IMG/VR virus record: IMGVR_UViG_3300027759_000119
Span: 1 to 52,723 of that record
Source of the DNA: a virus
Taxonomy: Duplodnaviria; Caudoviricetes
Direction: 5' to 3' (one strand)
DNA length: 52,723 nucleotides
Positions within the stretch are counted from its first letter, which is position 1. Every line of letters begins with the position of its first letter. Positions 1 through 52,723 of the stretch are shown one piece after another. A model generated the notes under the pieces. It had not been told where the DNA came from. It made no database searches and worked only from the letters and a program-made list of their open reading frames with translations. The position numbers and the translations under genes are program-made.

Positions 1-328
1 GGAGGTGCTTTGCCCACTCCACGCTTTGAATGTCACGTTTATCGCGATAATATAAATCGTGGTTACCAGGAATAAAATACACATGTTCAAAGTTGTCATT
101 CATATGCTCCAATGCTCGTAGACTGTAACTCAGTGTGACAATGTTCAGGCTGGCTCGGTTGTTGTGCCAGTCGCCCAGGAACAAACAGGTTTCGCAACCT
201 TCGGCTCGGGCCTTGGCAGTGGCCCATTTGACAAAATCCAAACAGTCATCGTTGTGTGTTTGACTGTTGGATTTTAAACCAAAGTGAATGTCTGTGAAGA
301 CCGCGGCTTTTTTAAATAGATTTGTCAT
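1..328 (-). CDS. Recombination endonuclease subunit, T4 gp47/Mre11/SbcD metallophosphoesterase (5' part, runs off the window)
   Basis: Not in the ORF track. Manual translation from ATG at 328 gives MTNLFKKAAVFTDIHFGLKSNS...FLGDWHNNR...FIPGNHDLYY, the DxH, GDxH and GNHD metallophosphoesterase motifs. It follows gp55, as in T4-like phages. Confidence 0.92.
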   Translation of the reverse strand, partial: MTNLFKKAAVFTDIHFGLKSNSQTHNDDCLDFVKWATAKARAEGCETCLFLGDWHNNRASLNIVTLSYSLRALEHMNDNFEHVYFIPGNHDLYYRDKRDIQSVEWAKHL

Positions 329-340
329 CTACCCAGTATA

Positions 341-1237
341 CTACTCTTCGTAGGTAATTACGACCGGACCGGACATGGCAGCCATACCTGCTTTGCCAGA
401 GTTTTGTCGCGTCCATGAAGGATTCAGCCCGTTCATTTCCAAAATGTCATCACGGATGTTTTGATTTTTCTTTTCGATGTTCAGGATGCGAGTAAAACTA
501 TTAGTGATAGCGGCAGTATAATACGCAAAAGGGTTCTGCGATTTGGACTCGTCAAATTGCAGTCCGATTTGACTGAGTTGTAGCAGGGCTTGTCCGCGCA
601 TTTCTTCATTGTAAGTGTATCCTCTCCAGTTTGATCTTGTGGCATAACGCTCGCACAGTTTCATAAACATGGTGGCCAATTTGCGTGTCATGTTGCCATG
701 ATCCTTGGAAAACTCGCCGGAGTCCAGGTCGCCACGCCAGTGGCTTTTGCCCACTAGCACAGGGTTTTTGTCTTCGTCCAGTCTGTAGTGCCAAAACGGG
801 GGAAAGTTCACACGCATGTGTGTGGGGTTAAGTACAACGTCCTCAACCAAGTCCGCTAGTGGATCTTCTATGACATCATCCAGGTCCAGGATGTCTTCAA
901 TCTTTTTCTTTTTGGTGGCGGTTTTGGGCACTTTCTTGGGCGCCATGGGTATGTGTTCCCAAGTCATAACACGAAAAACCACTTCCGTATTGGGTATTTT
1001 TTTAGGGTCAATCACTTCACCTGTTTCACGTTTGTGACGATCAGCACGATTGCGGCGTGCTTCTGCAATGGTCTTTTGATTGATTTTGCTTACTGAGGGC
1101 AGTATCATGTCAAACTGATGATCAGTTGTTCTGTCCCGAAAACTACAGTAGGTATTTTTGCTTAGATGTATTTCTTTTAAGATGTCACGGTTGTTAAGGT
1201 AGTTGACCTTGGCCGCGGGTTTTGCAATTAGTGTCAT
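341..1237 (-). CDS. Late-transcription sigma factor, T4 gp55-like
   Basis: N-terminal NYLNNRDIL and C-terminal RSNWRGYTYNEEMRGQALLQL...FDESKSQNPFAYYT are typical of gp55 family proteins. A GGAG Shine-Dalgarno lies upstream. Confidence 0.9.
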   Translation of the reverse strand: MTLIAKPAAKVNYLNNRDILKEIHLSKNTYCSFRDRTTDHQFDMILPSVSKINQKTIAEARRNRADRHKRETGEVIDPKKIPNTEVVFRVMTWEHIPMAPKKVPKTATKKKKIEDILDLDDVIEDPLADLVEDVVLNPTHMRVNFPPFWHYRLDEDKNPVLVGKSHWRGDLDSGEFSKDHGNMTRKLATMFMKLCERYATRSNWRGYTYNEEMRGQALLQLSQIGLQFDESKSQNPFAYYTAAITNSFTRILNIEKKNQNIRDDILEMNGLNPSWTRQNSGKAGMAAMSGPVVITYEE

Positions 1238-1262
1238 GCAATGGGTCTCCAGATATGTACTT

Positions 1263-1290
1263 ATTGTAGCATATCTACAACATTTGTCAA
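1263..1290 (-). promoter_or_regulatory. Sigma70-type promoter for gp55/gp47
   Basis: The minus strand reads TTGACA-16 nt-TACAAT, with an extended -10 TG (TGC TACAAT), about 25 nt upstream of the gp55 start. Confidence 0.8.
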
Positions 1291-1321
1291 CCTCTTGTTA
1301 AACTGCGTGGTTAAAAAATTG

Positions 1322-1329
1322 GGTAAATA
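1322..1329 (+). promoter_or_regulatory. Putative late promoter (GGTAAATA), gp55-type
   Basis: TAAATA core, similar to the T4 late consensus TATAAATA, about 20 nt upstream of the first structural gene. Confidence 0.65.
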
Positions 1330-1349
1330 ACGCATACAGGAATAAAAAC

Positions 1350-3125
1350 ATGGCACTCAGATCCGTCAACGACCCAGAATACACCAACCCCTATGGCATT
1401 GGTGCCCAGGAAGCGGACATTGCAAGAAGCAAAAAACTCATAGACCAACGCAAGGCCAATGAAGCACAATTAATTGCAGAACAGGCCAAGTATTCACGAC
1501 AAGAACAAAAACGTTTGGAGGCTGATGCGGCAGCCGCAGCTGCCGCAGGTTCCCCCGATGCGGCTGCCAAGGCAGCCGCGGCCAAACAATACGCAGATGA
1601 AAAAGCCAGTGTTGCTGCCGATCTTGAACAGAATGGTCGGTTGCTGACAGAAACTGAAAAAGGCCTGCAAGAACACGAAGCAACTCTTGCTCGAATGCAA
1701 GCCAAGGAAGCCTCTATACCTCCCAACGTTAAGATTGTGAATGCTGGATCTGACCCAGCGGCACAATCTCCACCTACAGTGCCCGCGCTGAATGAGACCA
1801 CGCCAAGTTCGTCAAGCCCCACACAAGTACCTGCAGATCAAGTTGCTGGATTTAGAATAGATCAAGTAAACAATGCGCCGCTGTCTGCACCTGTGCCTAC
1901 TGATGTGAATCCATTGGGGCCAGTAACCAATGTTGACCTTACCCGACAACCTGAACTTGTGCCACTTGAACCTGGCAACAGCAACCCATTGCCTCCTGTA
2001 ACCAATGTAGTGGTACAACCTGAACTTGTGCCACTTGAACCTGGCAACAACAACCCATTGCCTCCGGTGGCCAATGTGGTTGTTGAACCTCCACCTGTGC
2101 CAGTAGATCTAGAAACAGTGCCAGACAGTGCAAATCGGACCAGCAGTTATACTGGGACACCACCACCTGTAGATCCTGCAGTTGACCCAGGAGCCAGAAG
2201 CCCGTTTGGCGGTGGTGCCTTCAACGATGCAGCCGCAAGAAATCCCGAAGCAGCAGTAGATGCAGTGGCTGCCGCAGAGGCCGCTCAGCAACGAGCAACA
2301 GAACAGCGACTACAGGAACAACAGGCCATACAGGCACAGTTTCAGTCTCCTGCCAATGGTGACTGGCGAGTGAAATTAAAACTATCGCCCAATGCCACAT
2401 ACTTGTACAAAGACAATAGTGCAAACTCAATTTTGGCTCCATTGGCAGCCAGTGATGGCGTAGTGTTTCCTTATATGCCTGACATACAGACCACATACAA
2501 TGCCAATTATGACACTACAGATTTAACACACTCAAACTACCGCGGATATTTTTACAAGAGTTCATATGTAGGCGACATCAACATCACCGGAACTTTTACT
2601 GCACAAAACACAGCCGAAGCCAACTATTTGTTAGCAGTGATACATTTCTTTCGGTCGGCTACAAAAATGTTTTATGGAGAAAAAGATTCATTTCGTGGTG
2701 CACCACCGCCCTTGGTGTATTTGTTTGGACTGGGGCAATATCAATTCAATGCACATCCTTGTGTGATTCGCAGTTTCAATTATAGTTTGCCCAATGATGT
2801 GGATTATATTAGAACCAAACCCAACAACTACAATGTGAATTTGAATAATACTTTGCCCAAAACAGAAAGCGGCGGCAATCCCATATCTGCAGTTATCGGC
2901 AGATTGAGAAATGCCCTGTTGCCCAAAGGTGCGCTGCCCAACGTGCCACAAGAATTAATCACAGTGAGTCAGAGTGTCAGCAACATAGACAATTCAACTT
3001 ACGTGCCTACCAAAATCACAGTGACCATCAGTTTGTTGCCTATACAAACAAGAAATCAACAAAGCCAGCAATTCAGTGTCAAAGGATTTGCCAATGGCGA
3101 CCTACTCAAAGGAGGGTTCTGGTAA
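1350..3125 (+). CDS. Baseplate/tail-tube initiator-like protein (gp48/gp54-like C-terminal domain) with a long Ala/Pro-rich N-terminal extension
   Basis: The C-terminal domain DWRVKL...VVFPYMPDIQTTYNANY...THSN...INITGTFTAQ...GAPPPLVYLFG...CVIRSFNYSLP has a tube-fold-like pattern. The gene sits directly before gp53. Confidence 0.6.
   Translation: MALRSVNDPEYTNPYGIGAQEADIARSKKLIDQRKANEAQLIAEQAKYSRQEQKRLEADAAAAAAAGSPDAAAKAAAAKQYADEKASVAADLEQNGRLLTETEKGLQEHEATLARMQAKEASIPPNVKIVNAGSDPAAQSPPTVPALNETTPSSSSPTQVPADQVAGFRIDQVNNAPLSAPVPTDVNPLGPVTNVDLTRQPELVPLEPGNSNPLPPVTNVVVQPELVPLEPGNNNPLPPVANVVVEPPPVPVDLETVPDSANRTSSYTGTPPPVDPAVDPGARSPFGGGAFNDAAARNPEAAVDAVAAAEAAQQRATEQRLQEQQAIQAQFQSPANGDWRVKLKLSPNATYLYKDNSANSILAPLAASDGVVFPYMPDIQTTYNANYDTTDLTHSNYRGYFYKSSYVGDINITGTFTAQNTAEANYLLAVIHFFRSATKMFYGEKDSFRGAPPPLVYLFGLGQYQFNAHPCVIRSFNYSLPNDVDYIRTKPNNYNVNLNNTLPKTESGGNPISAVIGRLRNALLPKGALPNVPQELITVSQSVSNIDNSTYVPTKITVTISLLPIQTRNQQSQQFSVKGFANGDLLKGGFW
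1947..2084 (+). repeat. Intragenic 69-bp tandem duplication (2 copies, with a degenerate partial copy upstream)
   Basis: CAACCTGAACTTGTGCCACTTGAACCTGGCAACA begins at 1947 and again at 2016. It encodes QPELVPLEPGN(S/N)NPLPPV(T/A)NVVV twice. Confidence 0.9.
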
Positions 3126-3424
3126 TGGCCAATTATGATTCAACCAGTCCTTATTTTCTCACAGGGTACAATCAGTTTTATCTTGATGTCATGGTGGACA
3201 GACCTTTGCCCAAAGAAAGCGATGATTTAAATTTTACCATCAATCTCACTTATCAATATCGCCCTGATCTGTTGGCCCATGACCTGTACAGTGACGCCAG
3301 ACTGTGGTGGGTGTTTTATCAACGCAACCCCAACACACTCACAAAGCCCCCAGTGGATTTTACAGTAGGTACCACGATCTATCTGCCCAAGATTACCACA
3401 CTCAAATCTGTGTTAGGATTCTAA
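3125..3424 (+). CDS. Baseplate wedge protein gp53-like (LysM-like)
   Basis: YQYRPDLLAHDLYSDARLWWVF...N...F..GTTIYLP motif, in baseplate context. Confidence 0.85.
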   Translation: MANYDSTSPYFLTGYNQFYLDVMVDRPLPKESDDLNFTINLTYQYRPDLLAHDLYSDARLWWVFYQRNPNTLTKPPVDFTVGTTIYLPKITTLKSVLGF

Positions 3425-3425
3425 A

Positions 3426-6254
3426 ATGCCCTTGTATGGACCAGCAGTACCGCCAGTTCTTCCCAGCACACTGGAAGAACAACGTCGTCAAATATCTAAC
3501 TATCAAGTTCCCACCCCACAAAACAGTCAAACAGGCCAAGATTTTGTAAATCAAACCAATACCAACATACGAGATGCTATTACTGCTACTCGAACGGCTC
3601 CTGCTACCAATAACAACAACAACAATCTACCATTGAATGGAACTGATGTTGGCACACCAACAAAAAATCCTTCAACAGTACAAGACGATGGAAAATTGCC
3701 TGAGGTAATAGTCACAGCAACTCGCGCTGATGTTGTTGGCGATCTTTCAGCCAGAGATGACATAACTCCTCAGCCCAACGTACTGGATAGATTTGCCAGT
3801 TATACCTACAGCGCCAGTGTGTACCTGATGAGTGCCCGGCAATACGAACGTTTGTTACTCAGTAATAAAAAGAACATCAACGGATACTTTTTGTTGTTTC
3901 AAAGCGGCGGCGCCCCTACCAACAAAGGTGGGTTCCTGGGCAAAGGTTCTGGCACTGTGAATGGCCAAGACCCAGGCACTGAAGGTCTTAATGCTGAGGG
4001 CGTTGACGACTTTGGGCGTAATCCTGCTTTTCCCCAAGATTTTTATATTGATTCAATTACCATAGACAATGCATTGCCAGGTCAACAAACACAGGCGGCA
4101 CACATGGTCACTGATTTGAAATTCACTGTGGTAGAACCAGGCAATATCACACTGTTGGACAGATTGTATCGTGCAGTCCAAGATGCTGGACAAGTGAATG
4201 ATTCCAATCAACCAGTCAACTACACAGCAGCAGTGTATCTCATGGTCATACGCTGGTACGGGTATGACATTAATGGCAATCTTGTACAAGTGGGCGCCGC
4301 CGATCCCACCACTGGGCTGACCGACCCCAACGCTGTGGTTGAAAAATTCATACCATTTCTTATTAAAAAAATCAACTGGAGTGTGAGTTCAAAACTAGTC
4401 ACCTATGATTTTGAATGTGCGCCAGTGGCACAAATGGTTGCTGGTTACACACGCCGCGGCACAATACCTTATGATGCACAATTCACTGCGTCATCGGTGC
4501 GTGAGTTGCTGGGCGGAGAATTGCAATTTGTAACACCTGCCAGCACCACCAACTTAGCCACCAACAGACAAGCGTCAGTGCGAGCAGTTGACAATGCCAT
4601 TGCCGCCACAGGATCACCGCCCAAAGCATCAGGTGCTCCTACTTCCAGTCAAGTGGTCAAACAAGGACTCATGGCATCTCTAAATAAGTATCAACAAGAG
4701 TTGGTCAAAAAAGGCAAATACGAAGTGGCCGATACTTATTCAATAGAGTTTGATCAAAATCCTGACTTCCCTGATCTCAACATTGCTGATGCCACATTGA
4801 GATTGCCCGGCAGCACAGTTACTCAAAATAGAACTTCAATGGGCGTGGCTGCTGAGACAGATCCCAATAAAACATTAAATCCTGACACCGATTCAATGAA
4901 GATCAACAATCGCAATTACAGCATCACAGCCGGTATGCAAATAATACAAGTGATTGACCTGGTGATTCGCAACAGCAGTTACATCGCCAAACAACAGTTG
5001 ACCACTATAGATGCCAGCGGTGTTGAACGACCTGATGCACAAGCACAGAAAAAACCCATGTCTTGGTTTAAAATCAGCATGGAAGCAAAACAAGGCAAAT
5101 ATGACAAACTGCGCAGAGACTATGCTTACGATATTGTATTTGTTGTGACTCCTTACACTCTGCAAGATTTTGACTCAACATATTTTCCGTTGACCAAATT
5201 TCGTGGAGTTCATAAATCATATCCCTACTGGTTTACAGGACAAAACACAGCGGTGTTGGATTTCACTGCCAACTTCAACAATCTCTATAACCTAACTGTG
5301 ACTGGCACCAGCAAAGAAGATTCAGGTACTGCGGCCATACGTAGAAATTTCACTTCCAGCATGCGAGACATAGCCAAGTATACCTATGCAGCCAGCAGTA
5401 CAGAAAACAGAACAGGCGAAGACGGACGAGCATTGGAAGCACAAGCCAATGCTGCTGAGTATCTTTACAGTCCTGGCAACATGGGCGACGGGCATTTGCG
5501 TATCATTGGCGACCCTGCTTGGATACAACAAGGCAGCATGGCCGGCAGAGTCAGTGCTGCAGAATTCAGTTATTCTCCATTTTTACCTGATGGCACCATA
5601 AATTTTGATGCACAACAAGTGATGTATGAAGTTGCTTGGCAAAGACCAAATGATTATGATTTAAACACTGGCCTAGCAGATCCGTATGCAGGTGGCGATA
5701 CAAAAAATCGACTGCCAATACAAAGTTCAGTGTACCTGGCCAACCGAGTGATCAGTGAATTCAAACAAGGCAAGTTCGAGCAAACTATCAAAGGTTCATA
5801 TTTCCGCTTCCCCAAACCTGACGGATCAAACACTGTGGGCAAGTCGGCCTCAACTGTGGCAACCAATGGTGCATCTTTGAGAGATGCACAAAATAGAGCC
5901 GCAGGTAACGACAGTGTAACAGACAATCCCATATTGGCCAGACGAAACGCACAGTCACCAACGGCTGCATTGACTAATGGCAACTCCGCCTTGGACAACG
6001 GTGTAAAAACTGCGGCAGCAGCCGTTGAAAGCGGTGCTATTCCAGCAGCCGTACAACCAGCAACAAACATTGGCAGTTCTTCATCAGTGTCACCGGTGAA
6101 CAGCAACAATACAATTGCACCGTCAGCATATCCACGAGCACCCACTGGGTCAGGAGTTAACCCTATTACATTTGCAGAAAACTCTCCACCGCCGTTAAAT
6201 ACCAACCCATACGCTCTGGCCGGGCGTACACAAACCATAGTTAAAGAAGCATAA
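3426..6254 (+). CDS. Baseplate hub protein (gp27/VgrG-N-like) with low-complexity termini
   Basis: 942 aa, between gp53 and gp5. It carries NVLDRFASYTY, LRIIGDPAWI and Y..NRVISEFKQGKFEQTIKG, as seen in hub proteins. Confidence 0.6.
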   Translation: MPLYGPAVPPVLPSTLEEQRRQISNYQVPTPQNSQTGQDFVNQTNTNIRDAITATRTAPATNNNNNNLPLNGTDVGTPTKNPSTVQDDGKLPEVIVTATRADVVGDLSARDDITPQPNVLDRFASYTYSASVYLMSARQYERLLLSNKKNINGYFLLFQSGGAPTNKGGFLGKGSGTVNGQDPGTEGLNAEGVDDFGRNPAFPQDFYIDSITIDNALPGQQTQAAHMVTDLKFTVVEPGNITLLDRLYRAVQDAGQVNDSNQPVNYTAAVYLMVIRWYGYDINGNLVQVGAADPTTGLTDPNAVVEKFIPFLIKKINWSVSSKLVTYDFECAPVAQMVAGYTRRGTIPYDAQFTASSVRELLGGELQFVTPASTTNLATNRQASVRAVDNAIAATGSPPKASGAPTSSQVVKQGLMASLNKYQQELVKKGKYEVADTYSIEFDQNPDFPDLNIADATLRLPGSTVTQNRTSMGVAAETDPNKTLNPDTDSMKINNRNYSITAGMQIIQVIDLVIRNSSYIAKQQLTTIDASGVERPDAQAQKKPMSWFKISMEAKQGKYDKLRRDYAYDIVFVVTPYTLQDFDSTYFPLTKFRGVHKSYPYWFTGQNTAVLDFTANFNNLYNLTVTGTSKEDSGTAAIRRNFTSSMRDIAKYTYAASSTENRTGEDGRALEAQANAAEYLYSPGNMGDGHLRIIGDPAWIQQGSMAGRVSAAEFSYSPFLPDGTINFDAQQVMYEVAWQRPNDYDLNTGLADPYAGGDTKNRLPIQSSVYLANRVISEFKQGKFEQTIKGSYFRFPKPDGSNTVGKSASTVATNGASLRDAQNRAAGNDSVTDNPILARRNAQSPTAALTNGNSALDNGVKTAAAAVESGAIPAAVQPATNIGSSSSVSPVNSNNTIAPSAYPRAPTGSGVNPITFAENSPPPLNTNPYALAGRTQTIVKEA

Positions 6255-6263
6255 GGAGCAACT

Positions 6264-7766
6264 TTGTCAGAAGATGTACAACGCAGTAGAGGTCGCCCTA
6301 CAAACTATAAATTAGACCGCGGAGGTGTGCCAGCAGAGTTTGGCCCATTCTCAGGCATAGTGATGAACAATTCAGACCCCACACGAGCAGGGCGTTTGCA
6401 AGTGTACATTGAAACATTTGCTGGTATCGATAAAAATGACAGTTCCAAATGGATCACAGTGAGTTATTTGCCAGGGTTCTTTGGATACACTCCAATGGGC
6501 AAAACAGCCGACAATGATTTTGGTTCTTATCCAGGCAATCAAAATTCTTATGGCATGTGGTTTACACCGCCAGACATTGGCATTCAGGTGCTGTGTGTTT
6601 TTGCCAATGGAGACAGAAATTTAGGATATTATATTGGTGTTGTTCCAAGCAACGGTATAGGCCACATGGTACCAGCCATTGGTGCAGCCGGAAGTTATGT
6701 GTCAGGCAACAAAAATCAAGAAGCATACTTTACAAATGCATCACTATTGCCAGTCACAGAGATCAACACCAACAACGAAAAAATTGTGAACTCCAGTGAA
6801 TTTTTCAAGCAGGCAAAACCTGTGCAAGGTGTAGTAGCGCAAGCACTGTTTCAACAAGGCATCAGCGAAGACATAGAACGTGGTCCTATACAATCTAGTA
6901 GTCAAAGAGAAAGCCCCAGTGCTGTTTTTGGGGTAAGCACACCGGGGGTGGCTGTGTATCAGGGCGGCATGAGCCCTGATGATCTTCGTAAGAAAGTAAA
7001 AGCCGGCGAACTCAAACCCGAAGATGCACAAGTGATCAGCCGCATGGGCGGTCACACTCTTGTGATGGATGACGGTGACATTGACGGCAAAAATGCCTTG
7101 TTCAGACTGCGCACAGCCAAAGGGCATCAGATCACCATGAACGACTCGGGCAACTTCTTTTACATATTGCATGCCAATGGACAAACTTGGCTGGAGTTTG
7201 GTCAAGAAGGCACAGTAGATGTGTTCAGCACCAACAGTGTAAACATCCGCACACAAGGTGACATCAACTTGCATGCTGATCGTGACATCAACATGTATGC
7301 TGGCCGTAATTTAAAAATGAAAGCCATGTCTAATATTAATTTGGAAGCCGATGCTGATCTCACTGCTACTGTGAAAAAAGATATAACAATATACAGCAAA
7401 GCCAAGATAGGTATCAAAGCAGATGGCACAATGGCCTTACAAAGTGCAGGTGGGTCCTGGAACGGTGGTGAATCATTGTTGTTTACTGCTGGCGGCATAG
7501 ATTTAAATGGGCCCACAGCACCTGCAGTGACACCACCCAAGCCCATACAAAAAACCACCATGGATGATGTGACTTTTAGCACAGGTACAGGATGGAAAGT
7601 ACAAAAAGACAAACTGGAAAGTATTGTAACCCGAGCACCCACACACGAGCCCTATCCTTATCACAACAAGGGAGTGGCAGTGGAAACTCAGTTTGAACCA
7701 GGCAAACCAACACCACCACCGGGTGCTACGCCTGTACCTGCTGGTGTGGAGATATCAGCCAAATGA
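6264..7766 (+). CDS. Baseplate central spike, gp5/VgrG-like (OB-fold plus beta-helix), with no lysozyme domain
   Basis: GIVMNNSDPTRAGRLQVYI and SYGMWFTPPDIGIQVLCVF (OB-fold). GHTLVMDD, RLRTAKGHQITMND and DINLHADRDINMYAGRNLKMKA (beta-helix). TTG start after an AAGGAG RBS. Confidence 0.85.
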   Translation: MSEDVQRSRGRPTNYKLDRGGVPAEFGPFSGIVMNNSDPTRAGRLQVYIETFAGIDKNDSSKWITVSYLPGFFGYTPMGKTADNDFGSYPGNQNSYGMWFTPPDIGIQVLCVFANGDRNLGYYIGVVPSNGIGHMVPAIGAAGSYVSGNKNQEAYFTNASLLPVTEINTNNEKIVNSSEFFKQAKPVQGVVAQALFQQGISEDIERGPIQSSSQRESPSAVFGVSTPGVAVYQGGMSPDDLRKKVKAGELKPEDAQVISRMGGHTLVMDDGDIDGKNALFRLRTAKGHQITMNDSGNFFYILHANGQTWLEFGQEGTVDVFSTNSVNIRTQGDINLHADRDINMYAGRNLKMKAMSNINLEADADLTATVKKDITIYSKAKIGIKADGTMALQSAGGSWNGGESLLFTAGGIDLNGPTAPAVTPPKPIQKTTMDDVTFSTGTGWKVQKDKLESIVTRAPTHEPYPYHNKGVAVETQFEPGKPTPPPGATPVPAGVEISAK

Positions 7767-9160
7767 GTATTTTTAATTTTACCAATCCAGTCAACGGGCA
7801 GCCTTTTGAAATCAAAGGTCCACCGAGTCTCAGTTTTGAACAAGCCAAGGCCATATTTGACAAGCAGGTCAGTGCTGGCAGTTTGGTAGGATTCAAAAAA
7901 GGTGATGTGCTCAGTGCCGCCACACAGGCCGCGGATGGGCTGGCTGCTGCCCAAGCGCAACTGGCACAAGCGGCCAAAGGCATTGGTGGTGACTTGTCAG
8001 GAGCCATTAAAAATATACCCGGAGTTGGTGACATAGCAGCACAAGCACAGTCTGTGGCCAGCAAAACACTGTCAGGAATATCGGCCGCTGTGAGCAATTT
8101 GCCAGTGGCCAATGGCATTAATGTAGCAGACTTTGCCAAACAAGGTGCGTCTCTTGTGCCTATACAAGGATTGGGTATCTCTGATGTCACGGCCGCCATG
8201 AGTTCGGCCAGCAAACTTGTGGGACAGGCATCGAGCGCAATATCAGACACTCTGGGTGCAGGAAAATTTGGATTTGATGCATCACAGTTGGAATCAGTTG
8301 GAGTGCTCAAACCAGGCACCGCGGCCACGTATTTAAAACAAGGTATTAATTCACTGACTGACGTGTTGAAAAGCCCAGCGGTGTTTACTGGTAAAGATGG
8401 TATCAACAGTCTAGACAGTTTGCTGGGCTCAGTGCCAACTCAAGATGGTATTCAACAACAACTCATGAGTCAAGGACTCAATGCGGTCAAACAATTAGGC
8501 ATACCCACAGACAAATTAAGTACCGCATCACTGGCCGGCCTGGCCAACAATGCCGCCAAAAGCATACCCACCACACTGGACTGGGCCAAAGGACTGCCGT
8601 TACCAGCAGACATCAAGTCTAAATTTGATACCGCAGCCAGAGACGGAGCATTTGCAGCAGATTTTGCAAACTTCAAAGTGGATGATCCAATGAAAGCAGT
8701 GATCACTCCGTTGCCGGCGGTTGACACAGTCAACAGACAAACTGTGGATGCAGCCAGCAAACGCATTGTGGGCAACGACAAAGTTCCCACGGTAAAATAC
8801 AGTGCGTCAGATCAAATTGATGCACAAAAAGAAGCGTTTGCAATACAAAAGAAATTTGGGGAAATAAAAACAATTGATTTGTACATCAAACGAGATGCAA
8901 TAGGAAGAAGTGGTAACACTAATAATCCTTCTGCTGTGATTCTGCAACTTGAAGATCTGCTGGGCGAAGTTGCATTAGTAGACAGCAAACTGTTGGATCT
9001 CAAACGGCAGGCTGAGCGGGTGGTTCGCATTGAGCCAGCAGCGTCTATAGTACTAACAAGCATTGACAAAGAAATCAAAGATCTGATTGGGTTTAGAAAA
9101 CGTATTGAAACTACCATAGAGAAACTTAAAGAATTTATTGCGCAAAGTACCACTGCCTAA
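7763..9160 (+). CDS. Hypothetical virion/baseplate-associated protein (Ala/Gly-rich, coiled-coil C-terminus)
   Basis: 465-aa ORF coupled to gp5 by an ATGA overlap and lying between gp5 and gp25. No family recognised. Confidence 0.6.
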   Translation: MSIFNFTNPVNGQPFEIKGPPSLSFEQAKAIFDKQVSAGSLVGFKKGDVLSAATQAADGLAAAQAQLAQAAKGIGGDLSGAIKNIPGVGDIAAQAQSVASKTLSGISAAVSNLPVANGINVADFAKQGASLVPIQGLGISDVTAAMSSASKLVGQASSAISDTLGAGKFGFDASQLESVGVLKPGTAATYLKQGINSLTDVLKSPAVFTGKDGINSLDSLLGSVPTQDGIQQQLMSQGLNAVKQLGIPTDKLSTASLAGLANNAAKSIPTTLDWAKGLPLPADIKSKFDTAARDGAFAADFANFKVDDPMKAVITPLPAVDTVNRQTVDAASKRIVGNDKVPTVKYSASDQIDAQKEAFAIQKKFGEIKTIDLYIKRDAIGRSGNTNNPSAVILQLEDLLGEVALVDSKLLDLKRQAERVVRIEPAASIVLTSIDKEIKDLIGFRKRIETTIEKLKEFIAQSTTA

Positions 9161-9164
9161 CAGC

Positions 9165-9172
9165 CATAAATA
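9165..9172 (+). promoter_or_regulatory. Putative late promoter (CATAAATA)
   Basis: TAAATA box in the 17-nt gap before gp25. The ATG follows 5 nt later. Confidence 0.55.
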
Positions 9173-9177
9173 TTGCT

Positions 9178-9552
9178 ATGACCACATTTATCGGCTTCAA
9201 CACCATCAATCAATTCAAAAAGTTCACACTCACAGACTTTGATTTAATTCAGAGAGACTTGTTGAACGCCTTTAGCATTCGTCAAGGTGAACTGCCTGGA
9301 CGTCCAGGATATGGCACTGCACTGTGGGACTTTGTGTTTGAAAATCAAGTTGAACAACTGTCACAACAACTACGTGCCGAAGTTCAACGTGTGGCAGGTG
9401 GTGATCCCAGATTCACCATCAATGATATACAGATGTTTCCCCAGGAAAATGGTATATTGATACAACTTCAAATCACTGTTATCAACACCACTAACGCTGA
9501 GATTCTCAGCATATTCTTCGACGAACAAACTCGTAATGCCAGTTACGTATAA
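9178..9552 (+). CDS. Baseplate wedge subunit gp25-like
   Basis: DLLNAFSIRQGELPGRPGYGTALWDFVFE...DPR is the gp25/GPW family signature. Confidence 0.9.
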   Translation: MTTFIGFNTINQFKKFTLTDFDLIQRDLLNAFSIRQGELPGRPGYGTALWDFVFENQVEQLSQQLRAEVQRVAGGDPRFTINDIQMFPQENGILIQLQITVINTTNAEILSIFFDEQTRNASYV

Positions 9553-9571
9553 CTACGCCGTTTTTATTATT

Positions 9572-9579
9572 AATAAATA
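9572..9579 (+). promoter_or_regulatory. Putative late promoter (AATAAATA)
   Basis: TAAATA box about 20 nt upstream of the gp6 start. Confidence 0.6.
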
Positions 9580-9598
9580 AAGCACGGACGAGACAAAA

Positions 9599-12500
9599 AT
9601 GGCAACAACCACAAGACAAACAGCAATATTTGGCGTAGAAGATTGGAAGCAAATCTACCAAACTTACCGCGAAGCCGACTTTCAAAGTTACGACTTTGAA
9701 ACTCTTCGTAAAAGTTTCATTGACTATTTGCGTTTGTACTATCCTGAAACATTCAATGACTACATTGAATCCAGTGAATTTATTGCCTTGCTGGATGTTA
9801 TGGCGTTCATGGGACAGGCACTGGCATTCCGTACAGACTTAAACACTCGCGAAAACTACATAGACACTGCTGAACGCAGAGATTCAGTGGTTCGTCTTGC
9901 TAACCTAGTGAGTTACACTGCCAAGCGCAACACAGCCGCAGAAGGTTTTCTCAAAGTATTCAACGTTACCACAACTGAAAATGTTGTGGATTACAACGGG
10001 GTCAATCTCAGCAATGTTACTATTAATTGGGCCGACCCAACCAATCCTGATTGGCAAGAGCAGTTTACAGCCATTATCAATGCCAGTCTTGTGGACAGTC
10101 AAAAAGTAGGCCGCCCAGGCAATCGACAGACCATTCTGGGCGTGGACACTGCTGAATATGGTATCAATTTAGTGTCAGGATTTTTACCTGTAATTCCTTA
10201 CACTGCCACAGTGGACGGCATTAGCATGCCTTTCGAAGCCACAACTTCTACTTCAGTTGGAAAAGACTATGTGTACGAACCTGCTCCTGCGCCCAACACA
10301 GTGTTCAACATGCTGTTTAGAAACGATCAACTGGGATTTCAATCAGCCAACACTGGTTACTTTTTCTATTTTAAACAAGGTATATTGCAAAATCAAGATT
10401 TTAATTTAGCTGAACGCATTGCCAACCGCACAGTGGACATCAACGTTGAAGGTGTAAACAACGACGATCGCTGGTTGTTTCAACTGGACAACATTGGCAA
10501 CATCAGCCGCGAATGGCAATTTGTTGAAAACGTGTATACCGCGGCTGAACAACGCAACAATATTTTGCAACCAATTTATTCAGTGACTTCTAGAGCCAAT
10601 GACCAAATTACCATGGTGTTTGGTGATGGGGTGTTTTCAGAGATCCCTGTGGGCATATTCCGTGCATATGTTCGTGCATCAAATGGTTTGCAATACATTA
10701 TCAATCCTGAAGAAATGCAAAATGTGGTGTTGCCCATCAGTTATACTGATCGCAACGGCAACTTGCAGACTATTACATTCACTTGTGGCATCACACGTCC
10801 TGTGAGCAACAGCCAAGCACGTGAACCCATTGGCGAAATCAAGCAACGTGCTCCTGCACGTTACTACACACAGAACCGCATGGTCAACGGCGAAGACTAC
10901 AACCTGTTCCCTTATACCCAATACAATTCAATTATTAAAAGCAAGGCGTTGAACCGTGCCAGCATTGGTACCAGTCGCTATCTTGACCTTGTGGACAACA
11001 CAGGCAAGTACTCGTCAACTAATACCTTCTCAAGTGATGGCGGTATATGGCGTCAAAATATTTTGCCAACTATTTTGTTTTCATACACCAACCGTAACGA
11101 GATTGCAGATATCATTACCAATCAGGTGCAACCTGATATTGATGGTAATACTGTGCGACAATTTTATTATTCAAATTTTCCGCGTATCACATCCACTACT
11201 CAACCTACAGGAATTACCTGGTTGAATGGTTATACCTGGAATCAAAGTACAACACTGGCCAATGAAACTACTGGCTATTTTAGAAACACAACTACCAGTG
11301 CTACCTGGCCTGATGGTACTCCTATTCCAGTGGGAGATACCACTACCACAATGTTTAAATATGTGATACCAGGCAGTTTGATCAAGTTTGTACCACCCAC
11401 TGGCTATTACTTTGACCGCAACAACAAGTTGGTCCAAGGTACCCCTATGAAAGCCGACGAACGCATGGAAATTTGGGCCAGTCCCCAACAAATCGTGGGC
11501 GATGGTTACAATGGCGGCCTGGGCAATCTAAGCACAGGTGCTGGACCGGTCACAATCAACAACTTTGTACCTTCTGGGGCAATTGTAGACACTATTATTC
11601 CGTTGTTTGTAACTGACCTCCCTAATGCTGTTGAACAAGCCATGGCCGAACAAATACTGTTGTACCGTAACTTTGGGCTAGGGTACGACAACAATGGTGA
11701 CATAACTGGTACCCCTTATACCTGGTATATCATATACAGCACTAATCTTGATGCATATTCACAAAGCAACTCTGCGCCATGGAGTCAACAGTATGCTGGC
11801 AATACATCTGGAGCCAATCTTGATGCCAGTTGGTTGGTGCAATTTGTGGTACAAAATCAAAACTACACTATCACATTCCGCGGGTTGAGTTACAACTTTG
11901 GGTCGGTACTGCAAACAAGATTTTTCTTCTACGAAGATCAACTGGTGTACGACAGTCGTACAGGTACAATTATCAAAGACTTTATTAATGTGCTGGCCGT
12001 GAATACACAGCCTGATTCAACAGCACCTCTACCTGGTGATATCTATACCACAATCATTGGGCAACCTGTAGAAAGCGATGGTTATGTTGACGATTTCCAA
12101 GTGTTGGTAAGTTATCGTGACAGTGACAATGATGGGGTGCCAGACAATCCAGATTTCTTTGATGAGATTGTTGGTAGTGCTACCACTGCTGGACCATTTG
12201 TGTTCTTGCAACAAACTGTGGACTTTGACAACTTGCAACGTTACTTGCTGGTTGAAGAAGGCATTGTGATATACAACTATGGTACATTGGACGAAATTGA
12301 ATTGGCCAAAACTGAATGGACACCAGGACAAGTGTTTTATGCCTATGAAGAAGATGCGTTTTATCAACTCAGTATCAGTGTAACTGGTGTGCGTACTATC
12401 ATTTCAGTAACTGGGTGGATTGCAAAAACTGGCAGACAAAGTTTGTATTTTCAATACCGTCATAACTCGCCACTGACCAACAGAATTGACCCAGGCTCTA

Positions 12501-13075
12501 CCAACATCATTGACTTGTATGTGGTCACACTGGGTTACTATACTTCATATCAGAATTGGTTGAGAGATACCACTGGTACTGTTACAGAGCCAGCATTACC
12601 CACCATTGATCAGTTATCAACTGACTATCAAGCACTGCAAGATTACAAAATGATTTCAGACAATATTGTGGTCAACTCGGTGATATTCAAACCACTGTTT
12701 GGTCCCAAGGCTGCACAAGAACTACGTGCCACTATCAAAGTCATACGTGCGCAGAATAGCACGGCCAGCACCAGCGAGATCAAGAGTTCAGTATTGGCAG
12801 AGATGAACACATATTTTAGCATTGACAAATGGAATTTTGGTGATACTTTCTACTTCTCAGAGTTGGCAGCGTATTTGCACCGTCAACTAGGAACCATTAT
12901 CAGTTCTGTGGTGCTGGTGCCATTAGACCAACAAAAGAGTTTTGGTGACTTGTATGAAATTCGCAGTCAGCCTAACGAAATTTTTGCAAATGGTGCAACC
13001 ATTGACAACATTGATGTTATTGAAGCATTGACCAGTACCAACTTGCGTACTGCACCTGGCAGTGGAGTAATTTAA
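9599..13075 (+). CDS. Baseplate wedge subunit gp6-like
   Basis: YDFETLRKSFIDYL, FNDYIESSEFIALLDVMA, ENYIDTAERRDSVVRLANLVSY, FGDG and IKQRAPARYYTQNRMVNGEDY are gp6 hallmarks. Confidence 0.92.
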   Translation: MATTTRQTAIFGVEDWKQIYQTYREADFQSYDFETLRKSFIDYLRLYYPETFNDYIESSEFIALLDVMAFMGQALAFRTDLNTRENYIDTAERRDSVVRLANLVSYTAKRNTAAEGFLKVFNVTTTENVVDYNGVNLSNVTINWADPTNPDWQEQFTAIINASLVDSQKVGRPGNRQTILGVDTAEYGINLVSGFLPVIPYTATVDGISMPFEATTSTSVGKDYVYEPAPAPNTVFNMLFRNDQLGFQSANTGYFFYFKQGILQNQDFNLAERIANRTVDINVEGVNNDDRWLFQLDNIGNISREWQFVENVYTAAEQRNNILQPIYSVTSRANDQITMVFGDGVFSEIPVGIFRAYVRASNGLQYIINPEEMQNVVLPISYTDRNGNLQTITFTCGITRPVSNSQAREPIGEIKQRAPARYYTQNRMVNGEDYNLFPYTQYNSIIKSKALNRASIGTSRYLDLVDNTGKYSSTNTFSSDGGIWRQNILPTILFSYTNRNEIADIITNQVQPDIDGNTVRQFYYSNFPRITSTTQPTGITWLNGYTWNQSTTLANETTGYFRNTTTSATWPDGTPIPVGDTTTTMFKYVIPGSLIKFVPPTGYYFDRNNKLVQGTPMKADERMEIWASPQQIVGDGYNGGLGNLSTGAGPVTINNFVPSGAIVDTIIPLFVTDLPNAVEQAMAEQILLYRNFGLGYDNNGDITGTPYTWYIIYSTNLDAYSQSNSAPWSQQYAGNTSGANLDASWLVQFVVQNQNYTITFRGLSYNFGSVLQTRFFFYEDQLVYDSRTGTIIKDFINVLAVNTQPDSTAPLPGDIYTTIIGQPVESDGYVDDFQVLVSYRDSDNDGVPDNPDFFDEIVGSATTAGPFVFLQQTVDFDNLQRYLLVEEGIVIYNYGTLDEIELAKTEWTPGQVFYAYEEDAFYQLSISVTGVRTIISVTGWIAKTGRQSLYFQYRHNSPLTNRIDPGSTNIIDLYVVTLGYYTSYQNWLRDTTGTVTEPALPTIDQLSTDYQALQDYKMISDNIVVNSVIFKPLFGPKAAQELRATIKVIRAQNSTASTSEIKSSVLAEMNTYFSIDKWNFGDTFYFSELAAYLHRQLGTIISSVVLVPLDQQKSFGDLYEIRSQPNEIFANGATIDNIDVIEALTSTNLRTAPGSGVI

Positions 13076-16000
13076 TGGCACGAACTAGATCAGTTGATTT
13101 TTTACCAGAAATTTTTAGAACTCCGGTTAACAAACAATTCTTAGCAGCAACTCTTGACCAAATGGTTCAAGAACCAAAATTTAAAAAGACACAAGGTTTC
13201 ATTGGACGCACGGTGGGTCCTGGCGTGAATCCCAATGACAGTTATGTAGTTGAACCAGATGTCACTAGACAAGACTATCAACTTGAACCAGGTGTTATTA
13301 GCCTCGAAGCCGATACTCAAAATGTCAAGAACGTCATAACTTATCCTGGCATGAATGATGCAATTGGATTCCAAGGCGGCGATCAGGCTCGTGCTGACCA
13401 ACTGTACAATAGTGAATATTATACCTGGGATCCATTTGTTGATTACGATGCGTTCATCAATTTCAGTCAATATTTTTGGTTGCCTAGTGGACCAGAAACA
13501 GTGGATGTACGGTCGCTTGGTGTCCCAACCAATGATAATTTTGTGGTCACAAGAGAAAATGGTGTTTACACGTTCTCAGGACTATCTGGTAACAATCCCA
13601 CAATTGATGTGGTGCGCGGCGGCAGTTATACATTCCAAGTAGCACAAAATACCAAAGAAACTGTGAACTATCGTGTCACAAACAATAGTACCACCTCATA
13701 CCTGATTGACTTCCAGGCCAACCCAACACTGACGTTGGCACGTGGTAATACCTATGTGTTCAACATTACACTCAATGGTGTATATCCTTTTTGGATCAAA
13801 ACTGCGCTGAGTCTGGGCACCGGTGATGCATACAATTCAGGCGTGTTGCGAAACGGCAGTAGTTTTGGTCTGGTGACATTTGTTGTGCCACAGGATGCTC
13901 CTGACACATTGTACTATGTCAGCGAGAATCAAACTAACTTGCGAGGCACAATCAACATTGTTGACGGCACGCCTGGTACTGGACCTGGATTTTGGATTCA
14001 AACCGCCCCGGGAGTGGATGGTGTTGTGCCTACAACTCCCAATCTCAGTAACCGCGGTGTTTATGGTGTGACCAACAACGGTGAAGACCTGGGCATAGTA
14101 ACATTTGACGTGCCACAAAAAACTGCACAAGAATTTTACTATAATCTCACCGACGTAGGCCCAATAGACTTGTTGACAGAATTAAAATTCAATCAAATTA
14201 ACAATCAGCCACTGGCACAATTTATTGAAACCTATGGCGGCATTGACGGTACCACATATCTCAATGGTCGTACACTGGTGTTTACAAATGATATTGCAGA
14301 TGCAGAAGATGGCGGCTGGATTGAAACCACATTCTATGACCCACTGCCTAGACTGGATTCATTCAACGGTGCAGTGGGCAGTTACGATTCTATCAACTTT
14401 GATCAGTCTACTCAAGTGCCACTGGCAGATCGATATCAAGTATGGCAAATTAGCACAGTAGACCGCAATGGTGTGGAATATATCAGCCTAGCAAAAATTG
14501 CTGATGTTGGGATCAATGAAAAATTTACCATCAGTTATGGCAACACATACAGCAATACCAGTTGGTACAAAAACGCTGTTGGTTATTTTCAACGCATACC
14601 TTTGTTGACAGCGTTGTTCAACGAGTTGTATTATCAGGATGGCACTGATCCAGAAATTTTTGGTAAAATTCGTCTGCTAGACCAAACAGAAACCAGTACA
14701 ATTTTTGTTGATCAGATCATTGGACAAAAAACTTATACCAGCCCCAATGGTGTGGCATTTACCAATGGTCTCAAAGTGCGTTTCACTGGTGATGTACTGC
14801 CAGTTAGTTACAGTTCAGGTACTACCACATTTACTTGTACTGCTACTCAAGCAGGCAGCAACTACATCACATGTAGTTCAACCGCAGGATTGTATGAAGG
14901 CGAAGAAATTGTATTCTCAGGCACTGCTGCTGGTGGCATTGTGGCTGGACAAAGCTATTACATCAAGTCTATAGCAGCCAATGGCATTCAATTCTCAATA
15001 GCCACTGTGACCGACGGCGCAACATTTGAATTGAGCACTGCCACTGTGGTAGGATTTACTGCGGTGGCCATTGCCAACAATGAATACTATGTAGCAGGAG
15101 TTGGCACAGCAATTGAATTGCTGCCAGTGCGAAACTTTGTTACTCCAGAAACTTATGTGGTTGATGCCAGAGACAGTACTATTGCCACAGAGCCAGGGGA
15201 AGTAGACTATCTCACAATTGATCGCGCCAGCAAAGATTTGAATGCATGGACTCGTAGCAATCGTTGGTTCCATGTAGAAGTTATCCAAGCCAGTGCCACC
15301 TACAACAATACTGTGGCCACGTTGGACAACAACTATCGCGCTAAAAGACCTATCATCAACTTCAGACCCAACATTAGATTGTACAACATGGGTACTGAAG
15401 GCAAACAGCCAGTGGACATCATTGACTTTTCAGAAACAGATGCACTTAGCAACATTGAAGGCAGCACAGGATACTCAGTTGATGGCTATACATTTGTCGA
15501 TGGTACTCGTGTAATTTTTGCCGCTGACTCAGACCCTGAAGTACGCGATAAAATTTATGTGGTGCAATTTATCACCCCCGACAGTGTGGCACCGTTGATT
15601 ACACAACCAATCATCACTCTTGTGCTGGCCAGCGACGGCGCAGTGTTGTTGGATCAAAGTGTGGTATGCCTTGAAGGAACCACACAAAAAGGTATAAGTT
15701 TTTGGTACGATGGTGTGCAATGGACCGAAGCACAACAAAAAACTAGCGTACAACAAGCACCGTTGTTCAATGTGTATGATTTGGCCGGCATCAGTTTTGG
15801 CGACCGAGCCAAATACCCATCCAGCACATTTACGGGCAGCAAATTGTTCAGTTATGCTGTGGGTGATACCGGCATACTTGATCCTATTTTGCAATTTCCG
15901 TTGCAATATTTGAACATCAACAACGTTGGTGACATTGTGTTTGAAAACAACTTGTACAAAGACACGTTTTTGTATGTAGAAGACAATGTGTCAATCACAT

Positions 16001-19000
16001 CAGACATTAGTTCGGGAGTGGCTAGAGAATACATAGACCGTACTACATTTGGCAAACTAATTGGTTGGCAAACTGCGGCAGCAAGCAGCCAACAATATCA
16101 ACAGTTTAAATTTACATACACTGGACAGACACTAAAACTTGATGTGGCAGTTGGTACTGCCACAGTGCTGCCCCCAATAAAAATTTATGTAAGTTCAGGT
16201 TACTTGATGCCTGATGAATACAGTTATCTTGTGGGCACTGACAACACAACTATTACTTTGATCAAAACTTATTTGCCCACAGATATCATTGAGGTGTTGG
16301 TGCTGAGTGAGCAGACCAGTTCAACTGCATTTTATCAGGTTCCGATCAACTTACAAAATAATCCGTTGAATACCAACAGTCCTAGTTTTACACTGGGCAC
16401 AATTCGCACACACTACGAAAGCATTTGCGAAAACTTGTTGACCCTGTCAGGCCCGGTCAACGGTGCAAACAACACCAGAGACTTGGGAAATCTTGTACCT
16501 TATGGCGCAACAATACTGCAACAAAGTTCTCCCCTGACCTTGGCTGGATATTTCTTGCGCAGTGAAAAATACAACATATTTTCAAGCCTGCAATACAACA
16601 GCAATGAATATTTGAAATTCAAAGGTCAGATGTTGAACACTGCAATTCAACAAGTGGTTCAATTTCAAACTGCCGGCGAAATACTTGATATTGCCATGGC
16701 TGACATCACTTTGGGACGTATTGAATCGCAGCCATTTTATTGGAGTGATATGATACCTGCTGGTGCAGTGTATCAAACCACAACATTTACTATATCAAAC
16801 ACCACCAACGATACATTTGATACTATTGATGTTTACAACTATACATCCGCCAACTATCAAGGCATGAATGTGTACTTGAATGGTGAGATTCTCACCAGAG
16901 ATCTTGATTATGTTGTGGCCACAGATGGTCCTCGAATTGTTGTATCAGTAACATTGACTTTGGGCGATGTGCTGACCATAAATGAATACTCTGCTACCTA
17001 TGGTAGTTTTGTGCCTAATACTCCTACCAAATTAGGTTTGTATCCTGCATTTCGTCCAGAAATTATCACACAAAAAACCAGCTCAGGCTCACAAACGGTA
17101 ATCGTAGGGCACGATGGCAGTATTACTCGAACATTTGGCGATATCAGAGATGATGTACTGTTGGAATTTGAAACAAGAATATTCAACAACTTGAAACTGG
17201 ACGGAAATCCCGTGCCAATCAGTATTACTGAAGTTCTCCCAGGGCAGTTCAGAAACACTGGATACAGTATAAGTGATATCAACAATATCTTGAGCACAGA
17301 CTTTTTGAGTTATGTGGCCTGGAACAAACTGGATTACAAAACACAAGATTACTCGGCTGCCAATGAATTTTCTTGGAACTACAGTGGAAGTACCAGTCGA
17401 TTAGACAATGCAACATTGCCCGGCGCATGGCGCGGCATCAATCGCTACTACTATGACACACAACAACCTGAAGAAACACCTTGGCAAATGTTGGGATTCT
17501 CAATTCGCCCAACCTGGTGGAATCTGGTGTACGGCGATGGCCCATACACTCAAGACAACTTGGTGTTGTGGGACGACTTGGAAGCAGGTTATGTTGCAGA
17601 CCCTGTTGCTCCGTATTATCTTCCAGAATATGCAAGACCTGGATTAACGTCAGTTATCCCCACCAGCACAGAAGGTGCATTATTAAGTCCGTTTGATTCA
17701 GTTGTGGGCACATACAATGATACCACGTTCCGCAAGAGTTGGAGTGTAGGTGACGGTGGCCCAGTGGAAGCATCATGGTGGAATAGCAGTGCATATCCAT
17801 TTGCTGTCATGCGACTGTTGGCATTGACTCGTCCCGCCAAATTCTTTGCATTGTTTGCAGATCGTGACTTGTACAAGTTTGACGCAGACCTTGATCAATA
17901 TCTCTACAACAATCGTTATAGACTCAATGCCAATGATTTGGAAATATACGGCAACGGAGTCAGCAAAGCCAGTTACATTGACTGGATTGTGGACTTTAAT
18001 CGCCAAAGCGGTATGGACAGCACTGCTGATCTCACTGCTGACCTTGGTGCACTGGATGTGAGATTGTGCTACAGAATGGCCAGTTTCTCAGACAAACAGT
18101 ACATCAAAATTTACACTGAAAAGTCTAGCCCTAACTCAACCAACACAACTTTCTTGATTCCTGACGAAAGTTATGACTTGGTATTGTACAAGAATCAACC
18201 ATTTGACCGTGCCAGTTATTCAGCAGTTGTGATACAAAAAGTTGCAGGTGGCTACGCAGTGTTTGGTTACAGCACATCACAGCCGTACTTCAACATAATT
18301 CAAAGTATCTACGCCGGACGTTTGCAAACTTACAGTGCAGGCGGTATCAGTGTACAAGTACCAACATTTTACACAAACAATGTTACGCAGATCCCATATG
18401 GATTTATTTTTGCCAGCGAAACAGCAGTATCTGACTTTTTGTTGAGTTATGGACAGTACTTAGAACGACAAGGTTTAGTATTTGACAATCGCACCAATGG
18501 GTATGAATTAAACTGGGGACAGATGGTCAATGAGTTTTTGTACTGGAGTCAGCAAGGTTGGGACGAAAATGCCTTAATTAATTTGAATCCATTGGCATTC
18601 AAACTCAGCATCTCTCGTGACAATGCTGTGGTAGATAGCATTGCTGCACAAACATCTGACAATATTCTATTAGATCAGAATCGTAGAGAGTTGCCCACAC
18701 GCAATCTTATTATCACACGACTAGATAACACGTTCACTTGTGAACCTGCCACAGATCAAACACTCAGTTATATTGATTTAAAATACACTTCTTATGAACA
18801 CATGATTGTGTTGAACAATGCCAGTGTGTTTGGCGATTTGATTTATCAACCTGTGACAGGTGCTCGTCAAAGTCGATTAAATTTAATTGCTGTGACCACC
18901 ACTGAATGGAACGGTTCAGTAGATGCACAGGGCTTTATTCTCAACCAAGACAACATTCAAGACTGGAATTCATATTCAACATATACCAAAGGCCAAATTG

Positions 19001-22000
19001 TCAAGTACAAAGGAGCCTATTGGTCAGCAGCCACGATTGTGCAACCCACAGCAGTATTCAACGCCAACGACTGGCTGGCCAGTGATTACACTCGTATTGA
19101 ACTGGGCTTGTTGCCTAACTTGGCCAACAAGGCAAACCAATTACAAAACAGTTACAATATAAACTCGGCCAATCTTGAAACAGACAATGACCTGTTGAGT
19201 TACGGCTTGATTGGATTCCGTCCGCGCCAATACATGACATCATTAAATCTTGATGATGTCAGCCAATTGAATGTGTACAGACAATTCTTAGGCTCAAAAG
19301 GTACCATACTCAGTGCCGAACTGTTTGCTCAGGCCAACCTGGGTAAAGAATCTGCGGACTACAGTATCTACGAAAACTGGGCAGTACAACGTGCAGTGTA
19401 TGGTGCCAATGCCAATCGCAGTTTCTTCCAGTTGCGATTGAATCGTGCATTGTTGGATTCCAACCCCAGTTTAATACAAATTGTCAATCCTCAGGAAACC
19501 AGTCAAGCAGATCAAACTGTTTTGGTGTCAGATATATGGCGCCAAAGTTACAATATCACTTCCCCAGACATACTGCCTACCACTACCACATTACCCACAG
19601 ACATAGCACTGCCAACAGCAGGTTATGTGAATCTCAATGATGTGGACATCACAGTGTTTAATATTGACAATACCGATAGTCTGGCTGCAAACATCAATTC
19701 AATTGGTGTTGGTACAAATGTATGGGTGGCAAAGATTAATGCATATGATTGGGCTATTTACAGAACTCAATCAGTTCCAGGCACTATCAATCACGTGTGC
19801 GACAACTTAGATGGAACCAGTTTGGTCATATTCTCTGGACAACACGGGCTCACAGCCAACGACAAACTGGTCATACGATTCTTTGACACCGAAGTTGATG
19901 GTGTATACTCTGTAATCAGTGTGGTAAGTCTTGACACAATCACTGTTGCATTTAGTTTTACAGGTGATCGTACAGTAGTCAACGGAACAGGGCTAGGTTT
20001 TACTTTACAAACTCAGCGTGTTGCCCAAGCCAGCGATGTATTGAATCTTCCTTACGCTAACACTATTGAACCAGGAGCCAAAGTTTGGGTAGACGACAAT
20101 GGCAGCGGACTGTGGACCGTGCTTGAAAAACAAGAAGTGTTTACTGAATTATTGGGATTGAGTCCTGCAGAAGTTGACCAAGGCGAACAATACGGCAGTG
20201 CAATAGCACAAGCACAAAATAGATATGCTGCCTTGGTTGGCAGTCCAAGATATCGATTCCCAGTAGGCGCCACACAATGGACCATTGCTAATGAATATGT
20301 TGAATTTTCAATTGTGTATGTGCCAGATCCTTTGCAGACAGAATTTTTCTATGCACCTGCACCTGTGCCACAAGGCATCAGCATTTATAACACTGCATAC
20401 TGGACTCCGTATCCATTGACCAACTTACCACCACGTGGCGGAGTTTATGTGTACGTCAAAAGCGACAGCAATGTGTATGCACCAGTCAGTGCCCTGGCAC
20501 CCAATGACGCTGTGTTAAGTCTTGATGTGTTAGACGTCAGTGGCGGCCCATACAATGGGCAAACTGCGGCACGTGAGTATGGTACTAGTGTGGATTTCGG
20601 CAATCAAACCTGGGCAGTGGCCGGAGCACCGGGCAGTTTAGGGTCAACTGGCACAGTGGACAATGGTTATGCTGTGGTCATTTTCAGAGATCCACAACTG
20701 GCGGCACCTGGAAATATTCCTTATGGCCAGTGGCAATTGTTGACCAGCCCAGGATCTATCACTGCCGCTGAAGAATTTGGTTACAGTGTTGCAATCAGTC
20801 AAGATGAACGCTGGATGTATATTGGCGCACCTGGTGCGAATGCTGTGTATGCATACGGCCGTGTGGACTGGGAGTTGCAGAATCTCAAAGCAGTGGGCGA
20901 TGGCGCAACCACCAATTATTTCATTGGCGATGTAATCAAGATTGATGCCAACACACAACTCACAGTCAGTGTTGACGGCGATGAACAAATTTTAGGCACA
21001 GACTATGTTGTGCTTAATTCATTGACCATGGTGGTGTTTACTACACCTCCTGCAGAAGGCAACGCCATTGAGATTATTAGAACCAGTCGTAAGATTCTTG
21101 ACTATCAAGCCACTTACAACGTAAGCCAGTCTGCAACCAGTGGTGCAGGACTAGGAGCCAAGTTTACTGTGGTGTATCAACGTAACGAAGTTGGACAGCC
21201 TGCAGCCGGCAAAGGCTTGGTATCAGTTACCACAGGTGGTGCAAATTACACAGTGTCTGACACTATAACTTTGAGTGCTGCCAGTTTTGGTGGCGCCCTA
21301 GCCAATGGTAACATCACTCTCACAGTGACCAGCATAGGTGCAGGAGGATCAGTTACTGGATTTTCCACTGCCTACACGCCGTCAGTGTTAGTAAGCACAT
21401 TCTCATTGAATGAATATTTGTTTAGTGCTGACAACATTTACAGTTTTACTTTGTTGGTAGATGGTGTAGTACAACGTCCTAACATTGACTATACATTTAA
21501 CAATGCCACATGTGATGTGACATTTGCAGCAGCATCTAATCCGCCCGCAGGTGCAAGTATTATTGTACGTGCCGAAGGCTATTTTGAATATTCAGGCACA
21601 ATCACATACGCCGGTTCACAAGCAGGTGATAGATTTGGGCACACAGTCAGCACCAGCACTGATGGTCGACAAGTATTGATTGGTGCACCATATACCACAG
21701 AATCTAGTCTCACCGAAGCAGGCACAGTGTATGTGTTTGATCGAGATGTACAGCGATTCTTCTACGGCACCGAAGGATCAACTGTGTCGTTTACAGTATT
21801 AGGATCAGTGTCAGAACCAGTTAGCGTGTTGGTCAACAACACATTCTTTGTGAACGAATTGAGTGCAGCACCTGATGAAACTGACACATTCTCAGTGAAC
21901 GGCAACACTATTACCATACTTGGCAATTTACAAGTGGGCGACATTATTGAGATTGAAACCAATAATTTCCAGTTTGTACAGGCAGTTGCACAAAACGCAG

Positions 22001-25000
22001 TAGAAGAGTTTTCTAACTTTGGATATGCAACAGACCTGTGCAGTTATAATTGCAGTTTGTATGTTGGAGCACTAAACAGCAGTCTCCAACAGTTAAAAGG
22101 TGGTGTGGTTGAACGCCATGTCAATCAAAGCCGTGCATATGGAATTACCACAGCCACAGTGGCCAATGCCAACTTAGATAGCGGCGATACTATCAGAATC
22201 AACAACCAAGATGTTGTGGTTCCCAATGCATGGAGTAATACTGCATCTTATGCAACAGATACTGTGGTGTACAACTTCAGTGCTGCCACTGCAATAACTT
22301 CAATATATTTGAGTTTGCAAAACGTACCTGCAGGCACTGCACTGTCCAACACTTCGTATTGGACAACAATCACAACAACTGCAATCACTGCCAGTGCAGA
22401 AGTACGTGCGTTGGCCGCACAAATCAATGTAGATGTGCCCAATGTACAGGCCACAGTTGACATTGACGGGTATTTAACTATTGCTGTTCAGAACTCAGCA
22501 GCAGCACCAGTGGGCAACAAACTAAATGTTGCACCAGGCAGTGTTGGCACTACATTTGCTGATCTTGAGTTTGAAACTTATGTGTTTACACAAACAATCA
22601 ACAGTCCATATCCTGCAGACTATGCAGGATTTGGCAGCAGTTTAAGTATAGAAGATAGTGCTATAAATCTAGTGGTTGGTGCACCTCGCGGCACATTGTA
22701 CTTGATCACAATTTTTGACCTCAACAACACTGTGTTTGACGAAGCGGCCACAGATTTCTTTGATCAAACTGTACAAAGTGGTGCAGTTTACACCTACGAT
22801 TTGTTGGCCAGTGCCACACCATCGGTCAGCAACCCAGACAAGTTTGTGTTTGGTCAACAAATTGACAATCCTGATGTGGTATCTTACGACCAGTATGGCA
22901 CAGCAGTAAACTACACCGATGGTGTGTTGTTCACAGGTGCGCCCGGCAACGAATTTGAAGACAGCACACTCACAGCAAACTATGGACGAGTATTTGTGAG
23001 TACCAACGAAACTCGCACACCTTCGTGGACTGTGTTGCGTGAGCAGAAACCTGTGGTAGATGTGAGATTGTTGAACTCTGTTTACTCATATGATAGACTC
23101 ACATCGGCCACCACACAGTATTACGATTTCTTTAATCCGCTGCAAGGCAAGATTCTTGGAGCCGCCAGACAAAACTTGGACTATATTGGTGCAGTAGATC
23201 CTGCCAGTTACAATGTTGGCCCTGTTGGCATACGTGGCACCACCTGGGGACAAAGTCGTGTGGGCGAGACCTGGTGGAATACCAGCACAGTGAGATTTAT
23301 TGATCCCAATCAGGATGATATTGTGTATGCAAGTCGTCGTTGGGGGCAAGTGTTTCCAGGCAGCACTGTGGACGTTTATCAATGGATTGTGAGCACAGCA
23401 CCTCCTGCAAACTATGTAGGGGAAGGAACTCCATATAGCATTGATAGTTATGTGGTAAACACTGTATTAAGTACCAATGGTATTTTTAATACTGAATATT
23501 ATTTTTGGGTGCGCGGTATAACTGCTACTGCCACACAAAAAGGCAAAACTCTGCCAGTCAGCACTGTGGCCAACTATATTGAGAACCCCAGAGCATCGGG
23601 TATAACTTATCTTGCACCCATTGATGCTAGTACCATTGCACTGTACAATGCCGGCAATTACATCAATGCACAAGACACTATCATCAGCATTGAGTTTGAC
23701 AAAGAACTCACTGAAGACAATGTTCACGTTGAATACGAGTTGGTTGCGCAGGATCGAGAAGACGCATTCATCAGCAGAAACTTATATCGCAAAATGCAAG
23801 ACAGTTTTTGTGGGGTTGATACCAACGGCAGTTTAGTACCTGACATCAATCTTGGAGTGGCAGAACGTTATGGTGTGCAGTTCCGCCCACGCCAAAGCAT
23901 GTTTGTGGATAGATTCGCAGCGTTGAGAAACTACTTAACTCGGGCCAACTCAGTGCTGGCAAGATATCCTATTTCTGAAAGCCGTCAATTTGTGTTGTTG
24001 AACAGCAGCGAACCTGAGCCATTGCCAGGATCGGGTGCATGGAACAAACGTGTGGAAAATTTAGAAATACTAGAGTTCCAAAATATCAGTACTGTAGCAT
24101 TGGGATACAAATATCTAGTAGTAAGCGATTCTAGCAACAGAGGACTGTGGACAATTTACACTGTTGAAGAAAGAGATACTGGTGCCGGTATTGTAAGAGT
24201 TTTGCAATTGACTCAGGTACAAAATTATGACACCACACAATACTGGAGTTATATCAATTGGTACTTGCCAGGATACAATAGCAGTAGCAAAATTATTGCT
24301 GAAGTTCCAAATGTAGCCAGTTTAGATACGTTGAATGTCTCTGTTGGCAGTAGTGTAAAGGTCACTGCCAATAGCCTGGGTAAATTTGAAATTTATTTAC
24401 GTGGTGCTACTGGATTTGAACGTGTGGGATTGCAAGATGGCACCATTGAATTTTCTGCACAATTATGGAATTACCAACTAGGACGGTTTGGATTTGACGT
24501 TGAAGTTTTTGACGCTCAGTATTATGACCAAGAACCTGTGATTGAAACACGCAAGATCATACAGGCCATCAATGAAGAATTATTCATTGATGATTTGCAA
24601 ATTGAACGCAATCGTCAACTGACATTGATGTTCAACTTTGTGCTCAGCGAATTCGCTGCTCCTGAATGGTTGGTTAAAACTAGTCTGATTGATGTGGAAC
24701 ACAGAATTCGTAGTTTGACCAAATTTCAAAACTACAGTCGTGACAATCAAGAGTTTGTGCTGGACTATATTCAAGAAGTCAAACCCTATCATGTGCAAGT
24801 CAGAGAATTTAACCTGCGATACAATGGCTTTGATCAATGGTTTGGAGACATAGCTGACTTTGATTTACCGGCATACTATAATACCAGTTTGCAGATACCT
24901 CAATTTACCAGTCCCATCTTGTTGCCGTATGCTCACAGTACTGCATTTAATTCTGAAACCAACACGCTAAGTGATTTACCAGCCAACTCAACAGTCTGGT

Positions 25001-28000
25001 CATCTTGGCCATATAGCCAATGGTACGGCAATTATCTATTGAGACTGGATTCTGTTGAATTGATCAACGGTGGGTCAGGTTACACTGAACCTCCTGTGAT
25101 TGAAATTACCCCTAACCCCAATGACCCTGCACCAGAAATACTAGCACAAGCCGTTGCGGTGTTAAATGGCCAAGGACAAGTTGTTGGCATAAATGTCACA
25201 GTCAACGGTGCAGGCTATCATTCCACACCAACAGTTACTTTCATTGGTGGCAATGGCTCTGGAGCCATTGCATATCCACGCATGACAAATGATGTTGTTC
25301 GTCAATTCCGTACAGTAATTAGATATGACCGATTCCAGTACCAAACTACTATACAGACTTGGAGTAGCCAAGGAACTTACGAAAACGGAACTTTGGTTCG
25401 CTATGATAATCGTGTATGGTCCGCACTCAATGCTGACGGCAGTAGTGCAGTAGTTGGCCCGACATTTGATCTAGAAAATTGGCAATTGGTCAACGCAGCC
25501 ACATACACTTATCCAGGCAGCACACAGGCCACTGGATTGACTGGTGTAGACCGAACTATGGGCCTGTACGTTCCTGGAGCCAATGAGTTTGGATTAGAGT
25601 TACCGCTGTTGGTAGATGGAGTAGACTATCCTGGCGTACAAGTATGGGGCGATTACTTCACAGGCACACAAACACTGGACGCCAACTATCAAAGTGAGTT
25701 TGCTGACATTTATCTCGGCGAACGTTTCTCAGACATCAATGTAGACGGCGGCGAGTTCATTGGACCATATGAAGGTCATGCACCAGAAGAACTGGTAAAC
25801 GGATCAGAGTACGATACCTTGGACATGCGTATCTACACTCGCCCAGGTGCAGACTGGCAAAACGACGGGCACGGGTTTCAAATTGGCACAATTCGTTACA
25901 CATTTGAACCAGGTATTACATTTGATTACAGTTGGGCTGGAATTGTAGAACATCCATTCAATATTGTTGTGTCTAATTTGACCACTGGTCGGGTGCTGAC
26001 CAGAGATATTGATTATGTTGTTAACTGGAACGACAGCACAGTTACCATCAACAACAATGTCAATTCAGGTGCTATTATCAGCATAGATGTTTATGAAATT
26101 GGTGGCGGAAGTCAGTTGTTCAAAGGCAACTACACAGGTGCAGATGTTATAGCAGACAACAAAACAATAATTATTCCAGTTGGATACAAAGAGATTGTGG
26201 ATGTTGATGTGTTTGTAAACGGCAATTTGGTAGCACTTCCTGAAATTGAACCATACACTGCCAGTCAAGTTTATAATCAAAACAACACGTATCAATCCAT
26301 TGATATTGTATTCAACAACAATCAACTGGCAGTGACCAACACAGTGAGTGTTTACAATTTGGTCACTTGTAATAACACCAGCGCATTAACAATTGGTCAG
26401 CCAATAGTGTTCACTGGCACAGTGTTTGGCGGAATTATTGCAGGACAAGAATACTACGTGCAGGGAATTCTCAACGGCACACAATTCTACATAACAAATA
26501 TTGCAGGGTCTACCGCTCCTTTGGCATTGACCACAGCGTCAGGACTAATGACTGGATCACCAAAAGGCGCATACTATCGTGCTATCCAAACAGTTCCTCC
26601 AGGAATTTTGTTGACTGACATCAACTATTGGATACCGTTTGTTCCTTCAGTTCGTAGCAAGATTAGAATTACTGCTTCTATCAGCGCCAATGATGAAATA
26701 TCAGTACTGGTATTAGGCGATGCAAACAGTATCACAGTGACTGATACTCAAGCATCGGGCAATGCTATTGTATTATTGGGATCAACTGCATCTTTAAGCG
26801 TGGGACAAACTGTCACATTCTCAGGTTATAGTTTGGGTGGTGTACTAACTGGAACTACCTACCAGATACTCAGTATCATTGACGACTCCATGAGCGCAAT
26901 TACTATCACAGAAGATGGTGTAACAGAAGTTTCTTTGATCGACGACGAAGCCGCTTGGTCTGGAGAATGTGTGGCAAAATTTGTGCCCACAACTTTTCAA
27001 AGTTGGAGCACTCCAGTAATTGAAACATTTATTGTAGATCAAAACATCATTGACAACGGATCAGTGGAAATAGATAATGCACCTACATTCAGCAACCCAG
27101 CCAACATGATTGTCATGGTCAATGGATATAGAATACTTGGCCCAAGTTGTATAGAATGGATTGGCGATGGCACCACATCTAGTTTTGGTTTGCCACAACG
27201 CATGGGCTCTAGTTTTTCTCAATCGCTTATTGATGCAGTCAATGACATACAGGTGTATGTAGATGGCGTGCTACAAAAACAATCATTTGGTGCCGAAGAC
27301 GGGGTATACAGTGTTACAACCTGGGATGGAAGCAATACTCCTGGACGACAAGTTGTGTTTGATACTGTGCCAGTTGACGGTGCAGTTATTTTAATTGCAG
27401 TCAGCACCATTGCAGACTGTGAGTTTGCATACAATCCTGTTGTGCCAGAATTTACATCTACCTTGCAAATTTCCAGCACACTTAACTTGGGCGATATTGT
27501 TCAAGTTATCACGTGGAATGATACCCGTGAACAAAATGCATTGACATTGACGTTTGCTGGCCCAGTACAAACAGGTACAACAATCTTTCAAGCATACGAT
27601 ACCACAGACTATGACAGCCCAACGCTGAATGATCCCACTCAACCACTGCCTGGCGAGTTTGCTTATGAAGTTGGCACATCAAGTCCAATCAATGACTTTG
27701 ACTTGTTGCGCACCAACATTGATGCCAGCAGATTATGGGTAACATTGGATGGCTATAGATTATTTGAAGGCAGTGATTATACAATTCAAGGACAATATTT
27801 AATATTAGCGCAAGGTGCAATTAGTGCGGCTGAAGAATTGATTGTCACTGAGTTTACTAATTCTGTTGTGCCAGAAGCAATAGCATTCCGTGTGTTCCAA
27901 GACATGCGAGGAGTACAAGCCACTTATAGAATGACCACAGCCACTACTACACAAGTGGCACAAACTGTCAGCGCCACAACCGATGTCATTTACGTGGAAA

Positions 28001-28596
28001 ATGCAGCAGCGTTGAGCGAGCCAGACTTACCTGCTGGTGTGTTTGGCATCATAACCATTGATGGCGAGCGTATTATGTACAGATATCGTAATCTAGTTAC
28101 CAACAGTGTTTCTGGATTGCAACGTGGCACAGCCGGCACAGCAACAAATAGTCATACTGTAGGCGCAGATGTGTATGACATTGGTCGTGGCAACTTGTTG
28201 AATGTTCAATACCAAGACTATGTGGTAAAAGACACAGGCATGGGCGATGGCACCACTGCGGTATTTTATGCACCTAGCATTGATATTGCTGATTTTGGTG
28301 ATTCTAGCACAATATACGTAGAAAGCATTGAAGTATATGTGGGCGGTACACGCCAATACAACTACAGTGATACTACAGCCAACAGTGAATATCGTTACAT
28401 TGTTTCTTTATTTGACCCATTGGCGATCGAGTTCATAGTTGATGATACGTACTCGGCGCCGGCTGCCGGCAGCGAAGTGACCATACTGCAACGCCGTGGC
28501 CAGACGTGGTATCAACCAGCCGACGGTAACCCCAGCAACGGTATTGCATTACAAGAAACTGATACAATAGCCGCAAGGTTTTTGTGTGACAGATAA
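13075..28596 (+). CDS. Giant 5173-aa virion structural protein (gp7-like baseplate wedge or fibre anchor) with FG-GAP propeller, carbohydrate-binding-like and other modules
   Basis: One uninterrupted ORF right after gp6. It begins RSVDFLPEIFRTPVNKQFL and contains YIQEVKPYHVQVREF, seven FG-GAP-like blades, W..Y..G..V.Y modules and GDG.T..F repeats. Confidence 0.8.
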   Translation: MARTRSVDFLPEIFRTPVNKQFLAATLDQMVQEPKFKKTQGFIGRTVGPGVNPNDSYVVEPDVTRQDYQLEPGVISLEADTQNVKNVITYPGMNDAIGFQGGDQARADQLYNSEYYTWDPFVDYDAFINFSQYFWLPSGPETVDVRSLGVPTNDNFVVTRENGVYTFSGLSGNNPTIDVVRGGSYTFQVAQNTKETVNYRVTNNSTTSYLIDFQANPTLTLARGNTYVFNITLNGVYPFWIKTALSLGTGDAYNSGVLRNGSSFGLVTFVVPQDAPDTLYYVSENQTNLRGTINIVDGTPGTGPGFWIQTAPGVDGVVPTTPNLSNRGVYGVTNNGEDLGIVTFDVPQKTAQEFYYNLTDVGPIDLLTELKFNQINNQPLAQFIETYGGIDGTTYLNGRTLVFTNDIADAEDGGWIETTFYDPLPRLDSFNGAVGSYDSINFDQSTQVPLADRYQVWQISTVDRNGVEYISLAKIADVGINEKFTISYGNTYSNTSWYKNAVGYFQRIPLLTALFNELYYQDGTDPEIFGKIRLLDQTETSTIFVDQIIGQKTYTSPNGVAFTNGLKVRFTGDVLPVSYSSGTTTFTCTATQAGSNYITCSSTAGLYEGEEIVFSGTAAGGIVAGQSYYIKSIAANGIQFSIATVTDGATFELSTATVVGFTAVAIANNEYYVAGVGTAIELLPVRNFVTPETYVVDARDSTIATEPGEVDYLTIDRASKDLNAWTRSNRWFHVEVIQASATYNNTVATLDNNYRAKRPIINFRPNIRLYNMGTEGKQPVDIIDFSETDALSNIEGSTGYSVDGYTFVDGTRVIFAADSDPEVRDKIYVVQFITPDSVAPLITQPIITLVLASDGAVLLDQSVVCLEGTTQKGISFWYDGVQWTEAQQKTSVQQAPLFNVYDLAGISFGDRAKYPSSTFTGSKLFSYAVGDTGILDPILQFPLQYLNINNVGDIVFENNLYKDTFLYVEDNVSITSDISSGVAREYIDRTTFGKLIGWQTAAASSQQYQQFKFTYTGQTLKLDVAVGTATVLPPIKIYVSSGYLMPDEYSYLVGTDNTTITLIKTYLPTDIIEVLVLSEQTSSTAFYQVPINLQNNPLNTNSPSFTLGTIRTHYESICENLLTLSGPVNGANNTRDLGNLVPYGATILQQSSPLTLAGYFLRSEKYNIFSSLQYNSNEYLKFKGQMLNTAIQQVVQFQTAGEILDIAMADITLGRIESQPFYWSDMIPAGAVYQTTTFTISNTTNDTFDTIDVYNYTSANYQGMNVYLNGEILTRDLDYVVATDGPRIVVSVTLTLGDVLTINEYSATYGSFVPNTPTKLGLYPAFRPEIITQKTSSGSQTVIVGHDGSITRTFGDIRDDVLLEFETRIFNNLKLDGNPVPISITEVLPGQFRNTGYSISDINNILSTDFLSYVAWNKLDYKTQDYSAANEFSWNYSGSTSRLDNATLPGAWRGINRYYYDTQQPEETPWQMLGFSIRPTWWNLVYGDGPYTQDNLVLWDDLEAGYVADPVAPYYLPEYARPGLTSVIPTSTEGALLSPFDSVVGTYNDTTFRKSWSVGDGGPVEASWWNSSAYPFAVMRLLALTRPAKFFALFADRDLYKFDADLDQYLYNNRYRLNANDLEIYGNGVSKASYIDWIVDFNRQSGMDSTADLTADLGALDVRLCYRMASFSDKQYIKIYTEKSSPNSTNTTFLIPDESYDLVLYKNQPFDRASYSAVVIQKVAGGYAVFGYSTSQPYFNIIQSIYAGRLQTYSAGGISVQVPTFYTNNVTQIPYGFIFASETAVSDFLLSYGQYLERQGLVFDNRTNGYELNWGQMVNEFLYWSQQGWDENALINLNPLAFKLSISRDNAVVDSIAAQTSDNILLDQNRRELPTRNLIITRLDNTFTCEPATDQTLSYIDLKYTSYEHMIVLNNASVFGDLIYQPVTGARQSRLNLIAVTTTEWNGSVDAQGFILNQDNIQDWNSYSTYTKGQIVKYKGAYWSAATIVQPTAVFNANDWLASDYTRIELGLLPNLANKANQLQNSYNINSANLETDNDLLSYGLIGFRPRQYMTSLNLDDVSQLNVYRQFLGSKGTILSAELFAQANLGKESADYSIYENWAVQRAVYGANANRSFFQLRLNRALLDSNPSLIQIVNPQETSQADQTVLVSDIWRQSYNITSPDILPTTTTLPTDIALPTAGYVNLNDVDITVFNIDNTDSLAANINSIGVGTNVWVAKINAYDWAIYRTQSVPGTINHVCDNLDGTSLVIFSGQHGLTANDKLVIRFFDTEVDGVYSVISVVSLDTITVAFSFTGDRTVVNGTGLGFTLQTQRVAQASDVLNLPYANTIEPGAKVWVDDNGSGLWTVLEKQEVFTELLGLSPAEVDQGEQYGSAIAQAQNRYAALVGSPRYRFPVGATQWTIANEYVEFSIVYVPDPLQTEFFYAPAPVPQGISIYNTAYWTPYPLTNLPPRGGVYVYVKSDSNVYAPVSALAPNDAVLSLDVLDVSGGPYNGQTAAREYGTSVDFGNQTWAVAGAPGSLGSTGTVDNGYAVVIFRDPQLAAPGNIPYGQWQLLTSPGSITAAEEFGYSVAISQDERWMYIGAPGANAVYAYGRVDWELQNLKAVGDGATTNYFIGDVIKIDANTQLTVSVDGDEQILGTDYVVLNSLTMVVFTTPPAEGNAIEIIRTSRKILDYQATYNVSQSATSGAGLGAKFTVVYQRNEVGQPAAGKGLVSVTTGGANYTVSDTITLSAASFGGALANGNITLTVTSIGAGGSVTGFSTAYTPSVLVSTFSLNEYLFSADNIYSFTLLVDGVVQRPNIDYTFNNATCDVTFAAASNPPAGASIIVRAEGYFEYSGTITYAGSQAGDRFGHTVSTSTDGRQVLIGAPYTTESSLTEAGTVYVFDRDVQRFFYGTEGSTVSFTVLGSVSEPVSVLVNNTFFVNELSAAPDETDTFSVNGNTITILGNLQVGDIIEIETNNFQFVQAVAQNAVEEFSNFGYATDLCSYNCSLYVGALNSSLQQLKGGVVERHVNQSRAYGITTATVANANLDSGDTIRINNQDVVVPNAWSNTASYATDTVVYNFSAATAITSIYLSLQNVPAGTALSNTSYWTTITTTAITASAEVRALAAQINVDVPNVQATVDIDGYLTIAVQNSAAAPVGNKLNVAPGSVGTTFADLEFETYVFTQTINSPYPADYAGFGSSLSIEDSAINLVVGAPRGTLYLITIFDLNNTVFDEAATDFFDQTVQSGAVYTYDLLASATPSVSNPDKFVFGQQIDNPDVVSYDQYGTAVNYTDGVLFTGAPGNEFEDSTLTANYGRVFVSTNETRTPSWTVLREQKPVVDVRLLNSVYSYDRLTSATTQYYDFFNPLQGKILGAARQNLDYIGAVDPASYNVGPVGIRGTTWGQSRVGETWWNTSTVRFIDPNQDDIVYASRRWGQVFPGSTVDVYQWIVSTAPPANYVGEGTPYSIDSYVVNTVLSTNGIFNTEYYFWVRGITATATQKGKTLPVSTVANYIENPRASGITYLAPIDASTIALYNAGNYINAQDTIISIEFDKELTEDNVHVEYELVAQDREDAFISRNLYRKMQDSFCGVDTNGSLVPDINLGVAERYGVQFRPRQSMFVDRFAALRNYLTRANSVLARYPISESRQFVLLNSSEPEPLPGSGAWNKRVENLEILEFQNISTVALGYKYLVVSDSSNRGLWTIYTVEERDTGAGIVRVLQLTQVQNYDTTQYWSYINWYLPGYNSSSKIIAEVPNVASLDTLNVSVGSSVKVTANSLGKFEIYLRGATGFERVGLQDGTIEFSAQLWNYQLGRFGFDVEVFDAQYYDQEPVIETRKIIQAINEELFIDDLQIERNRQLTLMFNFVLSEFAAPEWLVKTSLIDVEHRIRSLTKFQNYSRDNQEFVLDYIQEVKPYHVQVREFNLRYNGFDQWFGDIADFDLPAYYNTSLQIPQFTSPILLPYAHSTAFNSETNTLSDLPANSTVWSSWPYSQWYGNYLLRLDSVELINGGSGYTEPPVIEITPNPNDPAPEILAQAVAVLNGQGQVVGINVTVNGAGYHSTPTVTFIGGNGSGAIAYPRMTNDVVRQFRTVIRYDRFQYQTTIQTWSSQGTYENGTLVRYDNRVWSALNADGSSAVVGPTFDLENWQLVNAATYTYPGSTQATGLTGVDRTMGLYVPGANEFGLELPLLVDGVDYPGVQVWGDYFTGTQTLDANYQSEFADIYLGERFSDINVDGGEFIGPYEGHAPEELVNGSEYDTLDMRIYTRPGADWQNDGHGFQIGTIRYTFEPGITFDYSWAGIVEHPFNIVVSNLTTGRVLTRDIDYVVNWNDSTVTINNNVNSGAIISIDVYEIGGGSQLFKGNYTGADVIADNKTIIIPVGYKEIVDVDVFVNGNLVALPEIEPYTASQVYNQNNTYQSIDIVFNNNQLAVTNTVSVYNLVTCNNTSALTIGQPIVFTGTVFGGIIAGQEYYVQGILNGTQFYITNIAGSTAPLALTTASGLMTGSPKGAYYRAIQTVPPGILLTDINYWIPFVPSVRSKIRITASISANDEISVLVLGDANSITVTDTQASGNAIVLLGSTASLSVGQTVTFSGYSLGGVLTGTTYQILSIIDDSMSAITITEDGVTEVSLIDDEAAWSGECVAKFVPTTFQSWSTPVIETFIVDQNIIDNGSVEIDNAPTFSNPANMIVMVNGYRILGPSCIEWIGDGTTSSFGLPQRMGSSFSQSLIDAVNDIQVYVDGVLQKQSFGAEDGVYSVTTWDGSNTPGRQVVFDTVPVDGAVILIAVSTIADCEFAYNPVVPEFTSTLQISSTLNLGDIVQVITWNDTREQNALTLTFAGPVQTGTTIFQAYDTTDYDSPTLNDPTQPLPGEFAYEVGTSSPINDFDLLRTNIDASRLWVTLDGYRLFEGSDYTIQGQYLILAQGAISAAEELIVTEFTNSVVPEAIAFRVFQDMRGVQATYRMTTATTTQVAQTVSATTDVIYVENAAALSEPDLPAGVFGIITIDGERIMYRYRNLVTNSVSGLQRGTAGTATNSHTVGADVYDIGRGNLLNVQYQDYVVKDTGMGDGTTAVFYAPSIDIADFGDSSTIYVESIEVYVGGTRQYNYSDTTANSEYRYIVSLFDPLAIEFIVDDTYSAPAAGSEVTILQRRGQTWYQPADGNPSNGIALQETDTIAARFLCDR

Positions 28597-28600
28597 CACG

Positions 28601-28608
28601 GATAAATA
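28601..28608 (+). promoter_or_regulatory. Putative late promoter (GATAAATA)
   Basis: TAAATA box in the short gap after the giant gene, 7 nt before the ATG at 28616. Confidence 0.6.
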
Positions 28609-28615
28609 AAAGACC

Positions 28616-28768
28616 ATGTCAAACACAGCACCAAAACAGGCAACCGAAGCACAAAAAACTGCACCACAGGCCCGCCGCCCAAACGAAACCGGTACAATTA
28701 GTGTGCAAGCGCACATGCGAATTTTTGATCCAAAAACTCAGAAAACTTACGTGGAGGGGCGAGCATGA
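28616..28768 (+). CDS. Small 50-aa hypothetical virion protein (missed by the ORF track)
   Basis: MSNTAPKQATEAQKTAPQARRPNETGTISVQAHMRIFDPKTQKTYVEGRA*. It fills the gap, follows a late promoter and overlaps the next gene by ATGA. Confidence 0.75.
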   Translation: MSNTAPKQATEAQKTAPQARRPNETGTISVQAHMRIFDPKTQKTYVEGRA

Positions 28769-29370
28769 TTCAGCCTGGACTGTGCAAAATTGAGGGATTT
28801 GTTAAAATACACGACCCCAAAACTGGCGAAGTGCTGGTGGACAAAAAGAATGCAATTCACTACGAGAATATTAGTTTGGCCATGGCTCAAACTCTGAGCG
28901 ATCGCAACACTGGTTATATCTACGAAATGGCATTTGGCAATGGTGGATCCAGCGTGGATCCCACAGGCGTTATCACTTATTTGCCCCCAAACACCACTGG
29001 TCAGAACGCTGACTTGTACAATCAAACCTACGCCAAAGTAGTAGATGACAATTCTGCTGCAGATACTGACCCTGAAAACAACAAAATGACACCGTTGCAT
29101 GTGAGTGGCAATGTTTACAGTGATATTTTGGTAACATGTTTGTTGGACTACGGCGAACCTCCAGAACAGCAAGCATTTGACAATTCAACCAATTTCAGTG
29201 GTGAATTTGTATTTGACGAACTTGGATTAAAAACATGGAATGGGGCAGTAGATAATTTACGCTTGATCACACACGTGATTTTCCATCCTGTACAAAAGAG
29301 TTTGAATCGTCAGATTCAAATTGATTACACCCTGCGTATACAGACGCTGAGTAACATAAATGCTGTATAA
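28765..29370 (+). CDS. Virion structural protein (baseplate or tail-fibre attachment-like)
   Basis: 201 aa. KNAIHYEN, MAFGNGG, FVFDELGL and LITHVIFHPVQKS..RQIQIDYTLRI resemble phage fibre-attachment domains. Confidence 0.6.
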   Translation: MIQPGLCKIEGFVKIHDPKTGEVLVDKKNAIHYENISLAMAQTLSDRNTGYIYEMAFGNGGSSVDPTGVITYLPPNTTGQNADLYNQTYAKVVDDNSAADTDPENNKMTPLHVSGNVYSDILVTCLLDYGEPPEQQAFDNSTNFSGEFVFDELGLKTWNGAVDNLRLITHVIFHPVQKSLNRQIQIDYTLRIQTLSNINAV

Positions 29371-29373
29371 ATA
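29366..29373 (+). promoter_or_regulatory. Late promoter, exact T4 consensus TATAAATA
   Basis: TATAAATA about 21 nt upstream of the tail fibre ATG at 29395. Confidence 0.75.
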
Positions 29374-29394
29374 TAGCAACTAGGAACCTTTGAC

Positions 29395-31182
29395 ATGGCA
29401 TATACAATCAATCTAACAGACGGCACAGTTTTTGCTACCATTGCTGATGGTACAATTAATACATCAAGTGCAATGATCTTGGTGGGCAAAAACTACGCTG
29501 GATACGGTGAATTTTTGGACGAAAACTTTATCCACTTGTTGGAAAATGGTTCAAATACCACTGCACCGGCATCTCCACTGACTGGTCAATTGTGGTGGGA
29601 TAAAACCAACAATTTGCTAAAAGTTTACAACGGTTCTATTTTCAAAACAATTAGTGCTGCTACGGCTTCCGCCAGCCAGCCAGCCAGCAATGTCACAGGT
29701 GATTTGTGGTACGACACTACCAATCAACAGTTGAAAGTATATACTGGTGCAAGCTTCTTGGTTGTGGGGCCTGGATATTCTCAAGCACAAGGTACGTCAG
29801 GTGCTATTCCTGAAACAATTTTAAACAACGTCGGTGCCACACGATACATTACTAGTTTGTATGTGAACAATGTGCGTGTGGCCATTGTTTATGATGGTGC
29901 AAGTTTTACTCCTGAAGCTGCATTGGTCACCGCTTTCCCAACTATTTTCCCTGGCATGACATTGAGTGCAAGTGTGTCCGGCGCAGTATTTGCTGGTAGT
30001 GCTACTAACGCACAGTTGTTAGACAGTCTAGACAGCAGTCAATTCATGCGCAGCGACACCAACACTTCCACAACTGGTGTGTTGCGTGTGCAAACCAATA
30101 CTGGCTTGTTTGTTGGGTCAGCCAACGTGTTCAACGTCAACACCACTACCACAGATGCCAACATCAAGAGCAATATTTCTGGTGGTAATTTAATCATACA
30201 AGCCAACGTTAGCGGCACAACATATACTGTGGCCACTGCATATGGTGCCAATGGCGTATTTGCTATTGCTAACGCTGCCACAGTGGGCACAACATTGGGC
30301 GTAACTGGCAACAGCTCAGGCGGCAATTTGACTACTGGCGGCCAGGTATCAGCAGTTGGTAATATTACCGGCGGTAATATTATCACCGGTGCATTGATGC
30401 AAGCCGCCACAATCAGTGCCACTGCCAACGTACAAGCAGGTAACTTGCGCACTGCTGGACAAGTAAGTGCAACTGGTAACATCACATCGGCTGCTAATAT
30501 TGCAGGTACTTATTTCTTGGGCAATGGTTCGCAACTGACAGGATTGAGTTTGGGGGTTAGTGTCACTAAATTTGTGAATGGAACCACAGAAGGCAATATT
30601 GGCGTGTCTGGAGGCAACGTTAATTTTGACGTAGGTGGTGTGGCCAACGTATTAGTGCTCACAACTGGTACTGCATATTTTGCCGGCAACGTCAGCACAA
30701 TTGGCATTGAGAAAACTGGCACAAACGCAATCGGTAATATTGGATCTAGTTCAAACTACTTCAACCGTGTGTTTGCCACTGCTACCACAGCATTGTACGC
30801 TGACGTTGCAGAACGCTTTGCTGCCGATGAGTTGTTGGAACCTGGCACAGTTGTGGAATTGGGCGGTGCTAAAGAAATTACCCGATCTACTGAAGATTTA
30901 AGTGAAAATGTATTTGGCGTTATAAGTACAAGACCGGCCTACACCATGAACGGCGGAGCCGGTGATGATGACACCCATCCAGCGGTTGCAATGACAGGTC
31001 GAGTTCCTGTAAAATGTGTGGGTACAATACGCAAAGGTGATCGACTTGTGAGTGCTGGTGAAGGTGTTGCAAGAGCAGCACAATCTGGTGAAGCCACAGC
31101 ATTCAACGTGATTGGCCGCTCACTGGAAAACAAACACACACCAGAACTAGGAACAATCGAAGCGATTGTAACGATCAAATAA
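29395..31182 (+). CDS. Tail fibre-like protein with a C-terminal intramolecular chaperone/autocleavage domain (Peptidase_G2-like)
   Basis: N-terminal LVGKNYAGYGEFLDENFIHLLEN..P..GQLWWD. GNITGGN-type repeats at about 30307-30500. C-terminal YADVAERF..EPGTVVELGG..VFGVIS..PA..VAMTGRVPVK..G.IRKGDRLVS. Confidence 0.75.
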   Translation: MAYTINLTDGTVFATIADGTINTSSAMILVGKNYAGYGEFLDENFIHLLENGSNTTAPASPLTGQLWWDKTNNLLKVYNGSIFKTISAATASASQPASNVTGDLWYDTTNQQLKVYTGASFLVVGPGYSQAQGTSGAIPETILNNVGATRYITSLYVNNVRVAIVYDGASFTPEAALVTAFPTIFPGMTLSASVSGAVFAGSATNAQLLDSLDSSQFMRSDTNTSTTGVLRVQTNTGLFVGSANVFNVNTTTTDANIKSNISGGNLIIQANVSGTTYTVATAYGANGVFAIANAATVGTTLGVTGNSSGGNLTTGGQVSAVGNITGGNIITGALMQAATISATANVQAGNLRTAGQVSATGNITSAANIAGTYFLGNGSQLTGLSLGVSVTKFVNGTTEGNIGVSGGNVNFDVGGVANVLVLTTGTAYFAGNVSTIGIEKTGTNAIGNIGSSSNYFNRVFATATTALYADVAERFAADELLEPGTVVELGGAKEITRSTEDLSENVFGVISTRPAYTMNGGAGDDDTHPAVAMTGRVPVKCVGTIRKGDRLVSAGEGVARAAQSGEATAFNVIGRSLENKHTPELGTIEAIVTIK

Positions 31183-31195
31183 TAGGGAACGAGAT

Positions 31196-32179
31196 ATGAC
31201 ATATTCAAGTGGCGGCTTAATTCAGGCAGCAGATTACAATGGTTTTGTAAGCACCAACGTTGGCGCCAATCTCAATGCGGTGTTGAACACAGCATACGGA
31301 CAAACTGCTGTTGCTACGGTGGCGGCGTTAGGCACGGTCAGTGCCACACAGTGGGCCAGTCTGGTCAACAGTACTGCCAGCATGGGCACACATACAAACA
31401 CTACAATCACTGCAAGATCGGCACCAGCTGCAGGACAAACCATCAACGTGTTGGCTGCTGTCAACACTGACTTGACCAACATTTACAACAATCGCTACAA
31501 TGCTTATGCAGTGGGCAGTCAATTTACAGGTTGGACCGGCACCAACTCAAAGACCTCACAAACTGGCACCGACGGTGGCGCAGTCTGGACTATTACATTT
31601 ACCAATGTGGTGACCTGGACCAGTTCTGCTGCCGCAACTTATTTTTTCAACGCCGGCGGTCTGATCAAAATTGACGTGGCAAAAAGTTCAACTGGACTTA
31701 CAGGTGATCCAGAGTGGAATGACTTGGCCACCACCTTGTGCGGTGACATTTGGATTTCTGGTCTGGCCACTAGTCATACCATTGCTGGTGTTGCATATAC
31801 TGGAACAACCAAAATTGGCGGGTCAGGTATTCCCAACACATTGAGCACAGGTACTGGTTGGGATGCATTGGTTGCTGGCGCTGCTGCTACTATTGTTTAC
31901 AAACAGTTTGCTGACACAGCGCCTTATACTTCAAACTATATTCAACACACTCTTGCAAAAAATGCTGCCAGTACTGCATTAACTATCACCACTACCTGGG
32001 TAGCAGCAGATACCAACGTACCTCCCACAGGTGGTACTGATCCAATTTCGGGCGGTACAGCCGCATCGGGTGCAACTCCTGGCACAGCACCTTGTACCAT
32101 TGTCACATACTATCCACCAGAAACAACCAATCTCTCCAATACCTGGGGCACACCCACTGTGGTTGCTTCAACAGCCTAA
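31196..32179 (+). CDS. Virion structural protein (Thr/Ala/Gly-rich, fibre-associated)
   Basis: MTYSSGGLIQAADYN N-terminus and YFFNAGG motif. It is the last gene of the late block, before the terminator. Confidence 0.65.
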   Translation: MTYSSGGLIQAADYNGFVSTNVGANLNAVLNTAYGQTAVATVAALGTVSATQWASLVNSTASMGTHTNTTITARSAPAAGQTINVLAAVNTDLTNIYNNRYNAYAVGSQFTGWTGTNSKTSQTGTDGGAVWTITFTNVVTWTSSAAATYFFNAGGLIKIDVAKSSTGLTGDPEWNDLATTLCGDIWISGLATSHTIAGVAYTGTTKIGGSGIPNTLSTGTGWDALVAGAAATIVYKQFADTAPYTSNYIQHTLAKNAASTALTITTTWVAADTNVPPTGGTDPISGGTAASGATPGTAPCTIVTYYPPETTNLSNTWGTPTVVASTA

Positions 32180-32182
32180 CCA

Positions 32183-32212
32183 AAAGGGGCAACAGCCCCT
32201 TTACTTTTCTTT
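32183..32212 (+). terminator. Rho-independent terminator ending the late structural block
   Basis: AAAGGGGC-AACA-GCCCCTTT hairpin followed by a T-rich tract (ACTTTTCTTT). Confidence 0.85.
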
Positions 32213-32228
32213 GCTTTCCCTGTATAAT
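32200..32228 (+). promoter_or_regulatory. Sigma70-type promoter for the enzyme island
   Basis: TTTACT-17 nt-TATAAT. The -10 box ends 5 nt before the ATG at 32234 and there is no Shine-Dalgarno, which suggests a leaderless transcript. Confidence 0.6.
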
Positions 32229-32233
32229 GCATT

Positions 32234-32542
32234 ATGAATACTGATGCCTTGGTTGCTCACGCACGAGCAAGATTTGATCATGCAGCCGCACGCCGGGTGC
32301 TAAAAGAAAAATACGAAGCACGAATGGTGTTTGCCCACGGGGGTGGGATGTGGCGAGCAGGACCAGAATTACTGACTGTGCTGTTGGCCTGCGCACAAGA
32401 CAAGGATGTTGTGATACTAGACCTGTATGAGACTCCGGTGCAGATCACGGTAACAGACTTGTTTGCTAAGGCGCACGAGCGTTGGCAAGAACAAATGAAT
32501 GCATGGCAGGTGGAATGGCAAGAACTAAACAAAAAACGCTGA
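32234..32542 (+). CDS. Hypothetical protein (102 aa), first gene of the enzyme island
   Basis: Clean ORF downstream of the promoter. Its stop overlaps the next gene. Confidence 0.7.
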   Translation: MNTDALVAHARARFDHAAARRVLKEKYEARMVFAHGGGMWRAGPELLTVLLACAQDKDVVILDLYETPVQITVTDLFAKAHERWQEQMNAWQVEWQELNKKR

Positions 32543-33333
32543 GTCAAGGTGTGTTAATCTTTGCTTTCAACAATGAAGCAACAGATTACATTGCCATGGC
32601 TGCATGGTCGGCTAAAAACATTCGCAGGCATTTGAACTTGCCCGTGGCTGTGGTCACAGACAATCCTGCGGCTGCCGCACAGCACAAATTTGAACACATC
32701 ATTGCCACTGTAGCAGACACTGGTGGTACAAGACACTTTGCGGATTACAATGCCAACGTGACTTGGCACAATGCCGGACGTATCAATGCCTATGAACTGT
32801 CACCATTTGACCAAACCTTAGTACTGGATGCTGACTATGTGATAGCCAGTGATCGATTATTGGAAGTACTAACAATACCACAACAGTTTGCAGCCTTCAA
32901 AGATGGATTTGACCCCAGCAGTACGACCATGCTTGAAACATTTGGTGCGTACGATATGCCCATGTGGTGGGCCACCGTAATGATGTTCCGACGTGGCAAT
33001 ATCAGCCAATACATATTTGATTCAATGCAAATGATACGCAACAACTGGCAGCACTATCGAGACTTGTATGGCATACATCAAAGCAACTATCGCAATGACT
33101 ATGCCCTGAGTATTGCTCTAGGCTTGGTAGCAGGGGCTGAACAATCAGTGCATGACATATTTTTTCCCATGCTCAATGTCATGCCAGATCATGGATTGAC
33201 TTGGGTGGAACAAGATCATTATGAAATTGAATACACCAATACTGAAGGTAGACGGAAAACTTTGAGTTGGGCTGGATTAGACTTTCATGCCATGTGCAAA
33301 AAACACCTGGAGGTGATAGTTGCAGCCCATTGA
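32515..33333 (+). CDS. GT-A fold glycosyltransferase, GT8-like (start uncertain: 32482, 32515 or 32539)
   Basis: GVLIFAFN..DYIAMA..SA..IR..LPVAVVTD and YELSPFDQTLVLDADY (DxD motif), followed by RNDYALSIA. Confidence 0.7.
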   Translation: MARTKQKTLSQGVLIFAFNNEATDYIAMAAWSAKNIRRHLNLPVAVVTDNPAAAAQHKFEHIIATVADTGGTRHFADYNANVTWHNAGRINAYELSPFDQTLVLDADYVIASDRLLEVLTIPQQFAAFKDGFDPSSTTMLETFGAYDMPMWWATVMMFRRGNISQYIFDSMQMIRNNWQHYRDLYGIHQSNYRNDYALSIALGLVAGAEQSVHDIFFPMLNVMPDHGLTWVEQDHYEIEYTNTEGRRKTLSWAGLDFHAMCKKHLEVIVAAH

Positions 33334-34087
33334 CGAACAAGGTTATGTGATTGTTGCAGTCAACAGCGACACTGTGGATTATTTGGACTGTGCTAAAACT
33401 CTGGCCAAGACCATACGCTACTGGGATCCATCAGCACGAATCTGTTTGATCACAGATAGCTCTTATACAGATCCCTTTTACGATCACTACAGACAACTTG
33501 TGCCACAGGAGAATCCTTATGCCAATGATGCACAACTGTTCAAGCTCACACCATTTCGTGAAACTATCAAACTAGAAGCAGACATGTTTGTTGTATCACC
33601 TATCTCTCATTGGTGGGATCAGTTTAGACACAGAGATGTTGTAGTATCAACTGGTTGTAGAGATTGGCAAGACAACGTCAGCACAGCAAGAAACTATCGC
33701 CGTGTGTTTGATGCCAACAACTTGCCCGATGTTTACAATGCCATTACTTACTGGCGGCGCAGTGAAACTGCCCGAGAGTTTTTTGGCTGGGTAGGCAACA
33801 TATTTGCCAATTGGGCAGAGTTTCGAAAACTCATAAAGTTTCCTGATGAAACACCGTCTACTGATCTTGTGTATGCCATGGCAGCAGAGATCATGGGTCG
33901 GGATCGTGTGACCATGCCATTCAGCACATATCCAAAAATAGTGCATATGAAACGACACATAACAGGAACTGCCACTGAAGCCTGGACCAAGGAACTAGTT
34001 TGGGAATATCAAGACATGCGCCTGCGTATACAAACTGTGGCGCAGACAGGTGCGTTTCATTACAATGTCAAAGAATGGCGAGCATGA
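33320..34087 (+). CDS. GT-A fold glycosyltransferase-like paralogue (GT8-like, ExD variant)
   Basis: GYVIVAVN..DYLDCA..LA..IR..ICLITD and LTPFRETIKLEADM align with the preceding gene. TTG start after GGAGG. Confidence 0.65.
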   Translation: MQPIDEQGYVIVAVNSDTVDYLDCAKTLAKTIRYWDPSARICLITDSSYTDPFYDHYRQLVPQENPYANDAQLFKLTPFRETIKLEADMFVVSPISHWWDQFRHRDVVVSTGCRDWQDNVSTARNYRRVFDANNLPDVYNAITYWRRSETAREFFGWVGNIFANWAEFRKLIKFPDETPSTDLVYAMAAEIMGRDRVTMPFSTYPKIVHMKRHITGTATEAWTKELVWEYQDMRLRIQTVAQTGAFHYNVKEWRA

Positions 34088-34419
34088 CACCCGAAGATTT
34101 TTGGTCAATACTGCACAATATACCAGATCCCAAACCAGTGTTTTATCGCTTGTATCATGATGGTCAAGGACACCCGCTATTCTACAGCATGGAGGATCAG
34201 CCTGGTACATACATTGAGATTGACCAAGAGACTTTTGCTCATAACGCCATGAATGTGCGTGTTCGCAATGGCAAGTTAGTAGAAGTAGTCTGGTCAATAA
34301 CTACAAAACTGGTCCCTGGCAACTCTGGATCCCCTTGTCATCCTGACAATGTCGCTGTAATCGTTGCTGAGGACCAACCTCATATTCGCTGGAGCAAGCA
34401 AACATATGAATCAAATTGA
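34084..34419 (+). CDS. Hypothetical protein (111 aa)
   Basis: The likely start MTPEDFWS at 34084 overlaps the upstream stop by ATGA. The ORF track extends it to 34000. Confidence 0.65.
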   Translation: MTPEDFWSILHNIPDPKPVFYRLYHDGQGHPLFYSMEDQPGTYIEIDQETFAHNAMNVRVRNGKLVEVVWSITTKLVPGNSGSPCHPDNVAVIVAEDQPHIRWSKQTYESN

Positions 34420-35332
34420 CATTGCAGACTTGGACTGCATATACTTGAGTTACGACGAGCCCGAAAAAGAAGAATTCTGGGTTCGAATCAAAAACATGGT
34501 GCCCTGGGCCACGCGAGTAGATGGCATCAAAGGATCAGATGCCGCACACAAGGCCGCGGCCGCTGCCAGCACCACTGAACGTTTTATACTCATTGACGGT
34601 GACAACATTCCTGATGCTGCCTTTTTCAATCAAACCTTGACATTCTCTACCCCTGACTGGGAACAAGCGGTGTTTCGTTGGCGAGCAAGAAATCACATCA
34701 ATGGCTTAATGTACGGCAATGGCGGATTGAGTTCATGGACACGTGAGTTTGTGTTCAACATGCGCACACACGAAGCCACAGACGGACGTGCAGAAACTGA
34801 AGTGGAGTTTTGTTTTGATCCCTTGTATTGGGCCATGTATGACTGTTACTCAACCACATATCCCAATGGATCTGCATTTCAGGCCTGGCGTGCCGGCTTC
34901 CGGGAAGGGGTAAAAATGTGCTTGAATAAAGGCGCACGACCCACAGTGGAAGAGTTTCAACAACAGGTGCATCAACGTAACTTGGATCATTTGACCATAT
35001 GGCATAACATTGGTGCTGATGTCAACAATGGACCCTGGGCCATAGCTGGCGCCAGACAGGGCACATACATGACCATGCTCACAAACTGGGATCATCGTGA
35101 AGTGCAAGATTTTGATGCCTTGGCAGAAATATGGAACACAGTTAAAGATGCAGAACCAAGATTGTTGGGCGGGCGTGTAGCAGATGAGTTGCATGGTCAG
35201 TTGGACTTGCCCATGGCCATCTTTGAAGGTGAACAAAGCCGATTCTTCAAACAACATTACCGATCAAACTGGTCGAACCGTGGCATCATGGTGAGAGAGA
35301 TTGATGTGATCCGCCAACAAGAAGGCTGGTAA
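34406..35332 (+). CDS. GT-A/GT2-like glycosyltransferase of phage type
   Basis: DCIYLSYDEP, RVDGIKGSDAAHKAAA, FILIDGDN (DxD), NGLMYGNGG and AWRAGFREGVKM. Start at MNQID after a GGAG. Confidence 0.65.
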   Translation: MNQIDIADLDCIYLSYDEPEKEEFWVRIKNMVPWATRVDGIKGSDAAHKAAAAASTTERFILIDGDNIPDAAFFNQTLTFSTPDWEQAVFRWRARNHINGLMYGNGGLSSWTREFVFNMRTHEATDGRAETEVEFCFDPLYWAMYDCYSTTYPNGSAFQAWRAGFREGVKMCLNKGARPTVEEFQQQVHQRNLDHLTIWHNIGADVNNGPWAIAGARQGTYMTMLTNWDHREVQDFDALAEIWNTVKDAEPRLLGGRVADELHGQLDLPMAIFEGEQSRFFKQHYRSNWSNRGIMVREIDVIRQQEGW

Positions 35333-36729
35333 TGAACAAAGGTGATGAGTTAGTAGGAACCAAAAGCAAGTTCTTGAACTCTGCGGAACACATGAAAGAG
35401 CAATTGGGTCCTGCACTTTGTCTGGCCAAATGGAAGCAAGTGAGTTTGCATCTGACAACAGGTCTCAACAATAGTTGTTATCATCCGCCGTTGCATCCTA
35501 TTGATCCCGAAACAATAAAGATCGATCCTTCTGCACTACACAACACTGGGTTTAAAAAAACACAACGGAAAATCATGCTCAAGCAAGAGCAGCCCTCAGA
35601 ATGCTCTTACTGTTGGAACATGGAGAACGAAGGTAAGTTAAGTGACCGACACTATCGTTCAGGTGAGCCTTGGGCCGTAGCGGATTTTGAAAAGATAAAG
35701 AATAGCACAGGAGAAGAAAATGTCATTCCCAGTTATGTTGAAGTTAATTTTAATCACGCTTGCAATCTGCGGTGTAGTTATTGCAGCCCTCAGTTTAGTA
35801 GTTCATGGGCAGATGAAGTCGCTAGACATGGAGCATATCCTACCTTGGTGCCTCATAATGCTCCTGAGCATTTTGCTGGCAGCCGTGGTCCTATTCCCGT
35901 TCGAGAATCAAACCCCTATGTTGACGCCTTCTGGGCCTGGTGGCCAGACCTGTATCCTCACCTAGAACATTTTCGCATGACTGGTGGTGAGCCACTCATG
36001 GATAAAAATACCTATCGTGTGTTTGACTATGTACTGGAGAATCCCAGCCCCAAGTTACATTTGAATGTCACAAGCAACTTTTCAGTAGATGAAAAGTCAT
36101 GGCAAAAGTATTTGAGTTATGTCAAACAAATATGTGATGGCCGTATTGAACATTTCATGCAGTATGTGAGTCTGGATGGCTGGGGAGAACAGGCAGAATA
36201 CATGCGCAATGGACTAGACTTTGATCTGTTGTGGGATCGAGTAAACCAGTTCCTCACAGAAGTGCCCAACTACTCAAGTCTTACGTTTATTATCACAATG
36301 AACAATTTGAGTGTGACCAGTTTGGACAAACTGTTTGCTGGCATCTTGGGCTTGAGAAAAGTATACAGCAACACTTATCAACGTGTGTGGTTTGACACAC
36401 CGGTGTTGCGCGAGCCAGCGTGGCAAAGCCTACAAATCTTGCCCGAAAGTTACGCAGAGAAATTGGAATGGTTGTGGGCCTGGATGGTACGACAGATTGA
36501 AACAGAAGAAGTACCGTTTAAAGGATTTAAAGACTATGAACTGCATAGACTGGACCGTGACATCGCCTGGATGAGATCGGCACAGTTGACAGATCACAGT
36601 CGTGCAAAAGCAGACTTTTATCGTTTCTTCAGTGAACATGATCGTCGTCGCGGCACAGACTTCTTAAAGACATTTCCAGAGATGCGGTCATGGTGGGAGG
36701 AGTGTGCGTATCATGCTAGGCAATCGTAA
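35332..36729 (+). CDS. Radical SAM enzyme 1 with N-terminal twitch/SPASM-like domain
   Basis: CNLRCSYC (CxxxCxxC) and TGGEP. N-terminal CLAKW..NSCYHP..CSYCW. Confidence 0.92.
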   Translation: MNKGDELVGTKSKFLNSAEHMKEQLGPALCLAKWKQVSLHLTTGLNNSCYHPPLHPIDPETIKIDPSALHNTGFKKTQRKIMLKQEQPSECSYCWNMENEGKLSDRHYRSGEPWAVADFEKIKNSTGEENVIPSYVEVNFNHACNLRCSYCSPQFSSSWADEVARHGAYPTLVPHNAPEHFAGSRGPIPVRESNPYVDAFWAWWPDLYPHLEHFRMTGGEPLMDKNTYRVFDYVLENPSPKLHLNVTSNFSVDEKSWQKYLSYVKQICDGRIEHFMQYVSLDGWGEQAEYMRNGLDFDLLWDRVNQFLTEVPNYSSLTFIITMNNLSVTSLDKLFAGILGLRKVYSNTYQRVWFDTPVLREPAWQSLQILPESYAEKLEWLWAWMVRQIETEEVPFKGFKDYELHRLDRDIAWMRSAQLTDHSRAKADFYRFFSEHDRRRGTDFLKTFPEMRSWWEECAYHARQS

Positions 36730-37816
36730 AATCATTGTGGACGAGTGGGCCGAAGTATGGGACTTGCTCAAGCCCTATGCTGATGGCAGTTTCTGGCAGT
36801 GGTCAGATGTTGTACTTGATCCCAACAACGTGTATATTGTTGGACGTGTGATACTAAAAAACAACTGGACAGCAATAACGGAATGGGCCCAACAGTACCC
36901 GAGCCGTATAGTATTTTCCAATCCTGCCGAGGGCAGTGAAACCATACTGTTACAACTCACACGCCTGCGCATCAAAGAACAAGTTCGCCGAGGTGAAATT
37001 TTACTACTGACATCTGGGAACTTAGAACCAGGCTGGAATTATTGTAAAACCGACTGCTACTTCTCCAATATTGTAGAATACTTGGAAAACTTACGTGCGC
37101 ACGAGTCTTACCCTGACGTGTATCACAAACAAAACAAGCCATATGACTTTCTATTCCTAAACGGACGACTGCGTCCACATCGCAAGTATTTGATAGATGC
37201 CATGCGTGATCGACAGTTATTGAATCGAGCACTGTGGACCAATCTCAATGACCGTGTGGAAATGGCCTGGAGTAGTAGTCTACAAACTGACAACTCTGAA
37301 CCCATACGATTGTTGCCGCTGCAATACGAAATTGATCGTGCTTTACCCAATATGAGCACAGTGCCCACAGGATTTGTAAAACATCATTTGTTTGACAATA
37401 CCTGGGGCGATGCTGAAATCAATCCTGCTGCCTACATTGACACCTACTTCAGTGTGGTAACAGAAACCATATTTGATTACCCGTATACGTTTCGTACAGA
37501 AAAGATCTGGAAGCCCATGATCATGGGCCATCCGTTTGTGGCCGCTGCCAATCGTGGATACTATAAGGATTTACACTCAGCAGGATTCCAAACATTTGGA
37601 AATCTAATCGACGAAAGTTTTGATCAGATAGACGATCCACGAGATCGTGCCAACAGAATAGTTGACGTGGTAGCAGATATATGTTATAATGGTGCTGCCA
37701 GTTTCTTGGAGTCAGCCAGATCCGTTTGTAAATACAACTATCAACAACTTCGCGAACACAATCGTCGTGAACGTGCAGAACTACCCAAACGACTGGCCCA
37801 ATACATCAATGAATGA
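36713..37816 (+). CDS. Glycosyltransferase-like protein, paralogue A (GT10/GT-B-like TEK motif)
   Basis: FLFLNGRLRPHR and FSVVTET..RTEKIWKPMIMGHPF..GFQTF..IDESFD. Start at ATG 36713 after GGAGGAG. Confidence 0.5.
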   Translation: MLGNRKIIVDEWAEVWDLLKPYADGSFWQWSDVVLDPNNVYIVGRVILKNNWTAITEWAQQYPSRIVFSNPAEGSETILLQLTRLRIKEQVRRGEILLLTSGNLEPGWNYCKTDCYFSNIVEYLENLRAHESYPDVYHKQNKPYDFLFLNGRLRPHRKYLIDAMRDRQLLNRALWTNLNDRVEMAWSSSLQTDNSEPIRLLPLQYEIDRALPNMSTVPTGFVKHHLFDNTWGDAEINPAAYIDTYFSVVTETIFDYPYTFRTEKIWKPMIMGHPFVAAANRGYYKDLHSAGFQTFGNLIDESFDQIDDPRDRANRIVDVVADICYNGAASFLESARSVCKYNYQQLREHNRRERAELPKRLAQYINE

Positions 37817-39152
37817 TTTAGAATTTAAACAACAGGTCTTGGACCCGTTATCCACAAGTTTTTGTGCAGCGAAGTGGTACAATGCTACCATTTGGTTAGG
37901 AAGTGGGCAGACCACAAGTTGCCATCACCCGCCAGCTCATTTGATTGACGTTGATAAAGTCAATAACAACTCTAGGCTGCTGCACAATACTGATCAGAAA
38001 AAAGAAGACCGGCGTAAAATGTTAGCCGGCAAACGTCCAGCAGGCTGTGAATACTGCTGGAAGATTGAAGACATGCACACTGATGCAGTATCAGACCGTG
38101 TGTATAAAAGTAAAATTTATCCCATAGAGGCCTTACATGAAGCAGTTAAAACTCCCGTTGAACATGATGTCAATCTTAGAACTCTTGAAATCAGTTTCGA
38201 TAGGACTTGTCAATTTGCTTGTTCTTATTGCAATCCTGCTTTTAGTTCCACTTGGGTCAATGATATACGCCGGCATGGACCCTACAACGGGTTGGTTAGC
38301 GATGGTAGGAACCATTTTACTCACACTCATGATAGTAGTCAACTTTATAAATTCGGTGAGACTAATCCTTACGTGGAAGCCTTCTTTGACTGGTGGGAAC
38401 GAGATCTCCACAGAACACTGCAAGAACTCCGAATAACTGGTGGCGAACCACTAATGTCAGGATATACCTGGAAACTGATTGAATGGTTTAAGACCAACCA
38501 AGGACGTAGCAGTACCCGATTGGCAATCAATTCGAATCTTGGCATTGACATGGACAAGATCAAAGACTTTGCTGTGGCCATTGCCACATTGCCCAAGGTG
38601 GATTTGTATACCTCAATGGAAGCTACATGGGCGCAAGCAGAATACATTAGAGATGGACTAGACTATGATCAATGGTTGAACAATGTGTTGTTTTTGTTGG
38701 AAGGCAGATTTGTTAGTGCCGTGCATGTGATGTGTACCATCAATGCATTGTGCTTGGATAGTATTGTGGATCATCTCAACATGATGCTGAGTTTGAAACA
38801 ACGCTATGGACGTGACAAAATAAACTTTACATTGAATATCTTGCGTTTCCCCAGTTTTCAAAGCGCCCTAGTATTGCCTGATCACATACGCAATGGTTAT
38901 CGTTTGCAGTTGGAATCTTGGTTGTTTCACAATAGAGAAAATCCTTGTTTGCATGAACATGAAGTCAATCATGTGCAACGACTGATTGATTACTTGGATG
39001 TGGTAAAAACTCCACACAGTGAAGCATTTGACATGCCCAAGTTATTGAATGACTTTAAACAGTTCTATACGCAATATGACCAACGCAGAGACAAAGTCTT
39101 TGCCAGGGCATTTCCTAACTTAACAGAATGGTATGACTCAATACAAGTATAA
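37809..39152 (+). CDS. Radical SAM enzyme 2 with N-terminal twitch domain
   Basis: CQFACSYC and TGGEP. N-terminal FCAAKW..TSCHHP..CEYCW. The probable start is MNDLEF at 37809. Confidence 0.92.
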   Translation: MNDLEFKQQVLDPLSTSFCAAKWYNATIWLGSGQTTSCHHPPAHLIDVDKVNNNSRLLHNTDQKKEDRRKMLAGKRPAGCEYCWKIEDMHTDAVSDRVYKSKIYPIEALHEAVKTPVEHDVNLRTLEISFDRTCQFACSYCNPAFSSTWVNDIRRHGPYNGLVSDGRNHFTHTHDSSQLYKFGETNPYVEAFFDWWERDLHRTLQELRITGGEPLMSGYTWKLIEWFKTNQGRSSTRLAINSNLGIDMDKIKDFAVAIATLPKVDLYTSMEATWAQAEYIRDGLDYDQWLNNVLFLLEGRFVSAVHVMCTINALCLDSIVDHLNMMLSLKQRYGRDKINFTLNILRFPSFQSALVLPDHIRNGYRLQLESWLFHNRENPCLHEHEVNHVQRLIDYLDVVKTPHSEAFDMPKLLNDFKQFYTQYDQRRDKVFARAFPNLTEWYDSIQV

Positions 39153-40395
39153 CAGCACTGATCTTGTACGCCCTACAGAGTTAACTGAACGTGAACAGTT
39201 CTTGTTGACTGAGTCAAAAACGTTTTGCATATACCCATGGATACATTTACATGCCTATCCCACAGGAGAAGCATACCCATGCTGCCATGCTGAAATGTCA
39301 GTGGGTCCAGTAGGCAACTGTCGTAAAAACACCCTGGCAGAAATATGGACTGACACTCCCATGCAACAACTGCGCGAGGACATGTTGACGGAAACCCCAA
39401 ATGCCACCTGTGGTCGTTGCTATGAACAAGAAAGCAATGGCTTTTTCAGTGGTCGTAAGAGTGCAAACAAACATCACGGACATCAAATTAAAAAACTAGA
39501 AACAAATCCTTTTGAGATGACCTACTGGGATATTCGTTTCTCAAACTTGTGCAATTTGAAATGCCGTAGTTGTGGACATATTTTTTCAAGCCAGTGGTAT
39601 CAAGATCAAGCAAAACTAGCCGGCGGCGATTGGAAAGATCGCAACACAGTTCTAAACTATGCAGGTCGCACTGAATTAGACATGTGGGAACAACTAGAGC
39701 CTCACTTGGATTATGTAGAACAAATTTATTTTGCCGGTGGCGAACCACTACTGATGGAAGAACACTATCGTATCTTAGAAGAACTTGTGCAAAGAAAATT
39801 GTTCCATGTGCGCCTAATCTACAATACAAACTTCACACATACTGAACTCAAAGGTAAAAGTGTATTTGAGTATTGGAAACAGTTTGACAGTGTGGCAGTG
39901 GGTGCAAGCCTAGACGACTCAGGCACCCGAGGCGAATATATCCGCAAAGGCACAGACTGGGCAGTGGTAGAACAGAATCGCAGAGACATGTTAAAGATAT
40001 GCCCCGAGGTAGACTTTTATATCAGCCCTACTTTGAGCATATTTAATGCACGCCATTTGCCTGAATTCCATCGTGACTGGGTAGCGAAAGGCTTGATTCA
40101 GCCACAGGATTTGAACGTAAATATATTGCAAGATCCTTCATACTACAGAATAGACATTGCGCCAGCTGAATACAAACAAGAACTAGGCACAAGATACTTG
40201 AATCACATCATGTGGTTGCAAGATCAGGATTCATTGGGCCGTGCCACACAAGGTTTTGAATCGGCTATCAAATTCATGATGAGCACGGACAATACACATT
40301 TGATAGATACATTTTGGCGCAAGACACACGAACTAGATTCAATTAGAAAAGAAAATATCTTGGAAGTAATTCCAGAACTGGCAGTATTAAAATGA
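39133..40395 (+). CDS. Radical SAM enzyme 3 with N-terminal twitch domain
   Basis: CNLKCRSC and AGGEP. N-terminal FCIYPW..G.AYPCC..GN....L.EIW..CGRC. Confidence 0.93.
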   Translation: MTQYKYNSTDLVRPTELTEREQFLLTESKTFCIYPWIHLHAYPTGEAYPCCHAEMSVGPVGNCRKNTLAEIWTDTPMQQLREDMLTETPNATCGRCYEQESNGFFSGRKSANKHHGHQIKKLETNPFEMTYWDIRFSNLCNLKCRSCGHIFSSQWYQDQAKLAGGDWKDRNTVLNYAGRTELDMWEQLEPHLDYVEQIYFAGGEPLLMEEHYRILEELVQRKLFHVRLIYNTNFTHTELKGKSVFEYWKQFDSVAVGASLDDSGTRGEYIRKGTDWAVVEQNRRDMLKICPEVDFYISPTLSIFNARHLPEFHRDWVAKGLIQPQDLNVNILQDPSYYRIDIAPAEYKQELGTRYLNHIMWLQDQDSLGRATQGFESAIKFMMSTDNTHLIDTFWRKTHELDSIRKENILEVIPELAVLK

Positions 40396-41600
40396 ATATA
40401 CCACACGATAAGTTTTGCGTGTTGCCTTGGATCAGCATTGAAGCCTCACCCATAGGCACTGTGCGTCCTTGCTGTCTTGCCGATGATGAAATCCTAGACG
40501 ATTCAGGCCGCAAGTTTGAATTGAGCACTGCTGACTTTGCAGACATACAAAACAGTGGCCACATGCGCCGACTACGTGAACAGTTTCTTGCAGGAGAACG
40601 TCCGCAAACTTGTCGCAAGTGCTGGAATGAAGAGCGTGGCGGACGCACCAGCAAACGCATGCACACGCTAGACAGGCTCAAGCACACAATCGAGGACACT
40701 GAATGGACCATAGATGCCAAGCCGTTGATATTCTTGGATTTAAAACTGGGAAACATTTGCAATTTAAAATGCCGCATTTGTGGCTCATGGTCAAGCAGTC
40801 AGTTTGCCACAGAAGAAATTAATCAGTTACCACGAGAACAACAAAAGTCCAGTCATGCATATCAAATGCTACGTGCTGGATCGTGGCCAAGAGAAAATGC
40901 TCAGTTCTGGCAACAGATTGATTCAGTGTTAACTGACATTTGTTATATTGAATTCACTGGTGGCGAACCGTTCATGATCGACGAGCACTTTGATATGTTG
41001 CAAGGTATCATTGATCGTGGCATTGCACATCAAGTGGAAATACATTACAACACCAATGGTACACAATATCCTGCTCGCGGTGAAGCAATTTGGCGGCATT
41101 TCAAAACTGTAGAGATTGCATTCAGCATTGATGATGTTGGCAAAAGATTTGAATATCAACGCACCAATGCAGACTGGGCTGTGGTACTAGACAACATCAC
41201 AAGTTTTCAGTATCTAAAAACTCAAATGTCCAACTTGCAATTACAATGTTGTAGCACTGTGAATGTGTTCAATGTGCGCTATATTGATCAACTGGCTCAT
41301 TGGATAGCACTGCAAAAGTTTGACTTTGTGTACTGGAACATAATGCATGATGCTTGGTACTTTAGTATTGCCACACTGCCTGACACCGCCAAAGCCGGCA
41401 TTACAGAACATTTACGTTCAGCAGACGTGCCGTCGCAATACCGTGAAGAGTTTGATCGCATCTTAAACTTCATGAATACTGGTGCGTCAACAGATGGATT
41501 TATGTTGCGCATGAAGATTGCAGATTTGGATCGTAAACGAAATCAAAATTTATGCAATGTAGAATCTGAATTTGCTAGGTTAATTAACTATGAATCTTAA
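40392..41600 (+). CDS. Radical SAM enzyme 4 with N-terminal twitch domain
   Basis: CNLKCRIC and TGGEP. N-terminal FCVLPW..G.VRPCC..CRKCW. Confidence 0.93.
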   Translation: MNIPHDKFCVLPWISIEASPIGTVRPCCLADDEILDDSGRKFELSTADFADIQNSGHMRRLREQFLAGERPQTCRKCWNEERGGRTSKRMHTLDRLKHTIEDTEWTIDAKPLIFLDLKLGNICNLKCRICGSWSSSQFATEEINQLPREQQKSSHAYQMLRAGSWPRENAQFWQQIDSVLTDICYIEFTGGEPFMIDEHFDMLQGIIDRGIAHQVEIHYNTNGTQYPARGEAIWRHFKTVEIAFSIDDVGKRFEYQRTNADWAVVLDNITSFQYLKTQMSNLQLQCCSTVNVFNVRYIDQLAHWIALQKFDFVYWNIMHDAWYFSIATLPDTAKAGITEHLRSADVPSQYREEFDRILNFMNTGASTDGFMLRMKIADLDRKRNQNLCNVESEFARLINYES

Positions 41601-42984
41601 ATCTTATATCACCAATGAAGACTACAACACATGGTCTGGACCAGACTGGCCTAGTTTTGATGATCTACTTTCTGGCAACTACACAGTCAATGCAGAGATA
41701 CAAAAAGAAGTAGACGAATTTGTAAATCTACATTTTAAAAAAGGCACAGTATTTCCAATTAAGACTGCTACAGCATGTCAACGCAAATGGACTGAAAGCA
41801 ATCTTTGGCTAAATGATTTAAGTTCAAGCAGTTGCCATAGAATAACTCCTATTAAATTTGAATTGAAAGACTTTGATAATTTTCATAACTTGCCAAGAAA
41901 AGTAGAAGATCGAGAATTAATGTTAAAAGGTGGATGGCCTGACAACGGATGTTCATATTGCCAAAACATCGAAGAAGCAGGCGGCATAAGTGATCGTTTA
42001 CAGTTTTTGAATCAACGAGGATATGCTCCTAGAGAACTTGAAACTGATCCCATTGCGGTCAAGGTCAGTCCTCGAATGTTACAAATATGGGCGCAAAATA
42101 CCTGCAACATGTCGTGCATTTATTGCAATGGTAATTTCAGCAGTCAGATCGAAAAAGAAAATCTCAAATATGGAGAATTCAACTCAGGCGGGGTGCATAT
42201 TCCTGTAGTGAAGATTCCCACACAAGCTGTAAAAGAGTATTTTGATCGTTTTGTGATATGGTTAGATCAAAATGTAACTACATTGACTAGATTAATTCTA
42301 TTAGGAGGAGAAACACTTCTTCAGCACGAGTTAATGACTGCGGTATTAGATATATTCGAAAGACATCCCAGCCCTAATTTAGAATTTGCCATGTTTAGTA
42401 ATTTCAATGTGCCAGACAGTGCATGGAATCGATATATTCCTACAATATTAGAACTACAGAAAAAAGGACACATAAAATACTTTGATTTAATGGCCAGTAT
42501 TGATTGCTGGGGTCCTGAACAAGAATATGTACGATCAGGGTTGGATCTTAACAAATTTGAACAACGTTTTGCTTGGGCAGCTGACCAAGATCCTGATTGT
42601 TTAAGATTGTATATTTCTCAAACAATAACCGCGATGACCATAAAAACCATGCCAGGTTTGATTGAAAAAATAAACCAATACAGTAAAAACAGACCCATTG
42701 CACATTATTTTTCTTTTTATCTAGGACCTCAACAATTTCAAAATCCCGATATTTTTGCCTATAGCATGTGGGAAAAAGATTTTGAAAAAATACTATCAAT
42801 GATGCAAACTAATACAACAGAACAAAGAGAAGCCAAAGACAGAATGATTGGCATTCAAAAATATCTGCAATCAATTACCAAGCACAACTATGCCGAAATT
42901 GAAAAGTTGCACACATATCTTGACGAGTTAGATCGTCGTCGTGGTACCAACTGGCAACAATTATTTCCATATCTAAAAGTATGA
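41590..42984 (+). CDS. Radical SAM enzyme 5 (AT-rich, with an extra N-terminal GPDWP segment)
   Basis: CNMSCIYC and LGGET. N-terminal ACQRKW..SSCHR..CSYC. Confidence 0.9.
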   Translation: MNLKSYITNEDYNTWSGPDWPSFDDLLSGNYTVNAEIQKEVDEFVNLHFKKGTVFPIKTATACQRKWTESNLWLNDLSSSSCHRITPIKFELKDFDNFHNLPRKVEDRELMLKGGWPDNGCSYCQNIEEAGGISDRLQFLNQRGYAPRELETDPIAVKVSPRMLQIWAQNTCNMSCIYCNGNFSSQIEKENLKYGEFNSGGVHIPVVKIPTQAVKEYFDRFVIWLDQNVTTLTRLILLGGETLLQHELMTAVLDIFERHPSPNLEFAMFSNFNVPDSAWNRYIPTILELQKKGHIKYFDLMASIDCWGPEQEYVRSGLDLNKFEQRFAWAADQDPDCLRLYISQTITAMTIKTMPGLIEKINQYSKNRPIAHYFSFYLGPQQFQNPDIFAYSMWEKDFEKILSMMQTNTTEQREAKDRMIGIQKYLQSITKHNYAEIEKLHTYLDELDRRRGTNWQQLFPYLKV

Positions 42985-44258
42985 GCTTATGCATGGCACC
43001 CTGGGTGCATACTTATCTAAGCCCGCTGACAGAACGGCGTATGTGTTGTGCGTCAAGAGAACCTGCACAAAATTTTCGTCAGTACATAGACACTGAGTCA
43101 GGCACCAACAAATATATTCCCATCACACTGGATGAACATTGGAACTCGCCACACATGATGAGTGTGCGCAGACGAATGATGGCTGGCGAAACCTTGCCTG
43201 AGTGCGAAGTGTGCAATGATCGGTTATTGAACACCGACGTTTACCGCACATATTTTTGGCAGTTGTTCAAACATAAGTATCCTGACATCTGGGAAACCAC
43301 CAATACCGCAGGCCGCACCACAATGCAGCCTGTGAGTTGGGATTATAGATTCTCCAACTTGTGCAATTTCAAATGTAGAACCTGCGGTGATATGTTGAGT
43401 TCAAGTTGGGAAAGCGAACAACGACAGCACAATATGATTGAGTGGACGGATCCCAACAACAACTGGATGCGCCCCAAAGTAAGATCGGCTATCACAGCAT
43501 TTCAAGACAGCCAGATCGAAGCAGAGTTTGCTGCGGCTGTAGAACAGCATCGTGTTGAAGAAGTATATTGGGTTGGCGGCGAGCCCTTGATGTACGAACA
43601 ACATTGGCGTTATATGAAACGCATAGTTGAATTAGGGGATGGTCCAAAAGTATATGCTAGATACAATACAAATTTATCCAGAGTGGATTATCGAGGCGTC
43701 AATCTATATCGTGATATTCTTAGTGGGCTGCGCGATTGGCAGATATGTGCAAGTCTCGACGGCACAGGCTCAATTGGTGAATACATTAGAACAGGCCTTG
43801 AGTATGATCGCTGGCTTGACCATTTCAGTCAAGCAGTTGAGATCCAACGTAACAGACGTCAAGTACGAATTGACTTTACGCTCACTCTGCCCGGAATGTT
43901 CGAAATTACACGCATTAGACAACTTGCCCAAAAATTCGGAGTCGAAGTCCTTGCTAAAGTAATGTTCTCATTCTCGCCTAACATTGTGATGAGCCCTTTG
44001 GCTTTACCTAGATCTGTGCTGGAACCATGGATAGATGAACTTGTACCTGAAGTGGATGGTGCCTTGCGTGATATGTTGTTGCAATTAAAAACACGGCCCA
44101 CATTTGAAGAACAATGGCCAGACACTTACCGTCAAGGTCTTGCAAGCGGCCGGGATCGTGTGCTACAATTAGAAAGCATACGCACACAGAAGATCACCAT
44201 GGCTGAAATACTTGCTGATCGTCCTGCGGTGCTAGAATGGTGGAACAACATTGCTTGA
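42981..44258 (+). CDS. Radical SAM enzyme 6 with N-terminal twitch domain
   Basis: CNFKCRTC and VGGEP. N-terminal LCMAPW..RMCC..CEVC. Confidence 0.92.
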   Translation: MSLCMAPWVHTYLSPLTERRMCCASREPAQNFRQYIDTESGTNKYIPITLDEHWNSPHMMSVRRRMMAGETLPECEVCNDRLLNTDVYRTYFWQLFKHKYPDIWETTNTAGRTTMQPVSWDYRFSNLCNFKCRTCGDMLSSSWESEQRQHNMIEWTDPNNNWMRPKVRSAITAFQDSQIEAEFAAAVEQHRVEEVYWVGGEPLMYEQHWRYMKRIVELGDGPKVYARYNTNLSRVDYRGVNLYRDILSGLRDWQICASLDGTGSIGEYIRTGLEYDRWLDHFSQAVEIQRNRRQVRIDFTLTLPGMFEITRIRQLAQKFGVEVLAKVMFSFSPNIVMSPLALPRSVLEPWIDELVPEVDGALRDMLLQLKTRPTFEEQWPDTYRQGLASGRDRVLQLESIRTQKITMAEILADRPAVLEWWNNIA

Positions 44259-45276
44259 TAGAATTGAAATAGACTTACGCGGTGCAGATAATTTGACACT
44301 GTATATTGATGTTGCAGACAACAGCCTCAGTCGCAAATGGCTTGCCGCATTGAATGATATCATACGCAACAATTTGCATTTGGAAAAAAACTACTGCTGG
44401 TTAGGATGGACTGAGAGCAAACGCAATGCTGAATATATTGTAGGGCAAATCAATGCCAGCATTGACGCAATTAACACAGCCAACCTGGGGTATACCATCA
44501 ACGATCAGTTCACAGTAGAAGGCACCATACAAGACAACTTGGATGTTGATCATGAACGTATGAACTGGTTGCATCGTTACTTCGAAGACCTGCAAGGACA
44601 TTCCGGGCACATGAGTGACTACTGGAACAAGGCTGACGCTGGCACACGCTGGCACATACGACAACTAAACTTGTTGTGTCATGAATACGAAAGTCTGGTG
44701 CTGAGCATGCGCAAGGTCATGCAAGCACCCGAATGGCGCAGACCCAGCCAGCTGATGTGTTGGCTCAATGCACCACGCTTCTCATTGGACTCAAACGATT
44801 ATGAACTGTTTGGCATAGACACAATCAACAGACAAATGGGCGGAGTTTATGTGGGTGTGAACAAAGCAGTAGGCAAAGCACATTGGGAAGTGTTCAATGA
44901 TGAGGGCCGCAGTATAGATGAGTTGGTTACAACCAGTTTGCGAAATCAAACAGAAGCCGCTGGCGATTTTGACATAGAGTGGGCTAGAGATCCGGGTGCA
45001 TATCATTGGCAAATTAAGAAATTAACCGACTTTCGTGAATGGTTGACTGACAATGGATTTGATCCTGAAGACAAATCGTTGACCATTGGACATCCACAAG
45101 TAGCACAAGTTAATCTAACAAAAACATTTGGTACACTAGACTACAATCAAATTTGGCAACAAATTGCCGGTCATCTTGATGTATATAAAATACGTACCAG
45201 CGATGCTGAAGCTACATATGAATATTGCTGGAGCGATCGAGATTATGCTGAACAGCAAATAAGGAGATTGACATGA
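44251..45276 (+). CDS. Hypothetical protein (341 aa)
   Basis: Long ORF overlapping both neighbours, TTG start. It has NWLHRYFE and NLLCHEYE motifs. Confidence 0.7.
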   Translation: MLDRIEIDLRGADNLTLYIDVADNSLSRKWLAALNDIIRNNLHLEKNYCWLGWTESKRNAEYIVGQINASIDAINTANLGYTINDQFTVEGTIQDNLDVDHERMNWLHRYFEDLQGHSGHMSDYWNKADAGTRWHIRQLNLLCHEYESLVLSMRKVMQAPEWRRPSQLMCWLNAPRFSLDSNDYELFGIDTINRQMGGVYVGVNKAVGKAHWEVFNDEGRSIDELVTTSLRNQTEAAGDFDIEWARDPGAYHWQIKKLTDFREWLTDNGFDPEDKSLTIGHPQVAQVNLTKTFGTLDYNQIWQQIAGHLDVYKIRTSDAEATYEYCWSDRDYAEQQIRRLT

Positions 45277-45374
45277 AATGGTTACGCAGAATTTGGGATA
45301 GAATTACCCTAGAAATACGCTATAGGAAAAAACTAAAAGAACTTCGCAAACGAGATCCATTCATCTATAAATGA
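45273..45374 (+). CDS. 33-aa basic peptide (missed by the ORF track), coupled to the carbamoyltransferase
   Basis: MKWLRRIWDRITLEIRYRKKLKELRKRDPFIYK*. AAGGAG RBS at 45261-45266 and ATGA overlaps at both ends. Confidence 0.8.
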   Translation: MKWLRRIWDRITLEIRYRKKLKELRKRDPFIYK

Positions 45375-46855
45375 ATATCTTAGGAATCTCAGCTGGCTTT
45401 CATGATGCTGCCGCCACAGTGATCAGCTCACGAGGTGACATTGTATTTGCTGGACATGCAGAACGCTACAGCAAGAAGAAGAATGATGCTGACATCAACC
45501 TTGGCCTAATCTGGGACGCATGTGACCAAAATCTTGCCGTTGATCATGTGGCTTACTATGAGACGCCATGGAAAAAACAACTGCGCCAGTGGTACAGCGG
45601 TCAAGGCATAGAGTGGAACAAGTTGACCACAAAACAAATACTCAAGCAACAACTCAAAGGATTTTTTCCAACAGCATCACACAGTTGCCACAGTCATCAC
45701 CTTAGCCATGCAGCCGGTGGATTTCAGACCAGCCCATATGACCGTGCCACGGTGGTGGTAATTGATGCCATAGGCGAGTGGGATACAATCACAATCTGGG
45801 GAGCAGAATATGATCGACAAGGACGAGCAAGATATCAGCGATTGTGGGGACAACAATATCCGCACAGCCTGGGTCTCTTTTATAGTGCAATTACTCAGCG
45901 TGTGGGCCTACACCCACTAGACGAAGAATACATTACCATGGGCATGAGTGCTTATGGCAGTGATCATTACAATCGTGTGATGGAATCAGTGTTGATTCGT
46001 GACCCATACGAAATAGAGTTTGGACAAAACTTGCACACCGGAGTCACGGATGATTTCATGGGCGGTCTCAGCAATGAAGATATTGCTGCCAGTGCTCAAC
46101 GATTGTTAGAACGCCTGATAGGCAATGTCATGCGTAGGGCCAGAGATTTCAAATGGAGCACTAATCTTGTGTACCAAGGTGGTGTTGCACTCAACTGTTT
46201 GGCCAATAGACGATTAGGAAATTACTTTGAAAACATCTGGATCATGCCCTGTCCTGGAGATGCAGGGTCAAGTCTTGGAGCCGCTGCCTTTGCTTATGGT
46301 AAACGTCTGCATTGGCACAATGCGTACCTTGGCTATAATATCCCTGGTGCTTATCCTGTTGATCGTATTGTCTGTGGTTTACTTGACACTGGCATTGTTG
46401 GAGTGGCTAACGGTCGTGCTGAATTTGGCCCAAGGGCGCTGGGCAACCGAAGCTTACTTGCTGACCCCCGTGGCGCAAAAATTAAGGATCAAGTAAATGC
46501 AATCAAACGACGACAAAAGTTTAGACCCTTTGCACCAGTTATTTTAGAAGAACATGTCGGCGAGTATTTTGCTATGCCTCGTGGATGGAGTGACAGTAGG
46601 TATATGCAAACAGTTTCTCTTTGCAAGAATCCTGACTTATTTCCTGCTATTGTTCATGTTGATCAAACTAGTCGTGTGCAAACTGTACCAAAAGATGGCA
46701 GTGGCATAAGACAGTTATTAGAAGCATGGCATGCACAAACTGGTTGCCCTATGCTGTTAAACACCAGCCTCAACATACGTGGTGAGCCCATGGTCAACGA
46801 TCGTTCAGATGCTGATCGTTTTGAAATGCTATATGGAGTAACAGTATATTCATGA
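45371..46855 (+). CDS. O-carbamoyltransferase, NodU/CmcH/TobZ family
   Basis: ILGISAGFHDAAA, ERYSKKK, HHLSHAA, VIDAIGE, GGVALNCLAN, PGDAGSSLGAA, GRAEFGPRALGNRSLLADP, KRRQKFRPFAP and LLNTSLNIRGEPMV. Confidence 0.96.
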   Translation: MNILGISAGFHDAAATVISSRGDIVFAGHAERYSKKKNDADINLGLIWDACDQNLAVDHVAYYETPWKKQLRQWYSGQGIEWNKLTTKQILKQQLKGFFPTASHSCHSHHLSHAAGGFQTSPYDRATVVVIDAIGEWDTITIWGAEYDRQGRARYQRLWGQQYPHSLGLFYSAITQRVGLHPLDEEYITMGMSAYGSDHYNRVMESVLIRDPYEIEFGQNLHTGVTDDFMGGLSNEDIAASAQRLLERLIGNVMRRARDFKWSTNLVYQGGVALNCLANRRLGNYFENIWIMPCPGDAGSSLGAAAFAYGKRLHWHNAYLGYNIPGAYPVDRIVCGLLDTGIVGVANGRAEFGPRALGNRSLLADPRGAKIKDQVNAIKRRQKFRPFAPVILEEHVGEYFAMPRGWSDSRYMQTVSLCKNPDLFPAIVHVDQTSRVQTVPKDGSGIRQLLEAWHAQTGCPMLLNTSLNIRGEPMVNDRSDADRFEMLYGVTVYS

Positions 46856-47079
46856 AGTCAGCACAAGAACATTTAAAAGATTCACAAATGGGTTACTGGG
46901 CCCATATGGCACACAGTTTTAAACAAAGCAACAGGCTAGTAGACATTGCTGTCAAAAGTTATATACATGGCATATTCCCTTGGTTCTTCGCCAATCGTGG
47001 ACCCGTGGGTGTGTTCAAGATCTACCGAGAAATCCGCAACATGCGCCACATTAGAAAAATACTAGACCGTCAAAGGTAA
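46852..47079 (+). CDS. Small His-rich hypothetical protein (DUF6356-like)
   Basis: EHL....GYWAHM......IHGIFPW.F pattern, with an ATGA overlap to the carbamoyltransferase. Confidence 0.55.
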   Translation: MKSAQEHLKDSQMGYWAHMAHSFKQSNRLVDIAVKSYIHGIFPWFFANRGPVGVFKIYREIRNMRHIRKILDRQR

Positions 47080-48107
47080 GTCTCTAATCCGCCGCGTCTG
47101 CGGATGTCTTGAGTGCAACAGCTGATACCGCCATCCCAGAAATAACTGTGTCGCAATTCACTGATGATGGGTTCTATCCTGTGCCGACGGCAGTAGTCAA
47201 ACACTTCTTTGTTGTATGCTGAGAATATAACATGCGACTCGTCCAACACAAGGCAGTTGACGTCAAACACAGTCTCAGCAACAAAGCCAGTCCACTTGGT
47301 CAAGTAAGTATTCACAAACTCTGTGAACTCTGGTGTGGGTGTTTGTCCTTGCACATACCATGCACCTGGTGATTGTTCATACTTGAATTTGCCCACTTCC
47401 ATGGCAGCCCAAATACTACTATCCCAAATTTTACAAACGTCCCAGCCTGGAAAGTCTGCAGCCAAATTCAAGTTAACATCATGTTTGCTTGACAATAACA
47501 CACCAGGCTTTAGTATAGCAAACACAGCATCACCGTGACCGTCTGTGATGGCTTCGTGTATGCGATACTCAGTACCTAGTACATTGTCCACAATCCAACG
47601 AGTTTGATCTGGACGCAAAAAGTCTGAGTTGTCAAAAAATACATCGCGTCCTACACGCACAATGCAACTTGCTGATGCTTGATTGAGAACGCAATTCTTG
47701 TCCCAGCCTGTGGGACCATGTGGATTGATCACTGTGCCACCGGCCTGTTCATATTCTTTACACAGTCCATCTAATTCTTGCATGGCCAATACACGCAATA
47801 GTCGATCACCCAGTGTGATCTGCCAGTCTCGTGGAGTCAATGGTGGCAATGGTGCACCATTGCCGGTTAGTTGTTCTTGTTGAAAACGGTGTTTGTTGGG
47901 CAGGTCAGGTCTTCGTACTCGCGCACCATAAGTCTCAATGGTTTTTTGCAAATTAGATAAATCTTCCTCAGTTTCATATAATATCTGTTGTAGTTGATTC
48001 CGCACTTGCGGATTTTTAATAAAGTCAAAGTAGTCTGGGGTGTATGCACGGCCCACAATGACTTCCTCTAAGGGCTGCCAACTGGTGTATGAGTTAATGG
48101 GATTCAT
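47070..48107 (-). CDS. Amidinotransferase (glycine/inosamine-phosphate amidinotransferase, StrB1-like pentein)
   Basis: INSYTSWQPLEEVIVGRA, PRD, GHGD and the C-terminal GGISCCTQDIRR carrying the catalytic Cys. Confidence 0.88.
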   Translation of the reverse strand: MNPINSYTSWQPLEEVIVGRAYTPDYFDFIKNPQVRNQLQQILYETEEDLSNLQKTIETYGARVRRPDLPNKHRFQQEQLTGNGAPLPPLTPRDWQITLGDRLLRVLAMQELDGLCKEYEQAGGTVINPHGPTGWDKNCVLNQASASCIVRVGRDVFFDNSDFLRPDQTRWIVDNVLGTEYRIHEAITDGHGDAVFAILKPGVLLSSKHDVNLNLAADFPGWDVCKIWDSSIWAAMEVGKFKYEQSPGAWYVQGQTPTPEFTEFVNTYLTKWTGFVAETVFDVNCLVLDESHVIFSAYNKEVFDYCRRHRIEPIISELRHSYFWDGGISCCTQDIRRRGGLETYL

Positions 48108-49251
48108 TGATTTCCTTGATTAGGGTATTTAAACGGTCCTTCTTGCTGGCCAGAAATAACTGTTGGTTATGTTGTATATCTGCACGACACAATTCAAACA
48201 GTTGTGGTAAATCTGGTTGAGTAAAAAAGATTGATCGAGTCAATGCCATCCATCGCTGTGTGGCATTGGGTTCTAGATCGTAACTGTTGTCCAGTATGTT
48301 ATCAAACACACGATATCCTAAATCACGTAGCACTTGTAAACTGCCTGCAGGCCCTGCTACAAAAAACATCTGTCCATGCTTGATGGGTTTGAATGTTTTT
48401 TCAGTTAAAAATGTACCACTGTGCTGAATATCAAAATGTGTTTCCATCACAATATTACAATAACTGTTGACATGATATTTGGGTATCAAGGTGCTGTGAT
48501 TGTTGCGTTGATCAAAATCCAATTCATCACTGATGTAAGGTGCAGACTGTAAGAATTTTTCAGTTCGTGTGCGCAGTCCTGCAATGTCATCAATTTCAAT
48601 GGCACAGTCTGCGTCGACAAATTCACCTGACTCACAGTAACTCCAGTATGACTGAGTCAATATGCCATTGTGTTGCAAGTCTGCCATGGCCAACGCACGC
48701 CACGATTTATGCAATCTGTTGAGCACAGTAAAGTCACGCTCTCTTGGTTCACGGTGTATCTTTAGTGCCGGACTTGACCGATTGCGTTGATAATACCAAA
48801 GTTCAAAGTCTGCAAAGTACACAAAATTTTCCAACTGTTTGGCAGCAGTATTACCACTGACAAATTTGTAACAGTCGTTGCGCAAATTGTGCTTGGTGCA
48901 TAATTCGTCTAACCTAGATTTGATATGGAAAGGGTTGTCTCCTTCATGGTAGTAAAATAGCACACGCACGTCATCAAAGAATAATCCAGCACGTATGCGT
49001 TTAGGCAAGAGTTCAAAGTAATCAATGCTGAAATCGAAGAACCCCAATCCCACAGGGTATAATGCATTAGCCGGCCACTCTGAATCAATGTCTACGATGT
49101 TTAGTTCGACCCCATGAGCAACACAATACTCTTGCAGTCGCAAAGGCACAGTGTAAGGATAATGTTGATCAAAATCCTGGCTTGATGTCTGCGCCAAGGC
49201 AGGATATATCTTACCGTTGACTACGCGGTCCGCTATCAAATTCAATGTCAT
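48094..49251 (-). CDS. Glycosyltransferase-like protein, paralogue B (GT10/GT-B-like TEK motif)
   Basis: FTVLNRLHKSWR and NIVMET..FLTEKTFKPIKHGQMFFVAG..GSLQVLRDLGYRVF..LDNSYD. Confidence 0.5.
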   Translation of the reverse strand: MTLNLIADRVVNGKIYPALAQTSSQDFDQHYPYTVPLRLQEYCVAHGVELNIVDIDSEWPANALYPVGLGFFDFSIDYFELLPKRIRAGLFFDDVRVLFYYHEGDNPFHIKSRLDELCTKHNLRNDCYKFVSGNTAAKQLENFVYFADFELWYYQRNRSSPALKIHREPRERDFTVLNRLHKSWRALAMADLQHNGILTQSYWSYCESGEFVDADCAIEIDDIAGLRTRTEKFLQSAPYISDELDFDQRNNHSTLIPKYHVNSYCNIVMETHFDIQHSGTFLTEKTFKPIKHGQMFFVAGPAGSLQVLRDLGYRVFDNILDNSYDLEPNATQRWMALTRSIFFTQPDLPQLFELCRADIQHNQQLFLASKKDRLNTLIKEINESH

Positions 49252-50398
49252 TTAACATGTCCTGCAGTTCTTGCCATAATATCTGTTCAAAGCCGCCACC
49301 GTAAAAATGATTCCAATTGTGTCGAACAATGTCCCATGCGCTGTCAAATATGGCCTGACGATGTTCTCCTAATTCATCCAATAGTTTCAATGTGTGTGCG
49401 ATCTTCTCTATACGTTTTGAATCATCAGGTTCGTCATCATAACTTTCGTCCCACAGGTCGCCAAATGTTTTAAACCCATAACTGCGCAAGTATTTCAAAC
49501 TGCCCTGTGTGCCCACAATCACAAACGGCATGCCCAGGGCTATAGGCTTAAACGTCTTTTCGGTCAAGTGATGCCTACGTCCTGTGGCCACAGTCTCAGT
49601 AACCAAGTATAACAGGCTTTCAGCACTTTGGTCAAACAAACTGAGCCAACATGAATGCATGGGATGATCAAATTCTCCCTCAAAGTTCAATGGCAAGGAC
49701 TGCTCGGCAAACACAGTGTCAATGTCTGGATATTTTAATTTAAGTGGCTGAACAGCATCCAGTATGGAAACATTTTCTGCAGGGCACGTTTCTGGGCACG
49801 ATACATGATTATCAGTCATGCCCAGTTTGAATATCCAATACAGCATTTCCAATCGGTGCTGTCGTTCTCCTGCCACAATGCGATTAGGTGCTAGAAAAGT
49901 CTTTGTGATAGTTCTTTGTTGCCAAGGAGTAATCAAAAAAGTACGGTCATAACCACGATACCAATCCAATGCTGCCCAGCCATGGAAGAAATAGTAATAA
50001 TGCTGCCAACCAAATTTTTCACACACTGCGCTCACAGTATCGCTGTCACGTTCGCTGGTGATGATTGCACCTATTGTTCGATTGATTTTTAGGGATTTAC
50101 TGTAACCAGAATCCATAGCCATTTGATTTAATTGATTGCGTCGATCTATTACTTGGTGTAAGTCTTGATTGTTGGCAACTACTTGTTCAAATGTGGGCAT
50201 GTGTACGTTCAAATGAATAGGCTCTTGGTCCCACAATAGTGTATAATTGTGTTCAACTAAGTCGTCTCTGCCATAATTAACTAGACTGTCAGGATCTGTT
50301 CTACCAAAAGGTTCGCACCACCATAATCTCACTCCAGGATGATGCCGTTTAATCCAAGGCCAAATGGTGTTATCATAAATCTCATCTATTCTAAGCAT
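49211..50398 (-). CDS. Glycosyltransferase-like protein, paralogue C (GT10/GT-B-like TEK motif)
   Basis: FLAPNRIVAGERQHR and YLVTET..LTEKTFKPIALGMPFVIVG..GSLKYLRSYGFKTF..WDESYD. Confidence 0.5.
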   Translation of the reverse strand: MLRIDEIYDNTIWPWIKRHHPGVRLWWCEPFGRTDPDSLVNYGRDDLVEHNYTLLWDQEPIHLNVHMPTFEQVVANNQDLHQVIDRRNQLNQMAMDSGYSKSLKINRTIGAIITSERDSDTVSAVCEKFGWQHYYYFFHGWAALDWYRGYDRTFLITPWQQRTITKTFLAPNRIVAGERQHRLEMLYWIFKLGMTDNHVSCPETCPAENVSILDAVQPLKLKYPDIDTVFAEQSLPLNFEGEFDHPMHSCWLSLFDQSAESLLYLVTETVATGRRHHLTEKTFKPIALGMPFVIVGTQGSLKYLRSYGFKTFGDLWDESYDDEPDDSKRIEKIAHTLKLLDELGEHRQAIFDSAWDIVRHNWNHFYGGGFEQILWQELQDMLNDIEFDSGPRSQR

Positions 50399-52403
50399 GT
50401 TTGACGTATTTTATTTCAGTGATGGGCGTAAGCCAAATTTGTTTCCACATGAGAGATCAGTGGATTCATTCCAGCATGCACAGAAGTTGAGTCGCACACG
50501 ATTTTTCTGGATTGTGCATTACTTAGCGGACTATGGGGACTGGGACTGGCTTTTTGAACCCCCACCATGGGAGGCTGATCAACGACATGTATGGACCAGT
50601 CAATGGCAACCTGATTCGGGCACATACCTTGTGCCACGTGCCGGCTATGAACACACAAATTATCACACAGATCGCGTCATAACAAGATTGAGCAGTAGAG
50701 ACGGTTGGCGCATACCTCCAAACATAGATGCTGACAGTTTCGACTTCTCTTGGCATCCATTGCCCAGCGATCACTATCAACATCACTTTCCCACACAATG
50801 GCAGAGTGCAGGTGGACCTGTGTACAATTCAGGTGCTGATCAAATCAAAATGGAAACGTGCCAGCATGCAGTGGCACGATCCACCAAAAAGTGTTGGACT
50901 GTGCCTGCGGGAGTTGAACCTGTGGATCAGTCGTGGCATCCAAATCCGTTTGATCCTCCGTACATTTATCAGTTTGGTACGCAACATCAACGCACAGGAG
51001 GACCTACATACACGGTGCCTGGCGCAACAGAAGTAAAATATGTGGATCAAATACGTGCCACAACAAACCGAGTGGCCACAGCCATATACGAAATAGATCA
51101 CTTGTGTGGCTCAGTAGGGCAAATACCTGGAACCACACGGACTGTGCGTTACTTTGACAACTACAGAGACACACTAATACGCATTGCCAAGGGCATAGGC
51201 ACAGAACATGAGTTTGTTTGGATATGTAGCAGCATTTGTGATTACACTGGCTTTGACTTTTCATGGCATCCCGAACAATGGCAGGCCACCATGTTGCATG
51301 TGTTCAAGTCTGACAATGATCAAAAATTTGGAGATACATTCTTCATGCATGTGCCCACATTCGCTGCCAGAGCAGAAAAAAAAGAACTGTTGGAATGGTC
51401 GGATGTGAATTTTGTTGACATTAGTGTACCACGCAGGCCCATGCCAGTGATTGTACACAATGGTGATAGTCAAGTGGATGCAGTTAAAAACACTGAGTGG
51501 GCGGGCCCACTTGCCACGTTTACCAACCATGACTATGTGCCGGGTAATCTTGTGACTGTGCCACTATGGCGGCAAGACACCAAGACCATTGTGCCTGTTG
51601 GTTCAGGTGCAGGCACAGTAGTTGTTCCCAAAGTAGCTGTGCCTTACATAAACACACAGTTGTATGACTATGCTCACATAGACCGCACACAACGTATTTT
51701 GAAAGATCCGCCCTTGGACATTGTGTTCATCAGCAACGGTGAAATAAATGCCGAAATTTACTTTGAACATTTGGCATACACAGCCCACGACGCAAATCAT
51801 AAGAATCTCATGCATCATGTGTCGGGTGTGAATGGTCGTGTGGCAGCATATCAAGCGGCTGCTAGACAAAGTACTACGCCTTGGTTCTTTGCTGTGTTTG
51901 CCAAACTAGAAGTCACTAGAGATTTTGACTGGTCCTGGCAACCGGATCGCATGCAACAACCCAAGCACTATATCTTTCATGCACACAATCCTGTGAACGG
52001 CTTGGTATATGGGCACCAGGCCATGATTGCTTACAACAAACAGCTGGTGTTGGACAACACAGGTGAAGGCCTAGACTTTACCTTGGACCAACCACATGAA
52101 GTTGTGCCCATTGTGTCGGGCACAGCCATGTATCATGATTCGGACTGGATGTGCTGGCGCACTGCATTTCGTGAAGTGCTCAAATTAAAAGCCAGTTTGC
52201 CTGATGTGGAAAGCGAGCACAGACTTAGAACTTGGCTTGGGGTAGATCGTAGTGATGGCGCATGGAGTCAGAAAGGCGCAGAGGACGCTGTGGAGTACTA
52301 CGACTCAGTCGGCGGCGACTTTGAGGCGCTGAAGAAAAGTTATGAGTGGTCTTGGTTGGCCACGTATGCGTTTGTCAAACGCAGTCTAACACCGAATCAA
52401 TAA
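50397..52403 (+). CDS. Multi-repeat GT2-like protein whose C-terminal domain is paralogous to 34406-35332 but lacks DxD
   Basis: Repeated FD(F/W)SW(H/Q)P motifs. C-terminal DIVFISNGE..VSGVNGRVAAYQAAA..NGLVYG..WRTAFREVLK. Confidence 0.6.
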   Translation: MFDVFYFSDGRKPNLFPHERSVDSFQHAQKLSRTRFFWIVHYLADYGDWDWLFEPPPWEADQRHVWTSQWQPDSGTYLVPRAGYEHTNYHTDRVITRLSSRDGWRIPPNIDADSFDFSWHPLPSDHYQHHFPTQWQSAGGPVYNSGADQIKMETCQHAVARSTKKCWTVPAGVEPVDQSWHPNPFDPPYIYQFGTQHQRTGGPTYTVPGATEVKYVDQIRATTNRVATAIYEIDHLCGSVGQIPGTTRTVRYFDNYRDTLIRIAKGIGTEHEFVWICSSICDYTGFDFSWHPEQWQATMLHVFKSDNDQKFGDTFFMHVPTFAARAEKKELLEWSDVNFVDISVPRRPMPVIVHNGDSQVDAVKNTEWAGPLATFTNHDYVPGNLVTVPLWRQDTKTIVPVGSGAGTVVVPKVAVPYINTQLYDYAHIDRTQRILKDPPLDIVFISNGEINAEIYFEHLAYTAHDANHKNLMHHVSGVNGRVAAYQAAARQSTTPWFFAVFAKLEVTRDFDWSWQPDRMQQPKHYIFHAHNPVNGLVYGHQAMIAYNKQLVLDNTGEGLDFTLDQPHEVVPIVSGTAMYHDSDWMCWRTAFREVLKLKASLPDVESEHRLRTWLGVDRSDGAWSQKGAEDAVEYYDSVGGDFEALKKSYEWSWLATYAFVKRSLTPNQ

Positions 52404-52723
52404 CATACTCAACTTCCAAGTCTGTTAGTTCAGGATAGATAGGTAGACTCAAACATCTACGTGCTAGACTACTGCCAGCACTGAGCAAGTCTGGTCCGGG
52501 ATAGTGTTGATATGCTGGCAACTCATGCATGGGTGTTGCATAATGCACTTTGGTCTCAACGCCACGCAAGGCAAGATTACGTTGTAGTATATCTCGTTTG
52601 TCTGTATGTATTACAAACTTGTGAAAGCAGTGTTGATCAAAGTTGGTGTCATCAATTAAACAAGTGATATCAGGATTTTGTTTCAACATCTCCATCCAGT
52701 GTTGAGCAATGGTGCGTCTACGT
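52375..52723 (-). CDS. DegT/DnrJ/EryC1/StrS family PLP-dependent sugar aminotransferase (C-terminal part; start lies beyond the window)
   Basis: The frame is open to the window edge: RRRTIAQHW..HKFVI..RDILQ..L..GVETKVHY..PMH..PAY..LSLPIYPELTDLEVEYVI. Confidence 0.9.
   Translation of the reverse strand, partial: RRRTIAQHWMEMLKQNPDITCLIDDTNFDQHCFHKFVIHTDKRDILQRNLALRGVETKVHYATPMHELPAYQHYPGPDLLSAGSSLARRCLSLPIYPELTDLEVEYVIDSVLDCV

Follow-up and report, generated by a model that had tools for sequence, protein, structure and literature searches.

The stretch of DNA analysed here (the window, 52,723 nt) comes from an Atu_ph07/Rak2-like jumbo myovirus from freshwater with a genome of roughly 350 kb, of which the record, a fragment, covers about 15%. 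Positions 32234-52723 hold a compact block of 19-20 ORFs, the island, situated 3' of virion genes. Its features are as follows, with the basis of each assignment in brackets.

32183-32228, plus strand: boundary element, terminator-like hairpin and sigma-70-like promoter site (consensus scan)
32234-32542, plus strand: o102, 102 aa, first island gene (homologues in relatives)
32482-33333, plus strand: A, candidate GT8 (glycogenin)-like GT-A glycosyltransferase (weak glycogenin matches)
33320-34087, plus strand: B, candidate GT8-like GT-A enzyme, paralogue of A (relationship to A, glycogenin matches)
34084-34419, plus strand: C, about 111 aa (conservation in relatives)
34406-35332, plus strand: D, 308-aa candidate GT-A-like glycosyltransferase with a DGD (DxD) motif (weak fold match, alignment)
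35332-36729, plus strand: rS1, N-terminal-twitch radical SAM enzyme (NF033640, 312.6 bits)
36704-37816, plus strand: E, GT-B-fold glycosyltransferase-like, E/H/I family (BLASTP; fold taken from the H model)
37809-39152, plus strand: rS2, N-terminal-twitch radical SAM enzyme (NF033640, 285.5 bits)
39133-40395, plus strand: rS3, N-terminal-twitch radical SAM enzyme (NF033640, 388.5 bits)
40392-41600, plus strand: rS4, N-terminal-twitch radical SAM enzyme (NF033640, 325.4 bits)
41590-42984, plus strand: rS5, N-terminal-twitch radical SAM enzyme (NF033640, 191.8 bits)
42981-44258, plus strand: rS6, N-terminal-twitch radical SAM enzyme (NF033640, 264.7 bits)
44251-45276, plus strand: F, conserved 341-aa protein (conservation in relatives)
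45371-46855, plus strand: carbamoyltransferase, NodU/CmcH/TobZ type (Pfam Carbam_trans_C 6.6e-48 and Carbam_trans_N 1.1e-34, both above cut-off)
46852-47079, plus strand: possible 75-aa ORF overlapping the carbamoyltransferase stop codon (putative, ORF listing)
47070-48107, minus strand: G, amidinotransferase, StrB1/AGAT/HsvA/SxtG family (family profile, full length)
48094-49251, minus strand: H, GT-B-fold glycosyltransferase-like (AlphaFold model and Foldseek)
49211-50398, minus strand: I, GT-B-fold glycosyltransferase-like, E/H/I family (BLASTP)
50397-52403, plus strand: J, 668 aa (about 190 C-terminal residues D-like; about 440 N-terminal residues with repeated 'SWHP' modules)
52375-52723, minus strand: DegT/DnrJ/EryC1/StrS-type sugar aminotransferase, C-terminal 115 aa, cut by the window end (Pfam DegT 5.1e-18)

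The 13 ORFs listed from 32234 to 45276 lie on one strand, and all 12 junctions between them overlap or abut (gaps from -128 to -1 nt). After 45276 come a 94-nt gap and the carbamoyltransferase gene. Beyond it, three ORFs lie on the minus strand and the next on the plus strand, and the last, a minus-strand fragment, leaves the window. Translation of A probably begins at the ATG at 32515, since its relatives measure 265-270 aa; for rS2, the ATG at 37809 agrees better with the relatives than does the first start (37689), because they have stop codons within the upstream extension. When all island proteins were scanned, no 19-residue hydropathy window exceeded 1.65 in any of them, and judged from their sequences the proteins look soluble, none membrane-bound.

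The genes 5' of the island are virion genes, with PHROG matches to baseplate proteins. An upstream 595-aa protein resembles proteins of other jumbo phages that carry the annotation tail pin or virion structural protein, while the name of the 327-aa 'fibre' comes only from its position and composition (S+T 27%). In all 51 loci that contain both, the island begins less than 400 nt after the end of a fibre-like gene. At the boundary, a hairpin (32183-32202) leads into a T-run, and a promoter-like TTTACT-17 nt-TATAAT (32200-32228) stops 5 nt 5' of the first island ORF; neither class of site is enriched across the region overall in the consensus scan. Among 43 distinct relatives, most show this arrangement 5' of their o102 homologue, with stems that differ yet still pair; TATAAT is found in 24 of the 43, a count that leaves out the TACAAT and TAAAAT variants. 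A predicted terminator and promoter-like site separate the island core from the fibre gene. The structural genes are preceded by an ATAAATA-type motif, and the island has the sigma-70-like site instead. Given its own terminator and different promoter type, expression of the island may precede that of the virion proteins, a point against virion proteins as the acceptor.

The viral collection contains 226 relatives, of which 80 were examined. All 12 core genes were found in 47 of these loci, the remainder being truncated by the end of a contig or the limit of the 10-kb flank, and the core was colinear and on one strand in each of the 47. This synteny marks a conserved, co-inherited island, and the ORF listing, the family searches and the relatives' loci agree that the predicted block of enzyme genes after the tail-fibre genes is real. 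Three conserved members had no match in Pfam, NCBIfam or PHROG, namely o102 (homologue with at least 40% identity in 56/80 loci), C (69/80) and F (71/80); the family profile of F was also empty against the PDB. At E<1e-10, one of 73 genome-collection loci (L177) has F homologues beside twitch radical SAM genes, and a weaker F match of 36 bits was found in another locus (L180).

All six radical SAM enzymes of the original prediction were recovered as N-terminal-twitch enzymes of NCBIfam NF033640, with scores of 191.8-388.5 bits above the curated cut-off of 170 bits, a level exceeded in none of 14 control genomes in the same search. Conserved features of rS1 are the CxxxCxxC motif, a GGE motif and four cysteines of the twitch domain, and Pfam SPASM matches residues 32-97 of rS3 (8.6e-11) and 9-78 of rS4 (1.8e-5). 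The 'BtrN-type' label given to them earlier is not supported, as the likeness to BtrN is limited to the twitch domain of about 70 residues (E 5e-4), which NF033640 enzymes carry at the N-terminus. The variable member of the six is rS5, with an orthologue (at least 40% identity) in only 8 of the 80 loci; it is missing from the island of relative G001 and placed elsewhere within that of G005. To our knowledge, nobody has so far worked out the chemistry of this family. Among 127 proteins neighbouring its bacterial homologues at 27 large-contig loci, the top non-radical-SAM Pfam family was Glycos_transf_2 (8 proteins), with DegT, GDP_Man_Dehyd and Epimerase at 2 each; most of these neighbours carry no glycan annotation. 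Extra copies of the family in the relatives lie between genes for replication and recombination and have no sugar genes near them, so the family need not act on sugars.

The count of about seven glycosyltransferase-like genes drew support of unequal strength: E, H and I are GT-B-fold proteins, the matches of A, B and D are weak, and J offers only a D-like C-terminal domain. The AlphaFold model of H (pLDDT 87.4, pTM 0.89) had 21 Foldseek matches in the PDB at E<=1e-3 with TM scores of 0.29-0.44, and all those listed at that level were GT-B enzymes: SenB, SdgB, Asp1, trehalose-phosphate, sucrose-phosphate, glycogen and starch synthases, VldE, CalG2 and T4 alpha-glucosyltransferase. Against BFVD there were 52 matches at E<=1e-3, named viral GT1-type proteins among them. 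The protein O-glycosyltransferases among the H matches, of which SdgB is an example, were counted for a virion-protein acceptor. By BLASTP, E matched I (1e-12) and H (8e-12), and I matched H (1.7e-12) and E (1e-12); invariant E, EK and K residues are common to the aligned family. E, H and I are therefore one family with a modelled GT-B fold, which for E and I rests on the model of H.

A and B are paralogues (23% identity) and weakly GT8-like, of putative GT-A type. A had no Pfam match and its family comprises 1763 representative clusters at E<=1e-3, while B matched phrog_1903 of unknown function (1.4e-12). All 19 PDB matches of a 150-sequence A/B profile were glycogenin-1/2 (E 0.004-0.03), spanning the nucleotide-binding half and an LDADyv / LDADTLV motif. 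A profile comparison of A/B with D found no relation. D, with a median identity of 77% to its relatives, appears weakly GT-A-like from its AlphaFold model (pLDDT 78.6): the best PDB fold match was the PBCV-1 glycosyltransferase A64R (2p6w; E 7e-3, prob 0.98), further matches were other GT-A or nucleotidyltransferase folds, none at E<=1e-3, and the nearest named protein-atlas cluster (score 0.87) had Glycos_transf_2 in 21% of members. Since A64R is viral and has a capsid protein as its substrate, this match too was counted for a virion-protein acceptor. J had no Pfam or PDB match; its residues 440-628 are similar to D (BLASTP 7.7e-9), with VFA-K in place of DGD and hence no DxD.

The aminotransferase, amidinotransferase and carbamoyltransferase named in the original prediction are all present, by Pfam DegT, the StrB1-family profile and Carbam_trans_C/N, respectively. 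The carbamoyltransferase is not a NodU orthologue (129 bits against an equivalog cut-off of 1000). G had no Pfam match at E<=0.01, while its family profile matched StrB1 (1bwd, 4.6e-57), AGAT (1.7e-49), HsvA (9e-45) and SxtG (3e-41) over the full length, and phmmer against the PDB found AGAT, HsvA, StrB1 and SxtG at 3e-14 to 4e-10. A nucleophile Cys (GGISCCT), His-x-Asp (GHGD) and a PRD motif are conserved in G; however, where AGAT and StrB1 have the Asp of their catalytic triad, the phage proteins carry Ser or Val, and amidinotransferase activity is therefore not assured.

As predicted, the island runs past the window edge. In the complete relative G001, a full DegT gene is followed by an SDR NDP-sugar dehydratase/epimerase (Pfam Epimerase 2e-44, GDP_Man_Dehyd 6.5e-30), a 293-aa methyltransferase-like ORF and ThyX; in complete relatives the island extends about 3 kb beyond the edge and closes with an NDP-hexose dehydratase-like gene. 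The closest NCBIfam model of the SDR is dTDP-glucose 4,6-dehydratase. Full-length DegT orthologues score 200-226 bits, and the orthologue is nearest the PseC model, yet below its cut-off (146 vs 423.5 bits).

An aminoglycoside-like or cyclitol pathway, as first proposed, is not supported: DHQ-synthase/2-DOI-synthase-type enzymes and inositol-1-phosphate synthase were each found in 0/5 complete relatives. Hypermodification of DNA bases is weakened as an alternative, because its known entry enzymes (hydroxymethylase, C5-methylase or DpdA) are absent from the five. The flank check suggested earlier returned a dehydratase-type SDR and no hydroxymethylase or kinase genes.

We tentatively favour, at somewhat less than even confidence, a cytoplasmic pathway of the jumbo myovirus that builds and tailors a glycan and decorates virion proteins. 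In the order of steps that we infer, NDP-hexoses would be drawn from the host, as the phage encodes no sugar nucleotidyltransferase (NTP_transferase in 0/5 complete relatives, with 14/14 controls positive). The SDR 4,6-dehydratase-like enzyme and DegT would then give an NDP-4-amino-4,6-dideoxyhexose-type sugar, the StrB1/AGAT-family enzyme may convert an amine to a guanidino group with arginine as donor, and the NodU/TobZ-type enzyme may carbamoylate a hydroxyl or amine. Joining and attaching the sugars would fall to the three GT-B-fold transferases and as many as three GT-A-like ones. Five conserved and one variable radical SAM enzymes could modify the sugars or the glycoprotein further by radical chemistry, with oxidation, epimerisation, deoxygenation and C-C/C-X bond formation as candidate reactions. 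The most probable acceptors would be the phage's own fibre and tail-pin proteins encoded just upstream, for which the position of the island beside the fibre genes is circumstantial evidence; a giant 5173-aa protein is possibly another.

If this reading is true, the product is an unusual sugar chain bearing amino, guanidino and carbamoyl groups, which probably coats the phage's own particle proteins. In the literature searched, no phage pathway of this make-up has been characterised, in line with the original prediction, and within that literature the island would be a variant of virus-encoded glycosylation not previously characterised. Among 50,697 records, a single cultured phage, Ralstonia phage RsoM2USA, had a D homologue. 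It carries the set o102-A-B-(gene)-D-rS1-D', and the genes immediately ahead of this set encode a giant protein and a protein homologous to the 595-aa one; those who described the phage detected the giant protein in virions by mass spectrometry (PMC8504454). An uncharacterised cluster in cyanophage S-SCSM2R has, however, already been published, in which glycosyltransferases occur together with a radical SAM enzyme, an inosamine amidinotransferase and an aminotransferase of the DegT type (PMC12801897).

The genes of the island were inherited together in related phages. Searched with rS3, the third of the six radical SAM proteins (rS1 to rS6), the viral collection yielded 226 related viral contigs, and the best 80 loci (74-88% identical) were taken with 10-kb flanks. 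A core of 12 genes (the GT8-like A and B, C, the GT-A-like D, rS1, the GT-B-like E, rS2, rS3, rS4, rS6, F and the carbamoyltransferase gene) was found whole in 47 of these loci; in the remainder, the end of the contig or of the flank cuts it short. The core was colinear and on one strand in each of the 47, with median identities of 45-82%; thus, the island of the original prediction does occur as one block in relatives. Orthologs of rS5, H, I and J were more variable and appeared in 8, 28, 22 and 17 of the 80 best loci, respectively (counts partly limited by the flanks). We also observed insertions between D and rS1 in relatives.

Two contigs of a Haliscomenobacter assembly (L112 with 183 kb and L113 with 148 kb) carried the island in the same gene order, with rS3 identities of 83 and 79%, respectively; they are either phage contigs binned with the bacterium or a hint at the host. 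A more distant version, in which six twitch radical SAM genes are accompanied by a D-like, an F-like and a carbamoyltransferase gene (rS3 identity about 52%), was located on a 42.7-kb contig of a Legionellales assembly (L114), which suggests a second phage lineage carrying a like cassette.

The window is a linear viral contig (52,723 bp) with an estimated completeness of about 15%. Relatives with direct terminal repeats measured 347-353 kb; therefore, the window is a fragment of the genome of a jumbo myovirus. Megablast with a 14.6-kb part of the island found nothing among 50,697 phage records. In the left half, the PHROG profiles identified a gp55-like late sigma factor, baseplate hub and wedge proteins, and further virion proteins. 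The 1158-aa wedge protein was 33-35% identical to proteins of Sinorhizobium phage Phosso, Agrobacterium phage Atu_ph07 and Rak2-like phages (100 records matched). Downstream of the wedge gene there is a single long ORF:

13075-28596, + strand, ORF of 5173 aa between the baseplate wedge gene and the fiber-like genes

This ORF is followed by a 201-aa ORF and by the genes of two further proteins, one of 595 aa and one of 327 aa; the latter is rich in Ser, Thr, Gly and Ala and is a candidate fiber by position and composition only. The ends of the 595-aa protein (37-48% coverage) matched proteins of PA5oct-like and other jumbo phages annotated as "virion structural protein" or "baseplate wedge subunit and tail pin," while a search of the PDB with this protein gave no match. 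The 5173-aa ORF resembled ORF361, the giant virion protein of Ralstonia phage RsoM2USA, weakly and in local segments (20-31% over 119-367 residues).

The island has the same position in its relatives. In all the 51 loci that hold both, the fiber-like gene ended less than 400 nt 5′ of the island. RsoM2USA was the only cultured phage with a homolog of D (one of 50,697 records, 39% identity), and its gene order, o102-A-B-(gene)-D-rS1-D′ (where o102 is the first ORF of the island), starts directly after a homolog of the 595-aa protein and the giant protein. The six-gene core common to the window island and RsoM2USA was about 39% identical. According to the available part of the report on RsoM2USA, its giant protein was detected in virions by mass spectrometry (PMC8504454). 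Across distant jumbo phages, the island is anchored after fiber-type genes.

From position 32234 to the end of the window, we counted 19 ORFs of at least 100 aa, as well as a possible shorter one. The first 13 are all on the + strand, and all 12 junctions between them overlap or abut, in agreement with the description of the region as tightly overlapping enzyme genes directly after the fiber-type genes. The possible short ORF begins inside the carbamoyltransferase stop codon and occupies the 214 nt that separate this gene from the convergent amidinotransferase gene:

46852-47079, + strand, possible 75-aa ORF

The prediction that the island runs past the window edge was borne out by G001, one of the five complete or near-complete genomes of relatives. 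Past the edge, this genome has the full DegT gene, a gene of a short-chain dehydrogenase/reductase (SDR), a weakly matching PrmC-like methyltransferase gene, ThyX and then unrelated genes; therefore, the island ends about 3 kb beyond the window.

Between the fiber-like gene and the island we found a hairpin with a T-run followed by TTTACT-17-TATAAT, which ends 5 nt 5′ of the first ATG. Most of 43 distinct relatives showed a like arrangement by eye, and the stems of their hairpins differ in sequence yet pair. Several structural genes have, at 15-30 nt 5′, motifs of ATAAATA type, which resemble the T4 late promoter:

1238-1349, ATAAATA-type motifs
9161-9177, ATAAATA-type motifs
9553-9598, ATAAATA-type motifs
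28597-28620, ATAAATA-type motifs
29366-29373, ATAAATA-type motif

The exact TATAAATA occurs once in the window, at 29366, 5′ of the gene for the 595-aa protein. Where the structural genes have ATAAATA-like motifs, a TATAAT-type site stands at the start of the island. Given this difference and the hairpin with its T-run, the island looks like a transcription unit of its own, and its expression may not be of the late type. Four RNA runs contained only 5-6% of the words sampled, in each case as contigs of relatives. Contig cover in two libraries of lake RNA was greater for the structural genes than for the island, from which we conclude nothing, as contig depth cannot rank genes.

The amidinotransferase (G) had no Pfam match at E≤0.01; its family profile matched, over the full length and in both halves, StrB1 (4.6e-57), AGAT (1.7e-49), HsvA (9e-45) and SxtG (3e-41). 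In 14 of 14 sequences the Cys of GGISCCT and the His of GHGD aligned with C407 and H303 of AGAT, the Cys nucleophile and the catalytic His, and the PRD motif was kept. The assignment to the StrB1 family could be retained. At the position of the triad Asp (D254 in AGAT, D179 in StrB1), however, all 11 phage sequences have Ser or Val; of the bacterial homologs, two have His and one has Asp. The carbamoyltransferase scored above the gathering cut-offs of both Pfam domains of the TobZ/NodU family, to which it had been assigned (Carbam_trans_N, 120.8 bits against 24; Carbam_trans_C, 162.9 bits against 27). Orthology to NodU itself was rejected, with 129 bits against a cut-off of 1000. The predicted DegT/StrS aminotransferase was likewise confirmed by the Pfam score of the window fragment (65.9 bits, cut-off 19.8) and by full-length orthologs in all five complete relatives (200-326 bits). 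None of the NCBIfam equivalog cut-offs was reached by the DegT protein (PseC, 146 against 423.5).

A check of the flanks for NDP-sugar enzymes was positive: the SDR beside DegT in G001 matched Pfam Epimerase (2e-44) and GDP_Man_Dehyd (6.5e-30), and its closest model, below the cut-off, was the dTDP-glucose 4,6-dehydratase. A sugar nucleotidyltransferase was found in none of the five complete or near-complete relatives. The cyclitol-forming enzymes were sought in the five complete relatives and in 14 control genomes; the DHQ/2-DOI-synthase type (PF01761) was found in 0/5 relatives and 11/14 controls, and inositol-1-phosphate synthase (PF01658) in 0/5 relatives and 6/14 controls. The aminoglycoside- or cyclitol-like product of the original prediction was, therefore, not borne out, and the SDR suggests sugar nucleotides instead. 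In a crude hydropathy scan with a 19-residue window, the island proteins showed no membrane-like hydrophobic stretch (maximum 1.65) and, hence, no membrane-helix-type feature of a Wzx/Wzy or ABC envelope-polysaccharide system.

With respect to transferases, all-against-all BLASTP divided the remaining proteins into the groups A and B; D and the C-terminus of J; and E, H and I; F, C and o102 stood alone. An AlphaFold model of H made from 26 sequences (pLDDT 87.4, pTM 0.89) matched 21 PDB chains at E≤1e-3, and all those listed at that level were GT-B enzymes (TM 0.29-0.44), among them SenB, SdgB, Asp1, trehalose-phosphate, sucrose-phosphate, glycogen and starch synthases, VldE, CalG2 and the T4 alpha-glucosyltransferase. 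Against predicted viral structures, the same model had 52 matches at E≤1e-3, including many uncharacterized phage proteins, a mimivirus protein and named viral proteins of GT1 type. E and I were placed in the GT-B family through sequence likeness to H only. The E/H/I group had no Pfam match, and its family profile found nothing among PDB sequences; the nearest named clusters of the protein atlas were GT10, with a score of only 0.79, and a "TEK" motif may resemble that of GT10.

For D (model pLDDT 78.6), the fold matches were weak and none reached E≤1e-3; A64R, a chlorovirus capsid glycosyltransferase, came first (E 7e-3), and the next were further GT-A and nucleotidyltransferase folds. A homolog search with D was saturated by close relatives, at least 8000 proteins at E≤1e-3 and none with a Pfam family, so that it gave no link to remote families; the profile of D matched nothing meaningful among PDB sequences. 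A DGD motif was kept in 14 orthologs of D and was absent from four J-type domains. The A/B group comprised 1763 clusters among 1.8 billion representatives. A shallow profile of A/B found nothing meaningful in the PDB, while a profile of 150 sequences matched glycogenins in 19 of 19 cases, weakly (E 0.004-0.03) and in the nucleotide-binding half with the DxD motif; weak Pfam matches among the 150 members were Mannosyl_trans3 (two) and Nucleotid_trans (one). A Pfam scan of 23 A/B members at E≤5 gave scattered chance matches only, and a profile-profile comparison of A/B with D detected no relation (probability 0.5%). Counted from folds, models and profiles, there would be three transferase-like genes by fold (E, H and I) and three weakly supported ones (A, B and D). 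Of about seven glycosyltransferase-like genes in the original prediction, these six stand to that degree, and J, with a D-like domain that lacks DGD, is uncertain.

The N-terminus of J (50397-51700, + strand) contains, 5′ of the D-like domain, three to four degenerate D-x-S-W-H-P ... G-G-P-x-Y repeats; neither the repeats nor the N-terminal 440 residues had a family or structure match, and J had none in the PDB. For F, C and o102 no family match was found in Pfam, NCBIfam or PHROG, and the profile of F had no match in the PDB.

The count of six radical SAM enzymes was upheld. All of rS1 to rS6 exceeded the curated cut-off (170 bits, whole-protein score) of NF033640, the NCBIfam "twitch domain-containing radical SAM protein," with 191.8-388.5 bits, compared to 0 of 14 control genomes; Pfam detected these proteins weakly. 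The six are old paralogs, 21-31% identical to one another. In the numbering of rS3, the residues C140, C144, C147, G202 and E204 of the CxxxCxxC and GGE motifs were invariant in 18 of 18 aligned copies, and G203 was kept in at least 90% of them. The domain of the auxiliary cluster is N-terminal to the core, and its C32, C50, C93 and C96 were invariant or nearly so; the Pfam SPASM model covered residues 32-97 of rS3 and 9-78 of rS4.

The enzymes had also been called BtrN-type, and this label was not supported. Residues 6-74 of the profile aligned with the twitch domain of BtrN (186-257, E 5e-4), i.e. the twitch segment alone, about 70 residues that are N-terminal here and C-terminal in BtrN, and the family is NF033640 rather than that of BtrN. 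The core matched other proteins, best of all 8vpo, an unnamed radical SAM protein (2.5e-9), with ChlB and SkfB also among the best core matches. A profile search of the PDB gave no solved close relative, and a literature search by family name or accession found no functional study.

This family is not confined to the island. The five complete relatives had 6, 8, 9, 10 and 16 copies above the cut-off, and G005, another of these genomes, had 10 above-cut-off copies outside the island, beside which local profiles found no GT-like genes. Five of these extra copies, as well as the single extra copy of G001, adjoin or lie between replication and recombination genes (Mre11-like, Rad50-like, endonuclease, RecA-like, primase, DnaB-like and DEAD-helicase), with no sugar genes near:

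L103:4630-6207, extra radical SAM copy of G005
L104:4922-6058, extra radical SAM copy of G005
L104:13578-14813, extra radical SAM copy of G005
L105:4904-6052, extra radical SAM copy of G005
L105:12415-13515, extra radical SAM copy of G005
L109:4991-6121, extra radical SAM copy of G001

A genome collection was scanned with a five-sequence radical SAM alignment, and 73 loci unlike this phage were examined. Two or more copies were present in 40 of them and three or more in 21 (maximum eight, within at most 17 kb); 11 also held an amidinotransferase, a carbamoyltransferase, or a D-like, F-like or E/H/I-like gene. Several of the loci are on short contigs that are possibly viral, while loci on contigs of 0.9-3 Mb had radical SAM arrays and none of the partner families. 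At 27 loci on contigs longer than 100 kb, the 127 neighboring proteins most often matched the Pfam families Radical_SAM (9), Glycos_transf_2 (8) and Glyco_tranf_2_3 (6); DegT, GDP_Man_Dehyd and Epimerase had two matches each, and most proteins had none of these. The family, therefore, leans towards glycan contexts and is not restricted to them. In the cultured Vibrio phage K566 (255 kb; L102), four consecutive genes at about 161.5-168.3 kb encode distant twitch radical SAM proteins (50-72 bits to the island profiles), with no recognizable island partners.

The absence of DNA-entry, cyclitol and membrane enzymes argues against hypermodified DNA, a cyclitol or aminoglycoside, and an exported envelope polymer; the same absences, together with that of a sugar nucleotidyltransferase, argue for a soluble pathway fed by host NDP-hexoses. 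The reading we favor, and to which we give somewhat less than an even chance, is that a glycan is built and tailored in the cytoplasm and attached to virion proteins, with the radical SAM enzymes adding to the tailoring. A host NDP-hexose would be dehydrated and transaminated to an amino-dideoxyhexose, which might be amidinated to a guanidino sugar and then carbamoylated. The GT-B and GT-A-like enzymes would move the sugars onto the fiber, tail-pin or giant virion proteins, and the radical SAM enzymes would add further tailoring. The enzyme families and folds, their co-inheritance, solubility and position are shown by the analysis; the sugar steps, the attachment and the tailoring are what we infer from them. 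The argument for virion proteins as the putative acceptor is positional, but deep, as the gene order of RsoM2USA suggests.

Several other readings have to be set beside this one. The main rival is a mixed island, in which a glycan is made while the radical SAM enzymes modify phage proteins of the virion or of replication, by crosslinks, epimerizations or similar marks; we consider it unlikely. The SPASM/twitch relatives are mostly peptide- or cofactor-modifying enzymes (SkfB, ChlB and, weakly, NCBIfam sactipeptide and ranthipeptide maturases), and the copies of G005 and G001 located away from the island, particularly those beside replication and recombination genes with no GT-like gene near, fit this rival. 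On the other hand, no gene resembling a precursor peptide or a RiPP-recognition element was recognized in the island, and five conserved copies are interleaved and co-inherited with GT-B and sugar-tailoring genes. The bacterial homologs, moreover, have GT2 as their commonest recognizable neighbor, and island-type partner genes lie beside them in the 11 of 73 loci. We find it slightly less likely still that the product stays off the virion, as a soluble, antibiotic-like amino-, guanidino- and carbamoyl-sugar or as a modification of the host cell-surface glycan. The combination of amidinotransferase, carbamoyltransferase, DegT aminotransferase and radical SAM enzymes does typify the sugar pathways of secondary metabolism, and the island promoter is host-type in look rather than late-type. 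Furthermore, the same three enzyme types are called "antibiotic synthesis genes" in cyanophage S-SCSM2R, in the part of the paper available (PMC12801897). Several findings speak against such a product. Membrane-like segments are lacking in all the island proteins, so that none is a candidate for a flippase, a polyprenyl-phosphate transferase, a polymerase or an exporter. The six to seven transferase-like proteins are more than a small molecule usually needs, the position after the fiber genes is fixed across very distant phages, and cyclitol-forming enzymes were found in none of the five complete relatives.

The original prediction had also named hypermodification of DNA bases; a decorated sugar on phage DNA, comparable to the glucosylated hydroxymethylcytosine of T-even phages, now appears improbable. 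The T4 DNA alpha-glucosyltransferase (1y6f) is among the fold matches of H (E 7.3e-4), but at rank 19, and a cyanophage protein named DNA alpha-glucosyltransferase is at rank 47 of the viral-structure matches, both lists being headed by protein- and small-molecule glycosyltransferases. The ThyX gene is situated about 2 kb past the island in G001, and early-type expression would suit DNA modification. Still, the entry enzymes were found in 0/5 complete or near-complete relatives while the controls matched: the ThyA-type dCMP/dUMP hydroxymethylase (PF00303; controls 10/14), the C5-cytosine methylase (PF00145; 9/14) and TGT/DpdA (PF01702; 14/14). Tet/JBP (PF12851) was also at 0/5, with the control genomes likewise silent. 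About as improbable, finally, is that there is no joint pathway and that unrelated accessory genes and expanding paralog families have gathered in a hyperplastic region. The variability of rS5, H, I and J, the dispersal of the radical SAM family over the genomes and the insertions between D and rS1 speak for such a region; the strict colinearity of the core in 47 of 47 loci, the overlapping genes, the six genes shared with RsoM2USA and the chemically coherent set of recognizable enzymes speak against it.

Within the favored reading of a virion-attached glycan, a more specific form is doubtful, namely that a 4-guanidino-, carbamoyl-6-deoxyhexose glycan is placed on the tail-fiber proteins and that the radical SAM paralogs form a new class of glycan-tailoring enzymes, carrying out distinct C-H functionalizations on sugar nucleotides or protein-bound sugars. 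If true, this would be the first guanidino-sugar glycosylation of proteins and the first assigned chemistry of NF033640, a family whose expansion in these phages has reached 6-16 copies and which also forms arrays in Bdellovibrionales assemblies. To our knowledge, tailed-phage particles were long thought to be unglycosylated, and we know of few cases. The clade is abundant in metagenomes: the matches to one island protein numbered at least 8000 at E≤1e-3 (identities of 78-94% among the 120 listed), in addition to the 226 related viral contigs. About 24 kb, or about 7% of the genome, is given over to a sugar pathway that is conserved in the clade. A coat of the product on fibers or tail pins would matter for host recognition, for resistance to proteases or grazers, and for receptor-binding chemistry. 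A virion glycan would also give a function to a large radical SAM family and to D/J, F and E/H/I, three families without a Pfam model, and would offer a possible biological route to guanidino-sugars.

One of the closest known systems is S-SCSM2R, a cultured, T4-like cyanomyovirus for which the available part of the report (BMC Biol 2025) lists 13 glycosyltransferases, an aminotransferase of DegT/AHBA_syn type, NDP-sugar epimerases, an inosamine/glycine amidinotransferase and a radical SAM protein, much as in the island; a carbamoyltransferase is not among the genes reported there, and its authors' reading is host cell-wall modification and "antibiotic synthesis" (PMC12801897). The amidinotransferase of S-SCSM2R is 28.7% identical to G and has KdsA/KdsB and 2OG-Fe(II) oxygenases as neighbors rather than radical SAM arrays. 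A tblastn search with rS3 gave three records, none from a cyanophage; therefore, the radical SAM gene of S-SCSM2R is no close relative of the island copies. The "moraphage" paper, in its available part, deals with a different lineage (PMC12619734).

The streptomycin and aminoglycoside enzymes share with the island the StrB1/AGAT family (G), the StrS family (DegT) and the TobZ/NodU family (carbamoyltransferase), as well as a twitch domain in BtrN that aligns with that of the island enzymes, though here it is N-terminal and part of NF033640. The island differs from these systems in having no cyclitol synthase, in an NDP-hexose dehydratase-type SDR that points to sugar nucleotides, and in the replaced triad Asp of StrB1. 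The alpha- and beta-glucosyltransferases of T4 are phage-encoded, soluble GT-B enzymes like those of the island; unlike the T-even system, the complete relatives have no hydroxymethylase, C5-methylase or DpdA (0/5 each), and the island is located among late structural genes. The same radical SAM family forms arrays of up to eight copies in Bdellovibrionales and other bacterial assemblies.

Virus-encoded glycosylation of a virus's own particle is known from chloroviruses, giant viruses and mycobacteriophages. In the chlorovirus PBCV-1, soluble cytoplasmic glycosyltransferases such as A64R (PDB 2p6w) decorate the structural protein of the virus; A64R was the best fold match of D, a weak one (E 7e-3, TM 0.24-0.33, about 130 residues), and PBCV-1 infects eukaryotes. 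We know of no radical SAM enzymes, amidinotransferases or carbamoyltransferases in its capsid glycosylation. Mycobacteriophage-encoded glycosyltransferases reportedly glycosylate capsid and tail-tube proteins (Freeman et al., 2023); these phages carry one to a few such enzymes and rely on host sugars. They set a precedent for tailed phages coated with glycans, and the island is unlike them in its six to seven transferase-like genes, sugar-tailoring set and six radical SAM enzymes. As the original prediction had stated, no characterized phage pathway of this combined kind was found in the literature. What is new here is an array of five to six N-terminal-twitch radical SAM genes fixed inside a sugar island, the presence of a carbamoyltransferase and of three transferase-like families without a Pfam model in that island, and its anchoring after the fiber genes across distant jumbo phages.
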